Below are positions 1 to 64,000 of a stretch of DNA of 64,000 nt, piece by piece. The notes beneath the pieces were generated by a model. The model was not told the DNA's origin. It made no database searches and saw nothing but the letters and a program-made list of their open reading frames with translations. Location: NCBI GenBank assembly GCA_002269645.1, contig NIVC01003418.1, positions 9,758 through 73,757 of the forward strand, given 5' to 3'. The first letter of the stretch is position 1. Every line of letters starts with the position of its first letter. The position numbers and the translations under genes were made by a program. Origin of the DNA: Macrostomum lignano (Eukaryota).

Positions 1-1
1 A

Positions 2-385
2 CTTGGTGTCTACTTTGGCTTTCAGACACTTTTCACATTTATCCTCACTTTCATTGATAAATCTCAGTCGGAATCGGGAGGTTGGCGCGTTGCAGAAGCG
101 GCCCTGTATCTGTGCGCCTTTTACTGCGGCTTCCTCGGCATCATCTTAGCTATGATAATTTGCTGTCACAAGGTTAGAAAGGGCGAGTTTATCATCTGCT
201 TGCTAATTTTTGTGCCGATCAATGCTGCTTGGCTACTGATTGCTTTCTTAGTAGTTCCAATCGGTCTTCCCGGCTCACTGGTCATGACGAATGCTACAAA
301 TGCTACCAATGCTACTGCTCTCATTGATAGCCTATTCGTTCACATTCTCCGTCCGGCCGGATGGAATGAGACAACCTTGAATTGA
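2..385 (+). CDS. DUF1294 (YsdA-like) membrane protein, 5'-truncated by window edge
   Basis: Frame 2 is open from base 2: ...FTFILTFIDKSQSESGGWRVAEAALYLCAFYCGFLGIILAMIICCHKVRKGEF... This fits the DUF1294 pattern (DK..A..G.WR+.E..L......G..G...AM....HK.RK). Clear paralog of 1705..2127. Confidence 0.75.
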   Translation, partial: LGVYFGFQTLFTFILTFIDKSQSESGGWRVAEAALYLCAFYCGFLGIILAMIICCHKVRKGEFIICLLIFVPINAAWLLIAFLVVPIGLPGSLVMTNATNATNATALIDSLFVHILRPAGWNETTLN

Positions 386-1704
386 TGATGTCAGTAGGTA
401 ACTTGGGTTAGAAAGTTTTTGAGACAATTTTACGGTGGAATCATTCGAGCAAATTTACCTATTTAAGCGGAATATACTGTTTACCATTTCGATTTTTCAC
501 TATTCTAATCGATTTGAAAGGAATAAATTTTAAATCTTCAAGTATTTATTCTTATGTCGTTTTTTGGTAAAGTTGAATTGATTTTGGCTCATTTTAAGCG
601 TATGGTGTATGGTGCAAGGATAATACTTTACTTGAGCTTTTTATCTTTAAGAAAATATATATAGTATTAAAACAATTACCGGTAATCTGTTAATCCTTGA
701 ATAGTCAAAAATGTTTTGATTCTGACTTTGTTTTGGTTTAATAAAATTGATAGCTTATCTTATTGCTAATTAAGAGTAGCTCTAGGACTTCTAGTAACAA
801 GTCCGTTGACACGTTGAACGTTACCGTGACAAAAATCGCTAGAGTTATTTGCAAAAATTGCATTCATTGCATTGACTCTTGTGACCTTTTAACGTCTCAA
901 ACGACTGTAGTGCGACGGAGAGGCGACTGTTCAGTCACGAGCGCATCACGCGTGAGTTGTAGAATTGTAAAAGTCGCGGAAAAAGTCGCCCAATAGTCGT
1001 GTTAGCGCTTGAAGTTTTACTGCCTCAAGTAGACTAAATAGAGTTGTTATAAGTGCAAAATGAGATTCTGATTCATTAAGTGAATATGCAGTGATTCTGC
1101 AGCGACTCTACCACGCCTCAGATACGACTCTACGGTCCCAGAGTCATTATAAAAGCTCCCAGCGTCGTTTCAATAAGTCGCAAACAATAAACATCTCAAA
1201 TTGATTAACAGGCCACTCTGACGACTTTTACAGTGACATCACGTCCTAGAGTAGTCTAGAGTCACTTCTTTTCCAATTTAACCTGTGTTACCTGCAGCGA
1301 CTCTGGGACACTTCTTGGCCTAGGTACCGTTTCCATCGGGTAGTAAAAGACTTCAACAGTTACTAGGCACTGAATTGCTTATCAATAAAGTGTTTGAGTC
1401 CCGACTATTAGACTAGCCGGTGTGTACATGCCCCACGATCAGAAGGGACCTTTTCATTAAGACTGCAAATCCAAAACAGCGAGCTCTGTTGCTTTTATCC
1501 ATTAAATTAGCCCCGTCTTGGTTTCTTTTCTACTAGCTTCACCTCTCGAGAGAAACCTCGCGGTCGGCTTGATATATTAAAGGTGTAAGGACTCCACAGT
1601 GGCTCAATATGTAGCAGTTTTCCAGTCGTTAGTTACCCAGTTTTTTTTGGCTAGATTAGTTGATTGATGCAGTATTTCTGATCTGACTCGCATGCTTCAG
1701 CATA

Positions 1705-2127
1705 ATGCCGCAACCTGCACGACGAGACAACACACTCCAAGGCTTGATTGGTCCCGGCAGTTACCGTCAGGCACAACAGGCCGTCTGGCCATGCGCTGCA
1801 GTTTACGTTGCAGTTGCCCTGTATGGAAGATATGCCAATCTATCGCGCATCGACCTCGCTATTTTCATGGCTGCCTACCTAATCCTAAATAATGTGTTCA
1901 CCTTTGGTTTGGTTGCCTACGATAAATATCGAGCTAGAAACGGCGGGTGGCGTATTGCCGACGCTGCGTTATTAATCTGCGCCTTCTTTTGCGGCATTTT
2001 CGGCCTGATTCTTGCCATGATTGTTTTGCGTCATAAAAACAGAAGGAAGTATTTTTATTATGGCTCGTTTCTTTTAGTTCCAGGCAATGCGTTGTGGCTT
2101 TTGCTGTACTTTATAGTTTGGATGTAA
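1705..2127 (+). CDS. DUF1294 (YsdA-like) membrane protein
   Basis: Intronless ORF containing FTFGLVAYDKYRARNGGWRIADAALLICAFFCGIFGLILAMIVLRHKNRRKYF, the DUF1294 signature. True start codon uncertain. Confidence 0.8.
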   Translation: MPQPARRDNTLQGLIGPGSYRQAQQAVWPCAAVYVAVALYGRYANLSRIDLAIFMAAYLILNNVFTFGLVAYDKYRARNGGWRIADAALLICAFFCGIFGLILAMIVLRHKNRRKYFYYGSFLLVPGNALWLLLYFIVWM

Positions 2128-3671
2128 TAAATAGCATTAAGCTGGTGGTACTAACGACTGCAAGGTATCAGGTTGCCACCTGTCATGCGGGTCTACCGGC
2201 GTCAGAGAATCCGGGAGAATCACGTGACTGGCGTTTTTTCTCATTTTTGTCTGGCCACCGATTGCATGATCGGCTTCTTTCCAAGCGAGACGATATTTTG
2301 ACCGTTGCCCCTAGATGTGTATTCGTCTTAATTCTAATAGTCTCTGGGTTTTTCCATTTGCACTCTCTTCCTCAGATAATAAAAGACTAGATATTACTCT
2401 GCACTGAGTTAAGCCATTTTTTGTGTCATAGTCTATGGCTCAAAAAAAGTGTCTACTCTTTGGGCGAGCGTCGGCGTGCGCATGGCAAGAAAAATTGCTA
2501 GTTGCTCCAAAAATGAATTTTGACGCAAGGCACTGCTGTGCCTACGGGTGCACGTTGATTGTTGTTTATTACCGCGCATACTTATAGCAGAGAATGCTTC
2601 CCTTCTACCTGAAACTGTTGTCATATTTTGCTTATACATGAAACTGCTGTCAGCAGTCGAATGCTGGAGCTGTTGTCATGCATGTGTTTTGCTTATAAAT
2701 GAAACAGTTATCAACCTGTTGTTGAAGCTCCAACTCTTAAGCCCTCAAGTTCCTTCGTTTTGACCATAATGGGAGTGCACTCAACTTTGATGTTTTGAAA
2801 GCTTACATGTATGGGTGATTTCGTGATTAAGCTGACACGAAAATGACAATACATCACTTTTGCTACCTATTTTTAGATCGTTTGACACATCCATGTTCGT
2901 TCACGCTACTAACCAAAGAGTAGTTGCAAAAATCTAAACAAGAGTGAACTATCTAGGGTTATAGTATCTGTGCTCTCTTCTTCATCCCCGATCTAATATG
3001 TATATGCATGTTGATTTTGGACTTCGCGTTGCTAAACCTCTCTGTAATGATTTTGTATCGAAATGGGATGATTTATGACGACATCGTCTCACAACCAGTA
3101 TGCACTGAGGCGATTCTGCCACTCATTCCGCTGAAGCTCGATCCTGAGAACATAAAAGCGCGTCAATACTGTACGCAGACATGCTCACACAGGGTGTTGC
3201 CCCCTTGGTGCTGGCGCCCTTGGATACTGCAAACAAATGATTACTCGTTTTGTATGTATGAGTATTAAAGTGACACTGAAAAAACTGGAGGATCTTAATA
3301 TGGTACGCTCATATTTTCTACACAGCTCTCATTTTTACCTAATCAATCCACTTCAAGCAACTAAGCAACAGGTATTCTTTTCTGTTGCCTGTTATGTACG
3401 CGGTAGTTGCATCAGATTAAAAATTAAAAGTGAAAATTTAAAATGAAACGTATTTATACAGTGAAAGAAATTTGTCGTCTCCTTCCTTGCGTCTAGTCCT
3501 CGCTTTCCTCTACTCTTCTTTTTTTCTTCTTGGTTTTCTACTAGCTATAGACTACTGAATTTGACTCTAGGTCAGTCAAACAAGGGATATCACATCCATG
3601 GCCAAGCCAATGAATGCAGCCCTCAGCCACTCTGTCGACCAAATAAATGAATCCATGGGGGTGATACCATA

Positions 3672-3906
3672 TACGTATTCCCCAGTTGGTCGCGGCCATA
3701 GACTACAGAAACGTATTTATATCAAGTTGGTCGCGGCCATAGACTAGATAAACGTATTTATATCAAGTTGGTCGCGGCCATAGACTAGAGAAACGTATTT
3801 ATTCCCCAGCTGGTCGCGGCCATAGACTACAGAAACGTATTTATTCCCCAGCTGGTCGCGGCCATAGACTACAGAAACGTATTTATTCACCAGTTAGTCG
3901 CGGCCA
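3672..3906. repeat. 41-42 bp tandem repeat, about 5.5 copies
   Basis: Unit GTCGCGGCCATAGACTACAGAAACGTATTTATTCCCCAGCTG starts at 3689, 3730, 3771, 3813, 3855 and 3897. Confidence 0.9.
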
Positions 3907-5780
3907 CGGTAAATGAAACAAAGCAGGAAATCGCTTATATTCAATATTAAACTGAGCACAATCGGCAGCTTTTATTTGCGTAAAATGAAGGCTGTATTAA
4001 CGATTAGTAGATATCCAACTTAATAAACACGTTTATTGATTGTTCTCGTATAGAAAAACAATTTATTCAATATAAATATATAATATATTATTTTGAATGT
4101 CTAAAAGCATGCTACAGGAAACGTCGGTATTAGTGTTTTTTGTAACTTTCGGAGTGCTTGCACGGGTGTCGGGTGGATACACGACAAAACAAATTTTAGC
4201 TAAGTAATTATAGCTAGCCAGAGAGCCAGAGTCTAATTAATGAAAGCGAACATAAAGCAAAGGTTATCGTTGCGAGGATTTGTAGCGATATGTTTGGTAA
4301 CTAAGCTATTCTGAATAGAAAAAAAACAATGTGCATCGCGAAGAGCATTTATAGCATCCTTGTATCGGACTCAACGGAGTAGTGTCTAGCAGAAACAGTG
4401 AAAGTTGAAAAAATCGACCTCTGTCTCGCAAATATTGCAGCCGATCGCCACCTACTTAAAAAAAAAACTAAACCATTCCGAAAAGCAGAACTTTTCTTTT
4501 CAAATAGAACGCGAATTAATTCACTTACAGTAGTACTAATCAGTAGTGACAAGGCGGTGCAACAGCGGCGCAACATTGGTCAACTTTATCGCGAACAGTC
4601 GATATTAAAAAATCAACACAGGTACCTTCTTCAGTACAATTGCAAGCTTAAACATGTAAACAAACACACACACACACACCAGCACAAGTTGCAAGCCTGA
4701 GAAGGGACTGGTCTAACGAAAGACTGTACGCAACTGAGCTCAAAGAAATGCTGCGCTTTGTATTGGATCTCCGTGTTGTTTAGACGGACGTAGTATTGGT
4801 ATTCTTCATTATTTTAATGACTCGATGATTTATAAATGGAAGTGGCACTTCACACTTCTCAGAGCTCAGTCCGCACTTTTTAAAACACTTTTGTCTTCAA
4901 TTAGCTGGTCATCTTGTGGAATGCAACAACCCTTGAATTCCGATAGCTGGAGGTCGTTTTGATGAATTCTATTTATGGTTTATGACAGTGCGTGTTGAGG
5001 AACTGCTAAATATTCTATGTTTATATATAGTAGAATGTTGTTTATAATAAATACTTAACAACAGGAGATATGGGGGCAGCTGGGCGAAGGGCAAGGCACA
5101 AGCTGAAAAGCGAGCCAATACTGCTGAATGATACGAGTTAGTCAAAAGTATATCAAAGGTTTCACAAACAATTGAAAAAAATTAGATAGATTTTTGTTAA
5201 AACTGCAGTTTCTCAAAATTAACTTCACTAACAAGCTTATCTGTTGCTAGTGTGTTCATGGGTTTGAAATAATTCACGTCTAAAGGTTTAGCGTATTAAA
5301 ATGTGGGTCGTTAGGATTGATTTGAACTTTAAAAAACATAATTCGAAAAAGTTCTGCAACCATGCAGAAGCGTAAGTATGTGCCAGAAATGTGTGCAAAA
5401 GCAAATTCTCGTAAGTTAGACAACAACCACAAAAATAGGCTTACAATTAACAGGTTGTGCTGCTCAAAAAAGGATAATTCCCGGAGTGCTAAATGAGCGT
5501 ATGTACTTTGCTAGCCAGATGATAATAAGCGATAAAAAAGCAACAATATGCTCTGCTGAAAATCTGCATGATATCGGGCCAAGGATCATAGGGATGTGTT
5601 AGCCACGGTGATGGTGGTCGATCAATCAAATCTATTAGTAAAACTTGTCTTGCAAAATGAGTTGATAAATATTGAATGCGTTGCATAGTCTAGTAAATTT
5701 CTCTTTGGAAGAAACTATTCGTCCTCCCAATATGTTTTTGAGTTACTGCCGAAAAACAATATTTGCACAACCATCCTATG

Positions 5781-5875
5781 GGGTTGTAGCCTATTGGTAT
5801 ATAGCGTACGACTCACGACTGAAAGGTCGGGGGTTCGATTCTCGACTCAACACCCGGAACGATTTGTGTCCTTGT
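5781..5875 (+). mobile_element. tRNA-derived SINE family A, truncated copy (tRNA-like head)
   Basis: GGGGTTGTAGCCTATTGGT...GGTTCGATTCTC carries Pol III A and B boxes, followed by GTGTCCTTG. Matches the heads of the copies at 18790-18999 and 35028-35310. Confidence 0.65.
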
Positions 5876-6020
5876 GTCCAATAGGGGTAGTTGTAATCGC
5901 TTATTTATTATTTATTAGTTATTATCCTATCCCAAAAATAGTCGTTAAATTAAACTAGCTAATAAAATTCTGCAGAACATTTCCCAACACCCCAATTGCA
6001 GATCGATATGGTGAAGCCGC

Positions 6021-6941
6021 TTATTCGTCCTCCTTGCCTCGCTTGATGTTATTGACGAATTTGTTATAATCGAGTTTGCCAGCCGTGATGGGGGCCTCCT
6101 TCCAGGTCTGACGGATCTCGTCGTCGGTGAAATTGTCGCCCATGTTCTTCATCAGGTCGCGGAAGCTGTGAATGGATTTTTTTCAGTGCTTGTAAGACGT
6201 TTTTTGTTTGAATGAAAAAGGGGATTTCAAATTGGAAGAATAGTTGACCCCAAAATCTCATAGTGCTCATTGTCCGACGGCTGACGACCGAGAGACGCGT
6301 ACATATGCATGTGAGCGCACTCAAATATCGATTTCTCATCGAATTTCTATAGGTAGTTGAGTTCTAAAATCATCTTTAGCTACTCACTACTCCTCGTCCA
6401 AGGAGCCAGTGTTGGCATCGTCGAACATCTTGAACGCGTTGCGCAGCGCGTCCTCGGAGTCTGAGCCGGTCAAGCGTTCACCGAAAATCTGCAGAAACAT
6501 CGTGAAGTTCAGCGGTCCCGGTGACTCCTTCAGCATCTCCTGGAGCTCCTTGTCCGATGGCTGACGACCGAGAGACGCGTACATGTCCTTTAGGTCCTCC
6601 ATGTCGATGAAGCCGTCGCGATTCTGGTCGATCATGGTGAACGCCTGGAAAAATTTTGATCAAAAAGGTGCATAATATGCAGCTAATCTACTTTCAGTAG
6701 ATGATATGCAAAATCTACTCCCGGGCTTCGAATTCGGCAGTAGACACGATTTTGAACTTTTCTGCAGTTTTACGGGCTACCGGTTCGTCATAGAATTTTA
6801 TAGCATTTCGAATGCCTGCGCAAATTTCGGATTGAATCAAAAGTATCAGACGCTCACCTCTTTGAACTCCTGCACCTGCTGCTGCGGAAAGGCGGCGAAT
6901 ACGTTTGATGTGGCTCTCTGGGCCCGCTTGCCTTCTTTCTT
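6021..6941 (-). CDS. MYL9: Myosin regulatory light chain (MYL9/MYL12/sqh family), EF-hand protein; first exon not located
   Basis: Exons 6941-6858, 6644-6388 and 6165-6021 have GT-AG boundaries and consistent phases. They give [54 protein letters not shown]...[15 protein letters not shown], with the RATSNVF phosphorylation motif and EF-hand DQNRDGFID. Confidence 0.93.
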
Positions 6942-6975
6942 CTGAAAGAGACGATGGAAAGTGTATGTATGTATG

Positions 6976-7480
<505 letters not shown>

Positions 7481-8861
7481 CTATATCTGTCTATCTATCT
7501 TCTATCATTGCCGCCAAGTTTATCAATAAATTCTCAATTCATGAAACGACTCTTAATGCTGTTAGAAGCTTTGCCTCTGAGACTAAGTCGCAAAGATGTG
7601 CTAAATATCATGCATATATACTTTTATTCAGTTCGAATTCTTGCCACTTACGTCGTCAGCCATAGCTAGCTAAGGAGAGTCAGTTCCTTACAATGAATGA
7701 CGTCGCCAACAATGGAATCCTAGAGCGAAGGTTTGTGCAGCGGGTGCAGGCAAGAGCAGAGATATCAAAAACTTATGACGGCGATCGTGTGAAGGAAGTG
7801 GAGGTAACCAGAAATCGGCCACCAGAACGTTTCTTTTATCCCAAAAGTCGCTTTAGGCAGTCCGCTTTCCACCAACCCCCCCCCCTTCCTAGTCCACTCG
7901 ACCGCTCTGCGGGGCAGACCTAAAAAGTGATTCAACAGATCCCTGAAAGGGCTGCGCAGAACTTTGCATGTAATTGCCCGACCGGCGCACCTCCGCATCT
8001 GTAGGGGAGGGGGTGGGTGAGGGAAGGGATTCGACCCAGCACGCATTAGGAAATGTCGACTGCGAACTGCACCGGCTATACCTGGTCCATGGCATTCCGC
8101 AACTTCGAAATGGCAGGCCCAGAATTCAAGACAGGGATGGAGAGGCGCCGGCACCGCACATCCCGTTCCCAATCGATGATGGCGCTCTGCAGCCTCTTTT
8201 CTATCGATCGGATTCGCCATCTTTCGGCATTCCCTTCTCCCTGTACCCCAGGGGCTCGCGGCTTGCTTACCTGGGCGCAAGATCGGTGGAAAGGTTACCG
8301 GGAACTGCGCGCGCGAGCCCTCTGCCCGAATTTTTCCTCCCTGCAGAGAGACACACTCGACGCGCGAAAACTATATGGGACGATTAGTCAGCATTTGTAT
8401 GTGATGCAGCAGCGCGTTGGGGGATTTTCCACCACTTCGTTTCGTTCATCGTCTACTGCAATCTATCTCTTTTCTCTTCCCGTGCAGTCTGCTGTTCCGG
8501 AAGCAGAAAATTTCAGGGAAGAAAATGTATAGAGAAGTTACAAGCCATGTGTTTCTGTTTTACAGGGTTCGAAAAGCAGTTGACATTTATCGGGATTTGG
8601 GCTGACCTTGTGTGCATTTCGTGTAGAAAAGGTTTGCCTGGCGATATGCAAATAACAATCTAGCTAGGTCACTTTCCATTCCCAAGCTATACCTGATTTT
8701 TTTGTCTTCTGTAAAGCTTCAAGTGAGAATGACTCGAACTGCAGTAAAGTCTCTATTTTAGGAAAATTTAATCATTTTGCAACTTGATTTACTAAAATAC
8801 GAGTAGTTATCGTCTATTATTTATTCTATTGTACTCGTAGCCTTACAATTCCCTTTTCAGA

Positions 8862-9221
8862 TTACAGGCAGGGGGGGGGGTTGTATGCACCCAGCGCACT
8901 TTAAGCGACATTGTCATGCACACAACCGTTGAGAGGCATTACTGCCCCCATTTCGCCGACTCCCCTGAGCAAGCACAAAAGCGCGCGGATACGCACAGAC
9001 ACACACTCACACAGGAGTGTACAGCGGCCCTAACTTTATTTATCGTTAGGCATGTACACCTCACTGTGCCTTGGGTGTTGGCCCTCAAAGGGGTCAATTT
9101 CACGAGCAGAGCCAAGCCGAGAGTCAAATTTAGCCCCCAAATTAATGTGACTGTACTGGGCATTGAGCCTGGGTCGCTGGCGCATCAGAGCGCCGCACTG
9201 GACCACTGGGCTACGGTCCCC
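8862..9221 (-). mobile_element. tRNA-derived SINE family B
   Basis: Reverse-complement match to the full-length copy at 17623-17988 (head GGGACCGTAGCCCAGTGG, GGCTCAATGCC, body GTGAGTGTGTG, tail CCCCCCTGCC). Confidence 0.85.
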
Positions 9222-9672
9222 TTCTCACTATCCATTATTGTATAACATACTAATGAGGCCATAACAGCCATACTTTTATACAGCTCGGCTGTTTTTTCAA
9301 CCCAACGAGCTGTCCTTCCCGATTTCTCCGAGGCCCATCCTGGACGCGACTTGAAAATCACCGACCCATTTATTCCTGACCATAAAAACTAATTGAAAAA
9401 CCAAGATTTCTTAAAACTTTCTAACGGAACTACCTACCGGATAATCCATCCTTGATTAAGTTGACGAAGCATCGACTAAGTATTCTAATATGAAGCCTCT
9501 AAAGGAATCTTCTTCAAGACTCCTTTAAAACTCCTGCCGGCCTACTAGAAATTTCTTGCTTGCATCGATGTTTAAGACAAAGCTCGGAACAAATTTGGGA
9601 TCAAGCGAAAAGTTTGATATTTAAAATCATCATTTATTTTCAACATTGCTCCGTCTCAAAGCCTCAGATCAA

Positions 9673-10383
9673 TCAGACCAAATAGAACTTGACCCAGTCC
9701 GCGCTCGTCTCGATCTCCGCCTCCACCTGAGCGTCGGTGAACAGCAGCAGGCGGCAGGCTCTCAGCTTGCTGTTGTACAGCACGTGTCTGCAGCTGGCGT
9801 CACTCATAGCGGCTGCAACGCACTCAACAGCGCTGCTCACATTCGGCACATCGATGAAGCAGTACTCGGTGTTGTAGATGGCTCTCTTGAACGACACCTT
9901 CCATTTGGCGAACCTCAGATCCGCAGAGGGATGTGTGTACTCGCAAGCGTATCCATAGTTACGGTTGCAACTGGTGTCTCTGAGCAGTCCAAGTTCGTTC
10001 ATCCGAATGCAGTTTTCATCAGCACCTCCTGATGGTTCGCTTGTGCGAAACAGACTTTCAGGACTGGCGATGCCGTTTCCGTTGACCCTCTGCCAGCCGT
10101 CTCTCTTCTTGCCTCTTTCATCGGCCAGGTCGCTCAGTCCGAGCCACAGCTGGCAGCTGCAGGATGAGCTGATGCCGCTGCGATTCAGTGCCTGGATGAA
10201 GCTCTGCGAGTTGACGAGCTCACCTCCGATCGATGCGCACTGCCGATTGGCTGAGCACCAGCTGTGGCTGTGAGCTGTGCTCACGAACAGGCACAGACCG
10301 GCCTGCTGCATGGTGAACGGTGCGGGACACGGCAGGGTCTGCGACTGCAGCAGCTGGCAGCTCAGCAGCAGCAGCAGCAGCAT
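9673..10383 (-). CDS. Secreted C-type lectin + PAN/Apple domain protein (copy A), 236 aa, intronless
   Basis: Leu-rich signal peptide; CTL domain (C...WCSANRQC...LWLGLSD...EPSGGADENC...DTSC...YACE); C-terminal PAN-like segment (YC...SSAVECVAAAMSDASCRHVLYN...CRL). Confidence 0.85.
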   Translation of the reverse strand: MLLLLLLSCQLLQSQTLPCPAPFTMQQAGLCLFVSTAHSHSWCSANRQCASIGGELVNSQSFIQALNRSGISSSCSCQLWLGLSDLADERGKKRDGWQRVNGNGIASPESLFRTSEPSGGADENCIRMNELGLLRDTSCNRNYGYACEYTHPSADLRFAKWKVSFKRAIYNTEYCFIDVPNVSSAVECVAAAMSDASCRHVLYNSKLRACRLLLFTDAQVEAEIETSADWVKFYLV

Positions 10384-10989
10384 GGATGACTCACAGATCC
10401 GGTAAACGTATTCTGTAGCTAAATTCACTGAGGCTAAGCTAACCCTTACGGCAAAGGCAAAACAGTATACGGTTTTTGGAGCTAGAGTTTTACTTATTTA
10501 GAAAGTTTATTATAAAAAAATATTAGCCTGTTTCTAAAAGTGTTGACATTCGCTCAGGCGCTCACTGCTGAAGAGTTCTTGTGGCATCTGTACCGCATAT
10601 GTTTTTAGCTTCAAATTGCTGCATGATTCGTGAAGAAGCTGCTCAGAGCAGCAATTGATGATTGGCAAGCCAAATAAACAGTCTCGCAATTTCGTGACAG
10701 AAGGACGAGAATTGCAGCTCTAGTGCTGCAGCTGGATTGCTCTCAAGTTCGAGTGATTCAAACTTAGACCCGGTAAACATCTTTGACTTACTTTACTTAG
10801 GAGGGTTCCGGGCGTCCGGATACAGTGGGGAGGCGTTGCCGCCCATTTTGCCAACCCCTGGCGACCACGGGCAGCTAGTGCTGCGGTGTCACGCAGGGAG
10901 ATTCGGTAGTGAGTGCGGTCCCCTTCGGGGAGTCCATTCACAGAAGAAGTGCTCCGCATTCTCGACACCGGAGAGGCAGAAGGGGCAAT

Positions 10990-11147
10990 CCTCGCCTTGG
11001 GGGTGGGCCCTCAAAGGCGTTAATTGCACAAGCAGAGCCAAGCCGAGATTCCAATTGAGCTCCAATTAAATGCGACTGCACTTGGAATCGAGCCTGGGCC
11101 GCTGGTACATCAGAGCGCCGCGCTCGACCACTGGGCTACGGCCCCCT
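10990..11147 (-). mobile_element. SINE family B, 5' portion
   Basis: Same head and start of body as 17623-17780, in reverse complement. Confidence 0.8.
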
Positions 11148-11711
11148 TCTCACTAGATTTATTATCGAACATGTATAAATGAGGCCTTAGCAGCTAATAT
11201 ACAGCCTCTGATGGTTTTTTAATAGAACGAGCTGTCCTTCCCAATCTCTCCGAAGATAGTTTTGGCACGACTTAAAAATCAACGGCCTGTTTATTCCCGA
11301 GCGTGTTCCTAATTGAAAAACCAAGATTTCGCACACACTCGGCAACATGTTACAGTTTCCATCCCGAAACCAGTAGCTAACAAGTGGCCACTGGTCAAAA
11401 ATGCAACTCTCATCATAACTCTCCACTCTCTCTCCTCACCAGCCTAAGCTAGGGCCTCACTGAAATTGAGATAAATTATATAAGAAGACTCAACGACAAT
11501 AAAGATGCACGAAAAAACAATCTAGAATCTTCAATCCAAGACCCTCTTAAAACTCCATGCAGCCTACTAGAAATTCTTTCTTGCATCGATGCTTAGCAAG
11601 AGTTCGGGACAAATTTGGGGTAAGTCGAAAATTTCGATAGTAAAAATCATAATTAATTTTTTAACATCGCTTCGTCTCAAACTCGTCAGTTCAGTAGTGT
11701 TGCCAGATCAA

Positions 11712-12434
11712 TCAGACCAAATAGAACTTGACCCAGTCGGCGCTCGTCTCGATCTCCGCCTCCACCTGAGCGTCGGTGAACAGCAGCAGGCGGCAGGCTC
11801 TCAGCTTGCTGTTGTACAGCACGTGTCTGCAGCTGCCGTAAATCATAGCGGCTGCAACGTGTCACGTTATTTGATGTTGTCCGTGACCCTTAAAAGGCCA
11901 TCCCAAATGAATCGCAGTCAGTTGTGATAGGCGATTTGTGAACGGAGCACTTCATTCCATTTGGCGAACTGGCCGTAGAGGGGTCCTATGTGACAATCGC
12001 AAGCGAATCCAAAGAACTTAATTTCGCTTGGTGTCACTTTGGCAGTCCGAGTTTTCATGAAGGTGAGTTTTCAAGAGCAAGTCGATGGTTCGAGTTTGAG
12101 GGAAACAGACTTTCGGGACTGGCGAAGCCGTTTCCGTTGACCCTCTGCCAGCCGGCTCTGCTCCGGTTTCTCTCATCGGCCAGGTCGCTCAGTCCGAGCC
12201 ACAGGTCGCAGCCGCAGGATGAGCTGATGCCACTTCGATTGAGCGCCAGAATGGAGCCGTGCGAGTTGACGAGCTCACCTCCGATCGATGCGCACTGCGA
12301 TTGGCTGAGCACCAGCTGTGGCTGTGAGCTGTGCTCACGAACAGGCACAGACCGGCCTGCATGGTGAACGGTGTGGGACACGGCAGGGCCTGCGACTGCA
12401 GCAGCTGGCAGCTCAGAAGCAGCAGCAGCAGCAT
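11712..12434 (-). pseudogene. C-type lectin-PAN pseudogene (copy B)
   Basis: Near-identical 5' and 3' ends to copy A, but a 1-bp deletion near 12298 (CACTGCGATTGG vs CACTGCCGATTGG) and a degraded centre break the frame. Confidence 0.85.
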
Positions 12435-14745
12435 GGCTGACTCACAGATCCGGTAACGTATTCTGTAGCTAAATTTACTGCGGCTAAGCTAATCTCCAAA
12501 GCAGAGTTAAAACAGTATACGGTTTTTTAATTCGAGTTTTAGGTATTTAAAACAATTGTGGTGTCGTTTTTATTTGTCTGTTGCATTGAAGTGTTGAAAC
12601 TGTCTCAGGCTCTCTCTGCTCAAGAGTTCTTGTGGCATCCGTGTCGAAGATGTTCTTAAGCTTCAAATTGCTGAATGATTCGAGAAGAATTGCTTTTCTG
12701 ACCGAGCTGCGATTGGCGATTAGCAAGCTAAATAAACATTCTCGCAGTTTCGTGATAGAAGTGCGAGAATTTCTGTTTTGATGCTACCACTGGATTGCTC
12801 TCGAGTTCGAGTGATGCTTCACAACTGTGTAGGATGTTTAATCTTTTTTCAACAGCCTGATGGCTTGCCAGACTTAAGTGGCATATCAGAAACATCAGAA
12901 ACAAATTTCGGATCGAATAGTTGATAGACTGAACTGAAATTTGCTAATTTTTCCATACCTTTTGGTGCAATAGTTGTTTAAATAACGTATAATCACTATT
13001 GAATGCATTATTTAAATTGTTAACTCACTTTTTATGCTTAAAAAGTCCATCGCGGACTCGGTCGTTTCAGTTGGCAATTTTCTTCTTTATTAGAGGCAGG
13101 GGGCTGTGCGTATCCCAGCGCACTTTAAGCGACACTGTCACGCAACCGGCGAGAGGCATTGCTGCCCCTTCCGCCGACTCCCCTGAGCAGGCTGTCGCGG
13201 AATTCATTCATTTACTCATTCATTCAGTGCATATGTACCTGTGTGTACGGTGGTGGTTGTTTAGCCTAATATCGATTTATTTGCCGCTTTCAAACCACCC
13301 CCTCTGTTTGTGCGCTTTGCGCCGTTTTCCTACCCTTCTTATCTCTCTCAGCCTCCTAGGTTTTCACTCACCATTTTTTAAACATCTGCAAGGCCTTTCG
13401 TGACCTATCGTTTGTTTTTTCCGTTGCTCAGTCCGCAGGTCGAGCTCCATCATGCCAGGCACACAGCGCCAAGGAGCGTGCGAGTTGACGAGCACACCTC
13501 CGATCGATGCGCACTGCCGATTGGCTGAGCACCAGCTGTGGCTGTGAGCTGTGCTCACGAACAGGCACAGACCGGCCTGCATGGTGAACGGTGTGGGACA
13601 CGGCAGGGCCTGCGACTGCAGCAGCTGGCAGCTCAGAAGCAGCAGCAGCAGCATGGCTGACTCACAGATCCGGTAACGTATTCTGTAGCTAAATTTACTG
13701 CGGCTAAGCTAATCTCCAAAGCAGAGTTAAAACAGTATACGGTTTTTTAATTCGAGTTTTAGGTATTTAAAACAATTGTGGTGTCGTTTTTATTTGTCTG
13801 TTGCATTGAAGTGTTCAAACTGTCTCAGGCTCTCTCTGCTCAAGAGTTCTTGTGGCATCCGTGTCGAAGATGTTCTTAAGCTTCAAATTGCTGAATGATT
13901 CGAGAAGAATTGCTTTTCTGACCGAGCTGCGATTGGGCGATTAGCAAGCTAAATAAACATTCTCGCAGTTTCGTGATAGAAGTGCGAGAATTTCTGTTTT
14001 GATGCTACCACTGGATTGCTCTCGAGTTCGAGTGATGCTTCACAACTGTGTAGGATGTTTAATCTTTTTTCAACAGCCTGATGGCTTGCCAGACTTAAGT
14101 GGCATATCAGAAACATCAGAAACAAATTTCGGATCGAATAGTTGATAGACTGAACTGAAATTTGCTAATTTTTCCATACCTTTTGGTGCAATAGTTGTTT
14201 AAATAACGTATAATCACTATTGAATGCATTATTTAAATTGTTAACTCACTTTTTATGCTTAAAAAGTCCATCGCGGACTCGGTCGTTTCAGTTGGCAATT
14301 TTCTTCTTTATTAGAGGCAGGGGGCTGTGCGTATCCCAGCGCACTTTAAGCGACACTGTCACGCAACCGGCGAGAGGCATTGCTGCCCCTTCCGCCGACT
14401 CCCCTGAGCAGGCTGTCGCGGAATTCATTCATTTACTCATTCATTCAGTGCATATGTACCTGTGTGTACGGTGGTGGTTGTTTAGCCTAATATCGATTTA
14501 TTTGCCGCTTTCAAACCACCCCCTCTGTTTGTGCGCTTTGCCGCCTCCCCCGTTTTCCTACCCTTCTTATCTCTCTCCTAGCCTACCTAGCCCCCCCACC
14601 CCCAAATTTTCACTCACCATTTTTTTAATACAAAATATATTGACCGTGCAAGGCCTTTCGTGCCTATCGTTTGTTTTTTCCGTTGCTCATCCTAAAGTTA
14701 AACAAATCGACTCCAAAATAACAACACAGGCACACAAGCGCAAGG
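12254..14745. repeat. About 1.22-kb tandem segmental duplication
   Basis: 12254-13474 is almost identical to 13475-14700 (offset 1220-1221). The junction near 13473 joins SINE B sequence to lectin CDS. Confidence 0.9.
13475..13654 (-). pseudogene. C-type lectin 5' fragment (copy C)
   Basis: Signal peptide and first CTL residues, truncated at the duplication junction. Confidence 0.85.
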
Positions 14746-14990
14746 ATACGTACGCAGTCATACGCACAGGCACACACTCACACAAGAGTGTACAGCGGCT
14801 CTAACTTTATTTATCGTTAGTCATGTACACTTTACTGTGTTTTGGGGGTTGGCCTTGAAGGGCGTCAATTGCACGAGCAGAGCCAAGCCGAGATTCCAAT
14901 TTAGCCCTAAATTAATGTAACTGCACTTGGAATCGAGCCTGGGCCGCTGGCACACCAGAGCGCCGCGCTGGACCACTAGGCTACGGCCCC
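14311..14990 (-). mobile_element. SINE family B interrupted by an unrelated insert of about 310 bp
   Basis: SINE 3' part at 14311-14413 and 5' part at 14725-14990 flank non-SINE sequence. The 3' part is duplicated at 13090-13192. Confidence 0.75.
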
Positions 14991-15103
14991 GTAACCTAAA
15001 ACGTAACTTTCACCTAACCTAAATCGCTGGCAATTAATTGTTTTAATCAATTCACAGCCAAAATCCTGCACAATGCAGTTACGCAAATGTTTAAAACAAC
15101 TAT

Positions 15104-17073
15104 TTAATAGCCTTTCCTATTGGCAATGTAAGCGGCAAGGTTTTTGTTCGATGCCAGAACGCGTTCGCGATGAGCTGCCAGCTGAGGGAAGCTGGACATC
15201 AGGCGGCGCGCCTCCGGTCCCATGCAGTCAACGAAGTCAAGCAGGTTGATGATGGCCAGATCAGCTAAAGTGAGCGAGTCTCCAACGGCGAATCCACCGC
15301 TGCTGCCGGAGTCCTGCATCAACTTCACCAGGCTGGCAAAATGGCGCGGTCCTTTGGCTTCGAGGAACTCCTGCTTGGCAGCTTCTCGACTCCCCGCAGG
15401 ACCGTACAGCGCTGGAGCGATTGCTTCTTCGGCGAAATCGGTAATCTGAATGTAGGAAATCGGTAATCTGAATGTTGGAAATCGGTAATCTGAATGTAGG
15501 AAATCGGTAATCTGAATGTTGGAAATCGGTAATCTGAATGTTGGAAATCGGTAATCTGATCTGAATGTTGGAAATCGGTAATCTGAATGTTGGAAATCGG
15601 TAATCTGATCTCAATGTTGGAAATCGGTAATCTGAATGTTGGAAATCGGTAATCTGATCTGAATGTTGGAAATCAATAATCTGAACGTTAGAAATCGTTA
15701 ATCTGAATGTTGGAAATCGGTAATCTGAACTGGAAATTGTTTAGCTCCGCGAGTTAAAGATTGCTCAAATCAATGTACAGACACATTTTAAAATAGATAT
15801 ACTTTCATCCAGACACAATAGCTATTAGTTTTGGCCATTATTCCACAGATTACTCCCCAATGTACACAAATTTTATCACGTGACTGTTTCCCGATGTTTA
15901 TCATGTATCAAACCTCTAGCCTTATGGTTGCATTAGCGTGAAATAAGTGTGAAACAATGGCACCTATGCAGTGTGTAGCATACGTCGTAGTTAAAGAATG
16001 GCCCGAAACCTGTATCATTATTCAGCCCAGCTACATGAACATACTGAACGATCTACCCTTCCTTATTTCACGCGGATGCTAAGATAAAAAAGAGAGTTGA
16101 ATACGTGGGGAAGGCAGTCACGTGATGAATTTTTCGTACCTGTGGTAAATATGAATAGCGGGTGCAACTGTTGAATAATGGCCAAAACTAATGGCTATTA
16201 TTGTGTCTCATGCATCATGCACACATGCACAATAATCATGCATACTCGTAGTAGTGCAGAACAGCTGTTTCAAAATGCTCAGTGCTAATAGAATGCGCTT
16301 GTTTAACTTCATTTGCTGTTCAATTTTACCCTACGCACCGTTGTATCGAACTGTAGAGCAATTTGACAACAGATAGGTATATGGAAGAGAACCTTGCTTT
16401 AGCTCACATGCGAGAGCGTCCGTCTGCTAAGACATTGTGTAGAATAAAGACTATTATAATATATTGTTGTTGCACTCGCTGATGCAGGCAATCAAAAATA
16501 TTATTTCAAAAGAAGGTGAAGTCTGATGAGATGATAATGCATCTTGATACGGTTTCTTCGCTAATTTTGCGTCGGTATAGCCTGAAGACACGAATTTTTC
16601 GACAAATGTTCCGCAGGGTGGACAAACTTTTGTTGCCTCAGGGGGTAGCTACAAAAGTAACAGAGCTGAGAAGAGAAACAAACCTTGAGCGGGCCGGATT
16701 GCTATTGTGAAGTCTCAGCGAAATAGAGGGAGTTTGCCGACCTCCAGCTGTTCTAGAGTTCATGTACTCGTATATATGTACTCACCTGATAGATCAATCG
16801 ATCCACAAGGTAGCACTCAAATGGATCGCTGCTCATCAAGTTGAACCTCTTAGCCAGCAGGGCAGCTATGGGATTGCTCTGCACCAGCGTGCTACCTGTC
16901 ACCGGGTCATCCAGGAAGGGCGCTACTCCGGTTGGCGCCATCGCCTTGTACTTGGCCATCCATTCGTTTCTGCTGAACCGGATGTCCTGAAACTCGACGC
17001 CTGCCGCAGCGAGCACAAGCCTAATGACTTCCGCTCTGCCGCGCATGTCGAAGTAGTACAGCTTGTAGCTCAT
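15104..17073 (-). CDS. Glutathione S-transferase, sigma-like (GST1), 209 aa, 2 exons
   Basis: Exon 1 17073-16786 ([19 protein letters not shown]...LVQSNPIA..., donor CAG|GTGAGT). Exon 2 15445-15104 (ITDFAEE...[16 protein letters not shown]...RKGY*). Phase 0 intron. Confidence 0.92.
15436..15731. repeat. 22-bp tandem array made of the GST1 3' splice junction
   Basis: About 13 units of GAAATCGGTAATCTGAATGTTG (some 27 bp). On the minus strand each reads ...CCAACATTCAG|ATTACCGATT. Confidence 0.92.
15811..16208. mobile_element. MITE-like element in the GST1 intron
   Basis: Terminal inverted repeats of about 32 bp (AGACACAATAGCTATTAGTTTTGGCCATTATTC / GAATAATGGCCAAAACTAATGGCTATTATTGTGTCT) and an inner inverted repeat ATCACGTGACTG / CAGTCACGTGAT. 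Confidence 0.75.
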
Positions 17074-17622
17074 CATGTAGATCGCCTTGCGGGAACTGGT
17101 GACAAAATGTATTTTCCTTGGAAAAAATAGTTTCGGTCTCTTTAATTCGATGCGTCTACTGCATCTATCTGTTATTATAGGTACCAATGAAACAGAAGTG
17201 AAAGCCGCACTTCGGGGAATTTTTATAAAATGCTACACTGAGTCCGGGGTAAGGGATAGAGTTTGCACACTGCTCAGCCTTGAAGTAACTAGTTCGTTAG
17301 TACTCGTAAGCTGTTTTGCTCGCGAGGAAGCACTAAACTAAGCAGCTGTTGCAAACTGCACATGCAGGGTGTGCGTTTTCTCTTTTTATTTTTGCCGCAA
17401 AAGTAAAAAATCTGACCGCAATTTCACCCAAACACGTGGAGGCCACTATAGCTAGTACTGTTTAGCATAGATTTGTTGTGGAATATTTTAAAATACAAGT
17501 TATTGTAAGACTGCATTCCTCTAATCTCCCTTAATTGACGCTGATAATGGTTGGTAGTTCTGATTAAATTTTTTAACTACGGTACTTAAGTTTCGATTTA
17601 AGTCATTAGCAAACGTTTCCTA

Positions 17623-17988
17623 AGGGGGCCGTAGCCCAGCGGTAGCGCAGCTGCTCTGGTGTGCCAGCGACCCAGGCTCGATTCCAAGTGCAGTCACATT
17701 AATTTGGGGCTGAATTGGAATCTCGGCTTGGCTCTGCTTGTGCAATTAACGGCCTTGAGAGCCAACCCCCAAGGCGCAGTGAAGTGTACATGCCTAACGA
17801 TAATATAAAGTTAGGGCCGCTGTACACTCCTGTGTGAGTGTGTGCCTGCGTACGTATCCGCGCGCTTGTATGCCTGCTCAGGGGAGTCGGCGGAATGGGC
17901 AGTAATGCCTCTCGCCGGTTGTGTGCCTATGTCGCTTAAAGTGCGCCAGGGTGCACACAACCCCCCTGCCTCTAATAATAATAATAAA
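17623..17988 (+). mobile_element. Full-length SINE family B (tRNA-Gln-like head) with 12-bp TSD
   Basis: Head GGGGCCGTAGCCCAGCGG...CTCTG...CCAGCGACCCAGGCTCGATTCC; (TAA)n tail; AAACGTTTCCTA duplicated at 17611-17622 and 17989-18000. Confidence 0.92.
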
Positions 17989-18257
17989 AAACGTTTCCTA
18001 TGTATTTCCGCAAATGATTTGATAACAACGTTCAGATATATACGTCAAACTAACAAACGCCTCTATGTCATGCAGCTACAGTAGATTGGCTTGTTTTGTA
18101 ACTAAAATGGACAGTTGAAGTTGAAGTTAGGACGCTAGAATTCGAATTTCTTAGAAATCGAGCGTAGGCGCCCTTCTACTGTAGTTGTCCATGAAAATTA
18201 ATTATTTGAAAAATGATTATAAGCTTTGTCTCCGAACTCGGCTCGTTCTCTAGATCT

Positions 18258-19392
18258 CTAGAACGGCAGCGCTCCCGGTTTCCGGTTGGCCAGATAGTCG
18301 GCCAGTTTCTTGTTCGACTCGAGCGCGTGCTTCCGGTGGGCGGCGAACTCCGCGAAGCCGGCCGCGAGCTCCTGGGCTTCGGGGCCGATGAACTCCATGA
18401 AGTCGATCAGGTTGATAAGGGCCAGGTCGGCCAAGGTGAGGCTCTTTCCAGCTGCGGCGAACTTCGAGTCGGAGGCCTCCCGCAGGTACCCGGCCAGGAT
18501 GCCGAAATGGTAAGGCGCCTTGGTCTCCAGGAATTCCTTCTTGAAAGCTGGACGCTTCTCCTCCGGGCCAAATAGTATGTCGATGGCGAGGTTCTCGATG
18601 TCCGTGAGCTTTTCGGTGTAGGGGAACGGAGCAAAGGTTCTAGCTTTTATACTAGTAAATCTTTTTAATATGATATTTGATTGACGAAGGCTCGTTCAAT
18701 TGACCTAATTAAACGAACTAAAGCTCAAAGCTCAATGGACAGTTCATAATAAAAATATAATTTTAATTTATTACACCTGCAATAATACAGATGTGCAACC
18801 GACAGCTCAGCCGCAGCTATTTGCGCAGCGCATCTGAAGGCTGCGTACGGCTGTTCAGTCCAAGGACTGGGGGGTCGCCACACACACTCTCAATGACCCC
18901 AGCCAATGCTGGCACCCATTTTATAGCTGAGTGAACTGAAGCGAACCCCCCGACCTTTCAGTTGTAAGTCCGACACCCTAACCACTAGGCCTCAACCCCT
19001 CTATTTAACAGCCACAGAAAAAAATTTATGGTTTGAAAAGCTACTGTTTTGTCAGTAGTTTGTAAGAAAATTTCCTACTTATGGTTGAACCCCGAAGCGC
19101 TAACCTGGTGCAGGATTCTCTCAACTCTGTAGAACTCCTGGTCATCGCTGGCTGCCAGGCCGAATCTCGCAGCCAGCAGTCTGGCGATGGCGCCACTTTG
19201 CACCAGCGTTTTCCCGGTCACCGGGTCGACCAAGTACGGACACAAGCCCGTAGGCGAGATCGCCCTGTACTTGCTTTCCCATTCTTCCAAATCGAATCGA
19301 ATGTCTTCGAAATCGACCCCAGCGGCTGCGAAGACCAGACGGATAATTTCTCCACGTCCGCGACCGTCGAAGTAGTACAGCTTGTAGCTCAT
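18258..19392 (-). CDS. Glutathione S-transferase, sigma-like (GST2), 212 aa, 2 exons
   Basis: Exon 1 19392-19105 ([19 protein letters not shown]...[12 protein letters not shown]..., donor CAG|GTTAGC). Exon 2 18608-18258 ([14 protein letters not shown]...[15 protein letters not shown]...RKPGALPF*). Same intron position as GST1. Confidence 0.93.
18790..18999 (-). mobile_element. SINE family A (internally deleted) in the GST2 intron
   Basis: Matches 35028-35310 (AGATGTGCAACCGACAGCTCAGCCGCAGCTATT..., ATGCTGGCACCCATTTTA, CTAACCACTAGGC). Confidence 0.8.
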
Positions 19393-19761
19393 GACTGCGA
19401 GTTGTCTGGGCTCTGGGGTGACTGCGTGGCGCACACTTCAACAGCTAGCTCTAGCGTTTATAATTGTTTTCAGTCGCGCGCTGTTATCGCAATTGACTGC
19501 TTTCGGAAGATAAAGACTGGTTTAGCTGGGTCCTATTTTGCTCTATCTTCTGCTTGTTGTTGCTCGTCACTGCCTGTCCTGTTATCTTGTACATTTAGCT
19601 ACTAGCGTGTTCAATTCATAGGCTGTAAAAGAGTTACTACTAGATAGTACTAATACCCCTTTATTCCATTAGGTTGAAATTGTTCAAACTGAAATTTGTC
19701 TAATCCTTAACGGGCAAAGACTGGTGCTAAAATGTCTGTTTGGGTCCGTCTTGTCTGTCGG

Positions 19762-20140
19762 GTTAAATGCCTTGGGTTAATGCCTTGGGTTAATGCCTTG
19801 GGTTAATGCCTTGGGTTAATGCCTTGGGTTAATGTCTTGGGTTAATGCCTTGGGTTAATGTCTTGGGTTAATGTCTTGGGTTAATGCCTTGGGTTAATGT
19901 CTTGGGTTAATGTCTTGGGTTAATGCCTTGGGCTAATGCCTTGGGTTAATGTCTTGGGTTAATGCCTTGGGTTAATGCCTTGGGTTAATGCCTTGGGTTA
20001 ATGCCTTGGGTTAATGCCTTGGGTTAATTCCTTGGGTTAATGCCTTGGGTTAATGCCTTGGGTTAATGTCTTGGGTTGATGCCTTGGGTTAATGCCTTGG
20101 GTTAATGCCTTGGGTTAATGCCTTGGGTTAATGCCTTGGG
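19762..20140. repeat. 14-bp minisatellite, about 27 copies
   Basis: Unit TTGGGTTAATG(C/T)CT. Confidence 0.95.
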
Positions 20141-20680
20141 AAATGTCTGCTTGGTAAAAAGAGCCGACAGCTGTCAAGTTTCTGGTAGAGTCGGCGAAGT
20201 ATCTGAAAGTGTCAGACAGACAGAGCTTTTCACGTAATAATTGTGAACAAACAGCTCATTAAAAAGTCCCGCCGACTTGAAAGGTAACAATCTTTAATGG
20301 AAAGAGATTCGCCGAGTCTTGGTGACAAGAAGATTTACTCAATATGAGCTACTTGTACGACTCAAGTCCGTCTAGAAATTTTCAAAATAATTGAGGCACA
20401 AATGCAGTGCCACCGCGTGATGAAGATTCAAACGATTCTCTCATAGAGAGATGAGTAGACTCAAGGACCACTAGAAGTTAACATCGTAATTAGTAGACGA
20501 GACTACTTAACTAGCAATAGCGAAAGAGGTAAAATTGAAGCAGCCGCACTGACAGCACCGGCTATTTGGACTTTTACAGAGCAAGGACGTTAGTGTTGGT
20601 AAAGCCGTTTGCTGGCGTCACAAACGACTACAAACTATTGGACTTCGACAGACAGATCGATACCCAATCCATTAGCGTAA

Positions 20681-21406
20681 ATGTCAATGAAGCAGCTGCT
20701 GCTGCTGCTGCTTCTGAGCTGCCAGCTGCTGCAGTCGCAGGCCCTGCCGTGTCCCGCACTGTTCACCATGCAGGCCGGTCTGTGCCTGTTCGTGAGCACA
20801 GCTCACAGCCACAGCTGGTGCTCAGCCAATCGGCAGTGCGCATCGATCGGAGGCGAGCTCGTTAACTCGCACAGCTCCATCCTGGCGCTCAATCGCAGCG
20901 GCATCAGCTCATCCTGCAGCTGCCAGCTGTGGCTCGGCCTGAGCGACCTGGCCGATGAGAGAAACCGGAGCAGAGCCGGCTGGCAGAGGGTCAACGGAAA
21001 CGGCTTCGCCAGTCCCGAAAGTCTGTTTCCCTCAAACGAACCATCAGGACTTGCTGTTGAAAACTGCATTCGGATGAACGAACTCGGACTGCTCAAAGAC
21101 ACCAATTGCAAATTAAACTTTGGATTCGCTTGCGAGTACAAGGACCCCTCTGCGGATCCGAGGTTTGCCAACTGGAAGAAAGTGTCGTTCAAGAGAGCCA
21201 TCTACAACTCCGAGTACTGCTTCACGGATGTGCCGAATGTGAGCAGCGCTGTTGAGTGCGTTGCAGCCGCTATGATTTACGGCAGCTGCAGACACGTGCT
21301 GTACAACAGCAAGCTGAGAGCCTGCCGCCTGCTGCTGTTCACCGACGCTCAGGTGGAGGCGGAGATCGAGACGAGCGCCGACTGGGTCAAACTTAAAATG
21401 CTGTGA
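20681..21406 (+). CDS. Secreted C-type lectin + PAN protein (copy D), 241 aa
   Basis: Intact ORF with signal peptide, CTL domain (EPSGLAVENC) and PAN-like C-terminus. Confidence 0.87.
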   Translation: MSMKQLLLLLLLSCQLLQSQALPCPALFTMQAGLCLFVSTAHSHSWCSANRQCASIGGELVNSHSSILALNRSGISSSCSCQLWLGLSDLADERNRSRAGWQRVNGNGFASPESLFPSNEPSGLAVENCIRMNELGLLKDTNCKLNFGFACEYKDPSADPRFANWKKVSFKRAIYNSEYCFTDVPNVSSAVECVAAAMIYGSCRHVLYNSKLRACRLLLFTDAQVEAEIETSADWVKLKML

Positions 21407-22249
21407 TCAGCTTAGCTCGACAGCATACTGAATACTGGCTAAATTAAAGCTTTGACAGTGTCTTTTTTCGTTGGTGTTTACAATTTTAATGGAAACTTGG
21501 AAAGTTACCCACACATTAAGCCGGCTCGAACTGCTTGCAATAATTGGACAGAACTTTGTTCGTTTATTTAACATGAAGCTCTATTTAACGGTTCTGACGA
21601 CAATTTGCCATAGCGGAGGTTTGCGAGATTTTAGTGCGTAAATTGGTGACTTTTATGGGCCTAAATTCGACAAAGTGGCACAATTAACCCTCATCACCGT
21701 TCCATTCTCTCTGCGGCATTGACCCCAAATTCATTTTCTCCAATTCTGGAGAAATTTCATCTTCAAGAATTATGTACCTTTGAAACGATTTAGTAAAATC
21801 TCCAATAATAATCAGAATTAAAATAGGAGATTCTGTAATTTGTATATCAAGTGCATAATTAATAAAGCACATAGACAAGAGGTTGCAGTTGCGTTAGGTG
21901 CGCGTTGAAGAGGAGAGGAGAAGAGCGAAACATAGAGGAGAGCTAGAGAGGATTACCACAGTTTGGCCATAGACTATGCTGTTAAATGCACACTTCGTCG
22001 TGTTACAATATATAGCTTTAGCTAGCCTTAAAGACTAGTCTTTCGGCCATAGACAAAATTCATGTCAATTTGGCTCCCGTCTATGCAAAATGGCTCCCCT
22101 AAGGCTAATACATTCGTTTTTTTTATTTCCCTAGCGCATTTCGGATTCCCGCTCCCCATAGACCATAGAATACATGTATATTGATCACGAACGACCCTCG
22201 TGATAGATTTCCTCGCTAGATTGTACATACCATAGACAACCAATTATAA

Positions 22250-22790
22250 TCGAGAGCCGAATTGACACACTACGGCTTATGGGAGCCAAATTGCACGAGC
22301 CATTGATTCTTATGGGAGCCGTTTTGACACACTGTTGCTTATGGGAGCCAAATTGACAGAATGCGGCTTATGGGAGCCAAATTGACACACTACGGCTTAT
22401 GGGAGCCGTTTTGACATACTGATTCTTATGGGAGCCAAATTGACACACTGCGGCTTATGGGAGCCGATTTGACATACTGCGGCTTATGGGAGCCGATTTG
22501 ACATACTGCGGCTTTTGGGAGCCAAATTGTACGAGCCATTGATTCTTATGGGAGCCGTTTTGACACACTGTTGCTTATGGGAGCCATTTTGACACACTGC
22601 GGCTTATAGGAGCCATTTTGCATGATAGCTTTTGATTTAGATTCTTATGTGAGCCGTTTTGACATACTGTGGCTTATAGGAGCCGTTTTGCGTGAGCGCT
22701 TTTGATATATAGATTCTTATGGGAGCCGTTTTGACACACTGTGGCTTATGGGAGCCATTTTGACACACTGCGGCTTATAAGAGCCGTTTT
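22250..22790. repeat. About 29-30 bp degenerate minisatellite
   Basis: Unit CTTATGGGAGCC(AAA/GTT)TTGACACACTGCGG. Confidence 0.88.
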
Positions 22791-22814
22791 GCAGGAGATT
22801 AGTATGAAGAAGAT

Positions 22815-23350
22815 TCATCTCCCAGACAGCAGGCATCCCCCAGATAGCAAGCATCCCCAAGATAGCAAGCATCCCCCAGATAGATAGCATCCCCCAGATA
22901 GATAGCATCCCCCAGATAGCAAGCATCCCCCAGATAGATAGCATCCCCCAGATAGCAAGCATCCCCCAGATAGCAAGCATCCCCCAGATAGCAAGCATCC
23001 CCCCAGATAGATAGCATCCCCCAGATAGATAGCATCCCCCAGATAGATAGCATCCCCCAGATAGCAAGCATCCCCCAGATAGATAGCATCCCCCAGATAG
23101 CAAGCATCCCCCAGATAGCAAGCATCCCCCCAGATAGCAAGCATCCCCCCAGATAGCAAGCATCCCCCAGATAGATAGCATCCCCCAGATAGATAGCATC
23201 CCCCAGATAGCAAGCATCCCCCAGATAGATAGCATCCCCCAGATAGCAAGCATCCCCCAGATAGCAAGCATCCCCCAGATAGCAAGCATCCCCCCAGATA
23301 GCAAGCATCCCCAAGATAGATAGCATCCCCCAAATAGATAGCATCCCCCA
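22815..23350. repeat. 19-20 bp minisatellite
   Basis: Unit CCCCCAGATAG(CA/AT)AGCATC. Confidence 0.93.
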
Positions 23351-23773
23351 AATTTCTTATCTCAACTCTTCCATCTCTATCCTCTATCAATTCTACTCTC
23401 GCTTCTCTTCACTCTCCGCTCATCTCTACAATCCACCAGAGCTAGACAGCGAGCAATCACCCGAGATCTAGACAGCAGCAATCATCACCCAGAAAGCAAG
23501 CATCCCCAGAAGAAAAAAGTTTTTTTTCAGCGCGAAAATTTTCTAAGTCAAAAAAATTTTGACACTTAGAGAAATTTCACATTTCTCGAGCGAGCGCAGC
23601 GTTTCCCAAAAATTAATTTTGGCTGTGACAGGTAAGTGGTTGGGTTGGGGTGGGATATTTATAGTAATAGGTAGATTGGGTGGGTTAGTTAGCCAGTCAG
23701 TCAATCGGTATGTATGTATGTATTAGCTATATGACTATATGCTGCGCTAAATGAGTACTAGTGTTTATTGTTT

Positions 23774-24514
<741 letters not shown>

Positions 24515-25232
24515 TTGGTTGGTTTGATTAACAGCGGTATTAGAGACAGAGACAAACATAAACTATCTAACATAGATAGATTACCATAGACTAAAGTACT
24601 AGTGTCGATTGTCATCCATCCATTCATCCATCCGCGGTATCATTCAGTCTCGTATAACCAACCATAGACTATTGTTTACTTAACATTGAACGCGCGCTGC
24701 TCTAATCCATCTAACGTTATGCTTAGGTTGGTTAGGGTTAGGGTTAGGGGGGGCGTCCGTCCGTCTATTCGTCTGGACAGGGCAAGGGCAGACACGAGCT
24801 TATCCGCAGTGTGACAATAATTGATTTATTTTTAGTATATTTACTATAAATAGCCGCGGGTTCGTCCCTAAAGAATCTATACTAGAAATACATGCTGGCT
24901 CGTCACTAAAGCTACAAGAAGACTGATTGACCATAGACTATCGAGTGAGTGAGCGAGCGAGCGAGCGAGAAATCGAATCAATTCTCTAAGGGACGAACCC
25001 GCATCTATTTATAGTAAATATACTAAAAATAAATCAACACTTGCTCTTCGAAATTATAGTGCAGAAAATGAGGATGACTGCTGTGGTGGAGGAGGAGGAG
25101 AAAGAAGAGTAGGAGTATGATACCTATATATATACATATAAAATAAACTATGCATTGTCTACTACTGAAATAAATACCATAGTGTGAATATATAAGCAAA
25201 ATTATATAATTCTGTTAAATTGCTTTTAATCT

Positions 25233-25346
<114 letters not shown>

Positions 25347-25499
25347 ATCATTCTATCTCTACCCTCCCCTCCCCCTCACTAACCCTAAACCTAACCCTAA
25401 CTCTAACAACAAACAAATTTTTTTCTGGGAAACGCTGCGCTCGCTCGAGAAATGTGTAGCTGAATTCATTTAGCGCAACTGCTTTTGATCGGTAGTTGA

Positions 25500-27220
25500 G
25501 GTCAAATCACCAGTCTTAGCGGTCAAAACACCAGTAGAGGTCACATCACCAGTCACCAAGGTCACATCACCAGTAGAGGTCACATCACCAGTCACTAAGG
25601 TCACATCACCAGTCAACGGGGTCACTTCACCAGTCAACAATGTCACATCAACAGTCAACAGGGTCACATCACCAGTCACCACGGTCACATCACCAGTCAC
25701 AACAGTCACATCACCAGTCAACGCGGTCACATCACCAGTCACTAAGGTCACATCACCAGTCAACGGGGTCACATCACCAGTCACCACGGTCACATCACCA
25801 GTCACCACAGTCACATCACCAGTCAACGCGGTCACATCACCAGTCACCAAGGTCACATCACCAGTCCCCAAGGTCACATCACCAGTCACCAAGGTCACAT
25901 CACCAGTCACCAAGGTCACATCACCAGTCACCAAGGTCACATCACCAGTCACCAAGGTCACATCACCAGTCACCAAGGTCACATCACCAGTCACCAAGGT
26001 CACATCACCAGTAGATGTCACATCACCAGTCACTAAGGTCACATCACCAGTCAACGGGGTCACTTCACCAGTCAACAGGGTCACATCACCAGTCAACGCG
26101 GTCACATCACCAGTCACCAAGGTCACATCACCAGTCCCCAAGGTCACATCACCAGTCACCAAGGTCACATCACCAGTCCCCAAGGTCACATCACCAGTCA
26201 CCAAGGTCACATCACCAGTCACCAAGGTCACATCACCAGTCACCAAGGTCACATCACCAGTAGATGTCACATCACCAGTCCCCAAGGTCACATCACCAGT
26301 CCCCAAGGTCACATCACCAGTCACCAAGGTCACATCACCAGTCACCAAGGTCACATCACCAGTCACCAAGGTCACATCACCAGTAGAGGTCACATCACCA
26401 GTCACTAAGGTCACATCACCAGTCAACGGGGTCACTTCACCAGTCAGCAGGGTCACATCACCAGTCAACGCGGTCACATCACCAGTCACCAAGGTCACAT
26501 CACCAGTCCCCAAGGTCACATCACCAGTCACCAAGGTCACATCACCAGTCCCCTAGGTCACATCACCAGTCACCAAGGTCACATCACCAGTCACCAAGGT
26601 CACATCACCAGTCACTAAGGTCACATCACCAGTAGATGTCACATCACCAGTCACTAAGGTCACATCACCAGTCAACGGGGTCACTTCACCAGTCAACAGG
26701 GTCACATCACCAGTCAGTCGGGTCACATCACCAGTCAGTCGGGTCACATCACCAGTCAACACGGTCACATCACCAGTCAGTCGGGTCACATCACCAATCA
26801 ACACGGTCACATCACCAGTCAGTCGGGTCACATCACCAATCAACGTGGTCACATCACCAGTCACCACGGTCACATCACCAGTCAGTCGGGTCACATCACC
26901 AGTCACCAAGGTCACATCACCAGTCACCAAGGTCACATCACCAGTCCCCTAGGTCACATCACCAGTCACCAAGGTCACATCACCAGTCACCAAGGTCACA
27001 TCACCAGTCACCAAGGTCACATCACCAGTCACCAAGGTCACATCACCAGTCAACGCGGTCACATCACCAGTCAACGTGGTCACATCACCAGTCAGTCGGG
27101 TCACATCACCAGTCCCCAAGGTCACATCACCAGTCCCCAAGGTCACATCACCAGTTCCTAAGGTCAAAACACCAGTAGAGGTCATAACACCAGTAGAGGT
27201 CACATCACCAGTCACTAAGG
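25500..27220. repeat. 21-bp (with 18-bp variants) minisatellite with higher-order structure
   Basis: Unit GTCACATCACCAGTCACCAAG. Translates as VTSPVTK on + or TGDVTLV on -. TAG interrupts both frames near 26554 and 26950. Confidence 0.95.
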
Positions 27221-28092
27221 TGATGTGACCATCCAATCCAATTAAACGTAGAAACAATCAAACCAAGCAGAGAGACTGGGTGAAATGCGTGAAATGATCA
27301 AAACTCGCAAGCAAGAGAATAGCTAACTTTACTAACCATAGATTGAAGAATTGGCTGGCTGGCTGGCTGACTGACTTGCATTCTGCCTTCAATTGATGAT
27401 CGCGCGCGCGCGTTTTAATCAGTTAGCGGGCTATCCCCCATGCTTTCTATTTCGATACCAACGAGCTAAATATAAACGGGGGATGACCCTAGACTGTATA
27501 CAAGTGACCTTGTCATCGGCCAATACAGAGCATCGAAAACCAACCCCCATAATAGAAGCCAATAGAGGCGTAAAATTGATGCTAAAATTGGCGAGCATGG
27601 TATATCCTAAGGTCTCGGCTTTTTAACAAAAACAACCCGTCCCTAACTTAGCAGCACTTTTCCTGAATACGAGTATATAACGCCTCCAGTATGCAGCACT
27701 TATCCAAGAAGAAGCGGAAGCGCAACCGCTGCTGATGTCGCTGACGAGGTCACCGGCGTTTTTGAAGATTTGAGCCTGCATGATGCTACGGCGCCGTCGA
27801 CGCTCCCCAAGAGGCGCAGCGCTGAGTCGTCATTGTTCCATTCACCATCAACCGCCGCCGCCGCTGACGCCGACGATGAGGATGTCAGCGCCAGCATCGC
27901 CAGCTCATGGGCATCCGCTGCTGAAGCGCGTAGCATCGTCAGCCTCAACAGCTGCCACAGGTGTCCACACGAGCAGCTAGAGTGTCATTGAGAGGACTTT
28001 TTTTTAAATGTCACCACAGTGTAGTTAATACCTTTTCACGAAGAATAGTTTAGCACCAATATTTTATTCCAAAATATTGATATAAGAGCACA

Positions 28093-29153
28093 ATGTCCGA
28101 CTCACGTGTGCTCAGGCATCCCTGCGACGGTCAGACCCAAACCCCGAATAAGCAAAAACAACAGCAGTCTGGAAAGCTCCAGCTCCAGGTGCTCCAGTGC
28201 AGCGCGACACTCAGAGAAAGAATCCTGCGCCTCCTGCAGGATACACCTGCACTCCAGGTCGCCATCAAGGACACCCGGCCGCGACTAAAAAACCGAGCCT
28301 TTGAAAGCCACCAGAGACTACCGAGAGATCCAAAGGACACCGTCACCGTCCTCCTTGACTACCAGCGAGAGCACCGTGGCTGCTGGCGCCGCGTTAGCCA
28401 AGAGCTCGACCGGCATGGACTACTTAACGGCTCTACTAGGGAGCCCGCACCGCAGTCACAGCCACCATGGCTGACCCATGAAGCCTTCAACTTCGACCTC
28501 AATCTGGCAACGCAGTGCAGCCGCAGCCAGCCCCGGAGCCTCCGCAGTGCGACAGCACTGAGGTACCTCGAGGAGCGCGACTCCCACCCGGCTAGCGCCT
28601 GGACCAACGGCTCGGCCGCCGGCGGCACCTCGGACGGCACCAGTGCAGCGGTGATCATCACCCCATCCTGGGGCCGGGTCGTCACCAGCGCAGCAGGGAA
28701 CATCTGCAGCAGCACCCAGGCAGAACTACAAGCCATCCTGCTGGCCATTCAGAACACCAGACAACACCAAAGTATCGACATCTTTACTGACTCCCAGGCA
28801 GCCTTACACAGTATCTTGGCGGGCCAGCGCAGCAACAGCGCCAAGACTACCAGGCCTCCCGAGGAGACTGGAGGTCCTGGTTAACCAGCTCCGTGCCGGC
28901 TGCAGCAACCTGGCCGCCGCCACCAGATTCCGGCTCGGCCTGTCCGACTCCGACATGTGCCCGGACTGCGGAGCACGTGACACCGAGCAACACATCCTGT
29001 ATGACTGTCCAAGAGGTTTCGCGGCCCGCCCCGGCGAGCAAGATGCCCTTCTGGCGGACGCGAGAGCGATTACCGACCTTCTTTCGCAGGTTGGGGCGCA
29101 TCTAGCGCTCCCGTCCCTCGCAGCATAGCTGACCTCGGGACGCGCGGTGCAGA

Positions 29154-29209
<56 letters not shown>

Positions 29210-29232
29210 GAGAGAGTGAGAGAGAGAGAGAA
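28093..29232 (+). mobile_element. 5'-truncated, internally deleted non-LTR retrotransposon (ORF2 with RNase H and CCHC knuckle)
   Basis: RNase H motifs WTNGS, SSTQAELQAI and IFTDSQAAL. After a frame change, EVLVNQLRAGC...CPDCGARDTEQHILYDCP. Ends in an (AG)n tract at 29150-29232. Confidence 0.85.
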
Positions 29233-29677
29233 TCTGGAGAGAGAATACGCTAAAGCAGCAACTGCTGCCGAGGTACAGGAGCTTGTCCGAGAAGACATTC
29301 TCCGCAAGACAGCGTAAACATCACGGCAACTTCAGGTACTGCCTGACACAGCTGTCTGCCGATTGCACAAGCATTGGCAAAGTGCGGAATCATGCCGAAG
29401 CGATGATCAAATGCATCCGCTACATTGAACAGTATGTCGAGTATGACCCCAATCTGCATTGCCCTTACATTGGTATCTAGATGCGACTGTCAAAAGACCT
29501 GTCGAATGTAATTGTTGAACATTGCATTCACATCAATTCCGCTCGTAGATGCACGACTTCCACTACAAGCTTGATGCCCCGGAGCACCGCGCTAAAAAGC
29601 GAGAAAAATTGTTGACTGACAGCGAATGGCGGCTAATTTTGAACGACTCTGTTGAACTGCTGGCACAATACAGACAT

Positions 29678-29679
<2 letters not shown>

Positions 29680-29720
<41 letters not shown>

Positions 29721-29802
29721 GAACTTCTTCGTCAGCTGGGAGTCACGGTTAAGAGCAATTATCCAGCAGTAGAATGCGACGACAAAGCCGAAGCTTACTA
29801 TG

Positions 29803-29834
<32 letters not shown>

Positions 29835-29959
29835 GGTGATGATGATGATGGTGATGATGGTGATGATGATGATGATGATGATGGTGATGATGGTGGTGAT
29901 GATGATGGTGATGATGATGTTGATGATGATGATGGTGATGATGATGATGGTGATGATGG

Positions 29960-29994
<35 letters not shown>

Positions 29995-30087
29995 GTGATG
30001 ATGGTGGTGATGATGATGGTGATGATGATGTTGATGATGATGATGATGATTGTGATGATGGTGATAATGATGGTGATGATGATGATA

Positions 30088-30137
<50 letters not shown>

Positions 30138-30159
30138 GATGATTGTGATGATGGTGATA

Positions 30160-30243
<84 letters not shown>

Positions 30244-30260
30244 TTGATGATAATAATGGT
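29680..30260. repeat. (CAG)n and imperfect (GAT)n trinucleotide tracts
   Basis: (CAG)n at 29680-29719; (GAT/GGT)n at 29801-30260. Confidence 0.95.
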
Positions 30261-31222
30261 GATCATCACGTCATCACAGCAATGAAGGAGAAGACGAGGA
30301 AGCTACTGCGGGATGTTCAGCTTCAACCGGCGGTGCGAGAACGCAACAGGCTGGCGATTCACGCCAATACACAGCATCCCCAGCGCATTCGGCCATGGAT
30401 TGGTCTGTGTTGGAGCTACCTGGCAAGTAAACCAGTGAACCACAGGTGAACCAGCGAGAACGCCAGACAATCGGCTGCAGCGTTTTATGCCTATCCACAC
30501 AGTCTGTTCAACCCACCACCCCAATTCATCATGTGGTTGGGGTGGTGGGTTGCAGGGCTTTTTGGCCTCCCTAGCCCCCCAGTGCTGAGTTGCCAGCTCC
30601 AGGTCTAAGTAAGTGCGTTCTTCTGGCTTAATTTTTTTCTGTTATCAAAGCCTGAGGGGCAGCGAAAGGTCCGTAGGCGAAAATTTAAGCTGTCAGGCTT
30701 CTTACCTGTTTTGTTTGACCAAACCGCTAGCACTGCTATTGATAGGTCCATTGAACGGATAAATCCTATTGCACCACTGTTGATTTACAGGTGTCTTTTG
30801 GATATCCAAAAAACGAATAGAAAGCAAAAACCACAGAGAGTGGCATGATGGAGGATAGAAAATGGACTGTTGACAGCGTTATAAAGCTTTCAGCTTGCTC
30901 TCACGCCCCGCTCTGCAAAAGTAGAGGAAAGCAAACTGTGCTGAAACAGAAAAGCAGGTAAAACTTGAGAGTAGCCAAATATCTAGCGAGAAAGCTGGCA
31001 GTCACCTATTTTTTAAGATAAAGCAGTGTGATACTGAGGGTAACAGCTATAAAAACAAAGAGATCCAGAGCTGTGCTCACAAAGAGGTTGCTTACAGGAT
31101 GGCTCTGAAGGCTATTTAACGCGAGTCAACTACTACATGTAGAGCATGCATATAGAGAAGCCTCACTCTACGAGCAAACCACATATTTTAACAAAAACAT
31201 TTAGATTCATTCTTGACGATCA

Positions 31223-31939
31223 ATGCTGCTGCTGCTGCTGCTGAGCTGCCAGCTGCTGCAGTCGCAGGCCCTGCTGTGTCCCGCACCGTTCACCATGCAG
31301 GCCGGTCTGTGCCTGTTCGTGAGCACAGCTCACAGCTACAGCTGGTGCTCAGCCAATCGGCAGTGCGCATCGATCGGAGGCGAGCTCGTCAACTCGCACA
31401 GCTCCATCCAGCTGTTTCGGAGTGCCAGCATCCCCGGCGCCAGCTGCAGCTGCAATCTGTGGGTCGGGCTGAGCGACTTTGCAAACGAGAGAAACCGGAG
31501 CAGAGACGGCTGGCAGAGGGTCAACGGAAACGGCATCTTCCCGGAGGACGGCAGCCTGTTTAGTGGCGCTCAACCAACCGGCGGACTCAACTCCGACTGC
31601 CTCCGACTGCACAACGGCAGGTACTTGGCTGACTTTCCCTGCACGGTGAACTTCGGGTTCGCCTGCGAGTTCGTGGGAGACTCCCGACCGCCGACTGACG
31701 GCGTCTGGAGATCCACTGCCTTCAGGCGAGAGAGCTTCAACTCCGAGTACTGCTTCACCGATGTGCCGAATGTGAGCAGCGATTTTGAGTGCGTTGCAGC
31801 CGCTGTGAGTGACGCCATCTGCAGACACGTGCTGTACAACAGCAAGCTGAGAGCCTGCCGCCTGCTGCTGTTCACCGACGCTCAGGTGGAGGCGGAGATC
31901 GAGACGAGCGCCGACTGGGTCAAGTTCCGGCTTGAGTGA
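31223..31939 (+). CDS. Secreted C-type lectin + PAN protein (copy E), 238 aa
   Basis: Intact ORF; CTL loop QPTGGLNSDC; PAN-like C-terminus. Confidence 0.87.
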   Translation: MLLLLLLSCQLLQSQALLCPAPFTMQAGLCLFVSTAHSYSWCSANRQCASIGGELVNSHSSIQLFRSASIPGASCSCNLWVGLSDFANERNRSRDGWQRVNGNGIFPEDGSLFSGAQPTGGLNSDCLRLHNGRYLADFPCTVNFGFACEFVGDSRPPTDGVWRSTAFRRESFNSEYCFTDVPNVSSDFECVAAAVSDAICRHVLYNSKLRACRLLLFTDAQVEAEIETSADWVKFRLE

Positions 31940-32149
31940 AGACAGAAGCCCAGGACTTTATTGAATTACCGAACCGAAACTGCAGATACCAATTTATTAA
32001 TGAGTTTTTCTCGTTAAGTTAAAATCAATTTCTATTTCGAAATACAATCGGTTCAGTGCATCGCAAAAGAAATCCGAAGTCAACACGCTTTCTTTGATTT
32101 CCAAAACAGATTTTGAATTTGCAAAAACAATATTTAAATTACAGTCATA

Positions 32150-32425
32150 GGGCGGCCGTAGCCCAGTGGTCTAGCTGTGATGTGCCAGCGGCCCAGGCTC
32201 GATTCAAGTGCAATCACATTAACTATTGGCTAAGTTGGAATCTCGGTTTGGCTCTGTTCGTGCAATTACCGGCCTTTAGGCACAGTGAAGTGTACATGCC
32301 TAACGATAAAATAAAGTTAGGGCCGCTGTACACTCCTGTGTGAGTGTGTGCCTGTGCGTATGATTGCGTACGTATCAGCGCGCTTGTGTGCCTGCTGAGG
32401 TCGCAAGTGACCCCTTGCCTCTAGC
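32150..32425 (+). mobile_element. SINE family B
   Basis: Head GGGCGGCCGTAGCCCAGTGG...GGCTCGATTCAAG; body as in 17623-17988, with deletions. Confidence 0.82.
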
Positions 32426-32569
32426 CAATACTCTAGTCAATTGTCATTGTGGGTATAATATTGTTATTAGGAAGAACTGAAGTCATTTCCGAATTTATGC
32501 ACAGGCAGATCTGCAACATACCCGTAAAACTGTAACTGGCACATCAATGCTCTGCAAAGTCGAAAGCAA

Positions 32570-32971
32570 AATGGGGGAGGGATAAAGCCAAGAATTCATC
32601 ATGTACATGACTAAATTCCTAAATTTCCATTATTTGAGAATCGTGTTGTCAGCGCGCTCATTTTGGCGCGGCAGGCATTACTTTAGGCGCCGCAGGCACT
32701 CATTTTGGCGCCGCAGGCATTACTTTAGGCACCGCAGGCACTCATTTTAGCGCCGTAGGCACTCATTTTCGCACCGCAGGCACTCATTTTAGCGCCGTAG
32801 GCACCATTTGGCGCCTAAGGCGCTATATTTTGGTGCCCTGTAGAACAGTTTTTTATTACCACAACGAGTCACAAGGTGGGGTGGGGGGGGGACAAAGCAG
32901 TGGCATGTCCCCCCATAGCTTTTACTGGGGGGGGACATGTCCCGCCTGTCCCCCCGGTGGCTAGGCGCCTG
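32570..32971 (-). mobile_element. hAT-type MITE, shorter inverted copy of 40082-41126
   Basis: Reverse complement of the 21-bp GGCGCTAAAAGGAGTGCCTGC array (about 8 units) and of both flanks (CCCCCAGTAAAAGCTATGGGG; ACACGATTCT...GGAATTTAGTCATG). Confidence 0.78.
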
Positions 32972-33211
32972 GTTTAAATAAAGTATAAAAAATAAAAAGC
33001 AGCGAAATTAGCAGCTTGGCCCTCCAAGTAGGGCGAGAGCGCCTATATATATTTGGGCCTTCAGGCCTCAGCCAATCATGTGCGGCCACGTTGGCATAAA
33101 AGGCATAAAAGGAGGGGGGAGGTAAGCCGGGGGATGTAGAGTACAATAAGTGAGTACAGGGCTGGGGCATGACGCAATAAACTTAATAAGTTAAGTAAGC
33201 TTAATTAATAA

Positions 33212-33770
33212 ATATACTTTTTTGCGATCGAATTCGTCCAAACTGCAAAACCTTTCGTCCACAAATGCTTTCTTAATGGAGCTGAATTTAGATTCTACCA
33301 TAGACAACTGTGTTCACGCAAAACGGTTCATCCAGTTTGTAAAACATTTCGTCCCCTAGACTAGAGACCGAGTGTACTGTTCCTACCATAGTTAACACCC
33401 AATTGACAGTTCGCTTTTGCTACCACTACAGCTACAGCAACGCATATCTTCCATTCTGAACCCGGCAAAACAGTCGAAGATGAACCGAGGCCCCTACCAT
33501 CCAGTGTCAAACGAAGACCGCAGGCGATTAGCCTTGGCTTTAGACACTGTTTTTGCTTTGTTCAATATCTCGTGATATCAAATAAAGTCGCTCCGTTTAG
33601 CTGTTAGCTGTTTGGACGAAGGGTTTAGACGAAATGTTTTACAAACTGGATGAACCGTTTTGCGTGAACACAGTTGTCTATGGTATAATCTAAATTTAGC
33701 TCCCATTAAGAAAGCGTTAGTGGACGAAAGGTTTTGCAGTTTGGACGAATTCAATCGCAAAAAAGTATAT
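33212..33770. mobile_element. MITE with terminal inverted repeats of about 140 bp, TA-rich ends
   Basis: 33212-33352 is the reverse complement of 33628-33770, with few mismatches. Confidence 0.88.
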
Positions 33771-35001
33771 ATTAATATACCTTTTCAATTTCGAATTCAT
33801 CAAAAGTGAGTTCGAATTCGTCAGCCATAGCAAATTCAATGCAGTGGCTCAGCAGCCGCGGCCCAGTAGTCTATGGCCGGCTGGCTCAGAAAGTGAGTTC
33901 GAATTCGTCAGCCATAGCAAATTCAATGCAGTGGCTCAGCAGCCGCGGCCCAGTAGTCTATGGCCGGCTGGCTCAGAAAGTGAGTTCGAATTCGTCAGCC
34001 ATAGCAAATTCAATGCAGTGGCTCAGCAGCCGCGGCCCAGTAGTCTATGGCCGGCTGGCTCAGAAAGTGAGTTCGAATTCGTCAGCCATAGCAAATTCAA
34101 TGCAGTGGCTCAGCAGCTGCGGCCCAGTAGTCTATGGCCGGCTGGCTCAGAAAGTGAGTTCGAATTCGTCAGCCATAGCAAATTCAATGCAGTGGCTCAG
34201 CAGCTGCGGCCCAGTAGTCTATGGCCGGCTGGCTCAGAAAGTGAGTTCGAATTCGTCAGCCATAGCAAATTCAATGCAGTGGCTCAGCAGCCGCGGCCCA
34301 GTAGTCTATGGCCGGCTGGCTCAGAAAGTGAGTTCGAATTCGACAGAGTAAGTGAAATTCGTCAGTTCAACATGCGTACATTGATAACAGGCAAAGCACA
34401 ACAGTAACAGAACAAACAGAACAGGAAAACAGACGAGCGAAATCGCGACAAGAATTTAATAGGACCAAATTATCTGACAGTCAATCCAATCAATCAAAAA
34501 TGTCTGCGCGGGCTAGACATCGCGGTCCGTAACAAAGTGTGAATTCGTGTCATTGTCTGCATTTCTCCTCCGTGTTCGCAGCCATTGCAGCTTCCACTTC
34601 TCGGCCCAAAATGCGAAGACGCCGGTTCTGCAGGGTCTCACCTGCCGCTACTGCCGCCTGACGATCATTAACTTCAAAGACGACTTGAGGATCAGTCAAG
34701 CGCTGCTTCTGGGCCGCCTTCATGCAAGAAATCGCCATTTCAGTGGCCTTCAAGAAACATAATTAAGTAAGGTGGCAAGAACTGAAGCTTCTGGTCAAGT
34801 TGCCCGAAATTCACAACACCGTGCATGTAAATCTGGGCTAGTTTTCCACAGATGAAATTCACTCACTTTTACTTAAATTTTCCATAGCCACCATATTTTT
34901 GCCATAGACAAAGCAAAGATATTTTCTGATCAGGCTGTATTTGAACTGACGAATTTCACTTATTCTGTCGAATTCGAACTCATTTTCTGAGGTATATTAA
35001 T
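33771..35001. mobile_element. Second TIR element containing an 87-bp tandem array
   Basis: ATTAATATACCT...AAAGTGAGTTCGAATTCG at left and CGAATTCGAACTCATTTTCTGAGGTATATTAAT at right. 34320-34369 is the reverse complement of 34941-34990. Confidence 0.72.
33803..34345. repeat. 87-bp tandem repeat, 6 copies
   Basis: GTGAGTTCGAATTCG recurs every 87 bp from 33806 to 34328. Confidence 0.96.
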
Positions 35002-35027
35002 AAATTACATCTGCCACAATTGGGCGA

Positions 35028-35310
35028 GATGTGCAACCGACAGCTCAGCCGCAGCTATTGCGCGGCGCATCTGAAGGCTGCGTACGGCTGTTCCGTCCGT
35101 TGACTGGGGGGGGGGGGGGTCGCTACGCACACCCTCAGTTACCCCAGCTAATGCTGGCACCCATTTTACAGCTTTTCATTTTACTAGCTGAAGCACTGCA
35201 CAGAGTTGAGTGTCTTGCTCAAGGCCCCGAATTGTTTCAGTGCGATCGGGAATCGAACCCCCGATCTTTAAGTCGTGAGCCCGACGCTCTAACCACTAGG
35301 CTACAACCCC
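35028..35310 (-). mobile_element. SINE family A, most complete copy
   Basis: Minus strand reads GGGGTTGTAGCCTAGTGGTTAGAGCG...GGGGTTCGATTCCCGA (A and B boxes), then CCTTGAGCAAGACAC and AAATGGGTGCCAGC. Confidence 0.82.
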
Positions 35311-35639
35311 ACCAGCTCCGCCAGCTTGGTATCAAAGTAAGCTTAATAAAATCATTAAAGCGCTTAAACTAAAATCCTGCATCGAAACGAAATTGAGAAA
35401 TGCAAATAAAACAGTAGGCCTACTATTGCTGGATATCAGTAATAAATATAGAGTAACATTACATCTGATTAGAAAGTGCATGTAAAATGATACAAGAAGA
35501 AGTGTATGTTATGCTTGATAAGGAAAAAGGCTAACTCGGTATTCAGTGCTGTAGTAAAAACTGAAGCGAGCAAGGGTGTATTTTATTTCTTGCCCAGAGA
35601 GAGGAAGGGCCTCTCTCTTCTTTCGGGGAAACACACTGC

Positions 35640-36060
35640 AAGGAATCCAGGAAGTCCAAAAAAATTCGCTCACGAATTGGGGTCCGTTGTCGCTGATGAG
35701 CACCTTGGGAACCTCCCAGCGGTTGAACAGCTTCCTGAGCGCCCTGCAGATGCTTGACGATGTCACCATCTCGATAGCTGCGATCTCTTTGCCATTTTCT
35801 GTGCAGGTCATGCACAACCAGCAGGAATCGCTGATGTGCCACGGGGCTGCGACAATCTCACCAAAGTTGCCAACCCCAGTCCTTGCCTCAGTCTTGTTCC
35901 ACGGTTGCTTGGGCCGCTCGACGGGAGTCACATGATTGTCTGTTGCGTCTTGTCGGACTTTCCGCCAGTATGCAAGCTGGGCAGTTCTTGACATGGTTCT
36001 CAACCATAGGCTTCCAGATTCGCCATAGGCTTCCAGCCGTGTGTCCGATGGCAACAGTGG
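35640..36060 (-). mobile_element. Gypsy-type LTR retrotransposon integrase remnant (frameshifted)
   Basis: Pieces across frames: MVENHVKNCPAC (zinc finger), PKQPW, RFLLVVHDLHRKW, TSSSICRALRKLFNRWEVPKVLISDNGPQFVSEFF (rve core). Confidence 0.85.
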
Positions 36061-36178
36061 TTTGTGCCCAAAGTGCTTCTTATGAGTTCAGATTCAAGGG
36101 GGGACACCGCAGCTCCGCAATCGATCTGCACTCGGATCGTTGGATCGAATGAAGCATTTAGTTCATTCTTGGAAATCA

Positions 36179-36829
36179 ATGCTGCAGTCGCAGACCCTGC
36201 CGTGTTCGGTACCGTTCACCGTGCAGGCCGGTCTGTGCCTGTTCGTGAGCACAGCTCACAGCTACAGCTGGTGCTCAGCCAATCGGCAGTGCGCATCGAT
36301 CGGAGGCGAGCTCGTCAACTCGCACAGCTCCATCAAGAAGTTTCGAATGGGAGAAATCCCCAGTGTCACCTGCAGCTGCGGCCTGTGGCTCGGACTGAGC
36401 GACCTGGCCGATGAGAGAAACCGGAGCAGAGCCGGCTGGCGAAGGGTCAACGGAAACGGCATCTTCCCGGAGAACAGCATGCCGTCTAGGCAGCCGTCTG
36501 GAAGAGACAAATTTCACTGCATGCGATTCACTACTTGCCGTTTTCTTGCCGATTCGAATTGCAGAAAGAATTTTAGATTCGCCTGCGAGTTCGCGGGCGA
36601 TGCCCGACCGTCAACTGCCGCCGCCTTCAAGCGAGAGAGTTTCAACTCCGAGTACTGCTTCGCCGATGTGCCGCATGGGAGCAGCGCTGTTGAGTGCGTT
36701 GCAGCCGCTATGATTGACGCCAGCTGCAGACACGTGCTGTACAACAGCAAGCTGAGAGCCTGCCGCCTGCTGCTGTTCACCGACGCTCAGGTGGAGGCGG
36801 AGATCGAGACGAGGAAAGGTCAAACTTAA
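36179..36829 (+). pseudogene. C-type lectin-PAN copy F, lacking the signal peptide and with an altered C-terminus
   Basis: ATG is followed directly by LQSQ (Leu run lost). Short internal deletions. A 3' deletion gives ...ETRKGQT* instead of ...ETSADWVKLKML*. Confidence 0.7.
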
Positions 36830-38430
36830 AATGCTGTGATCAGCTTCGTCCGACACCATATTGGCTAAATAAAAGCTTTTGCAGTTCTTTCGTCGGTGTT
36901 TACAGTCGTAATCAGAAGTTGTTCAAACAATAAAGCCAATACGAACTTCTAGCAATAATTGGACAGAACTTTAATTCAGCAAGCTCTATTCTAGCCTGCT
37001 GATAGCAGTATGCCATTGGAGGTGTGTGAGCCTTTATGCCAGGCTCTCTGCCTATAGAACTTTCTGAAAAACCACCAGCTGCTTCCTGGCACTAAACCAC
37101 ATGTTTTCATGCTCATAAATTAATAGTCTGGAAAATAGTTGAGATTCAACGTGCGTCTAAAAGTGAGGTTCGAACTCATGAGAGTAACTTGATGGAGAAT
37201 GAGATACGGACTGTTAGCAGCGTTTAAACGTATGCTAAGAGTCTGCAATTTTAGATTATAACAAAAGCACTCTGTGTAGTTGAAACCAAACAGAAGGAAA
37301 AACCTAAAGTAGTTCCAATATTTGCTTTTCGACTCCAGACAAGCAGGCAGTCACCTGCGAGTCATGTATTTGACTAAAGAGAACTTGCAGTGTGATGGCA
37401 AATGTAACAGCTATTAAAACAATAGAGAGGCAGAGCTGTGCTCACAAACATTTTGCTTACAGAACGGCTGCAACAGCTATTTACCGTGACTGTTAATGCT
37501 TAGAGAAGCCAACTAGAGCAATCATACACAGAAGTCTCACTTAACATGCGAAACACGTACGTAATAAAATCAACTCGATCTATTTGAACAAAAGCTGAGT
37601 CTGTCATTCTTGGCAATCAATACTGTACGCAGCTGCTGCTGCATCTTTGTCTTCCCAAAACGGTTTCTTCCCAGCAGATGTTCACCGCAGTGCATGGATA
37701 AAATTAAGACTTTAGGTAGATTGCGAGTGAATATTTGTCGATGCCCTGAGCACCACCGAATGAAAAGGAAATAGCATTTAGTTTCTATAACCTAAATCGC
37801 AAAAAAATATTAGTAGGCTCGACTAAATACATGTACTCGTACTGTTGTACAAAGAGCGTACATCATAGCAATTAGTGAACCGATGACATCCATTCGCAAG
37901 ACAGAAACTTTGCCACTTAGTGAATGTGAATTGTCAATCTTCTAATCCATGCATTCGTTGTCAAATAGAGTATTCCAAAGCGTGATCCCGACACTGCCGA
38001 ATGTCTTTTACTCATTCCGCTGACTCCTAAGCGCGCACACGGACATGCGTAAGCACAGGCACAAACTCTCAGAGTGTGAATGGCAAGTTTTGACTTTCTT
38101 CACTAATATAAAATAATGATGTTCACAAAAGACGCGACTGTTAAATGATTTGGCCTTGCTACACCGCTGACACAGCAACCCAGCGACATCAATTTAGCCA
38201 ACAAGACTGAGGTTAATAGTAGACAGATTGTCATATTAAGAGTATATAGTAAAATTTTACACATAAATATTTGCGCCAGAAAGGCATTTTTACTCACCTT
38301 TAGCGTCTTAATGTAGCCCTATAAGTGTTGAAGAAACCAGCCACCTGCCAAGATTTGAATAATCAGACCGGACAGACGGATTCGGGTTCGAGAAAGAAGC
38401 CTCAATGGCTAGATGGACTTGAGCGTTAAT

Positions 38431-38619
38431 CCAATGAGAGCAGGGAGCGGAGCAGGCAGGGGTATAAGATCGGCTATTTAAGCTGCGCCCGACGCTGGCT
38501 GGATGCGTTTTAATTTACAGTTGAGGTCGCCAGAGTTGCGCCTTGAGCATTGGTAACGTTTGCACGGTAGTAAAGGAACATTACCCATAGAAACTATTTT
38601 CGAATTCGGAAAACAGCAG
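38431..38619 (+). promoter_or_regulatory. Putative promoter and 67-nt 5'-UTR intron of lectin G
   Basis: CCAAT at 38431, TATTTAA at 38475, GTAACG...GCAG at 38553-38619. All are conserved upstream of copy H. Confidence 0.55.
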
Positions 38620-38651
38620 AAGAGCATCCGATCTAGAATTTGCGAACATCA

Positions 38652-39383
38652 ATGATGCAGCCATTGTTGCTGCTGCTGCTCCTGCTGAGATGCCAGCTGC
38701 TGCAGTCGCAGGGCCTGCCGTGTCCCGCACCGTTCACCGTGCAGGCCGGTCTGTGCCTGTTCGTGAGCACAGCTCAAAGCCACAGCTGGTGCTCAGCCAA
38801 TCGGCAGTGCGCATCGATCGGAGGCGAGCTCGTCAACTGGCACAGCTCCATCCAGAAGTTTCTAAGGGGGGAAATCCCCATTGCCATTCGCACCTGCGAA
38901 CTGTGGGTCGGACTGAGCGACCTGGCCGATGAGAGAAACCGGAGCAGAGCCGGCTGGCAGAGGGTCAACGGAAACGGAATCTTCCCGGAGGACAGCAGCC
39001 TGTTTTACACCACTGATCCGAATGGTGGAGATACCAACAACTGTCTCCGACTGTTTCATGGTGTAACCCTGGCTGACTCGAACTGCAAAGCGAACTTCGG
39101 GTTCGCCTGCGAGTTCGCGGGCGATGCCCGACCGCCAACCGCCGGCGTCTGGACGGCCGCTGCCTTCAAGCGAGAGAGCTTCAACTCCGAGTACTGCTTC
39201 ACCGATGTGCCGAATGTGAGCAGCGATTTTGAGTGCGTTGCAGCCGCTATGATTGACGCCAGCTGCAGACACGTGCTGTACAACAGCAAGCTGAGAGCCT
39301 GCCGCCTGCTGCTGTTCACCGACGCTCAGGTGGAGGCGGAGATCGAGACGCGCGCCGACTGGGTCAAGTTCCGACTTGAGTGA
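38652..39383 (+). CDS. Secreted C-type lectin + PAN protein (copy G), 243 aa
   Basis: Intact ORF; CTL loop DPNGGDTNNC; PAN-like C-terminus. Confidence 0.87.
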   Translation: MMQPLLLLLLLLRCQLLQSQGLPCPAPFTVQAGLCLFVSTAQSHSWCSANRQCASIGGELVNWHSSIQKFLRGEIPIAIRTCELWVGLSDLADERNRSRAGWQRVNGNGIFPEDSSLFYTTDPNGGDTNNCLRLFHGVTLADSNCKANFGFACEFAGDARPPTAGVWTAAAFKRESFNSEYCFTDVPNVSSDFECVAAAMIDASCRHVLYNSKLRACRLLLFTDAQVEAEIETRADWVKFRLE

Positions 39384-39559
39384 AGACAGAAGCGCAGGAC
39401 CTTGAATTACCGACCCGAAACTGATGAGATTTTCTCTCGCCAATTAAAAATCAAATTCCATCTCAAAATACGATGGGTTCCATGCATCGCAAAAGAAATC
39501 CGAAGTCCTACGCATTCCTTTGAGTTACAAACAGATTTTGAATTTGAAATTACATGGGA

Positions 39560-39870
39560 AGCACAGTCGGTGGTCCAGGCGGTCCAGACTCGATTTCAAG
39601 TGCAGTGAATTAATTTGGGGGTTAAATTGGAGTCCCAGCTTGGCTCTGCTCGTGCAATTAACTCCCAGCTTGATGGCCAACCCCTAAGACACAGTGAAGT
39701 GTACATGCGTAACGATTAAGTTAGGGTCGCTATGCACTCCTGTGTGAGTGTGTGCCTGTGCGTATGACTGCGTACTGCTTGTGTGCCTGCTCAGGGGAGT
39801 CGGCGGAATGGGCAGTAATGCCTCTCGCCGGTTGTGTGACAATTTCGACTTAAGAGCCCCCTGCCTCTAA
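39560..39870 (+). mobile_element. SINE family B (degenerate head)
   Basis: Body matches 17660-17975. Confidence 0.8.
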
Positions 39871-40081
39871 AAAAAATAAACATAAAAAGCACAGTAATCT
39901 TATTGCTGCAAATGAGCAACATGCATGTAAAATGTAACTGATGACCCCTGCAATACTCTCAAGTTAAAATCTTTGCATAAAAAAGAAATTGAGACTTGCA
40001 ATTAAACAGTGGACATGTACTACTGCTGCATGTGAGTAATAAATATAGAGTAACAATGTATCTGATTAGACATGCAGTTAT

Positions 40082-41126
40082 CAGGGACGTCGCAACCGGG
40101 GGGGGGACAAAGGGGACATGTTCCCCCCAGTAAAAGCTATGGGGGGAGATGAAAATGCTTCGCACCCCATCCCACCTTGCGACCTGTTTTGGAAAGCAAT
40201 AATTTTGTTTCAGGCCGGCGCTAAAAGGAGTGGCTGCGGCGCTAAAAGGAGTGGCTGCGGCGCTAAAAGGAGTGGCTGCGGCGCTAAGAGGAGTGCCTGC
40301 GGCGCTAAAAGGAGTAGCTGCGGCGCTAAAAGGAGTGGCTGCGGCGCTAAAAGGAGTGCCTGCGGCGCTAAAAGGAGTGGCTGCGGCGCTAAAAGGAGTG
40401 GCTGCGGCGCTAAAAGGAGTGCCTGCGGCGCTAAAAGGAGTGCCTGCGGCGCTAAAAGGAGTGCCTGCGGCGCTAAAAGGAGTGCCTGCGGCGCTAAAAG
40501 GAGTGGCTGCGGCGCTAAAAGGAGTGGCTGCGGCGCTAAAAGGAGTGCCTGCGGCGCTAAAAGAAGTGCCTGCGGCGCTAAAAGGAGTGCCTGCGGCGCT
40601 AAAAGGAGTGCCTGCGGCGCTAAAAGGAGTGCCTGCGGCGCTAAAAGGAGTGCCTGCGGCGCTAAAATGAGTGCCTGCGGCGCTAAAAGGAGTGGCTGCG
40701 GCGCTAAAAGGAGTGCCTGCGGCGCTAAAAGGAGTGCCTGCGGCGCTAAAAGGAGTAGCTGCGGCGCTAAAAGGAGTGGCTGCGGCGCTAAAAGGAGTGC
40801 CTGCGGCGCTAAAAGAAGTGCCTGCGGCGCTAAAAGGAGTGCTGCGGCGCTAAAAGGAGTGGCTGCGGCGCTAAAAGGAGTGCCTGCGGCGCTAAAAGGA
40901 GTGGCTGCGGCGCTAAAAGGAGTGCCTGCGGCGCTAAAAGGAGTGCCTGCGGCGCTGCGGCGCTCAAAGGAGCGGCTGCGGCGCTAAAAGGAGTGCCTGC
41001 GGCGCTAAAAGGAGCGTGATAACACGATTCTTAAAATAATATAGATGTAGGAATTTAGTCATGTTACATGTAAAATACTCTGCTTTGTCCATTCCTCCCC
41101 CAAAAAAATCCATGGCGACGCCCCTG
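40082..41126 (+). mobile_element. hAT-type MITE with an internal 21-bp minisatellite (about 37 units, 40215-41010)
   Basis: TIRs CAGGGACGTCGCAA / TGGCGACGCCCCTG; degenerate 8-bp TSD GCAGTTAT / ACAGTTAA. Confidence 0.82.
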
Positions 41127-42277
41127 ACAGTTAATAAATGTACTAGCTATAATATTTCCCAGTCATTTATTATATATTTATTCACTTTTTTATTTACAGA
41201 CTTGTGTAAATTTATGTATCCCCCACTTGCCCCGGGCGAACGTCAATGGTCTCAGTGTAAATTTCATTTATTTCTCTAAATTTCGTTTGCAAAATTCTCA
41301 CTAGCATGGAGATCCAAACTTTCAAAATAGTACACGACCATGGAGAGTGGCATTATGGAGTATGGGATAATGACAGTTGACAGCGCTATGCAAATAGAAA
41401 ATATGAGGGAAGCCAGAGCGCTCTAAAACACGTCATGTAGTTGAAACCAATTGCAGCAGGTAAAGGTTGAAGTAGCTCAATATTTGCTTTTCGACTGAAC
41501 AATCTTAAGCTAGGAAACTGCCACTCACTGTACTCACAGGCGGTTGCTTACAAGACGCCTCAGAAAGCCAGTTAGCGGGGCTATTGATGGTAATAGAAGC
41601 CGGCTAGAGCAAAAATACCGAGAAGTGTCAGTCTTACAAGAAAACCAAAATATAGAACCAGCTTATTTGAAAAAGTGTTGAAATATCTCGGCAATTCAAA
41701 ACCGGTTGTGTTGAGTTGGATGAAGCGTACAAGGACTAAATTAGGACGCAATACTCGAAATCTATGAAAAATGTTTTGAAGGCCACTTTTCGCCGAAAAA
41801 TACACTCGCGGAGATAAGTAGTTTTCATTTCTTCAGCACAAAAATTGATATTTCTTTTGATAGGAGGCAGACCCAATGCTCATCTTTTGATATGCTGTGT
41901 CTTTCTTATTGCTCTATTGACTTTCATTAACCTCTACGCGACGAACCAAAAAATGCGTCACACCCTTTGCCGACGGCTGGCTGGCACGATTTCGTGCCAA
42001 GTGCATGAGTGTCAGAATTTCTACCCCCCGTTCCAGACGGCAGCTAGCTCCACAAGTACACCCGTATGTAGCAAACCCGCTAAACCAAAAGATAATTTGT
42101 CTATGGCTGGGGATCAAATGCTATGGCTGCATGTCTTGCTTCAGAAGGACCTGCTTCAGAAATACAGAAACAGTCTTATTATAAAATTGGATATTTTTAA
42201 CCTCTGTCTACCTCTGTCTGTCTTCATTTCGCTCCTGAGAATCATTACATGGCGTTAGACTTTGACGGAGACTCAGA

Positions 42278-44313
42278 GTGAGCTGGTTCACTGCTGATGA
42301 TGAGTCAATTGACGGATCCAAAGTTGAAAATCCCCATAGTGACCAAGAAGAAGGGCAGGATGAGTCACTTGTAGGAGAACAGTGGCATCTTTTTGAAGAT
42401 GGCGCTGATGCCAGGCCAGCACCTCTGCCTGAGTTCCTCGGAGTACCAGGAGTCAGGCCCGATATGCAGCTTCCTGAGATCGCCGACGGAAACGAGAGTG
42501 ACTTTATCAAGCTGTACGAGGGCTGAGCAATAAGTTTCAGATTTCAGAATCTGATTTTGTCAGATTTTGTCAGCCGCCTCTCAACTATGCACATCCGGAA
42601 ACTTATTGCTCAGCCCTCGCATTTGACGGACGGGTTGATGGAGAACATCAAGAACTGGACAAACGCAAAGGTTTGGAAGACCTATGAGGATAACTTTGAC
42701 GGTGGAACAGTCCCAAATTTTGTGCTGAACTGGAAGGACTGCACGGTTAATGAAGTAAGAAAATTGATCGGAATTGTTTTGCTGATGGGACTGGACAAGA
42801 AGCCTGAAATATCGAGCTATTGGTCGCAAGATCCGGCTTATCACTGTGCATTTCTTGCTGAGCCTTGTTCTCTTCCTAGAGACAGGTTCAAGCAGATCTT
42901 GTCCTGTTTTCGCTTTTACGATTGCACTGAGGCTCTGCACGGGGGTCCCTTGGCTAAGACGCAGCCTTTTCTGCAACAGGCTAAGCAGCTGTGCAGCAAC
43001 AACTACATGCCTCGTCAGCGGCTCTCGATTGACGAAAGTCTCGTGCTGTACAAGGGAAGACTGTTGTTCAAGCAGTACATCCCAACGAAGAGCAGTAAAT
43101 ACGGAATCAAGATGTACTGCCTTTGTGAGTCCGACATGACCTACCTGTGGAATTTTGAGTCCATACATCAACTGAAGCCAACCAATTGTTCGGTGATGGA
43201 CTGGGCTGTCAAAATTTGTCCATGAGTGAGAGAGTTGTGGCTGAGTTGTGCCGCAATTTGCTTTACCTAGGCTACCATATTTTCACAGACAGTTGGTTCA
43301 CTTCGCACAGACTTGCTACGTGGCTGCTGCAACGGAATGTTCTTCTCACTGGCACAGTGCGCAAAAACCGCGGCATCCCAAACCTGTTGCAGACTGTAAA
43401 TCTGCAGCCAACTTCTTCCGCCTTTGCACGCTCTGGAAACGTGCTTGTCTGCAAGTTTACTGACAGGAAACAGAGTGGCGTCAAGACTGTTTTCGTATTG
43501 GACACCGCTGGATCGGCCGAATGTAGGCAGGTTCAGCGCACTCGTCGTGGCGGCGGCGTTCAGATCGTCACCAAACCGACTAGCGTGCTCTCGTACTCTA
43601 ACAGCATGGGTGGCGTCGACCACATGGATTCCGCTCTACCAATCGGCCAATCGAAAAAGCATCCGGTGGTTCCACAAACTCGGGTTTCACCTGATCCTGC
43701 TGCTCATTCGCAACGCTTGGATTGTCTACCAACAGGCAGGTGGCAGCAAGACTTTTCTGCAGTTCTTGAGACAGGCTATTAAATATTGGTTGAGGATACC
43801 GGTGATGCTAGGCGACGTGGAGCCCGGCCTCGTAGAGTTGGTGTGGGTGCCGGAGCTGCGGCAGGTGCGGGTGCCGGAGCTGCAGCAGGTGCGGGTGCCG
43901 GAGCTGCAGCAGGTGCGGGCGCCGGAGCTGCGGCAGGTGCGGGTGCCGGAGCTGCAGCAGGTACGGGTGCCGGAGCGGCAGCAGGTGCGGATGCCGGAGC
44001 GGCAGCAGGTGCGGATGCCGGAGCGGCAGCAGGTGCGGATGCCGGAGCGGCAGCAGGTGCGGATGCCGGAGCGGCAGCAGGTGCGGATGCCGGAGCGGCA
44101 ACAGGTGCGGGTGCGGCAGTCGGTGTGGGCGTTCATTTGCCGACTAAGGCGCCAATACAAGGAGCTCAAAGCCGCCCACGCAAGCGCTGCCGGATGTGCT
44201 ATCAGCATGGCGTGGTGAAAAGAACAGTGACTGTTTGTGCCGCTTGTCGAGGAGTTCCTGCATTATGTTTGGGTGCTTGCTTTGCTTGCTGGCACATGGT
44301 TCATCCTAACTGA
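42278..44313 (+). pseudogene. piggyBac (PGBD4-like, DDE_Tnp_1_7) transposase pseudogene
   Basis: Catalytic motifs SIDESLV, IFTDSWFTS and GGVDHMD; KYGIKMYCLC; C-terminal Cys-rich domain CRMC...CAAC...LCLGACFACWH. Frameshifts near 43158, 43640 and 43790, plus a MITE insertion. Confidence 0.9.
42517..42619. mobile_element. 103-bp mariner-type MITE inserted in the piggyBac transposase
   Basis: TA|CGAGGGCTGAGCAATAAGT ... ACTTATTGCTCAGCCCTCG|CA. Removing it restores FIKLYLTDGLMENIKNWTN. Confidence 0.88.
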
Positions 44314-44949
44314 CATGGTGGGATGAGCGGCTTTTGTGTTGAAAAAAAACAATGAAGTTTTGGCGGCCCAATGCGCACTTCTATTTATTCATGATCTGAA
44401 TTCCCTTTTTCTGTCACCTATTCTACTGTGTTTTTCTGTTCGAATACACTTCAATTATACACAGCTCGTTCTATTTATTAATAGTCAAGACTTCCTATGA
44501 CTTCCTATAGTTCCTATAGTGTTATACTGTGTTATAGTGTTAGGCTTCCTATAGTGTTATACTATACTACGTATAAGATACAAATGTACTAACTACTTCA
44601 AATACTATTATTCGTTTTTAATATACGCAGGTGTGCATTTGGTCCTGGTCCTATTCTTGATCTGTGATGATTGCCATAGACAGGGCCACCTAACCTATAG
44701 GAAAATAAGCAGCTTTCCAACTAAAACGGACGTGGCACGTTTTTGAGCCATGTCAGTCGGCAACGGGGGTATTAAATTCTGCAATCTACGATTGCCCTAG
44801 ACACTAAGATTCGGTTCCGCCAATAACTATGATTACTTTATGGCACGAAATCGTGCCATCCGTCTTCTGCCGGTTAAAGCTTTTCGTTCAGAAACTTAGG
44901 GTTCTATGTTATTTTTTATTATATTTAATATTATTAAAATATTATTAAT

Positions 44950-47900
44950 CTCTCTTATATCGATCTAAAGCTGCGTGGATCGATCGATCGATCGACCGGT
45001 CGGGTTTAACGCGTATCTCCTAGACGGCTGGCAACTCAAATGCGAGACTTATATATATCAATGCAGAATTTTCCTACACAGCAAATAGGCTATTTTGATG
45101 TTGAATTTTTTTAAATAAAGTCTGTTAAAAAGCAGAAAACTGTCTTCTCAACCTTTGGCCATCCTGGCTCGGGTCGGCCGCGCGGCAAAGGAATTAAGCC
45201 ATCAAGAGGCTTATCAGGTCGGGTTGAGGCTGACTCAATGCGAACAATGGAGTTTAATCTCCCTGAATAAGCACTGGTTATTTCATTCATATTTCGCACA
45301 TTTTGAACTGTGTCTTCTCGCGCGGCAATTATTTATCTGTCTATTATCCCCTTACATGTATCTTGCATTTAATATTGTATTGCAAACGCGATATCTATTT
45401 TTAAGCACCTTTCTTTTGATCCCTTTCTTTCTTCAATTCTTCCGTTTCCCCCAATTTATTTCTCTTTTGGGATTTTCTTTCTTGGGACGCGTATTAGTTC
45501 AATATTTTTATACCTATTTGTGAGTAATTATTGTTTTTACTAACTTTGTGATGTGCTAGCTGCGATTTTGTACAAAACTGCGCTCATTTTTCTTCTTTGT
45601 TTTTGAGTTAATCTGCGATCAACTCAGAAATAGGGGGGCATATGATGAGGACGCACTTTTTCCCAAATCCCGCGCTAGCACATGGGCTCTAAACTTACTA
45701 GCCTACTAACAGCAGGCTATGGGCATCTTTATCCTTTTTCTGCGAATTTTCATAGTATCTATACTAGATATAATGTTTGGTCATACTAGTAGTCATAATA
45801 ACATAGGCAAAGCTTTTTGGGTCATAAATCATCGCTTTCGAAGCTGGTCTGACAGCCACCTGCGCCTCACTCAGTGTTGAGGCGGGTGCCAGATGGTCTG
45901 AGAGGATGCGGGCGGTAGCTTTTTCTCATCATTTTGACAGGCCATCAAGATTTATGAGGTCAGAGCCTATTGTTCGGGTTCACTCAAGCGTGTGACAGCT
46001 TTTACAGCTATGCGTTTTACCCCTAAAAGTACTTTCGGATTAGCGATTAGCGGTTTCTCTTCATTATCTTCACTTTCTATTTAATAAGAGCTTCCTAATG
46101 TATATTTTTTCATTAATTTCTGTTAATCCTACGCGAAAAGTCATAAATCATTTTGTTGCGATTTTGATTGATTTATGGCCGCACCTGTCATCTTTTTACG
46201 ACCCTGTGGGTTTTTTCTGCTCTTTTCTGCTCTGAACTGAAAATTTGCATCAATTTTGAGTGATTGCGCCACAACTTTCTCCTATCTTGCAAGTGCATTT
46301 TCTCTCCTGTGGGGGGATGGTTGTGTTCTCAGTGACTGCGTGTGTACGAGTACAATCTAACCCTATCTCACTGGCAGACTGTATAGACAATTGCGCAATG
46401 ATTTGGCTACTGTTAAGTCATTCTGTCTTTCAATAGGCAGTCCTGTGTATTGAGCAGGCAGTGAACGTACACTCGATATTTCAATTCTTTAAATCAGAAA
46501 GTTTCAAACGCTAACTGCTCTTCGAGTTTTAAACTTTAAGAGAAGATCGAGACTTGCTGGAAAGATCTTGCAACACTGAGTTCGGGGATATAAGTTGTTT
46601 GCTTTAAATATGAAAACAAAAAGCTGAGCATTCGAAATACGATTTCCATAGTTTTTACTTTTTGAAAGATTGTACTTATTTTTGCGATAGGTCAGAGATA
46701 AAGTTGGGGGGTTCAACTTCTACTTGCCACTGTGTATTAGAAGGGGGGCGGTCGCTGTGTATTGGAGGGTTGATTTAGATTGCGTAACCATTTTGTTCCT
46801 TTAACCGAGACTGATTCTGACTGACTGTGAAATCAGTTGCACAATAAATTGATTAAATTGGTTAAATCTTTTTATTGGCGCCTTTCAACACGCAGTTCTG
46901 TGCAGCTCTAACCCTAACCCTAACCACTGAATTCTGAGAGTTGAGTTCGTTTGACGGAGAAAATTTCGATTGAGTCCAGTTTCGCGGAGAGGATTTTGAT
47001 GGATTTGGATAAAAGTTGGATGATGGGATTCGGGTCGTGGGTCAGCTGATGGAGTTCAGGGAATGGAATTCCGGTGATGGGAATTCTTCCTCTTTCTCCT
47101 CCAGCGGAGGAGTTGGCCTCGTTATATCTAAAGCTGAGTGGACCGATCGATCGATGGACCGGTCGGGTTTAACGCGTATCTCCTCCTAGACGGCTGGCAA
47201 CTCAAATGCGAGACTTTTATATATCAATGCAGAATTTTCCTACACAACAAATAGGCTATTTTGATGGTGAAAATTTAAAAGTTAAGTCTGTTAAAAAAGC
47301 AGAAAACTGTTTTCTCAACCTTCTTTGGCTACTTTTTCTGCTCTGAACTGAAAATTTGCATCAATTTTGAGTGATTGCGCCACAACATTTTCCTATCTCG
47401 GCAGTGTATTTTCTCTTCAGTGGGGGGTGAGGGCGTTCTAAGTTGCTGCGTGTGTACACTTGGACCCTTGCTAACTGGCGGACAGTGAAATTCAATGCAT
47501 AAACTTGCGAGCCTCTCACTGTAGCAGGCAGTGAATGTACACTCAAAAATTCAATGCTTTAAACTGAAAAATTTCAAACACAAACCGTTCCTCGAGTTTT
47601 GAACTTTGAGAGGAGAGACTTATATTGCTGGAAAGATCTTTCAACGCTGAGTTCGGGGATGTAAGTTGTTTTCTTTAAATGTGAAAAGGAAAAGCACAGC
47701 ATTCGAAAAATTATTTCCATACTTTTAACTTTCTGCAAAGATTGTACTCAGTTTCGCGAGATGTAATAGATAAAGTTGGGGGAAGGGTTCAACTTCTTAC
47801 TGCCGCTGTGTATGGGAGGGTTGATTTAGATTGCGCAATCATTTTGTTAACTTTAACTGAGACTGATACTGGCTCACTGAGAAATCGGTTGCGCAATCAA

Positions 47901-48230
47901 TTAATTCAATTAATTCAATATTTTTATCGGCGTCTTTCAGCACGCAGCTCTGTGGAGCTCTAACCCTAACCCTAATCTAACCATAACCCTAACCAATGAA
48001 TCCTGAGAGTTGAGTTCTTTTTGATGGAGAAAATTTCGACTGATTCCTGTTTCCCGGAGAGCATTTCGATGGTGCTCAATTTCACGGAGAGGATTTTTTG
48101 TCTTCGGAGTTGGATGATGGGACTCGGGTCATGGAATTCGCTGATAGATTTCAGGGAATGGAATTCCGGTGATGGGAGTTCTTCCCCTTTCTCCTCCAGC
48201 GGAGGAGTTGGCCTCCGCTGGATGCAAGCG
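44950..48230. repeat. Diverged duplicated blocks of an unclassified repeat element
   Basis: 44950-45140 resembles 47125-47325, and 46215-47120 resembles 47330-48215. Includes short (CTAACC)n runs. Confidence 0.8.
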
Positions 48231-49187
48231 GTTTTAATATTATTATTAGCAGCGTCCTTATATACGTTGCTTTACTTGTCCTTGTGTTTAAGTTGTCTCC
48301 GCACATCTAAGTGTAGTGCTCTTAGTACTGAAGAGTCGCGAACGGAAGGACTGTGAAGTAAATTTTGTACAAGAATATTGCTCACTGCAGTAGTTACATG
48401 TTTAATATGGATCTTTAAATGAGTGAGTTCACGGGTGAGATCACGGCCTAGTAGTTAAGACCACAGCTGACAACGAGGAAGAAGTTAAAAACCGGTTTGA
48501 ACACTCGCATCACTTGGAGACACCTGGAGAAGTTTACACCACTCAACGCGGAGATGCGAGCTTCCGTGAAGCAAAATCGATGTTGCAATCATCCAGAAGA
48601 ATTGCAGCATTGTCGAAGGAGCCTGGAAGCCACGGGTTCACACCACTTGATTGTCTCAATTTGACAGCCGCGACCCTAACCCTGTCCCTTATCCTAAGCT
48701 CCTGGAAGTCACACGGACTTAGAGTTTTTCTAGTTTACAGAGGCTGCTTGAGGCAAAAGCGCTTCCAATTCTCAAATTCTCGTAATGGGTTAGCCGAAAT
48801 TTGGCAGCAGAAATTTCGCTAGTCAAAAACTTACGAGCTAAAAACTTGGGAATCGTAAGTTTTGGTAACGTCTTTGCGGATCGGAGAACTACGAGTACGA
48901 GTACCTAAAAAGTCTGTAAAATAAAAGAATAAAAATATAGTAAATAAATGGTATGTATCCCCCACTTGCCCCGGGCGAACGTCTATGGTATCAGTGTAAA
49001 TTTCATTTATTTGCATCGGTGCAAATAAACGGTTTATTTCACTGTGCAACTGCTCTTTCGATGACCGGGCCCGGGACTGGGTCGCCCCTTACTGCTTAGG
49101 GCAGAAATGAGCGAAACGGTAGAGGCGCCGATCCATATTATTATTATGGCATAACAGAGCCAGCAACTATAGCGGGCACGAAATGAC

Positions 49188-49452
49188 ATTTCGCGCCCGC
49201 TGCAGCTGTCTATGACAAAAACGCCTTCACTTCTATAGATTGACTTTATTTCGCGCCCGCTGCAGCTGTCTATGACAAAAACGCCTTCACTTCTATAGAT
49301 GACTTTATTTCGCGCCCGCTGCAGCTGTCTATGACAAAAACGCCTTCACTTCTATAGATTGACTTTATTTCGCGCCCGCTGCAGCTGTCTATGACAAAAA
49401 CGCCTTCACTTCTATAGATGACTTTATTTCGCGCTCGCTGTCGCTGTCTATG
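49188..49452. repeat. 58-59 bp tandem repeat, about 4.4 copies
   Basis: Unit ATTTCGCGCCCGCTGCAGCTGTCTATGACAAAAACGCCTTCACTTCTATAGATTGACTTT. Confidence 0.94.
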
Positions 49453-49509
49453 GTAAAAATTGCGTACTAAGGACCACTACTAATTCGATGCAGTAGTGGC
49501 CAATGGACA

Positions 49510-49905
49510 GGCCTTACTGAGAACCAGGAACGCCTCATCGACGAGGAACTCTGTGATCCAACTAACATTGACGACATTTCTCTGTTGCGTGAGTTGACCT
49601 CTGAAGAACAAGATCTGCGACAGGCAGAGGAGGATAGCAAGCGAAAGTCTACCACCAAGCAGACGGAACAACATATTCAAAAGTTCTAAAAGTTTCTGAT
49701 GGAGGAGGGAATGCAAACCGACATTGACAGCATCAGATGCTGGTTCAAATTCTCTTTCGAACTGAAAATGATAGCCATTAGCAATCCAGTTGGCGAAGCA
49801 CCTAGATCGTTTGGCAACTGAAAGTTCGAAAACTGTAACTTCAACATCACCCCCAACAAGTTGGAGTGTCTGATCGAGCAGACTGAACTTTTGGCATTTT
49901 TGAGA
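49510..49905 (+). mobile_element. Probable Crypton (tyrosine recombinase / DUF3504-related) remnant
   Basis: One frame gives ...EEDSKRKSTTKQTEQHIQKF*KFLMEEGMQTDIDSI... and FGN*KFENCNFNIT. These resemble, from memory, the N- and C-terminal segments of Crypton/KCTD1-like proteins with the catalytic middle deleted. Confidence 0.5.
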
Positions 49906-50692
49906 AAATGATGCGTCCCCTACTTCACGTATACGTAAATAAGAGCTATATTTATTAGCTCACGTTTCGTTAGAATCTGTTATTCCGGAAATTGATTTTG
50001 CTGGTTTACTCGCCTTTTTCCAAAGAGAGGCATAAATATAAATAATATATGCCATTTGGTTTGGCCATAGACTTTGGCCGCGGGCAAACATCGTTGGCTT
50101 CACCCTCATTTCGGCCTGCCATAGTACCCGCCCCGCTTCAAAGCAAAACTCCTCCAGATAGCAGATTTCGGCTAGCAATTATGTGCAAACTTGAACAGCC
50201 TCAGCTTCCGCGTACCCTTACTGCTTGGAATGTTAAGCAAAGTTAGATTGCGATGGGGGCATTTCGGTGCTGCCAAGAATCAAGACGACGGTTGACCCCG
50301 CATCCATCGAGGTGGCCATGCCAGCAGTCCCCGCCCATTCTGCTGACCCTGGGCACGCACGCAGGTGCATATGCAGATGCAAGACTTGAAAAGAATACGC
50401 TATAAAAATAAACTGCCTAGCCCGATCGTTCTACAGCCTTTCTACACCACAGACACAGCAACACAGGGATGCAGTGCGACATCTATAGTCAAAAAGGTTC
50501 AGTAGATAAACCGTCACATACATGTACAGCAAATTTGACATAAATAGTGTGTTAAAAAGGCATTTTAATCCACTCTTTAGCATATAATTGCATCCAAGTG
50601 TTAAGAAACCTGCCAGATGCCAAGCTTTGATTAGTACAGGCGTACGGATTCGAGAACGAAGCCGCAATGGCTAGATCGACTTGAGCGTTGAA

Positions 50693-50879
50693 CCAATGAG
50701 AGCAGGGAGCGGAGCAGGCAGGTTTACAAGATCGGCTATTTAAGTTGCGCCCGACGCTGGCTGAATGCGCTTTAACTCGTTGAGGTCGCCAGAGTTGCGC
50801 CTTGAGCATTGGTAACGTTTGCCGGAGAGTAAAGGGAAAATTATCCTTAGAAACTATTTTCTAATTCGGAAAACCGCAG
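50693..50879 (+). promoter_or_regulatory. Putative promoter and 68-nt 5'-UTR intron of lectin H
   Basis: CCAAT at 50693, TATTTAA at 50737, GTAACG...GCAG at 50812-50879. Paralogous to the region upstream of G. Confidence 0.55.
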
Positions 50880-50912
50880 AAGAGCATCCGATCTAGAATT
50901 TGCGAAAAATCA

Positions 50913-51626
50913 ATGATGCAGCCATTGCTGCTGCTGCTGCTGCTGCAGTCGCAGGCCCTGCCGTGTCCCGCACCGTTCACCATGCAGGCCGGTCTGTGCC
51001 TGTTCGTGAGCACAGCTCACAGCCACAGCTGGTGCTCAGCCAATCGGCAGTGCGCATCGATCGGAGGCGAGCTCGTCAACTCGCACAGCTCCATCAAGAA
51101 GTTTCGCATGGGGAAAATCCCCAGTGCCATCTGCAGCTGCGACCTGTGGGTCGGACTGAGCGACCTGGCCGATGAGAGAAACCAGAACAGAGCCGGCTGG
51201 CGGAGGGTCAACGGAAACGGCATCTTCCCGGAGGACGGCAGCCTGTTTCACACTGGTGAGCCGAATGGTGGAGTTACCGACAACTGCCTCCGACTGCGCG
51301 CAGGCAAGACCCTGGCTGACTTCAACTGCAAATTGAGCTTCGGATTTGCCTGTGAGTTCGCGGACGATACCCGACCGCCGACTGCCGGCGTCTGGACGGC
51401 CGCTGCCTTCAAGCGCCAGAGCTTCAACTCCGAGTACTGCTTCACTGATGTGCCGAATGTGAGCAGCGATTTTGAGTGCGTTGCAGCCGCTATGATTGAC
51501 GCCAGCTGCAGACACGTGCTGTACAACAGCAAGCTGAGAGCCTGCCGCCTGCTGCTGTTCACCGACGCTCAGGTGGAGGCGGAGATCGAGACGAGCGCCG
51601 ACTGGGTCAAGTTCCGGCTTGAGTGA
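50913..51626 (+). CDS. Secreted C-type lectin + PAN protein (copy H), 237 aa
   Basis: Intact ORF; canonical mannose-type EPN loop (EPNGGVTDNC); PAN-like C-terminus. Confidence 0.87.
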   Translation: MMQPLLLLLLLQSQALPCPAPFTMQAGLCLFVSTAHSHSWCSANRQCASIGGELVNSHSSIKKFRMGKIPSAICSCDLWVGLSDLADERNQNRAGWRRVNGNGIFPEDGSLFHTGEPNGGVTDNCLRLRAGKTLADFNCKLSFGFACEFADDTRPPTAGVWTAAAFKRQSFNSEYCFTDVPNVSSDFECVAAAMIDASCRHVLYNSKLRACRLLLFTDAQVEAEIETSADWVKFRLE

Positions 51627-52334
51627 AGACAGAAGCCCAGGACCTTGAATTACCGACCCGAAGCCAAAGCCACTTGAGCAATGAGAGTTTCTCTCACCAA
51701 CTGAAAAAATCGAATTCAAAATACAATCGGATTAAAGCATAGCAAAAGAAATCGGATGGCGCTTCTTCTTTTCTCAGTTATAAAACGGATTCTAGAATTG
51801 AAAAAGGACATTGCAAGCACAGTCACGTTAAAGCAGTGAATCAGTGTATTTCTGATGGTTTTCAAAGGTCATTGTCGGTACAATAGTTCCGAGTTGTAGG
51901 CACAGGAAATCCGCAACATAAACTGAGATGCTCTCAACACTCTAGCTGCACAGTCACAAGCCTCGTTATAAAGTTTTCGAGTTGAGTGATAATGCCAAAA
52001 TCAATTAGTCATACCTGTAATTAATTAAAGTGCGCTACTGCTCAATTAAAGCATAAAAATTGACAAAGCGGCGAAATTAGCAGCTGATTAAAATGAAAAG
52101 GAGTTAAAAACGCATTAAGTAAGGCAGTAAGTTAAATAAAATCATTGAAGCGGCGAATTAAAAATCTACTTTAACTTACCAAAACAATAGACATACTACT
52201 GCTGCATGTTAGTAATAAATATATAGAGTAACAATATATCAGATTAGACAGTGATTACACGGCTGCAGAATCATGCAACAAGAAGCGTAAATACTTGGAT
52301 ATTTTTATTGTGCTCTGACAGTCATTGGTTAGAG

Positions 52335-53020
52335 AAGAAGGAGAAGGGGGAAGAAGGGGAGGGAGGAGGGGAGAGGGAAGAGGAGAGAGGAGAGAAAGAG
52401 GAAGGGAGAGAAGGGAGGGAGAGAGGGAGGGAGAAAGAGAGAGAAGGGAGAGGATTAAGAGAAGATTAAGGGAGAGGCTAGATATTTCGAGTTAGTTAAA
52501 GGAGAGAGGAGGGAGAGGTGAGAGAGGGAAAGGGAGAGGGAGAGAGGAGAGGGAGAAAGAGGGAGGGAGAGGGAGAGGGAGAGGGAGAGGGAAGAGGAGA
52601 GAGAGGGAGAGGGAGGGAGAGGGAGAGGGAGGGAGAGAAGGGAGGGAGAGGGAAGGGAGGGAGAGGGAGGGAGGGAGGGAAAGGGAGAGAGGGAGAGGGA
52701 GGGAGAGTAAGGGAGAGAGGGAGGGAAAGGGAGAGGGAGATAGGGAGAGAAAGAGAGAAAGAGGGAGGGAGAGGGAGAGGGAGAGGGAAAGGGAGAGGGA
52801 GAGAGGTAGAGGGAGAAAGAGGGAGGGAGAGGGAGAGGGAGAGGGAGAGGGAAGGGAGGGAGAGGGAAGGGAGGGAGAGGGAAGGGAGGGAGAGGAAGGG
52901 AGGGAGAGGGAAGGGAGGGAGAGGGAGAGGGAGGGAGAGGAAAGGGAGGGAGAGGGAGAGGGAGGGAGAGGGAAGGGAGGGAGAGGGAGGGAAAGGGAGG
53001 GCAGGGAAGGAACGGAGAAA
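52335..53020. repeat. Polypurine (GGGAGA-like) low-complexity tract
   Basis: Almost pure G/A on the + strand. Confidence 0.95.
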
Positions 53021-53194
53021 GGATGCGACAAGGTGGTCAAAAAACTGACTCAACATATTATTAATGAGAAATCTATTGACGTATCAAATTATAAAAGTAA
53101 GGTAAATTTTCTAATGAAAATTCCATAAATCTGAGCAAGCAGTTCATACTACTAATAGTAACGGTACTGATTGAGTCAAGTTCAACAACAAGCA

Positions 53195-56100
53195 TCACAC
53201 CATCATATGCGACGGACACTTGATTTCGGACAGTTCATGCGCCGTATACCTGGGCGATCTCATGTGACAGAACTCCAATAGATTATTAACGATGCCGCGA
53301 TCGAACGGATTGCGGAAATTGCCATTTAAATCTTTCAAGTAGGTGTAGCGCTTCTTGTTCATGCTCTCGTTTGTGGTCATGTTGATTGCGGCGTGGTACC
53401 ACTGAAGATTATTAGGCAGGAAAATAATTAAATCTAGCATTGTCCTACTTTAGCTACTTATATCTAGATACTAAGTAGTACAAATTTGCTTCAAGATTTA
53501 AGAAAAGTGCAAAAAGGTGCAGTGAATTTGTGCGTTTCTGCCAAGAATCGTAATACTGTGCTTAAATTATCTCTATGAAAAAACTCACATGGAAGTGAAA
53601 AAACAGGCAAATAGAATCACATTGAACAAGTATTAAAAAGGTAATTTGTACACTGCGGTTAGGAAGGCGACTGGCTGGGGCCAGTGTGTACACTGAGGTT
53701 AGGGAGGGTTATGGGCTGGGGCCAGTGTGTACACTGGGGTTAGGGAGGGGTTATGGGCTGGGGCCAGTGTGTACACTGAGGTTAGGGAGGGGTTATGGGC
53801 TGGGGCCAGTGTGTACACTGGGGTGAGGGAGGGGTTATGGCTGGGGCCAGTGTGTACACTGGGGTTAGGGAGGGGTTATGGGCTGGGGCCAGTGTGTACA
53901 CTGGGGTTAGGGAGGGGTTATGGCTGGGGCCAGTGTGTACACTGGGGTTAGGGAGGGGTTATGGGCTGGGGCCAGTGTGTACACTGGGGTTAGGGAGGGG
54001 TTATGGGCTGGGGCCAGTGTGTACACTGGGGTTAGGGAGGGGTTATGGGCTGGGGCCAGTGTGTACACTGGGGTTATGGAGGGGACTGGCTGGGGCCAGT
54101 GTGTACACTGGGGTTAGGGAGGGGTTATGGGCTGGGGCCAGTGTGTACACTGGGGTTAGGGAGGGGTTATGGCTGGGGCCAGTGTGTACACTGGGGTTAG
54201 GGAGGGGTTATGGGCTGGGGCCAGTGTGTACACTGGGGTTAGGGAGGGGTTATGGGCTGGGGCCAGTGTGTACACTGGGGTTAGGAAGGGGTTATGGCTG
54301 GGGCCAGTGTGTACACTGGGGTTAGGGAGGGGACTGGCTGGGGCCAGTGTGTACACTGGGGTTAGGGAGGGGACTGGCTGGGGCCAGTGTGTACACTGGG
54401 GTTAGGGAGGGGACTGGCTGGGGCCAGTGTGTACACTGGGGTTAGGGAGGGGTTATGGGCTGGGGCCAGTGTGTACACTGGGGTTAGGGAGGGGACTGGC
54501 TGGGGCCAGTGTGTACACTGGGGTTAGGGAGGGGTTATGGGCTGGGGCCAGTGTGTACACTGGGGTTAGGGAGGGGACTGGCTGGGGCCAGTGTGTACAC
54601 TGGGTTAGGGAGGGGACTGGCTGGGGCCAGTGTGTACACTGGGGTCAGGAAGGTGACTGGCTGGGGTTTTTATACTTGGATTATGGGGCTGTATAGAGGG
54701 CAGAAGAAACACGTAATAGAAGCAAGAAATCAATAATGCAAAAGAAGACGCAAGTCAAGGCGAGTACACGAATCTCTTACGCCAAAGGGATTCAATACTA
54801 ATAGCAGCGCACCAAAGGCCATCTGGAGCACTACGCCAATTAAATAGTGATAGCGCGCTGGGGAGCCTTCGACGCGCCACACAACATAAGTAATAAGCAG
54901 CGACAGAACTCCGGCCGCTGTTAGAAATGTTGTGAACAACAGAAAGCTGTGTCTGCGAGGCCAGCGTACCGGGTTGGTGGGGAGGCAGCAATGTAGGGGA
55001 TAGATGAATATGAAAACACTGCTACTTTGGCGTTGTGTAACATAAATTAATACTTTGCCGATAACATAACAAAGCATATTGAGACGCAGTAATGGGCAAT
55101 TGAGAGGGCAGAGCGATGAAGGGTAGTATTGATGAAGGGAAGTATAGATGAAGGGAAGTATAGATGAAGGGAAGTGGGGGATGAAGGGAAAGAGGGATGA
55201 AGGGAAGCGGGGGATGAAGGGAAGTGGGGGATGAAGGGAAGTGGAGATGAAGGGAAGGAGGGATGAAGGGAAGTAGGAGTGAAGGGATTATTTAAAGTGA
55301 AAGAGAGTTAGAAGTGAAGGATGTAACAGAAAAGGGAAATTCAGAACTTAAACAGCAATACGTACGAATACCAGATTAATTAAAAAAGTCAATTTAAGCT
55401 ATAAAATAGACATTTACAGAAAAACATTTGGCGTATCAACAAATGCAGTACAAAAAAGAAAAGCAAAACGTGCCAAAAATAGTTGTTATGTCAAATATGC
55501 CAAATGAGTATTTTCTAAACTCAAAATGCAGGTATGCGTACCCACTACCCCAATTAGTTAGAGGGGGGGGGTAAAAGTGCAGAATTTTTATCGAAATCTG
55601 GCAGAAACGCGCACAAATTAACGGCACTGCTTGAAACTTGAAGCAAGATTTTCAGCTGAATATTGCTAAAGCTGCAAATATTCCTTAATCCTAATTGAGA
55701 CTTCTACCTAATCAGTGGCTCTCGCTGAGCTCCCTTTGTCTCTTCAATGCTCCCTACTTCTCCCCTTCTCTCCTCGTCTCTCCCTTCTTCTCCCCTTCTC
55801 TCCCTGTCTCTTCCTTTTTCTCCCTGTCTCTCCCTTCTTCTCCCTGTCTCTCCCCTCCTCTCCCTTTATCTCCACTTCTCTCCCTTCTTCTCCCCTTCTC
55901 TCCCTTCTTCTCCCTTTCTATCCCTTCTTCTCCTCTTCTATCCCTTCTTCTCCCCTTCTCTCCCTTCTTCTCCCCTTCTATCCCTTCTTCCCCTTTCCCT
56001 CCCTTCTCCCTGTCTCTCCATTCCCTGTTTAGCTCCCTATCCACAGCCCACTCCTAACTGCAGCCCTCTCTCCCCCCTGAACAGGGCAGCCAGGCGGTCT

Positions 56101-59100
56101 CACCACACAGGAGGACACAACGGAGCCAACAGTCAGACCGAACGTGGCAATGACGGTGCCAAGCAGGACAATCCAGTCCATGCCGCCAAGCCAGAGAGTG
56201 GCTGCGGCCAGCACCATGGTCATGCCGCCCAGCGTCATCAGCGTGACAGATAATACGGCGAATGCAAATCTTTGAACAGAATAAGATTTATTAACGGCAA
56301 TGTGTTTCAGCTAGCGGCTTGCAGAGATTAAAAAAATTACGAGCATAGTTAAAAGAAAAAAGGATGAAAAGTTTTCCAAAAAAACCTAGCGTAACACAAC
56401 TTGCATAACACTATCTGATCATAACACACCTTGCATAACACTATCTGATCATAACACACCTTGCATAACACTATCTGATCATAACTCCCTTGCATAACAC
56501 TATCTGATCATAACACACCTTGCATAACACTATCTGATCATAACACACCTTGCATAACACTAACTGATGATAACACACCTTGCATAACACTATCTGATCA
56601 TAACTCCCTTGCATAACACTATCTGATCATAACACACCTTGCATAACACTATCTGATCATAACACACCTTGCATAACACTATCTGATCATAACACTTTGC
56701 ATAACACTAACTGATCATAACACCCTTGCATAACACTAACTGATAATAACACCCTTGCATAACACTATCTGATCATAACACTAACTGATCATAACATCTA
56801 GGAATAACACTAACTGAGCATTTAACATCTTACATAACACTACCTGATCATAACATCTTACATAACACTATCTGATCATAACATCTTGCATAACTCTATA
56901 TCATCATAACACCCCGCATAACAATATTTGATCATAACACCTTGGAATGACACTAACTAATCATAACACCCCGCACTGCAGCATACCTATTATTCTTGCC
57001 AATGCAGTTGTAGATGTACGGGCAGTGATGGTCCATCTCTAACACGCAGCGATCGCACACTCGGCAGTGCTTAGCTCGAACAGGTTTCACGCAGCGGCAG
57101 GTGTGGCACAGCCTCTCTAACGGGTTGCCCATCCGGCCCAAGCCGATATCGGCAGAGTTCACCCCGGCCTGCTGGATAGCCCTATCGTATTCTGGGACAT
57201 TCCTCGGCAAGAATCCCGGATCTGAGGTGTTGGCGTGATAGAAAGCGAACCACATCAACGCGTTGAGCAATAGGAAAGCCCAGTGCAGCCAGGGGAACAG
57301 GTGAAAGGTGAGCGGCACGGCTTTGATCACGTAGGTCGGATAGCCCCAAACCAGTATGCAGAACAGCAGGAACAGCATGGGAGCTTTGCTGTTGCCGGGC
57401 GGCCCGAATATCAGGTGACTCCAGCGGAAACGGGCGCCGAGCATGGAGGCTCGGGATCGAATCTCCGCCTTGAGGAAGCGCTCAACCTGATCGTGCCTGC
57501 GGCCGGCTGCCAGCATCAGCGGCGTCTTGCCGTTCTTGTCCGCCACGTTCAGCTCAACCTGCGGGGCAGCATGGGGACGGGCTGGGGATTGAGTCACCCT
57601 CCACCTCAGGTGTCAACACCCATCAACCTCAGGTGTCAACACCCATCCACCTCAGGTGTCAACACCCATCCACCTCAGGTGTCAACACCCATCCACCTCA
57701 GGTATCAACACCCATCCACCTCAGATGTCAACACCCATCCACCTCAGGTGTCAACACCCATCCACCTCAGGTGTCAACACCCTCCACCTCAGGTGTCAAC
57801 ACCCATCCACCTCAGGTGTCAACACCCATCCACCTCAGGTGTCAACACCCATCCACCTCAGGTGTCAACACCCATCCACCTCAGGTGTCAACACCCATCC
57901 ACCTCAGGTGTCAACACCCTCCACCTCAGGTGTCAACACCCATCCACCTCAGGTGTCAACACCCATCCACCTCAGGTGTCAACACCCATCCACCTCAGGA
58001 GTCACACCCAATCCACCTCAGGAGTCACACCCAATCCACCTCAGGAGTCACACCCAATCCACCTCAGGAGTCACACCCAATCCACCTCAGGTGTCAACAC
58101 CCTCCACCTCAGATGTCAACACCCATCCACCTCAGGTGTCAACACCCATCGACCTCAGGTGTCACACCCTATCCACCTCAGGAGTCACACCCAATCCACC
58201 TCAGGAGTCACACCTAATCCACCTCAGGAGTCACACCCAATCCACCTCAGGAGTCACACCCAATCCACCTCAGGAGTCACACCCAATCCACCTCAGGAGT
58301 CACACCCAATCCACCTCAGGAGTCACACCCAATCCACCTCAGGAGTCACACCCAATCCACCTCAGGAGTCACACCCAATCCACCTCAGGAGTCACACCCA
58401 ATCCACCTCAGGAGTCACACCCAATCCACCTCAGGAGTCACACCCAATCCACCTCAGGAGTCACACCCAATCCACCTCAGGAGTCACACCTAATCCACCT
58501 CAGAAGTCACACCCAATCCACCTCAGGAGTCACACACCCTCTACCTCAGGAGTCACACCCAATCCACCTCAGGAGTCATGAAAGTGAAATTCGCAGTGAG
58601 TGTTGGTTGAAAGCATGCGGGAGGATCGACAGTCCATGCTGACCTTGTCCACCCGGCACAGGTCCCTGACAGCGTTAATGTTTCCAGCAATGCTGGCCAA
58701 GTGCAGCGGCGTCTGGCCGAAGGCGTCCCTCTGGTGCGGGTTGAAGCCGGAGTACACCAGCAGGCGCATGAGGTCCGGCTGGCCTTTGAACGCGGCCCAG
58801 TGCAACGGCGTGTCGCCTTCGTTGTCGCCGGCGCTGGTTCGATTCGCCCCCCTGCTGAGCAGGTAGCCGGCTGTCACAGTCTGGCCGTATTGGCAGGCGA
58901 TGATCAGCGGCGTGGCGCCTTTGGCATCGCGAACGTCGATATCAACCGAGCAGCGGTCGAGCAGGAATTCAACAACTGGCACGTGACCGTTCACGCAGGC
59001 CCAGTGAATCGGGTACTGCGCCAGTTCGTGACTGCTAGCACGATGGCAAAGGTTAATGACGCCTTTGCTATTGGAGCTGACCTCCGCTAGGTAGGCGACA

Positions 59101-59489
59101 ACATCCAGGTGACCGTGTAGGCAGGCCCAGTGAGCCACCGTGTGGCCGGACGAGTCCCTGACTGCCAGACCTTCGATGCCGTCAACTGCAGCCGAGCGCA
59201 GGAACTGCATGTCGTCATTTCTCGCCGCGTCGAATATTGTCTTTGGCGGCGGCGGCGGCGGCAGCGGCAGCAGGGGCTGCTGACTGTGGGAGTTGCCGGC
59301 TGTGGAAGGGCAGGCTCCATTGGGGCCGTGGCTGTGCCCGTGCTGGCTGGCCGCCTGGTCAACCTGACTATCGGCAACTCCAGGCGGATGAAAGAATTTC
59401 TCCTGCCTCCAATTCCGATCCCGAAGGCCCATCTCGTTGGCTGCAGTTTTGTACACTTCGTAGAATGAGTCCATGATGGCGCCGGCCAT
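53195..59489 (-). CDS. ZDHHC17: Ankyrin-repeat DHHC palmitoyltransferase (ZDHHC13/17, HIP14-like), about 596-598 aa
   Basis: Exons 59489-58644 (ankyrin repeats), 57558-56987 (TMs, DPG, CHTC...HCRVCDRCVLEMDHHCPYIYNCIG), then 56269-56104 or 54952-54781 (two TM helices), and 53401-53195 (TTNE motif, NPFDRG). All GT-AG with consistent phases. Start codon uncertain. Confidence 0.92.
53650..54650. repeat. 41-42 bp G-rich intronic minisatellite
   Basis: Unit TACACTGGGGTTAGGGAGGGGTTATGGGCTGGGGCCAGTGTG. Confidence 0.95.
55120..56025. repeat. Intronic GA-rich (55120-55290) and CT-rich (55745-56025) low-complexity repeats
   Basis: GATGAAGGGAAG units and TCTCCCTTCT units. Confidence 0.85.
56395..56970. 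repeat. About 29-30 bp intronic minisatellite
   Basis: Unit CTTGCATAACACTATCTGATCATAACACAC. Confidence 0.93.
57595..58578. repeat. 23-bp intronic minisatellite with two subtypes
   Basis: CACCTCAGGTGTCAACACCCATC in the left half and CACCTCAGGAGTCACACCCAATC in the right half. Confidence 0.95.
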
Positions 59490-59649
59490 GACTGATGAGC
59501 GAGTGGGTGCTGATGCTGCCCTTGCTGCAGCTGCGGGCATCGGGAATGAACTGTGCTATGTACGTTCAGGAATCTAGTGAGATCCTGCACTAGTATGAAT
59601 ATGCGTGAACCCTATTTTGTAGCTTGGTCTCAAGCATAAATTCAAGAGC

Positions 59650-60885
59650 TTGGATCCCATTCTCCCATCCACTCTATAATCCCATTCTCCTATCCACTTT
59701 GATCCCATTCTGCAATATACTTTGTGATCCCATTCTCCCATCTAATTTGTGATCCCGTTCTCCCACTGATCCCATTCCCCCATCCACTTTGTGATCCCAT
59801 TATCCCATCTAATTTGTGATCCCATTCTCCTATCTAATTTGTGATCCCATTCTCCCATCTAATTTGTGATCCCATTTCCCCATCTAATTTGTGATCCCAT
59901 TGTCCCACCCACTCTATAATCTCATTCTCCCATCCACTTTGTGATCCCATTCTCCCATCTAATTTGTGATCCCGTTCTCCCACTGATCCCATTCCCCCAT
60001 CCACTTTGTGATCCCATTATCCCATCTAATTTGTGATCCCATTCTCCCATCTAATTTGTGATCCCATTCTCCCATCTAATTTGTGATCCCATTTCCCCAT
60101 CTAATTTGTGATCCCATTGTCCCACCCACTCTATAATCTCATTCTCCCATCCACTTTGTGATCCCATTCTCCCATCTAATTTGTGATCCCGTTCTCCCAC
60201 TGATCCCATTCCCCCATCCACTTTGTGATCCCATTCTCCTATCTAATTTGTGATCCCATTGTCCCATCCACTCTATAATCCCATTCCCCATCCACTTTGT
60301 GATCCCATTCTCCCATCTAATTTGTGATCCCATTCTCCCATCTAATTTGTGATCCCATTCTCCCATCTAATTTGTGATCCCATTCTCCCATCTAATTTGT
60401 GATCCCTTTCTCCCATCTAATTTGTGATCCCGTTCTTCCATCTAATTTGTGATCCCATTCTCCTATCTACTTTGTGATCCCATTCTCCCATCCACTCTAT
60501 AATCCCATTCTCCTATCCACTTTGATCCCATTCTGCAATCTACTTTGTGATCCCACTCTCCCATCTACTCTATAATCCCATTCTCCCATCTACTTTGTGA
60601 TCCCATTCTCCCATCCACTCTATAATCCCATTCTCCCATCTACTTTGTGATCCCATTCTCCCATCCACTCTATAATCCCATTCTCCCATCTACTTTGTGA
60701 TCCCATTCTCCCATCCACTCTATAATCCCATTCTCCCATCTACTTTGTGATCCCATTCTCCCATCCACTCTATAATCCCATTCTCCCATCTACTTTGTGA
60801 TCCCATTCTCCCATCCACTCTATAATCCCATTCTCCCATCTACTTTGAGATCTAATTCTAACATCTACTTTGTGATCCCATTCTG
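59650..60885. repeat. About 26-bp minisatellite between the two last genes
   Basis: Unit TGATCCCATTCTCCCATCTAATTTG and variants. Confidence 0.93.
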
Positions 60886-61482
60886 TATTTAAACATAGCT
60901 ATAACATCCTCTTATACTACTTACACTACAAATTAGCAGTAGTATAAATATAGACAAGCAATGAAGCAGACGATATTTACAGAAAAAACATTAAATAAAT
61001 TTGTGTATTTGACTTAAAAAAAGCATAATTCAAAACACAATACGGAGTTTAACTTGCAGACACAAATTCATTTAAATCGCATAGTTCAATAAAAATAGCA
61101 ACTCACTAATGCACTCACAAGTGACTAGAAAAAGGAACTGCTGATTGCATGTTTCGGAATGAATTCAAAGGCTGGATTAGGAATATAGATATGGTAGATA
61201 GAAAAACTATAAAACAGCAGTAGGGAGACAATCGAAAACTACTCATAACCAGTAGTTAAGTAAGTAAAAAGCGAGATTTTCTTTTTTTTTTCAAAAACTT
61301 TTTGATATGATAAAAGGTATTTACCATGCTATAGACAGCCGTATTTACAGATACTTGGATGGATTGTCTTGTTGATTAAGGGCTAAAATAAAATAAAATA
61401 AAATAAAACTGTGCTTTATAAAGTTGATTGTCAAAAATGTATAATTTAACTAAAATATGCAAATAAGACTACTAGCGTTAAT

Positions 61483-64000
61483 TTAGACTCTAGTCTGATA
61501 GGGGAAGGCAAATGACGGGCCACTGCTTGACAATGATGCTGCATTTGATGAAGTTGCTTGCGGAGTTGTTTTCCTGTTGGGAAGCTGAGTTCCACGTACA
61601 TCTGTAATTTTAGCACAGATATACAGGTGCATTTGGGGAAAGGTGTGAGAATCCTGTATAAACTTGTATAAAAATCCTGTTTTAGCCTAAGATCTACTCT
61701 AATCCTGTAACCCCATCTACTCTAATCCTGTGACCCATCTACTCTTTTCCTGTAACCCCATCTACTCTTTTCCTGTAACCCCATCTACTCTTTTCCTGTA
61801 ACCCCATCTACTCTAATCCTGTGACCCATCTACTCTTTTCCTGTAACCCCATCTACTCTAATCCTGTGACCCATCTACTCTTTTCCTGTAACCCCATCTA
61901 CTCTAATCCTGTGACCCATCTACTTGAATCCTGTGACCCCCATCTACTCTATTCCTGTGATCCCATCTACTCTAATCCTGTGATCCCATCTACTCTAATC
62001 CTGTGACCCATCTACTCTATTCCTGTGATCCCATCTACTCTAACCCTGTGACCCATCTACTCTAACCCTGTGATCCCATCTACTTGAATCCTGTGATCCC
62101 ATCTACTCTAATCCTGTGATCCCATCTACTCTAATTCTGTGATCCCATCTACTCTAACCCTGTAACCCATCTACTCTTTTCCTGTAACCCCATCTACTCT
62201 AATCCTGTGACCCATCTACTCTTTTCCTGTAACCCCATCTACTCTAATCCTGTGACCCATCTACTTGAATCCTGTGACCCCCATCTACTCTATTCCTGTG
62301 ATCCCATCTACTCTAATCCTGTGATCCCATCTACTCTAATCCTGTGACCCATCTACTCTATTCCTGTGATCCCATCTACTCTAACCCTGTGACCCATCTA
62401 CTCTAACCCTGTGATCCCATCTACTTGAATCCTGTGATCCCATCTACTCTAATCCTGTGATCCCATCTACTCTAATTCTGTGATCCCATCTACTCTAACC
62501 CTGTAACCCATCTACTCTTTTCCTGTAACCCCATCTACTCTAACCCTGTAACCCCATCTACTCTAATCTTGTGACCCCAACTAACCTCTGCTGTGATTCG
62601 CCAGCAACGCAGCTTCAAGCAGTTCAACTCGACCCTGCCGACTGCGGCCATTGGATTCGAGCATTCGTTGCCTCCTTGGAAACTCGTTTTCGAATCGGCC
62701 AGTCGCAGACTGTCGAGCTGCCACTCTGGCTCCAGATGAGCGATGGGCATCCCCGTTGCGATCTGTTGAGGAAGTTCACGGAAGAATGAAGTTGCAGATG
62801 AGTTGGGATCTTGGAATTCTGATATTACAGTTGAAATAAAACATTTTATTGAAATTGAAGTAAAGAGTGTGCCATGGTTGCAGTTGCAGGTGGAATAGGA
62901 TGATTGGAATACAATGGATGGGATAATTAGAATCCAGGAAGATGGGATAATTAGTTATCCAGGTAGATGGGATGATTAGAACCCAGATAGATGGGATAAT
63001 TAGAATCAAGGCAGATAGGATAATTAGAATCCAGGTAGATGGGATAATTAGAATCCAGGTAGATGGGATAATTAGAATCCAGATAGATGGGATAATTAGA
63101 ATCCAGATAGATAGGATAATTAGAACCCAGATAGATGGGATAATTAGAACCCAGATAGATGGGATAATTAGAATCCAGATAGATGGGATAATTAGAATCC
63201 AGATAGATGGGATAATTAGAACCCAGATAGATGGGATAATTAGAATCCAGGTAGATGGGATAATTAGAACCCAGGTAGATGGGATAATTAGAATCCAGAT
63301 AGATGGGATAATTAGAATCCAGATAGATGGGATAATTAGAATCCAGATAGATGGGATAATTAGAACCCAGATAGATGGGATAATTAGAATCCAGATAGAT
63401 GGGATAATTAGAATCCAGATAGATGGGATAATTAGAATCCAGGTAGATGGAATAATTAGAATCCAGATAGATGGGATAATTAGAACCCAGGTAGATGGGA
63501 TAAAAAGAACCCAGGTAGATGGGATAAAAAGAACCCAAGTCCATATCCCCAGCCAGCTACCTTCGCCATCCAGCAAGCCCATGGGCTCAGCCTCAGTCTC
63601 CGGTCGCTGTACAGCACCATCGCTGCCAGCTGGCCGCGCGCGGGAGGAACCGGCGGCGGCCCGGCGCCGGAGGCCGCACAGGCAGGCCACGCAGGCGGTG
63701 GTGCGACAAGCAGCAGACAGAGGCTGATCAGCCAGGCACCGCGGCCATTCAACAGAGCAGCGGCTGCGGCTGCGGCGTCGAGTCTCCGCCATCGTCCGTC
63801 GCCAACGCCGGCGTTAACGCCAAGGTCCGAGGTTCGAACCCGGGCCCAGTTGGCGAAAGCTACGCCGCCCGGAGTGGCGACGCGAACCTCGTACCACGCA
63901 CCGGCTCGAGGCCGTCAATCAGCAGCCAGGAGCGCCGCGCTCTCGCGCCTGGTCTCTCAGCCAGCGATTTCGAATCTTTCTTAGTAGAATCGCTATTTAT
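61483..64000 (-). CDS. 3' part of a type I membrane receptor/adhesion protein: FN3 domain, TM helix, cytoplasmic tail ending QTRV; two apparent 1-bp frameshifts
   Basis: Exon 64000-63561 reads SWLLIDGLEP[fs]AWYEVRVATPGGVAFANWARVRTSD...AWLISLCLLLVA[fs]TTACVACLCGLRRR. Exons 62762-62586 and 61601-61483 join in phase 1 with GT-AG ends and finish ...FAFPYQTRV*. Confidence 0.68.
61690..62575. repeat. About 22-bp intronic minisatellite
   Basis: Unit CCCATCTACTCTAATCCTGTGA. Confidence 0.94.
62920..63540. repeat. 24-bp intronic minisatellite
   Basis: Unit GATGGGATAATTAGAATCCAGATA. Confidence 0.95.

Follow-up and report, generated by a model that had tools for sequence, protein, structure and literature searches.

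In the clustered C-type lectin-like receptor genes of natural killer (NK) cells (KLRC/NKG2, KLRA/Ly49, KLRB and KLRI), a process termed merohomogenization has been described, i.e. homogenization after speciation that is confined to part of each gene, with similarity greater within than between species only in that part (Fossum et al. 2011, PMC3210942). MHC class I and II and other tandem immune families are known to undergo gene conversion while keeping their binding sites diverse (see also PMC12674619). The Macrostomum lignano genes described here resemble those of NK receptors in being clustered genes for C-type lectin-like domains (CTLDs) that are homogenized over part of their length, but the host is a flatworm rather than a mammal, and the parts affected differ: in NK receptors the ligand-binding domain is homogenized and the signalling parts are distinct, whereas here the framework and PAN core are homogenized and the ligand-binding loops are distinct. 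The present genes are single-exon; thus introns do not set the tract limits, unlike in NK receptors. With the MHC they share apparent interlocus conversion tracts, mosaics, and old binding-site lineages on a homogenized background. At MHC peptide-binding sites dN/dS is > 1 and polymorphism is shared across species, whereas here dN/dS is 0.5-0.7 and the comparison is among paralogues of one assembly.

Conopeptide and snake-toxin families combine conserved signal and pro regions, or conserved non-coding parts, with mature regions that are hypervariable. Our genes are like them in encoding secreted proteins and in having near-identical constant segments, synonymous sites included, around a divergent functional segment; unlike the toxin families, whose centre is accelerated with dN/dS well above 1, they appear to combine old centres with rejuvenated arms. 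Among invertebrates, the FREPs of Biomphalaria, Sp185/333 of sea urchins and VCBPs of amphioxus are diversified recognition families for which immune induction is supported by evidence, as is, in FREPs and 185/333, diversity exceeding that of the germline. The M. lignano genes are likewise clustered, secreted, lectin-type invertebrate genes with recombination mosaics. We regard partial concerted evolution ('merohomogenization') via interlocus gene conversion among M. lignano lectin paralogues as the probable explanation, which would make this cluster a clean case of gene-family evolution in a mode already known, with no new mechanism.

A tandem cluster of secreted lectin-PAN genes

The window (the whole stretch of DNA analysed, 64,000 nt) contains exactly eight loci by tblastn, as counted in an earlier sequence-only reading. 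They are tandem intronless paralogues of ~240 codons with a secreted product, three on the minus strand (A, B and C) and five on the plus strand (D-H), and the closest database records come from M. lignano. Intact copies encode a ~240-aa protein in which a poly-Leu signal peptide is followed by a single CTLD and a single PAN/apple domain at the C-terminus. In profile comparisons the CTLD hit DC-SIGN CRDs (E=1.6e-10), and the C-terminal region hit TgMIC4 apple domains (E=1.3e-5), as well as a PAN domain from a fungus and the N domain of HGF. The copies depart from these structural relatives (CRDs of the DC-SIGN/CD209 type, PAN-apple domains of apicomplexans and HGF) at several positions: the WND-equivalent motif has another residue in place of its N (LAD/LKD/LRD), the EPN site differs among copies (EPS, QPT, QPS, DPN, EPN), and Ala stands where PAN domains usually have the second Cys of a C-x3-C pair. 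Most copies lack part of the canonical set of Ca2+/sugar ligands. We know of no characterised protein with this one-CTLD-plus-one-PAN, ~240-aa architecture. The proteins may bind glycans or other extracellular ligands and, judging by domain type, might form a pattern-recognition repertoire.

The sequence-only reading had placed a hypervariable centre between two constant flanks. Near-identity of the 5' block, C1 (~150 nt; alignment columns 433-585), holds, with pairwise identity of 92-99% and invariant runs of 36, 21 and 21 nt; a third constant block, C2 (~88 nt, WxGLSDLADERNRSRAGWQRVNGNG), was missed inside the 'centre', so the layout of the gene is C1-V1-C2-V2-C3. In copy D (plus strand), C1 spans 20724..20873 (CTLD strands beta0-beta2 and helix alpha1), V1 20874..20915 (CTLD alpha2 region, mapped on DC-SIGN), C2 20916..21003 (WIGL strand and GWxWxxG; mean identity ~0.9), V2 21004..21257, and C3 21257..21395 (PAN/apple core, including an 88-nt invariant block). 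In other copies C1 lies at 10203-10355 (A) and 12258-12406 (B) on the minus strand, and at 31251-31400 (E), 36177-36326 (F), 38695-38844 (G) and 50938-51087 (H) on the plus strand. V2 has three sub-segments: V2a, which, as had been proposed for the variable part, aligns with the portion of the DC-SIGN CRD that forms the long loop and Ca2+ site of the lectin fold and includes the counterparts of EPN and WND; V2b, the inter-domain linker; and V2c, the N-terminal part of the PAN domain, where synonymous changes are few again.

The variable parts fall into two cassette types, A/B/D and E/F/G/H, with identity of 55-60% between types and 78-95% within them. The centre is thus divergent, but the earlier description 'barely alignable' is too strong, as it aligns well at the protein level. 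Intergenic flanks, also described as diverged, are at random-level identity between types, so loci of different cassette types are old; they can nevertheless be aligned among A, B and C, among E, G and H and, on the 3' side, for D with F.

Five copies (A, D, E, G and H) are intact. Copy A (9673..10383, minus strand; 236 aa from the ATG) has a signal peptide, CTLD and PAN/apple domain according to its ORF, Pfam (Lectin_C 31.2 bits, PAN_1 18.5 bits) and alignment, and is of the A/B/D type. Copy D (20681..21406, plus; 241 aa) joins an A/B-type body to an F-type C-terminal tail and 3' flank. Copies E (31223..31939, plus; 238 aa), G (38652..39383, plus; 243 aa from the ATG) and H (50913..51626, plus; 237 aa) are of the E/F/G/H type, and H is the sole copy with the canonical EPN motif. 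The three copies that had been called pseudogenes are indeed defective, F probably so. Copy B (11712..12440, minus), with A-like flanks and a D-like centre and C3, is disabled in this assembly by frameshifts, having a 1-nt deletion in C1 and a ~240-nt degenerate stretch rich in indels (~11856-12095); UniProt A0A1I8H0J8 (P0001) represents it in intact form. Copy C (13473..13653, minus) is a 5' fragment limited to the initial ~180 nt of the gene (signal peptide and C1), with family homology stopping 5 nt past C1; it sits within a 1.22-kb tandem duplication of the B 5' end and upstream region (12253-13430 ~ 13473-14689, 96%). Copy F (36140..36829, plus), of the E/F/G/H type, has no signal peptide, its family homology beginning at the first base of C1, and a 5-nt deletion right after the 88-nt block, near the 3' end, alters its C-terminus, while its centre is still an open reading frame. 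An rve fragment lies immediately upstream of copy F.

Synonymous divergence by gene segment

Between types (A and D versus E, G and H), pS was 0.031 in C1, 0.52 in V1, 0.145 in C2, 0.77 in V2a, 0.66 in V2b, 0.064 in V2c and 0.042 in C3; the values of 0.5-0.8 in variable segments are at the level of the non-coding flanks, i.e. of the same order or somewhat higher. Non-uniform dS along the gene, a check proposed in the sequence-only reading, is therefore evident. For A-H, synonymous differences number 38/52 in variable but 4/92 in constant parts (p=1.7e-18), and Fisher tests of this kind gave p of 3e-5 to 2e-18 in five of six pairs (G-H, E-H, A-H, D-G, D-E), the same-type pair A-D giving a nonsignificant contrast (9/51 vs 7/93, p=0.094). 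The youngest pair is G-H, whose flanks differ at 13-14%. Against these flanks (84/638), its constant-block pS is low (0.022, 2/92; p=8e-4) and its variable-segment pS is slightly higher (0.24, 14/57; p=0.027); the blocks are younger than the duplication, and the centre is not much faster than neutral.

Diversifying selection on the centre, as had been proposed, finds no support: dN/dS in the variable parts is 0.5-0.7 in every pair and never exceeds 1 over a segment of useful size, and synonymous divergence there is about that of neutral flanks. The contrast therefore consists of too little divergence in the constant blocks, not of faster protein change in the centre. These values bear on a proposal made for cone-snail toxins, which here would mean young duplicates, as the constant blocks taken by themselves imply, whose centres diverged under targeted hypermutation and/or strong positive selection. 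Sharp block boundaries, the high amino-acid divergence of the ligand-binding loops and the slight G-H excess of variable synonymous differences over flanks would fit, but we consider young duplicates unlikely given the flanks at random-level identity between types, which indicate old loci, and the dN/dS of 0.5-0.7; moreover, an X-type cassette with diagnostic indels occurs in both an M. lignano paralogue and a foreign homologue, and the mosaics B and D require recombination anyway (both below).

Mosaic copies and cassette types

Mosaics were scored by triplet site counts. Copy D is A-like before the 88-nt block (136:26) and F-like after it (17:49, p=8e-17), and F shows the mirror pattern (p=4e-11). 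Copy B is A-like in its flanks (168:37) but D-like in its centre (1:35, p=8e-21), and matches D at 100% over 129 nt, D-specific codons included, directly adjoining the degenerate stretch. The junctions of mosaics B and D fall in constant blocks, and rearrangement junctions (the C end, the F start, the D/F tail switch) lie at block edges. Together with the non-uniform dS, these mosaics bear out the earlier suggestion of repeated recombination or gene conversion with the constant blocks as joining places. The disabled copies B and F participate in exchanges; with their 100% identical arms they look like possible acceptors, as opposed to the donors they had been proposed to be.

X, the foreign homologue, on a contig from an ENA metagenome assembly, is ~90% identical to the window copies in the 88-nt block and ~50% elsewhere, and its grouping depends on the segment. 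In segment trees, the variable segments of A and D are as distant from E-H (0.8-1.0) as from X, while C1 distances are 0.03-0.05 between window types versus 0.28 to X. The C-terminal part of another M. lignano protein, A0A1I8JSG6, belongs to the X type over V2 (57/98 identities with X vs ~36/94 with window copies) and to the window type over C3 (36/37 vs 31/37 with X), with informative sites of 7:24 in V2 and 5:0 in C3 (p=0.002); this cross-species C3 argument uses protein sequences of chimeric UniProt gene models. Because the X-type cassette with its diagnostic indels is common to this paralogue and X, the cassette types predate the split between the two.

Partial concerted evolution would draw together the observed identity pattern, dS heterogeneity, in-block mosaic junctions, segment-dependent grouping with X, and domain identities. 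Ectopic gene conversion and unequal recombination would repeatedly overwrite the framework segments C1 (first half of the lectin fold), C2 (WIGL strand) and V2c-C3 (PAN core with the 88-nt block), giving them a very recent coalescence. V1 (alpha2 region) and V2a/b (long-loop region and linker) would escape homogenization between cassette types and so retain old, synonymously saturated divergence among A/B/D, E/F/G/H and the third, 'X' type elsewhere in the genome. Exchanges resolving inside constant blocks would occasionally shift whole variable cassettes to another locus; B may have arisen as an A-type locus with a D-type centre, and D as an A/B-type body with an F-type 3' end. We infer gene conversion over other homologous exchange; purifying selection on the framework and the homology dependence of conversion presumably set the tract limits, and functional differences may hold the cassette types apart.

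Cassette swaps that join in the arms, and defective copies that adjoin intact ones and take part in exchanges, could also reflect a dedicated somatic or germline system that shuffles cassettes via the constant arms and draws on defective copies as donors, in the manner of immunoglobulin gene conversion in chickens or VSG switching in trypanosomes. Such programming is highly improbable here: five intact genes have their own flanks, in place of a single expression site plus donor array, there are just two or three cassette types, and the 3-10% divergence between exchanged tracts points to rare events on an evolutionary scale.

Uniformity of the 88-nt block

Exact search of the window upheld the reported identity of the 88-nt block, synonymous sites included, with zero differences in seven copies: A (9706..9793) and B (11745..11832) on the minus strand, and D (21286..21373), E (31819..31906), F (36724..36811), G (39263..39350) and H (51506..51593) on the plus strand. 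Its in-frame translation is CRHVLYNSKLRACRLLLFTDAQVEAEIET, which means that all copies agree at ~29 third positions. Invariant columns make up 52.8% of the 703 aligned coding columns across the seven copies; in 10,000 column shufflings the longest invariant run averaged 9.4 and reached at most 27, and the analytic expectation for a run of 88 is 3e-22. Private changes number 0 versus ~11.5 expected at the C1 rate, and in the disabled copies 0/88 versus 51/278 (F) and 90/278 (B) in V2. Conversion by itself does not account for a block more uniform than C1.

Perfection beside C1 raises suspicion of the assembly, a source of error already named in the sequence-only reading: blocks truly similar (perhaps 95-98%) may have had their differences erased by polishing with cross-mapped paralogue reads, the B stretch possibly being an unpolished patch. 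In keeping with this, B's indel-rich 240-nt stretch lies between perfect segments while the independent A0A1I8H0J8 is an intact B, and the window proteins have no exact match in the public protein collection. On indirect evidence we judge such an artefact unlikely as the main explanation, although some of the perfect identity could stem from it. Copy-specific variants survive close to the block (2 nt upstream, 1 and 6 nt downstream) and throughout C1, so polishing distinguished the copies there; the block peptide recurs in independent M. lignano protein models; X retains its high identity in the block against ~50% elsewhere; and the dS heterogeneity and mosaics span hundreds of bases, beyond what polishing makes.

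Alternatively, the blocks, above all this one, may have a DNA or RNA function (candidates are a small-RNA target, a localisation or stability element, or a recombination signal), with synonymous changes purged in every copy. Zero differences even in disabled copies and a uniformity exceeding that of C1 would suit such constraint, as would the lowered synonymous divergence from X in C3 and C1, where the same-codon fraction is 0.85 (p=0.004) and 0.78 (p=0.04), against ~0.5 elsewhere. Yet the RNA structure of the block is not unusual (z=+0.16 vs dinucleotide shuffles), no Rfam family was found in the window, X differs at 9/88 block positions, several of them synonymous, mosaics cannot arise from constraint, and C3 amino-acid states track the genome rather than the cassette type, a signature of homogenization. 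We therefore hold constraint to be improbable as the main explanation; the same-codon excess could reflect it at the nucleotide level, but is mostly explained by high GC3 in both lineages. Within the window genes GC3 peaks in C3 (0.91, vs 0.45-0.79 in V2a), as expected under GC-biased gene conversion.

Lectin copies and their constant blocks

A tblastn search with the family proteins located exactly eight loci in the window, the number counted in the sequence-only reading; A, B and C lie on the minus strand and D to H on the plus strand. The gene is a single ORF of ~240 codons in every copy, and copies A, D, E, G and H are intact. Among the others, B has a 1-nt deletion in the first constant block and an indel-rich stretch, F is without a signal peptide and has a 5-nt deletion directly 3' of an 88-nt shared block, and C consists only of the first ~180 nt of the gene, lying inside a 1.22-kb tandem duplication (96% identical) in which the 5' end of B has been copied. 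This duplication (12253-13430 and 13473-14689) also takes in ~1 kb upstream of B, and its inner junction, which yields fragment C, coincides with the boundary between the first constant block and the first variable segment.

The 88-nt string of 21286-21373 had been described as identical in A, B, D, E, F, G and H, and exact search indeed returned seven mismatch-free occurrences in the window, five on the plus and two on the minus strand. It reads in frame (CRHVLYNSKLRACRLLLFTDAQVEAEIET), so every third position is identical as well. Aligned with one another, the seven full-length copies give 703 coding columns, 52.8% of them invariant; the longest invariant run never exceeded 27 in 10,000 column shuffles, and the analytic expectation for an invariant run of 88 is ~3e-22. 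The near-identity noted for the 5' block also held, with pairwise identities of 92-99% and invariant runs of 36, 21 and 21 nt. A third constant block lies in the middle of the gene, giving the layout C1-V1-C2-V2-C3, in which C blocks are constant, V segments are variable (V2 being divided into V2a, V2b and V2c) and the 88-nt block is part of C3. The description of the centre as barely alignable needs correcting: beside the constant C2 within it, the variable parts fall into two cassette types, A/B/D and E/F/G/H, with 55-60% identity between types and 78-95% within. Likewise, the intergenic flanks are diverged to random-level identity only between types, whereas those of A/B/C and E/G/H and the 3' flanks of D/F still align.

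Domain assignment and relatives of the family

With the Pfam Lectin_C profile (PF00059, cut-off 22.6 bits), the five intact copies reach 24.0-31.2 bits and F reaches 21.3, and the family profile matches the DC-SIGN CRDs at E=1.6e-10. The window copies carry a WIGL-type motif, LW[LV]GLSD, and their cysteines line up with the DC-SIGN framework (C-x..C in beta0/beta1, the alpha1 Cys, and C125/C139/C147 in copy H numbering). By the Lectin_C match, the motif and the cysteine framework, the copies are assigned to the CTLD superfamily. Ca2+ site 2 of a canonical carbohydrate-binding CRD comprises EPN or QPD, then E, and WND; no complete site of this kind was found in the window copies aligned to DC-SIGN. 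The EPN-equivalent triplet is EPS in A and D, QPT in E, QPS in F, DPN in G and EPN in H, and the WND-equivalent is L[KRA]D in all copies, so that the Asn ligand is missing. Because the canonical sugar site is incomplete, we treat Ca2+-dependent carbohydrate binding as a hypothesis rather than a prediction; the lectins may bind sugars, and we do not predict it with confidence. Whether the cassette types have different ligands is a testable question; the EPN-equivalent position varies from copy to copy.

At the C-terminus, the window copies match PAN_1 weakly (14.3-18.5 bits, cut-off 21.4); the distant relative P0004, with the same architecture, exceeds the cut-off at 24.8 bits, and P0003 scores 20.8. 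A profile built from the last 75 residues matches the Toxoplasma MIC4 apple/PAN structure 4a5v (1.3e-5); its other matches, among them the apple/PAN structures 6ryv (5.5e-4) and 2yil (3.4e-3), comprise a fungal PAN domain, the HGF N domain and a microneme protein of Sarcocystis. The PAN fold is a five-stranded sheet with one helix and a disulphide core, and four of its usual cysteines are present in the window copies. AlphaFold2 models (pLDDT 39.6 for copy H alone, 44.5 with a 10-sequence alignment) were too poor for fold search or site mapping, so sites were mapped through the HMM alignment to DC-SIGN. There C1 corresponds to strands beta0-beta2 and helix alpha1, V1 to the alpha2 region, C2 to the WIGL strand, V2a to the long-loop region with Ca2+ site 2, and V2b to the inter-domain linker; the predicted PAN domain is formed by V2c and C3, with the 88-nt block as its core.

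An exhaustive profile search returned 102 proteins at E<1e-30. Dozens of these are unnamed proteins of ~240 aa aligned end to end, so the CTLD-PAN architecture is widespread and uncharacterised, and our literature search on Macrostomum C-type lectins or gene conversion found nothing on this family. The closest database proteins are from Macrostomum lignano itself: (i) A0A1I8H0J8, with no contig on record, is an intact copy B, residue for residue; (ii) A0A1I8JSG6 and A0A1I8F8G1, annotated as a sodium/solute symporter and a globin, are chimeric models, each with a fused, more divergent and partly frameshifted family member. The latter two indicate more loci of the family beyond the window as well as chimeric public models. 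The window proteins, with alternative ATG starts for A and G, had no exact match in a 15-billion-protein collection or contig index. One full-length homologue, here called X, is encoded on a 967-nt contig of an ENA metagenome assembly and is ~50% identical to the window copies; no metagenome relatives were found by degenerate family-alignment patterns or by the 30-mer that the family shares with X. The cluster defines a hitherto uncharacterised family of small secreted proteins with a CTLD and a predicted PAN domain in a regeneration model organism, with dozens of unnamed relatives in public assemblies. There is a practical side: such families are where assemblies and gene models fail, as the UniProt fusions to globin and symporter illustrate, and one window copy may itself be mis-assembled.

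Long antisense ORFs run along several of the lectin genes, e.g. 51036-51719 (-), 38862-39443 (-) and 9646-10032 (+). Their extent varies by copy and that of D misses the 88-nt block; we rejected antisense coding and regard these ORFs as arising incidentally from GC3-rich codon use rather than as genes.

Synonymous divergence, mosaics and probable partial concerted evolution

Synonymous differences were counted by segment (Nei-Gojobori). Between types, pS is 0.031 in C1, 0.52 in V1, 0.145 in C2, 0.77 in V2a, 0.66 in V2b, 0.064 in V2c and 0.042 in C3. A dS uniform along the gene, named beforehand as the outcome that would refute gene conversion, is therefore not what was seen (pS 0.03-0.15 in constant against 0.5-0.8 in variable parts). 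For the A-H pair, 38 of 52 synonymous sites differ in the variable segments and 4 of 92 in the constant blocks (Fisher, p=1.7e-18); for the youngest pair, G-H, the counts are 14/57 and 2/92 (p=3e-5). The non-coding flanks of G and H differ by 13-14%, and the variable-segment pS of 0.24 is near the flanks while the constant-block pS of 0.022 is far below them (p=8e-4). In the variable parts dN/dS is 0.5-0.7 in all pairs, pN/pS in V2a is 0.47-0.83 in the close pairs tested, and dN/dS > 1 was not reached over any variable segment of useful size by segment-level counts on the copies, seven mutually recombining sequences that would give little power to site models. From the G-H comparison and these ratios, the contrast arises because the constant blocks have changed too little, at silent and replacement sites alike, and not because protein evolution in the centre has accelerated; the diversifying selection proposed for the centre loses its evidence. 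Young genes with a hypermutating centre do not fit either, given the saturated flanks, dN/dS below 1 and a cassette type that crosses lineages.

Triplet informative-site counts revealed three mosaics. Copy D, starting at the signal peptide, is A-like (136:26) as far as the 88-nt block and F-like (17:49) in its last codons and 3' flank (p=8e-17), and copy F has the mirror pattern (p=4e-11). Copy B is A-like in both its 5' and 3' flanks (168:37) and D-like in its centre (1:35; p=8e-21). Compared directly, B and D are ~97% identical over the first 345 nt, followed by ~240 nt of degenerate sequence and then 129 nt at 100%, the last including codons unique to these two copies; the cassettes of A and D are ~90% identical, with no alignment at all between their flanks. 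Structural junctions lie at the block edges: the homology of C stops 5 nt past C1, that of F starts at the first base of C1, and the tail type of D and F switches inside C3. Together, mosaics and junctions indicate that exchanges resolve in the constant blocks, and the repeated conversion or recombination of the earlier proposal stands on them (p from 4e-11 to 8e-21). An exchange so resolved can move a whole cassette into another locus.

The degenerate stretch of B (~11856-12095), indel-rich and lying between segments 97-100% identical to D, is either real decay with the arms refreshed by conversion or a local assembly error. In view of this stretch and of the intact B in UniProt, the pseudogene status of B calls for caution and may be haplotype-specific or an assembly error. 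That assembly over-polishing produced the perfect identity of the blocks is unlikely: copy-specific variants persist 2 nt before and 1 and 6 nt after the 88-nt block, independent M. lignano models have the same block peptide, and polishing is unable to create dS heterogeneity or mosaics across hundreds of bases.

Homologues outside the window place the blocks and cassettes in time. In the variable segments, the distance between window types (0.8-1.0) equals that to X, while in C1 it is 0.03-0.05 between types against 0.28 to X. The member within A0A1I8JSG6 has the diagnostic insertions of X, and in V2 it matches X at 57/98 residues and the window copies at ~36/94. Once the 88-nt block begins, at its first codon, the residues of this member become those of the window (36/37 positions, against 31/37 shared with X). 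Its informative sites divide 7:24 in V2 and 5:0 in C3 (p=0.002), a count at the protein level only, with X taken from a metagenome contig. This grouping implies that the cassette types are older than the split from X and that the 88-nt block follows its genome, which on these alignments appears to be the signature of concerted evolution: at the protein level, the M. lignano paralogues resemble one another more than they resemble X in the homogenised part, and the X-type member resembles X more in the rest.

Could selection on the DNA or RNA itself have kept the synonymous sites of the blocks? At residues identical to X, codons are shared at 0.85 in C3 (p=0.004) and 0.78 in C1 (p=0.04) against ~0.5 elsewhere, and the 88-nt block has no private changes where ~11.5 are predicted from the C1 rate. 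Most of the codon sharing is, however, explained by the high GC3 of the blocks in both lineages (C3: 0.91 in the window, 0.79 in X; V2a: 0.45-0.79 and 0.48), which would also be an expected product of GC-biased gene conversion. No Rfam family matched anywhere in the window, the folding of the 3' block is unremarkable (z=+0.16), and X differs from the 88-nt block at 9 of 88 positions; we hold such constraint to be unlikely.

We therefore favor, as probable from the sequence comparisons, partial concerted evolution (merohomogenization) of a flatworm CTLD-PAN cluster by interlocus gene conversion, on the segment-wise synonymous contrast (p down to 1.7e-18) and the mosaics B, D and F. Framework blocks would be homogenised between copies and the binding loops spared. 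The closest described phenomenon is the 'merohomogenization' of clustered C-type lectin-like NK receptor genes, a post-speciation homogenisation limited to part of the gene (PMC3210942). The polarity is opposite here, the framework being homogenised and the loops spared, and the whole pattern lies inside one exon. Looser analogues are the MHC-type families and those toxin families in which constant parts are combined with hypervariable ones; their variable part has dN/dS > 1, unlike that of the M. lignano cluster. We regard the cluster as a real and statistically solid further case of a known phenomenon, in an uncharacterised flatworm CTLD-PAN family. It offers an unusually clean view of conversion limited to parts of a gene within a single exon, with three homogenised framework blocks between old, synonymously saturated cassettes and swap junctions visible inside the blocks.

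The uniformity of the arms, above all of the 88-nt block, exceeds what conversion and selection on the protein would predict, and their synonymous sites are unusually conserved even against X, which raises the idea that they are dedicated recombination handles. The animal would use them to shuffle lectin cassettes, either somatically or frequently in the germline, and the defective copies would take part. If true, CTLD-PAN genes would be the basis of a system that generates a repertoire in a flatworm; we give this reading very little credence. Programmed or somatic shuffling finds no support in five intact genes with their own flanks, in the few cassette types, or in exchanged tracts that are already 3-10% different. 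Systems of the chicken Ig type have one expressed acceptor gene and an array of promoterless donor pseudogenes; that layout was not found in the window, where each of the five intact genes has diverged flanks of its own on the 5' and the 3' side and only three copies are defective. CTG-repeat-like runs occur in both arms: (CTG)6-8 codes for the poly-Leu of the signal peptide (e.g. 20693-20723), and CGCCTGCTGCTG lies in the 88-nt block. CTG-type repeats can stimulate recombination, and such a role for these runs is only an idea.

Neighbourhood of the cluster

A dispersed repeat of ~230-370 nt (78-89% identical) occurs at 8861-9223, 10994-11330, 14727-14990, 17622-17976, 32143-32400 and 39569-39853, and several of these copies follow lectin copies A, B, E and G on the downstream side, a few hundred bases away. 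The repeat is possibly a SINE- or MITE-like element carried along with the duplicated units; ARAGORN detected no tRNA in it, so we do not call it tRNA-derived. Two GST_N ORFs (Pfam), 16753-17187 (-) at E=3e-8 and 19075-19434 (-) at E=1e-10, separate the two inverted halves of the lectin cluster and are probably exons of two paralogous GST genes. A piggyBac-type transposase (DDE_Tnp_1_7) extends over two reading frames, 42557-43225 (+) at E=3e-35 and 43186-43782 (+) at E=8e-16, and is thus frameshifted; a 24-nt minisatellite follows it. Retroelement remnants are an RNase H/RT-like ORF at 28093-28884 (+) and a weak integrase-core fragment at 35509-36054 (-). The latter lies directly upstream of the 5'-truncated copy F, whose start may have been removed by an insertion there.

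The window has a very high load of micro- and minisatellites, which presumably fits the general character of the Macrostomum lignano genome. Long arrays are found, e.g. at 6964-7506, 19760-20140, 22816-23350, 23774-24514, 25538-27221, 29800-30263 and 33803-34346, and further ones at 40216-40956, 53647-54666, 57595-58578, 59653-60884, 61692-62583 and 62898-63527. Their units include (AGCC)x184, a 21-mer x81 and an 87-mer x6, and the arrays give rise to long spurious ORFs and strong local GC skew.
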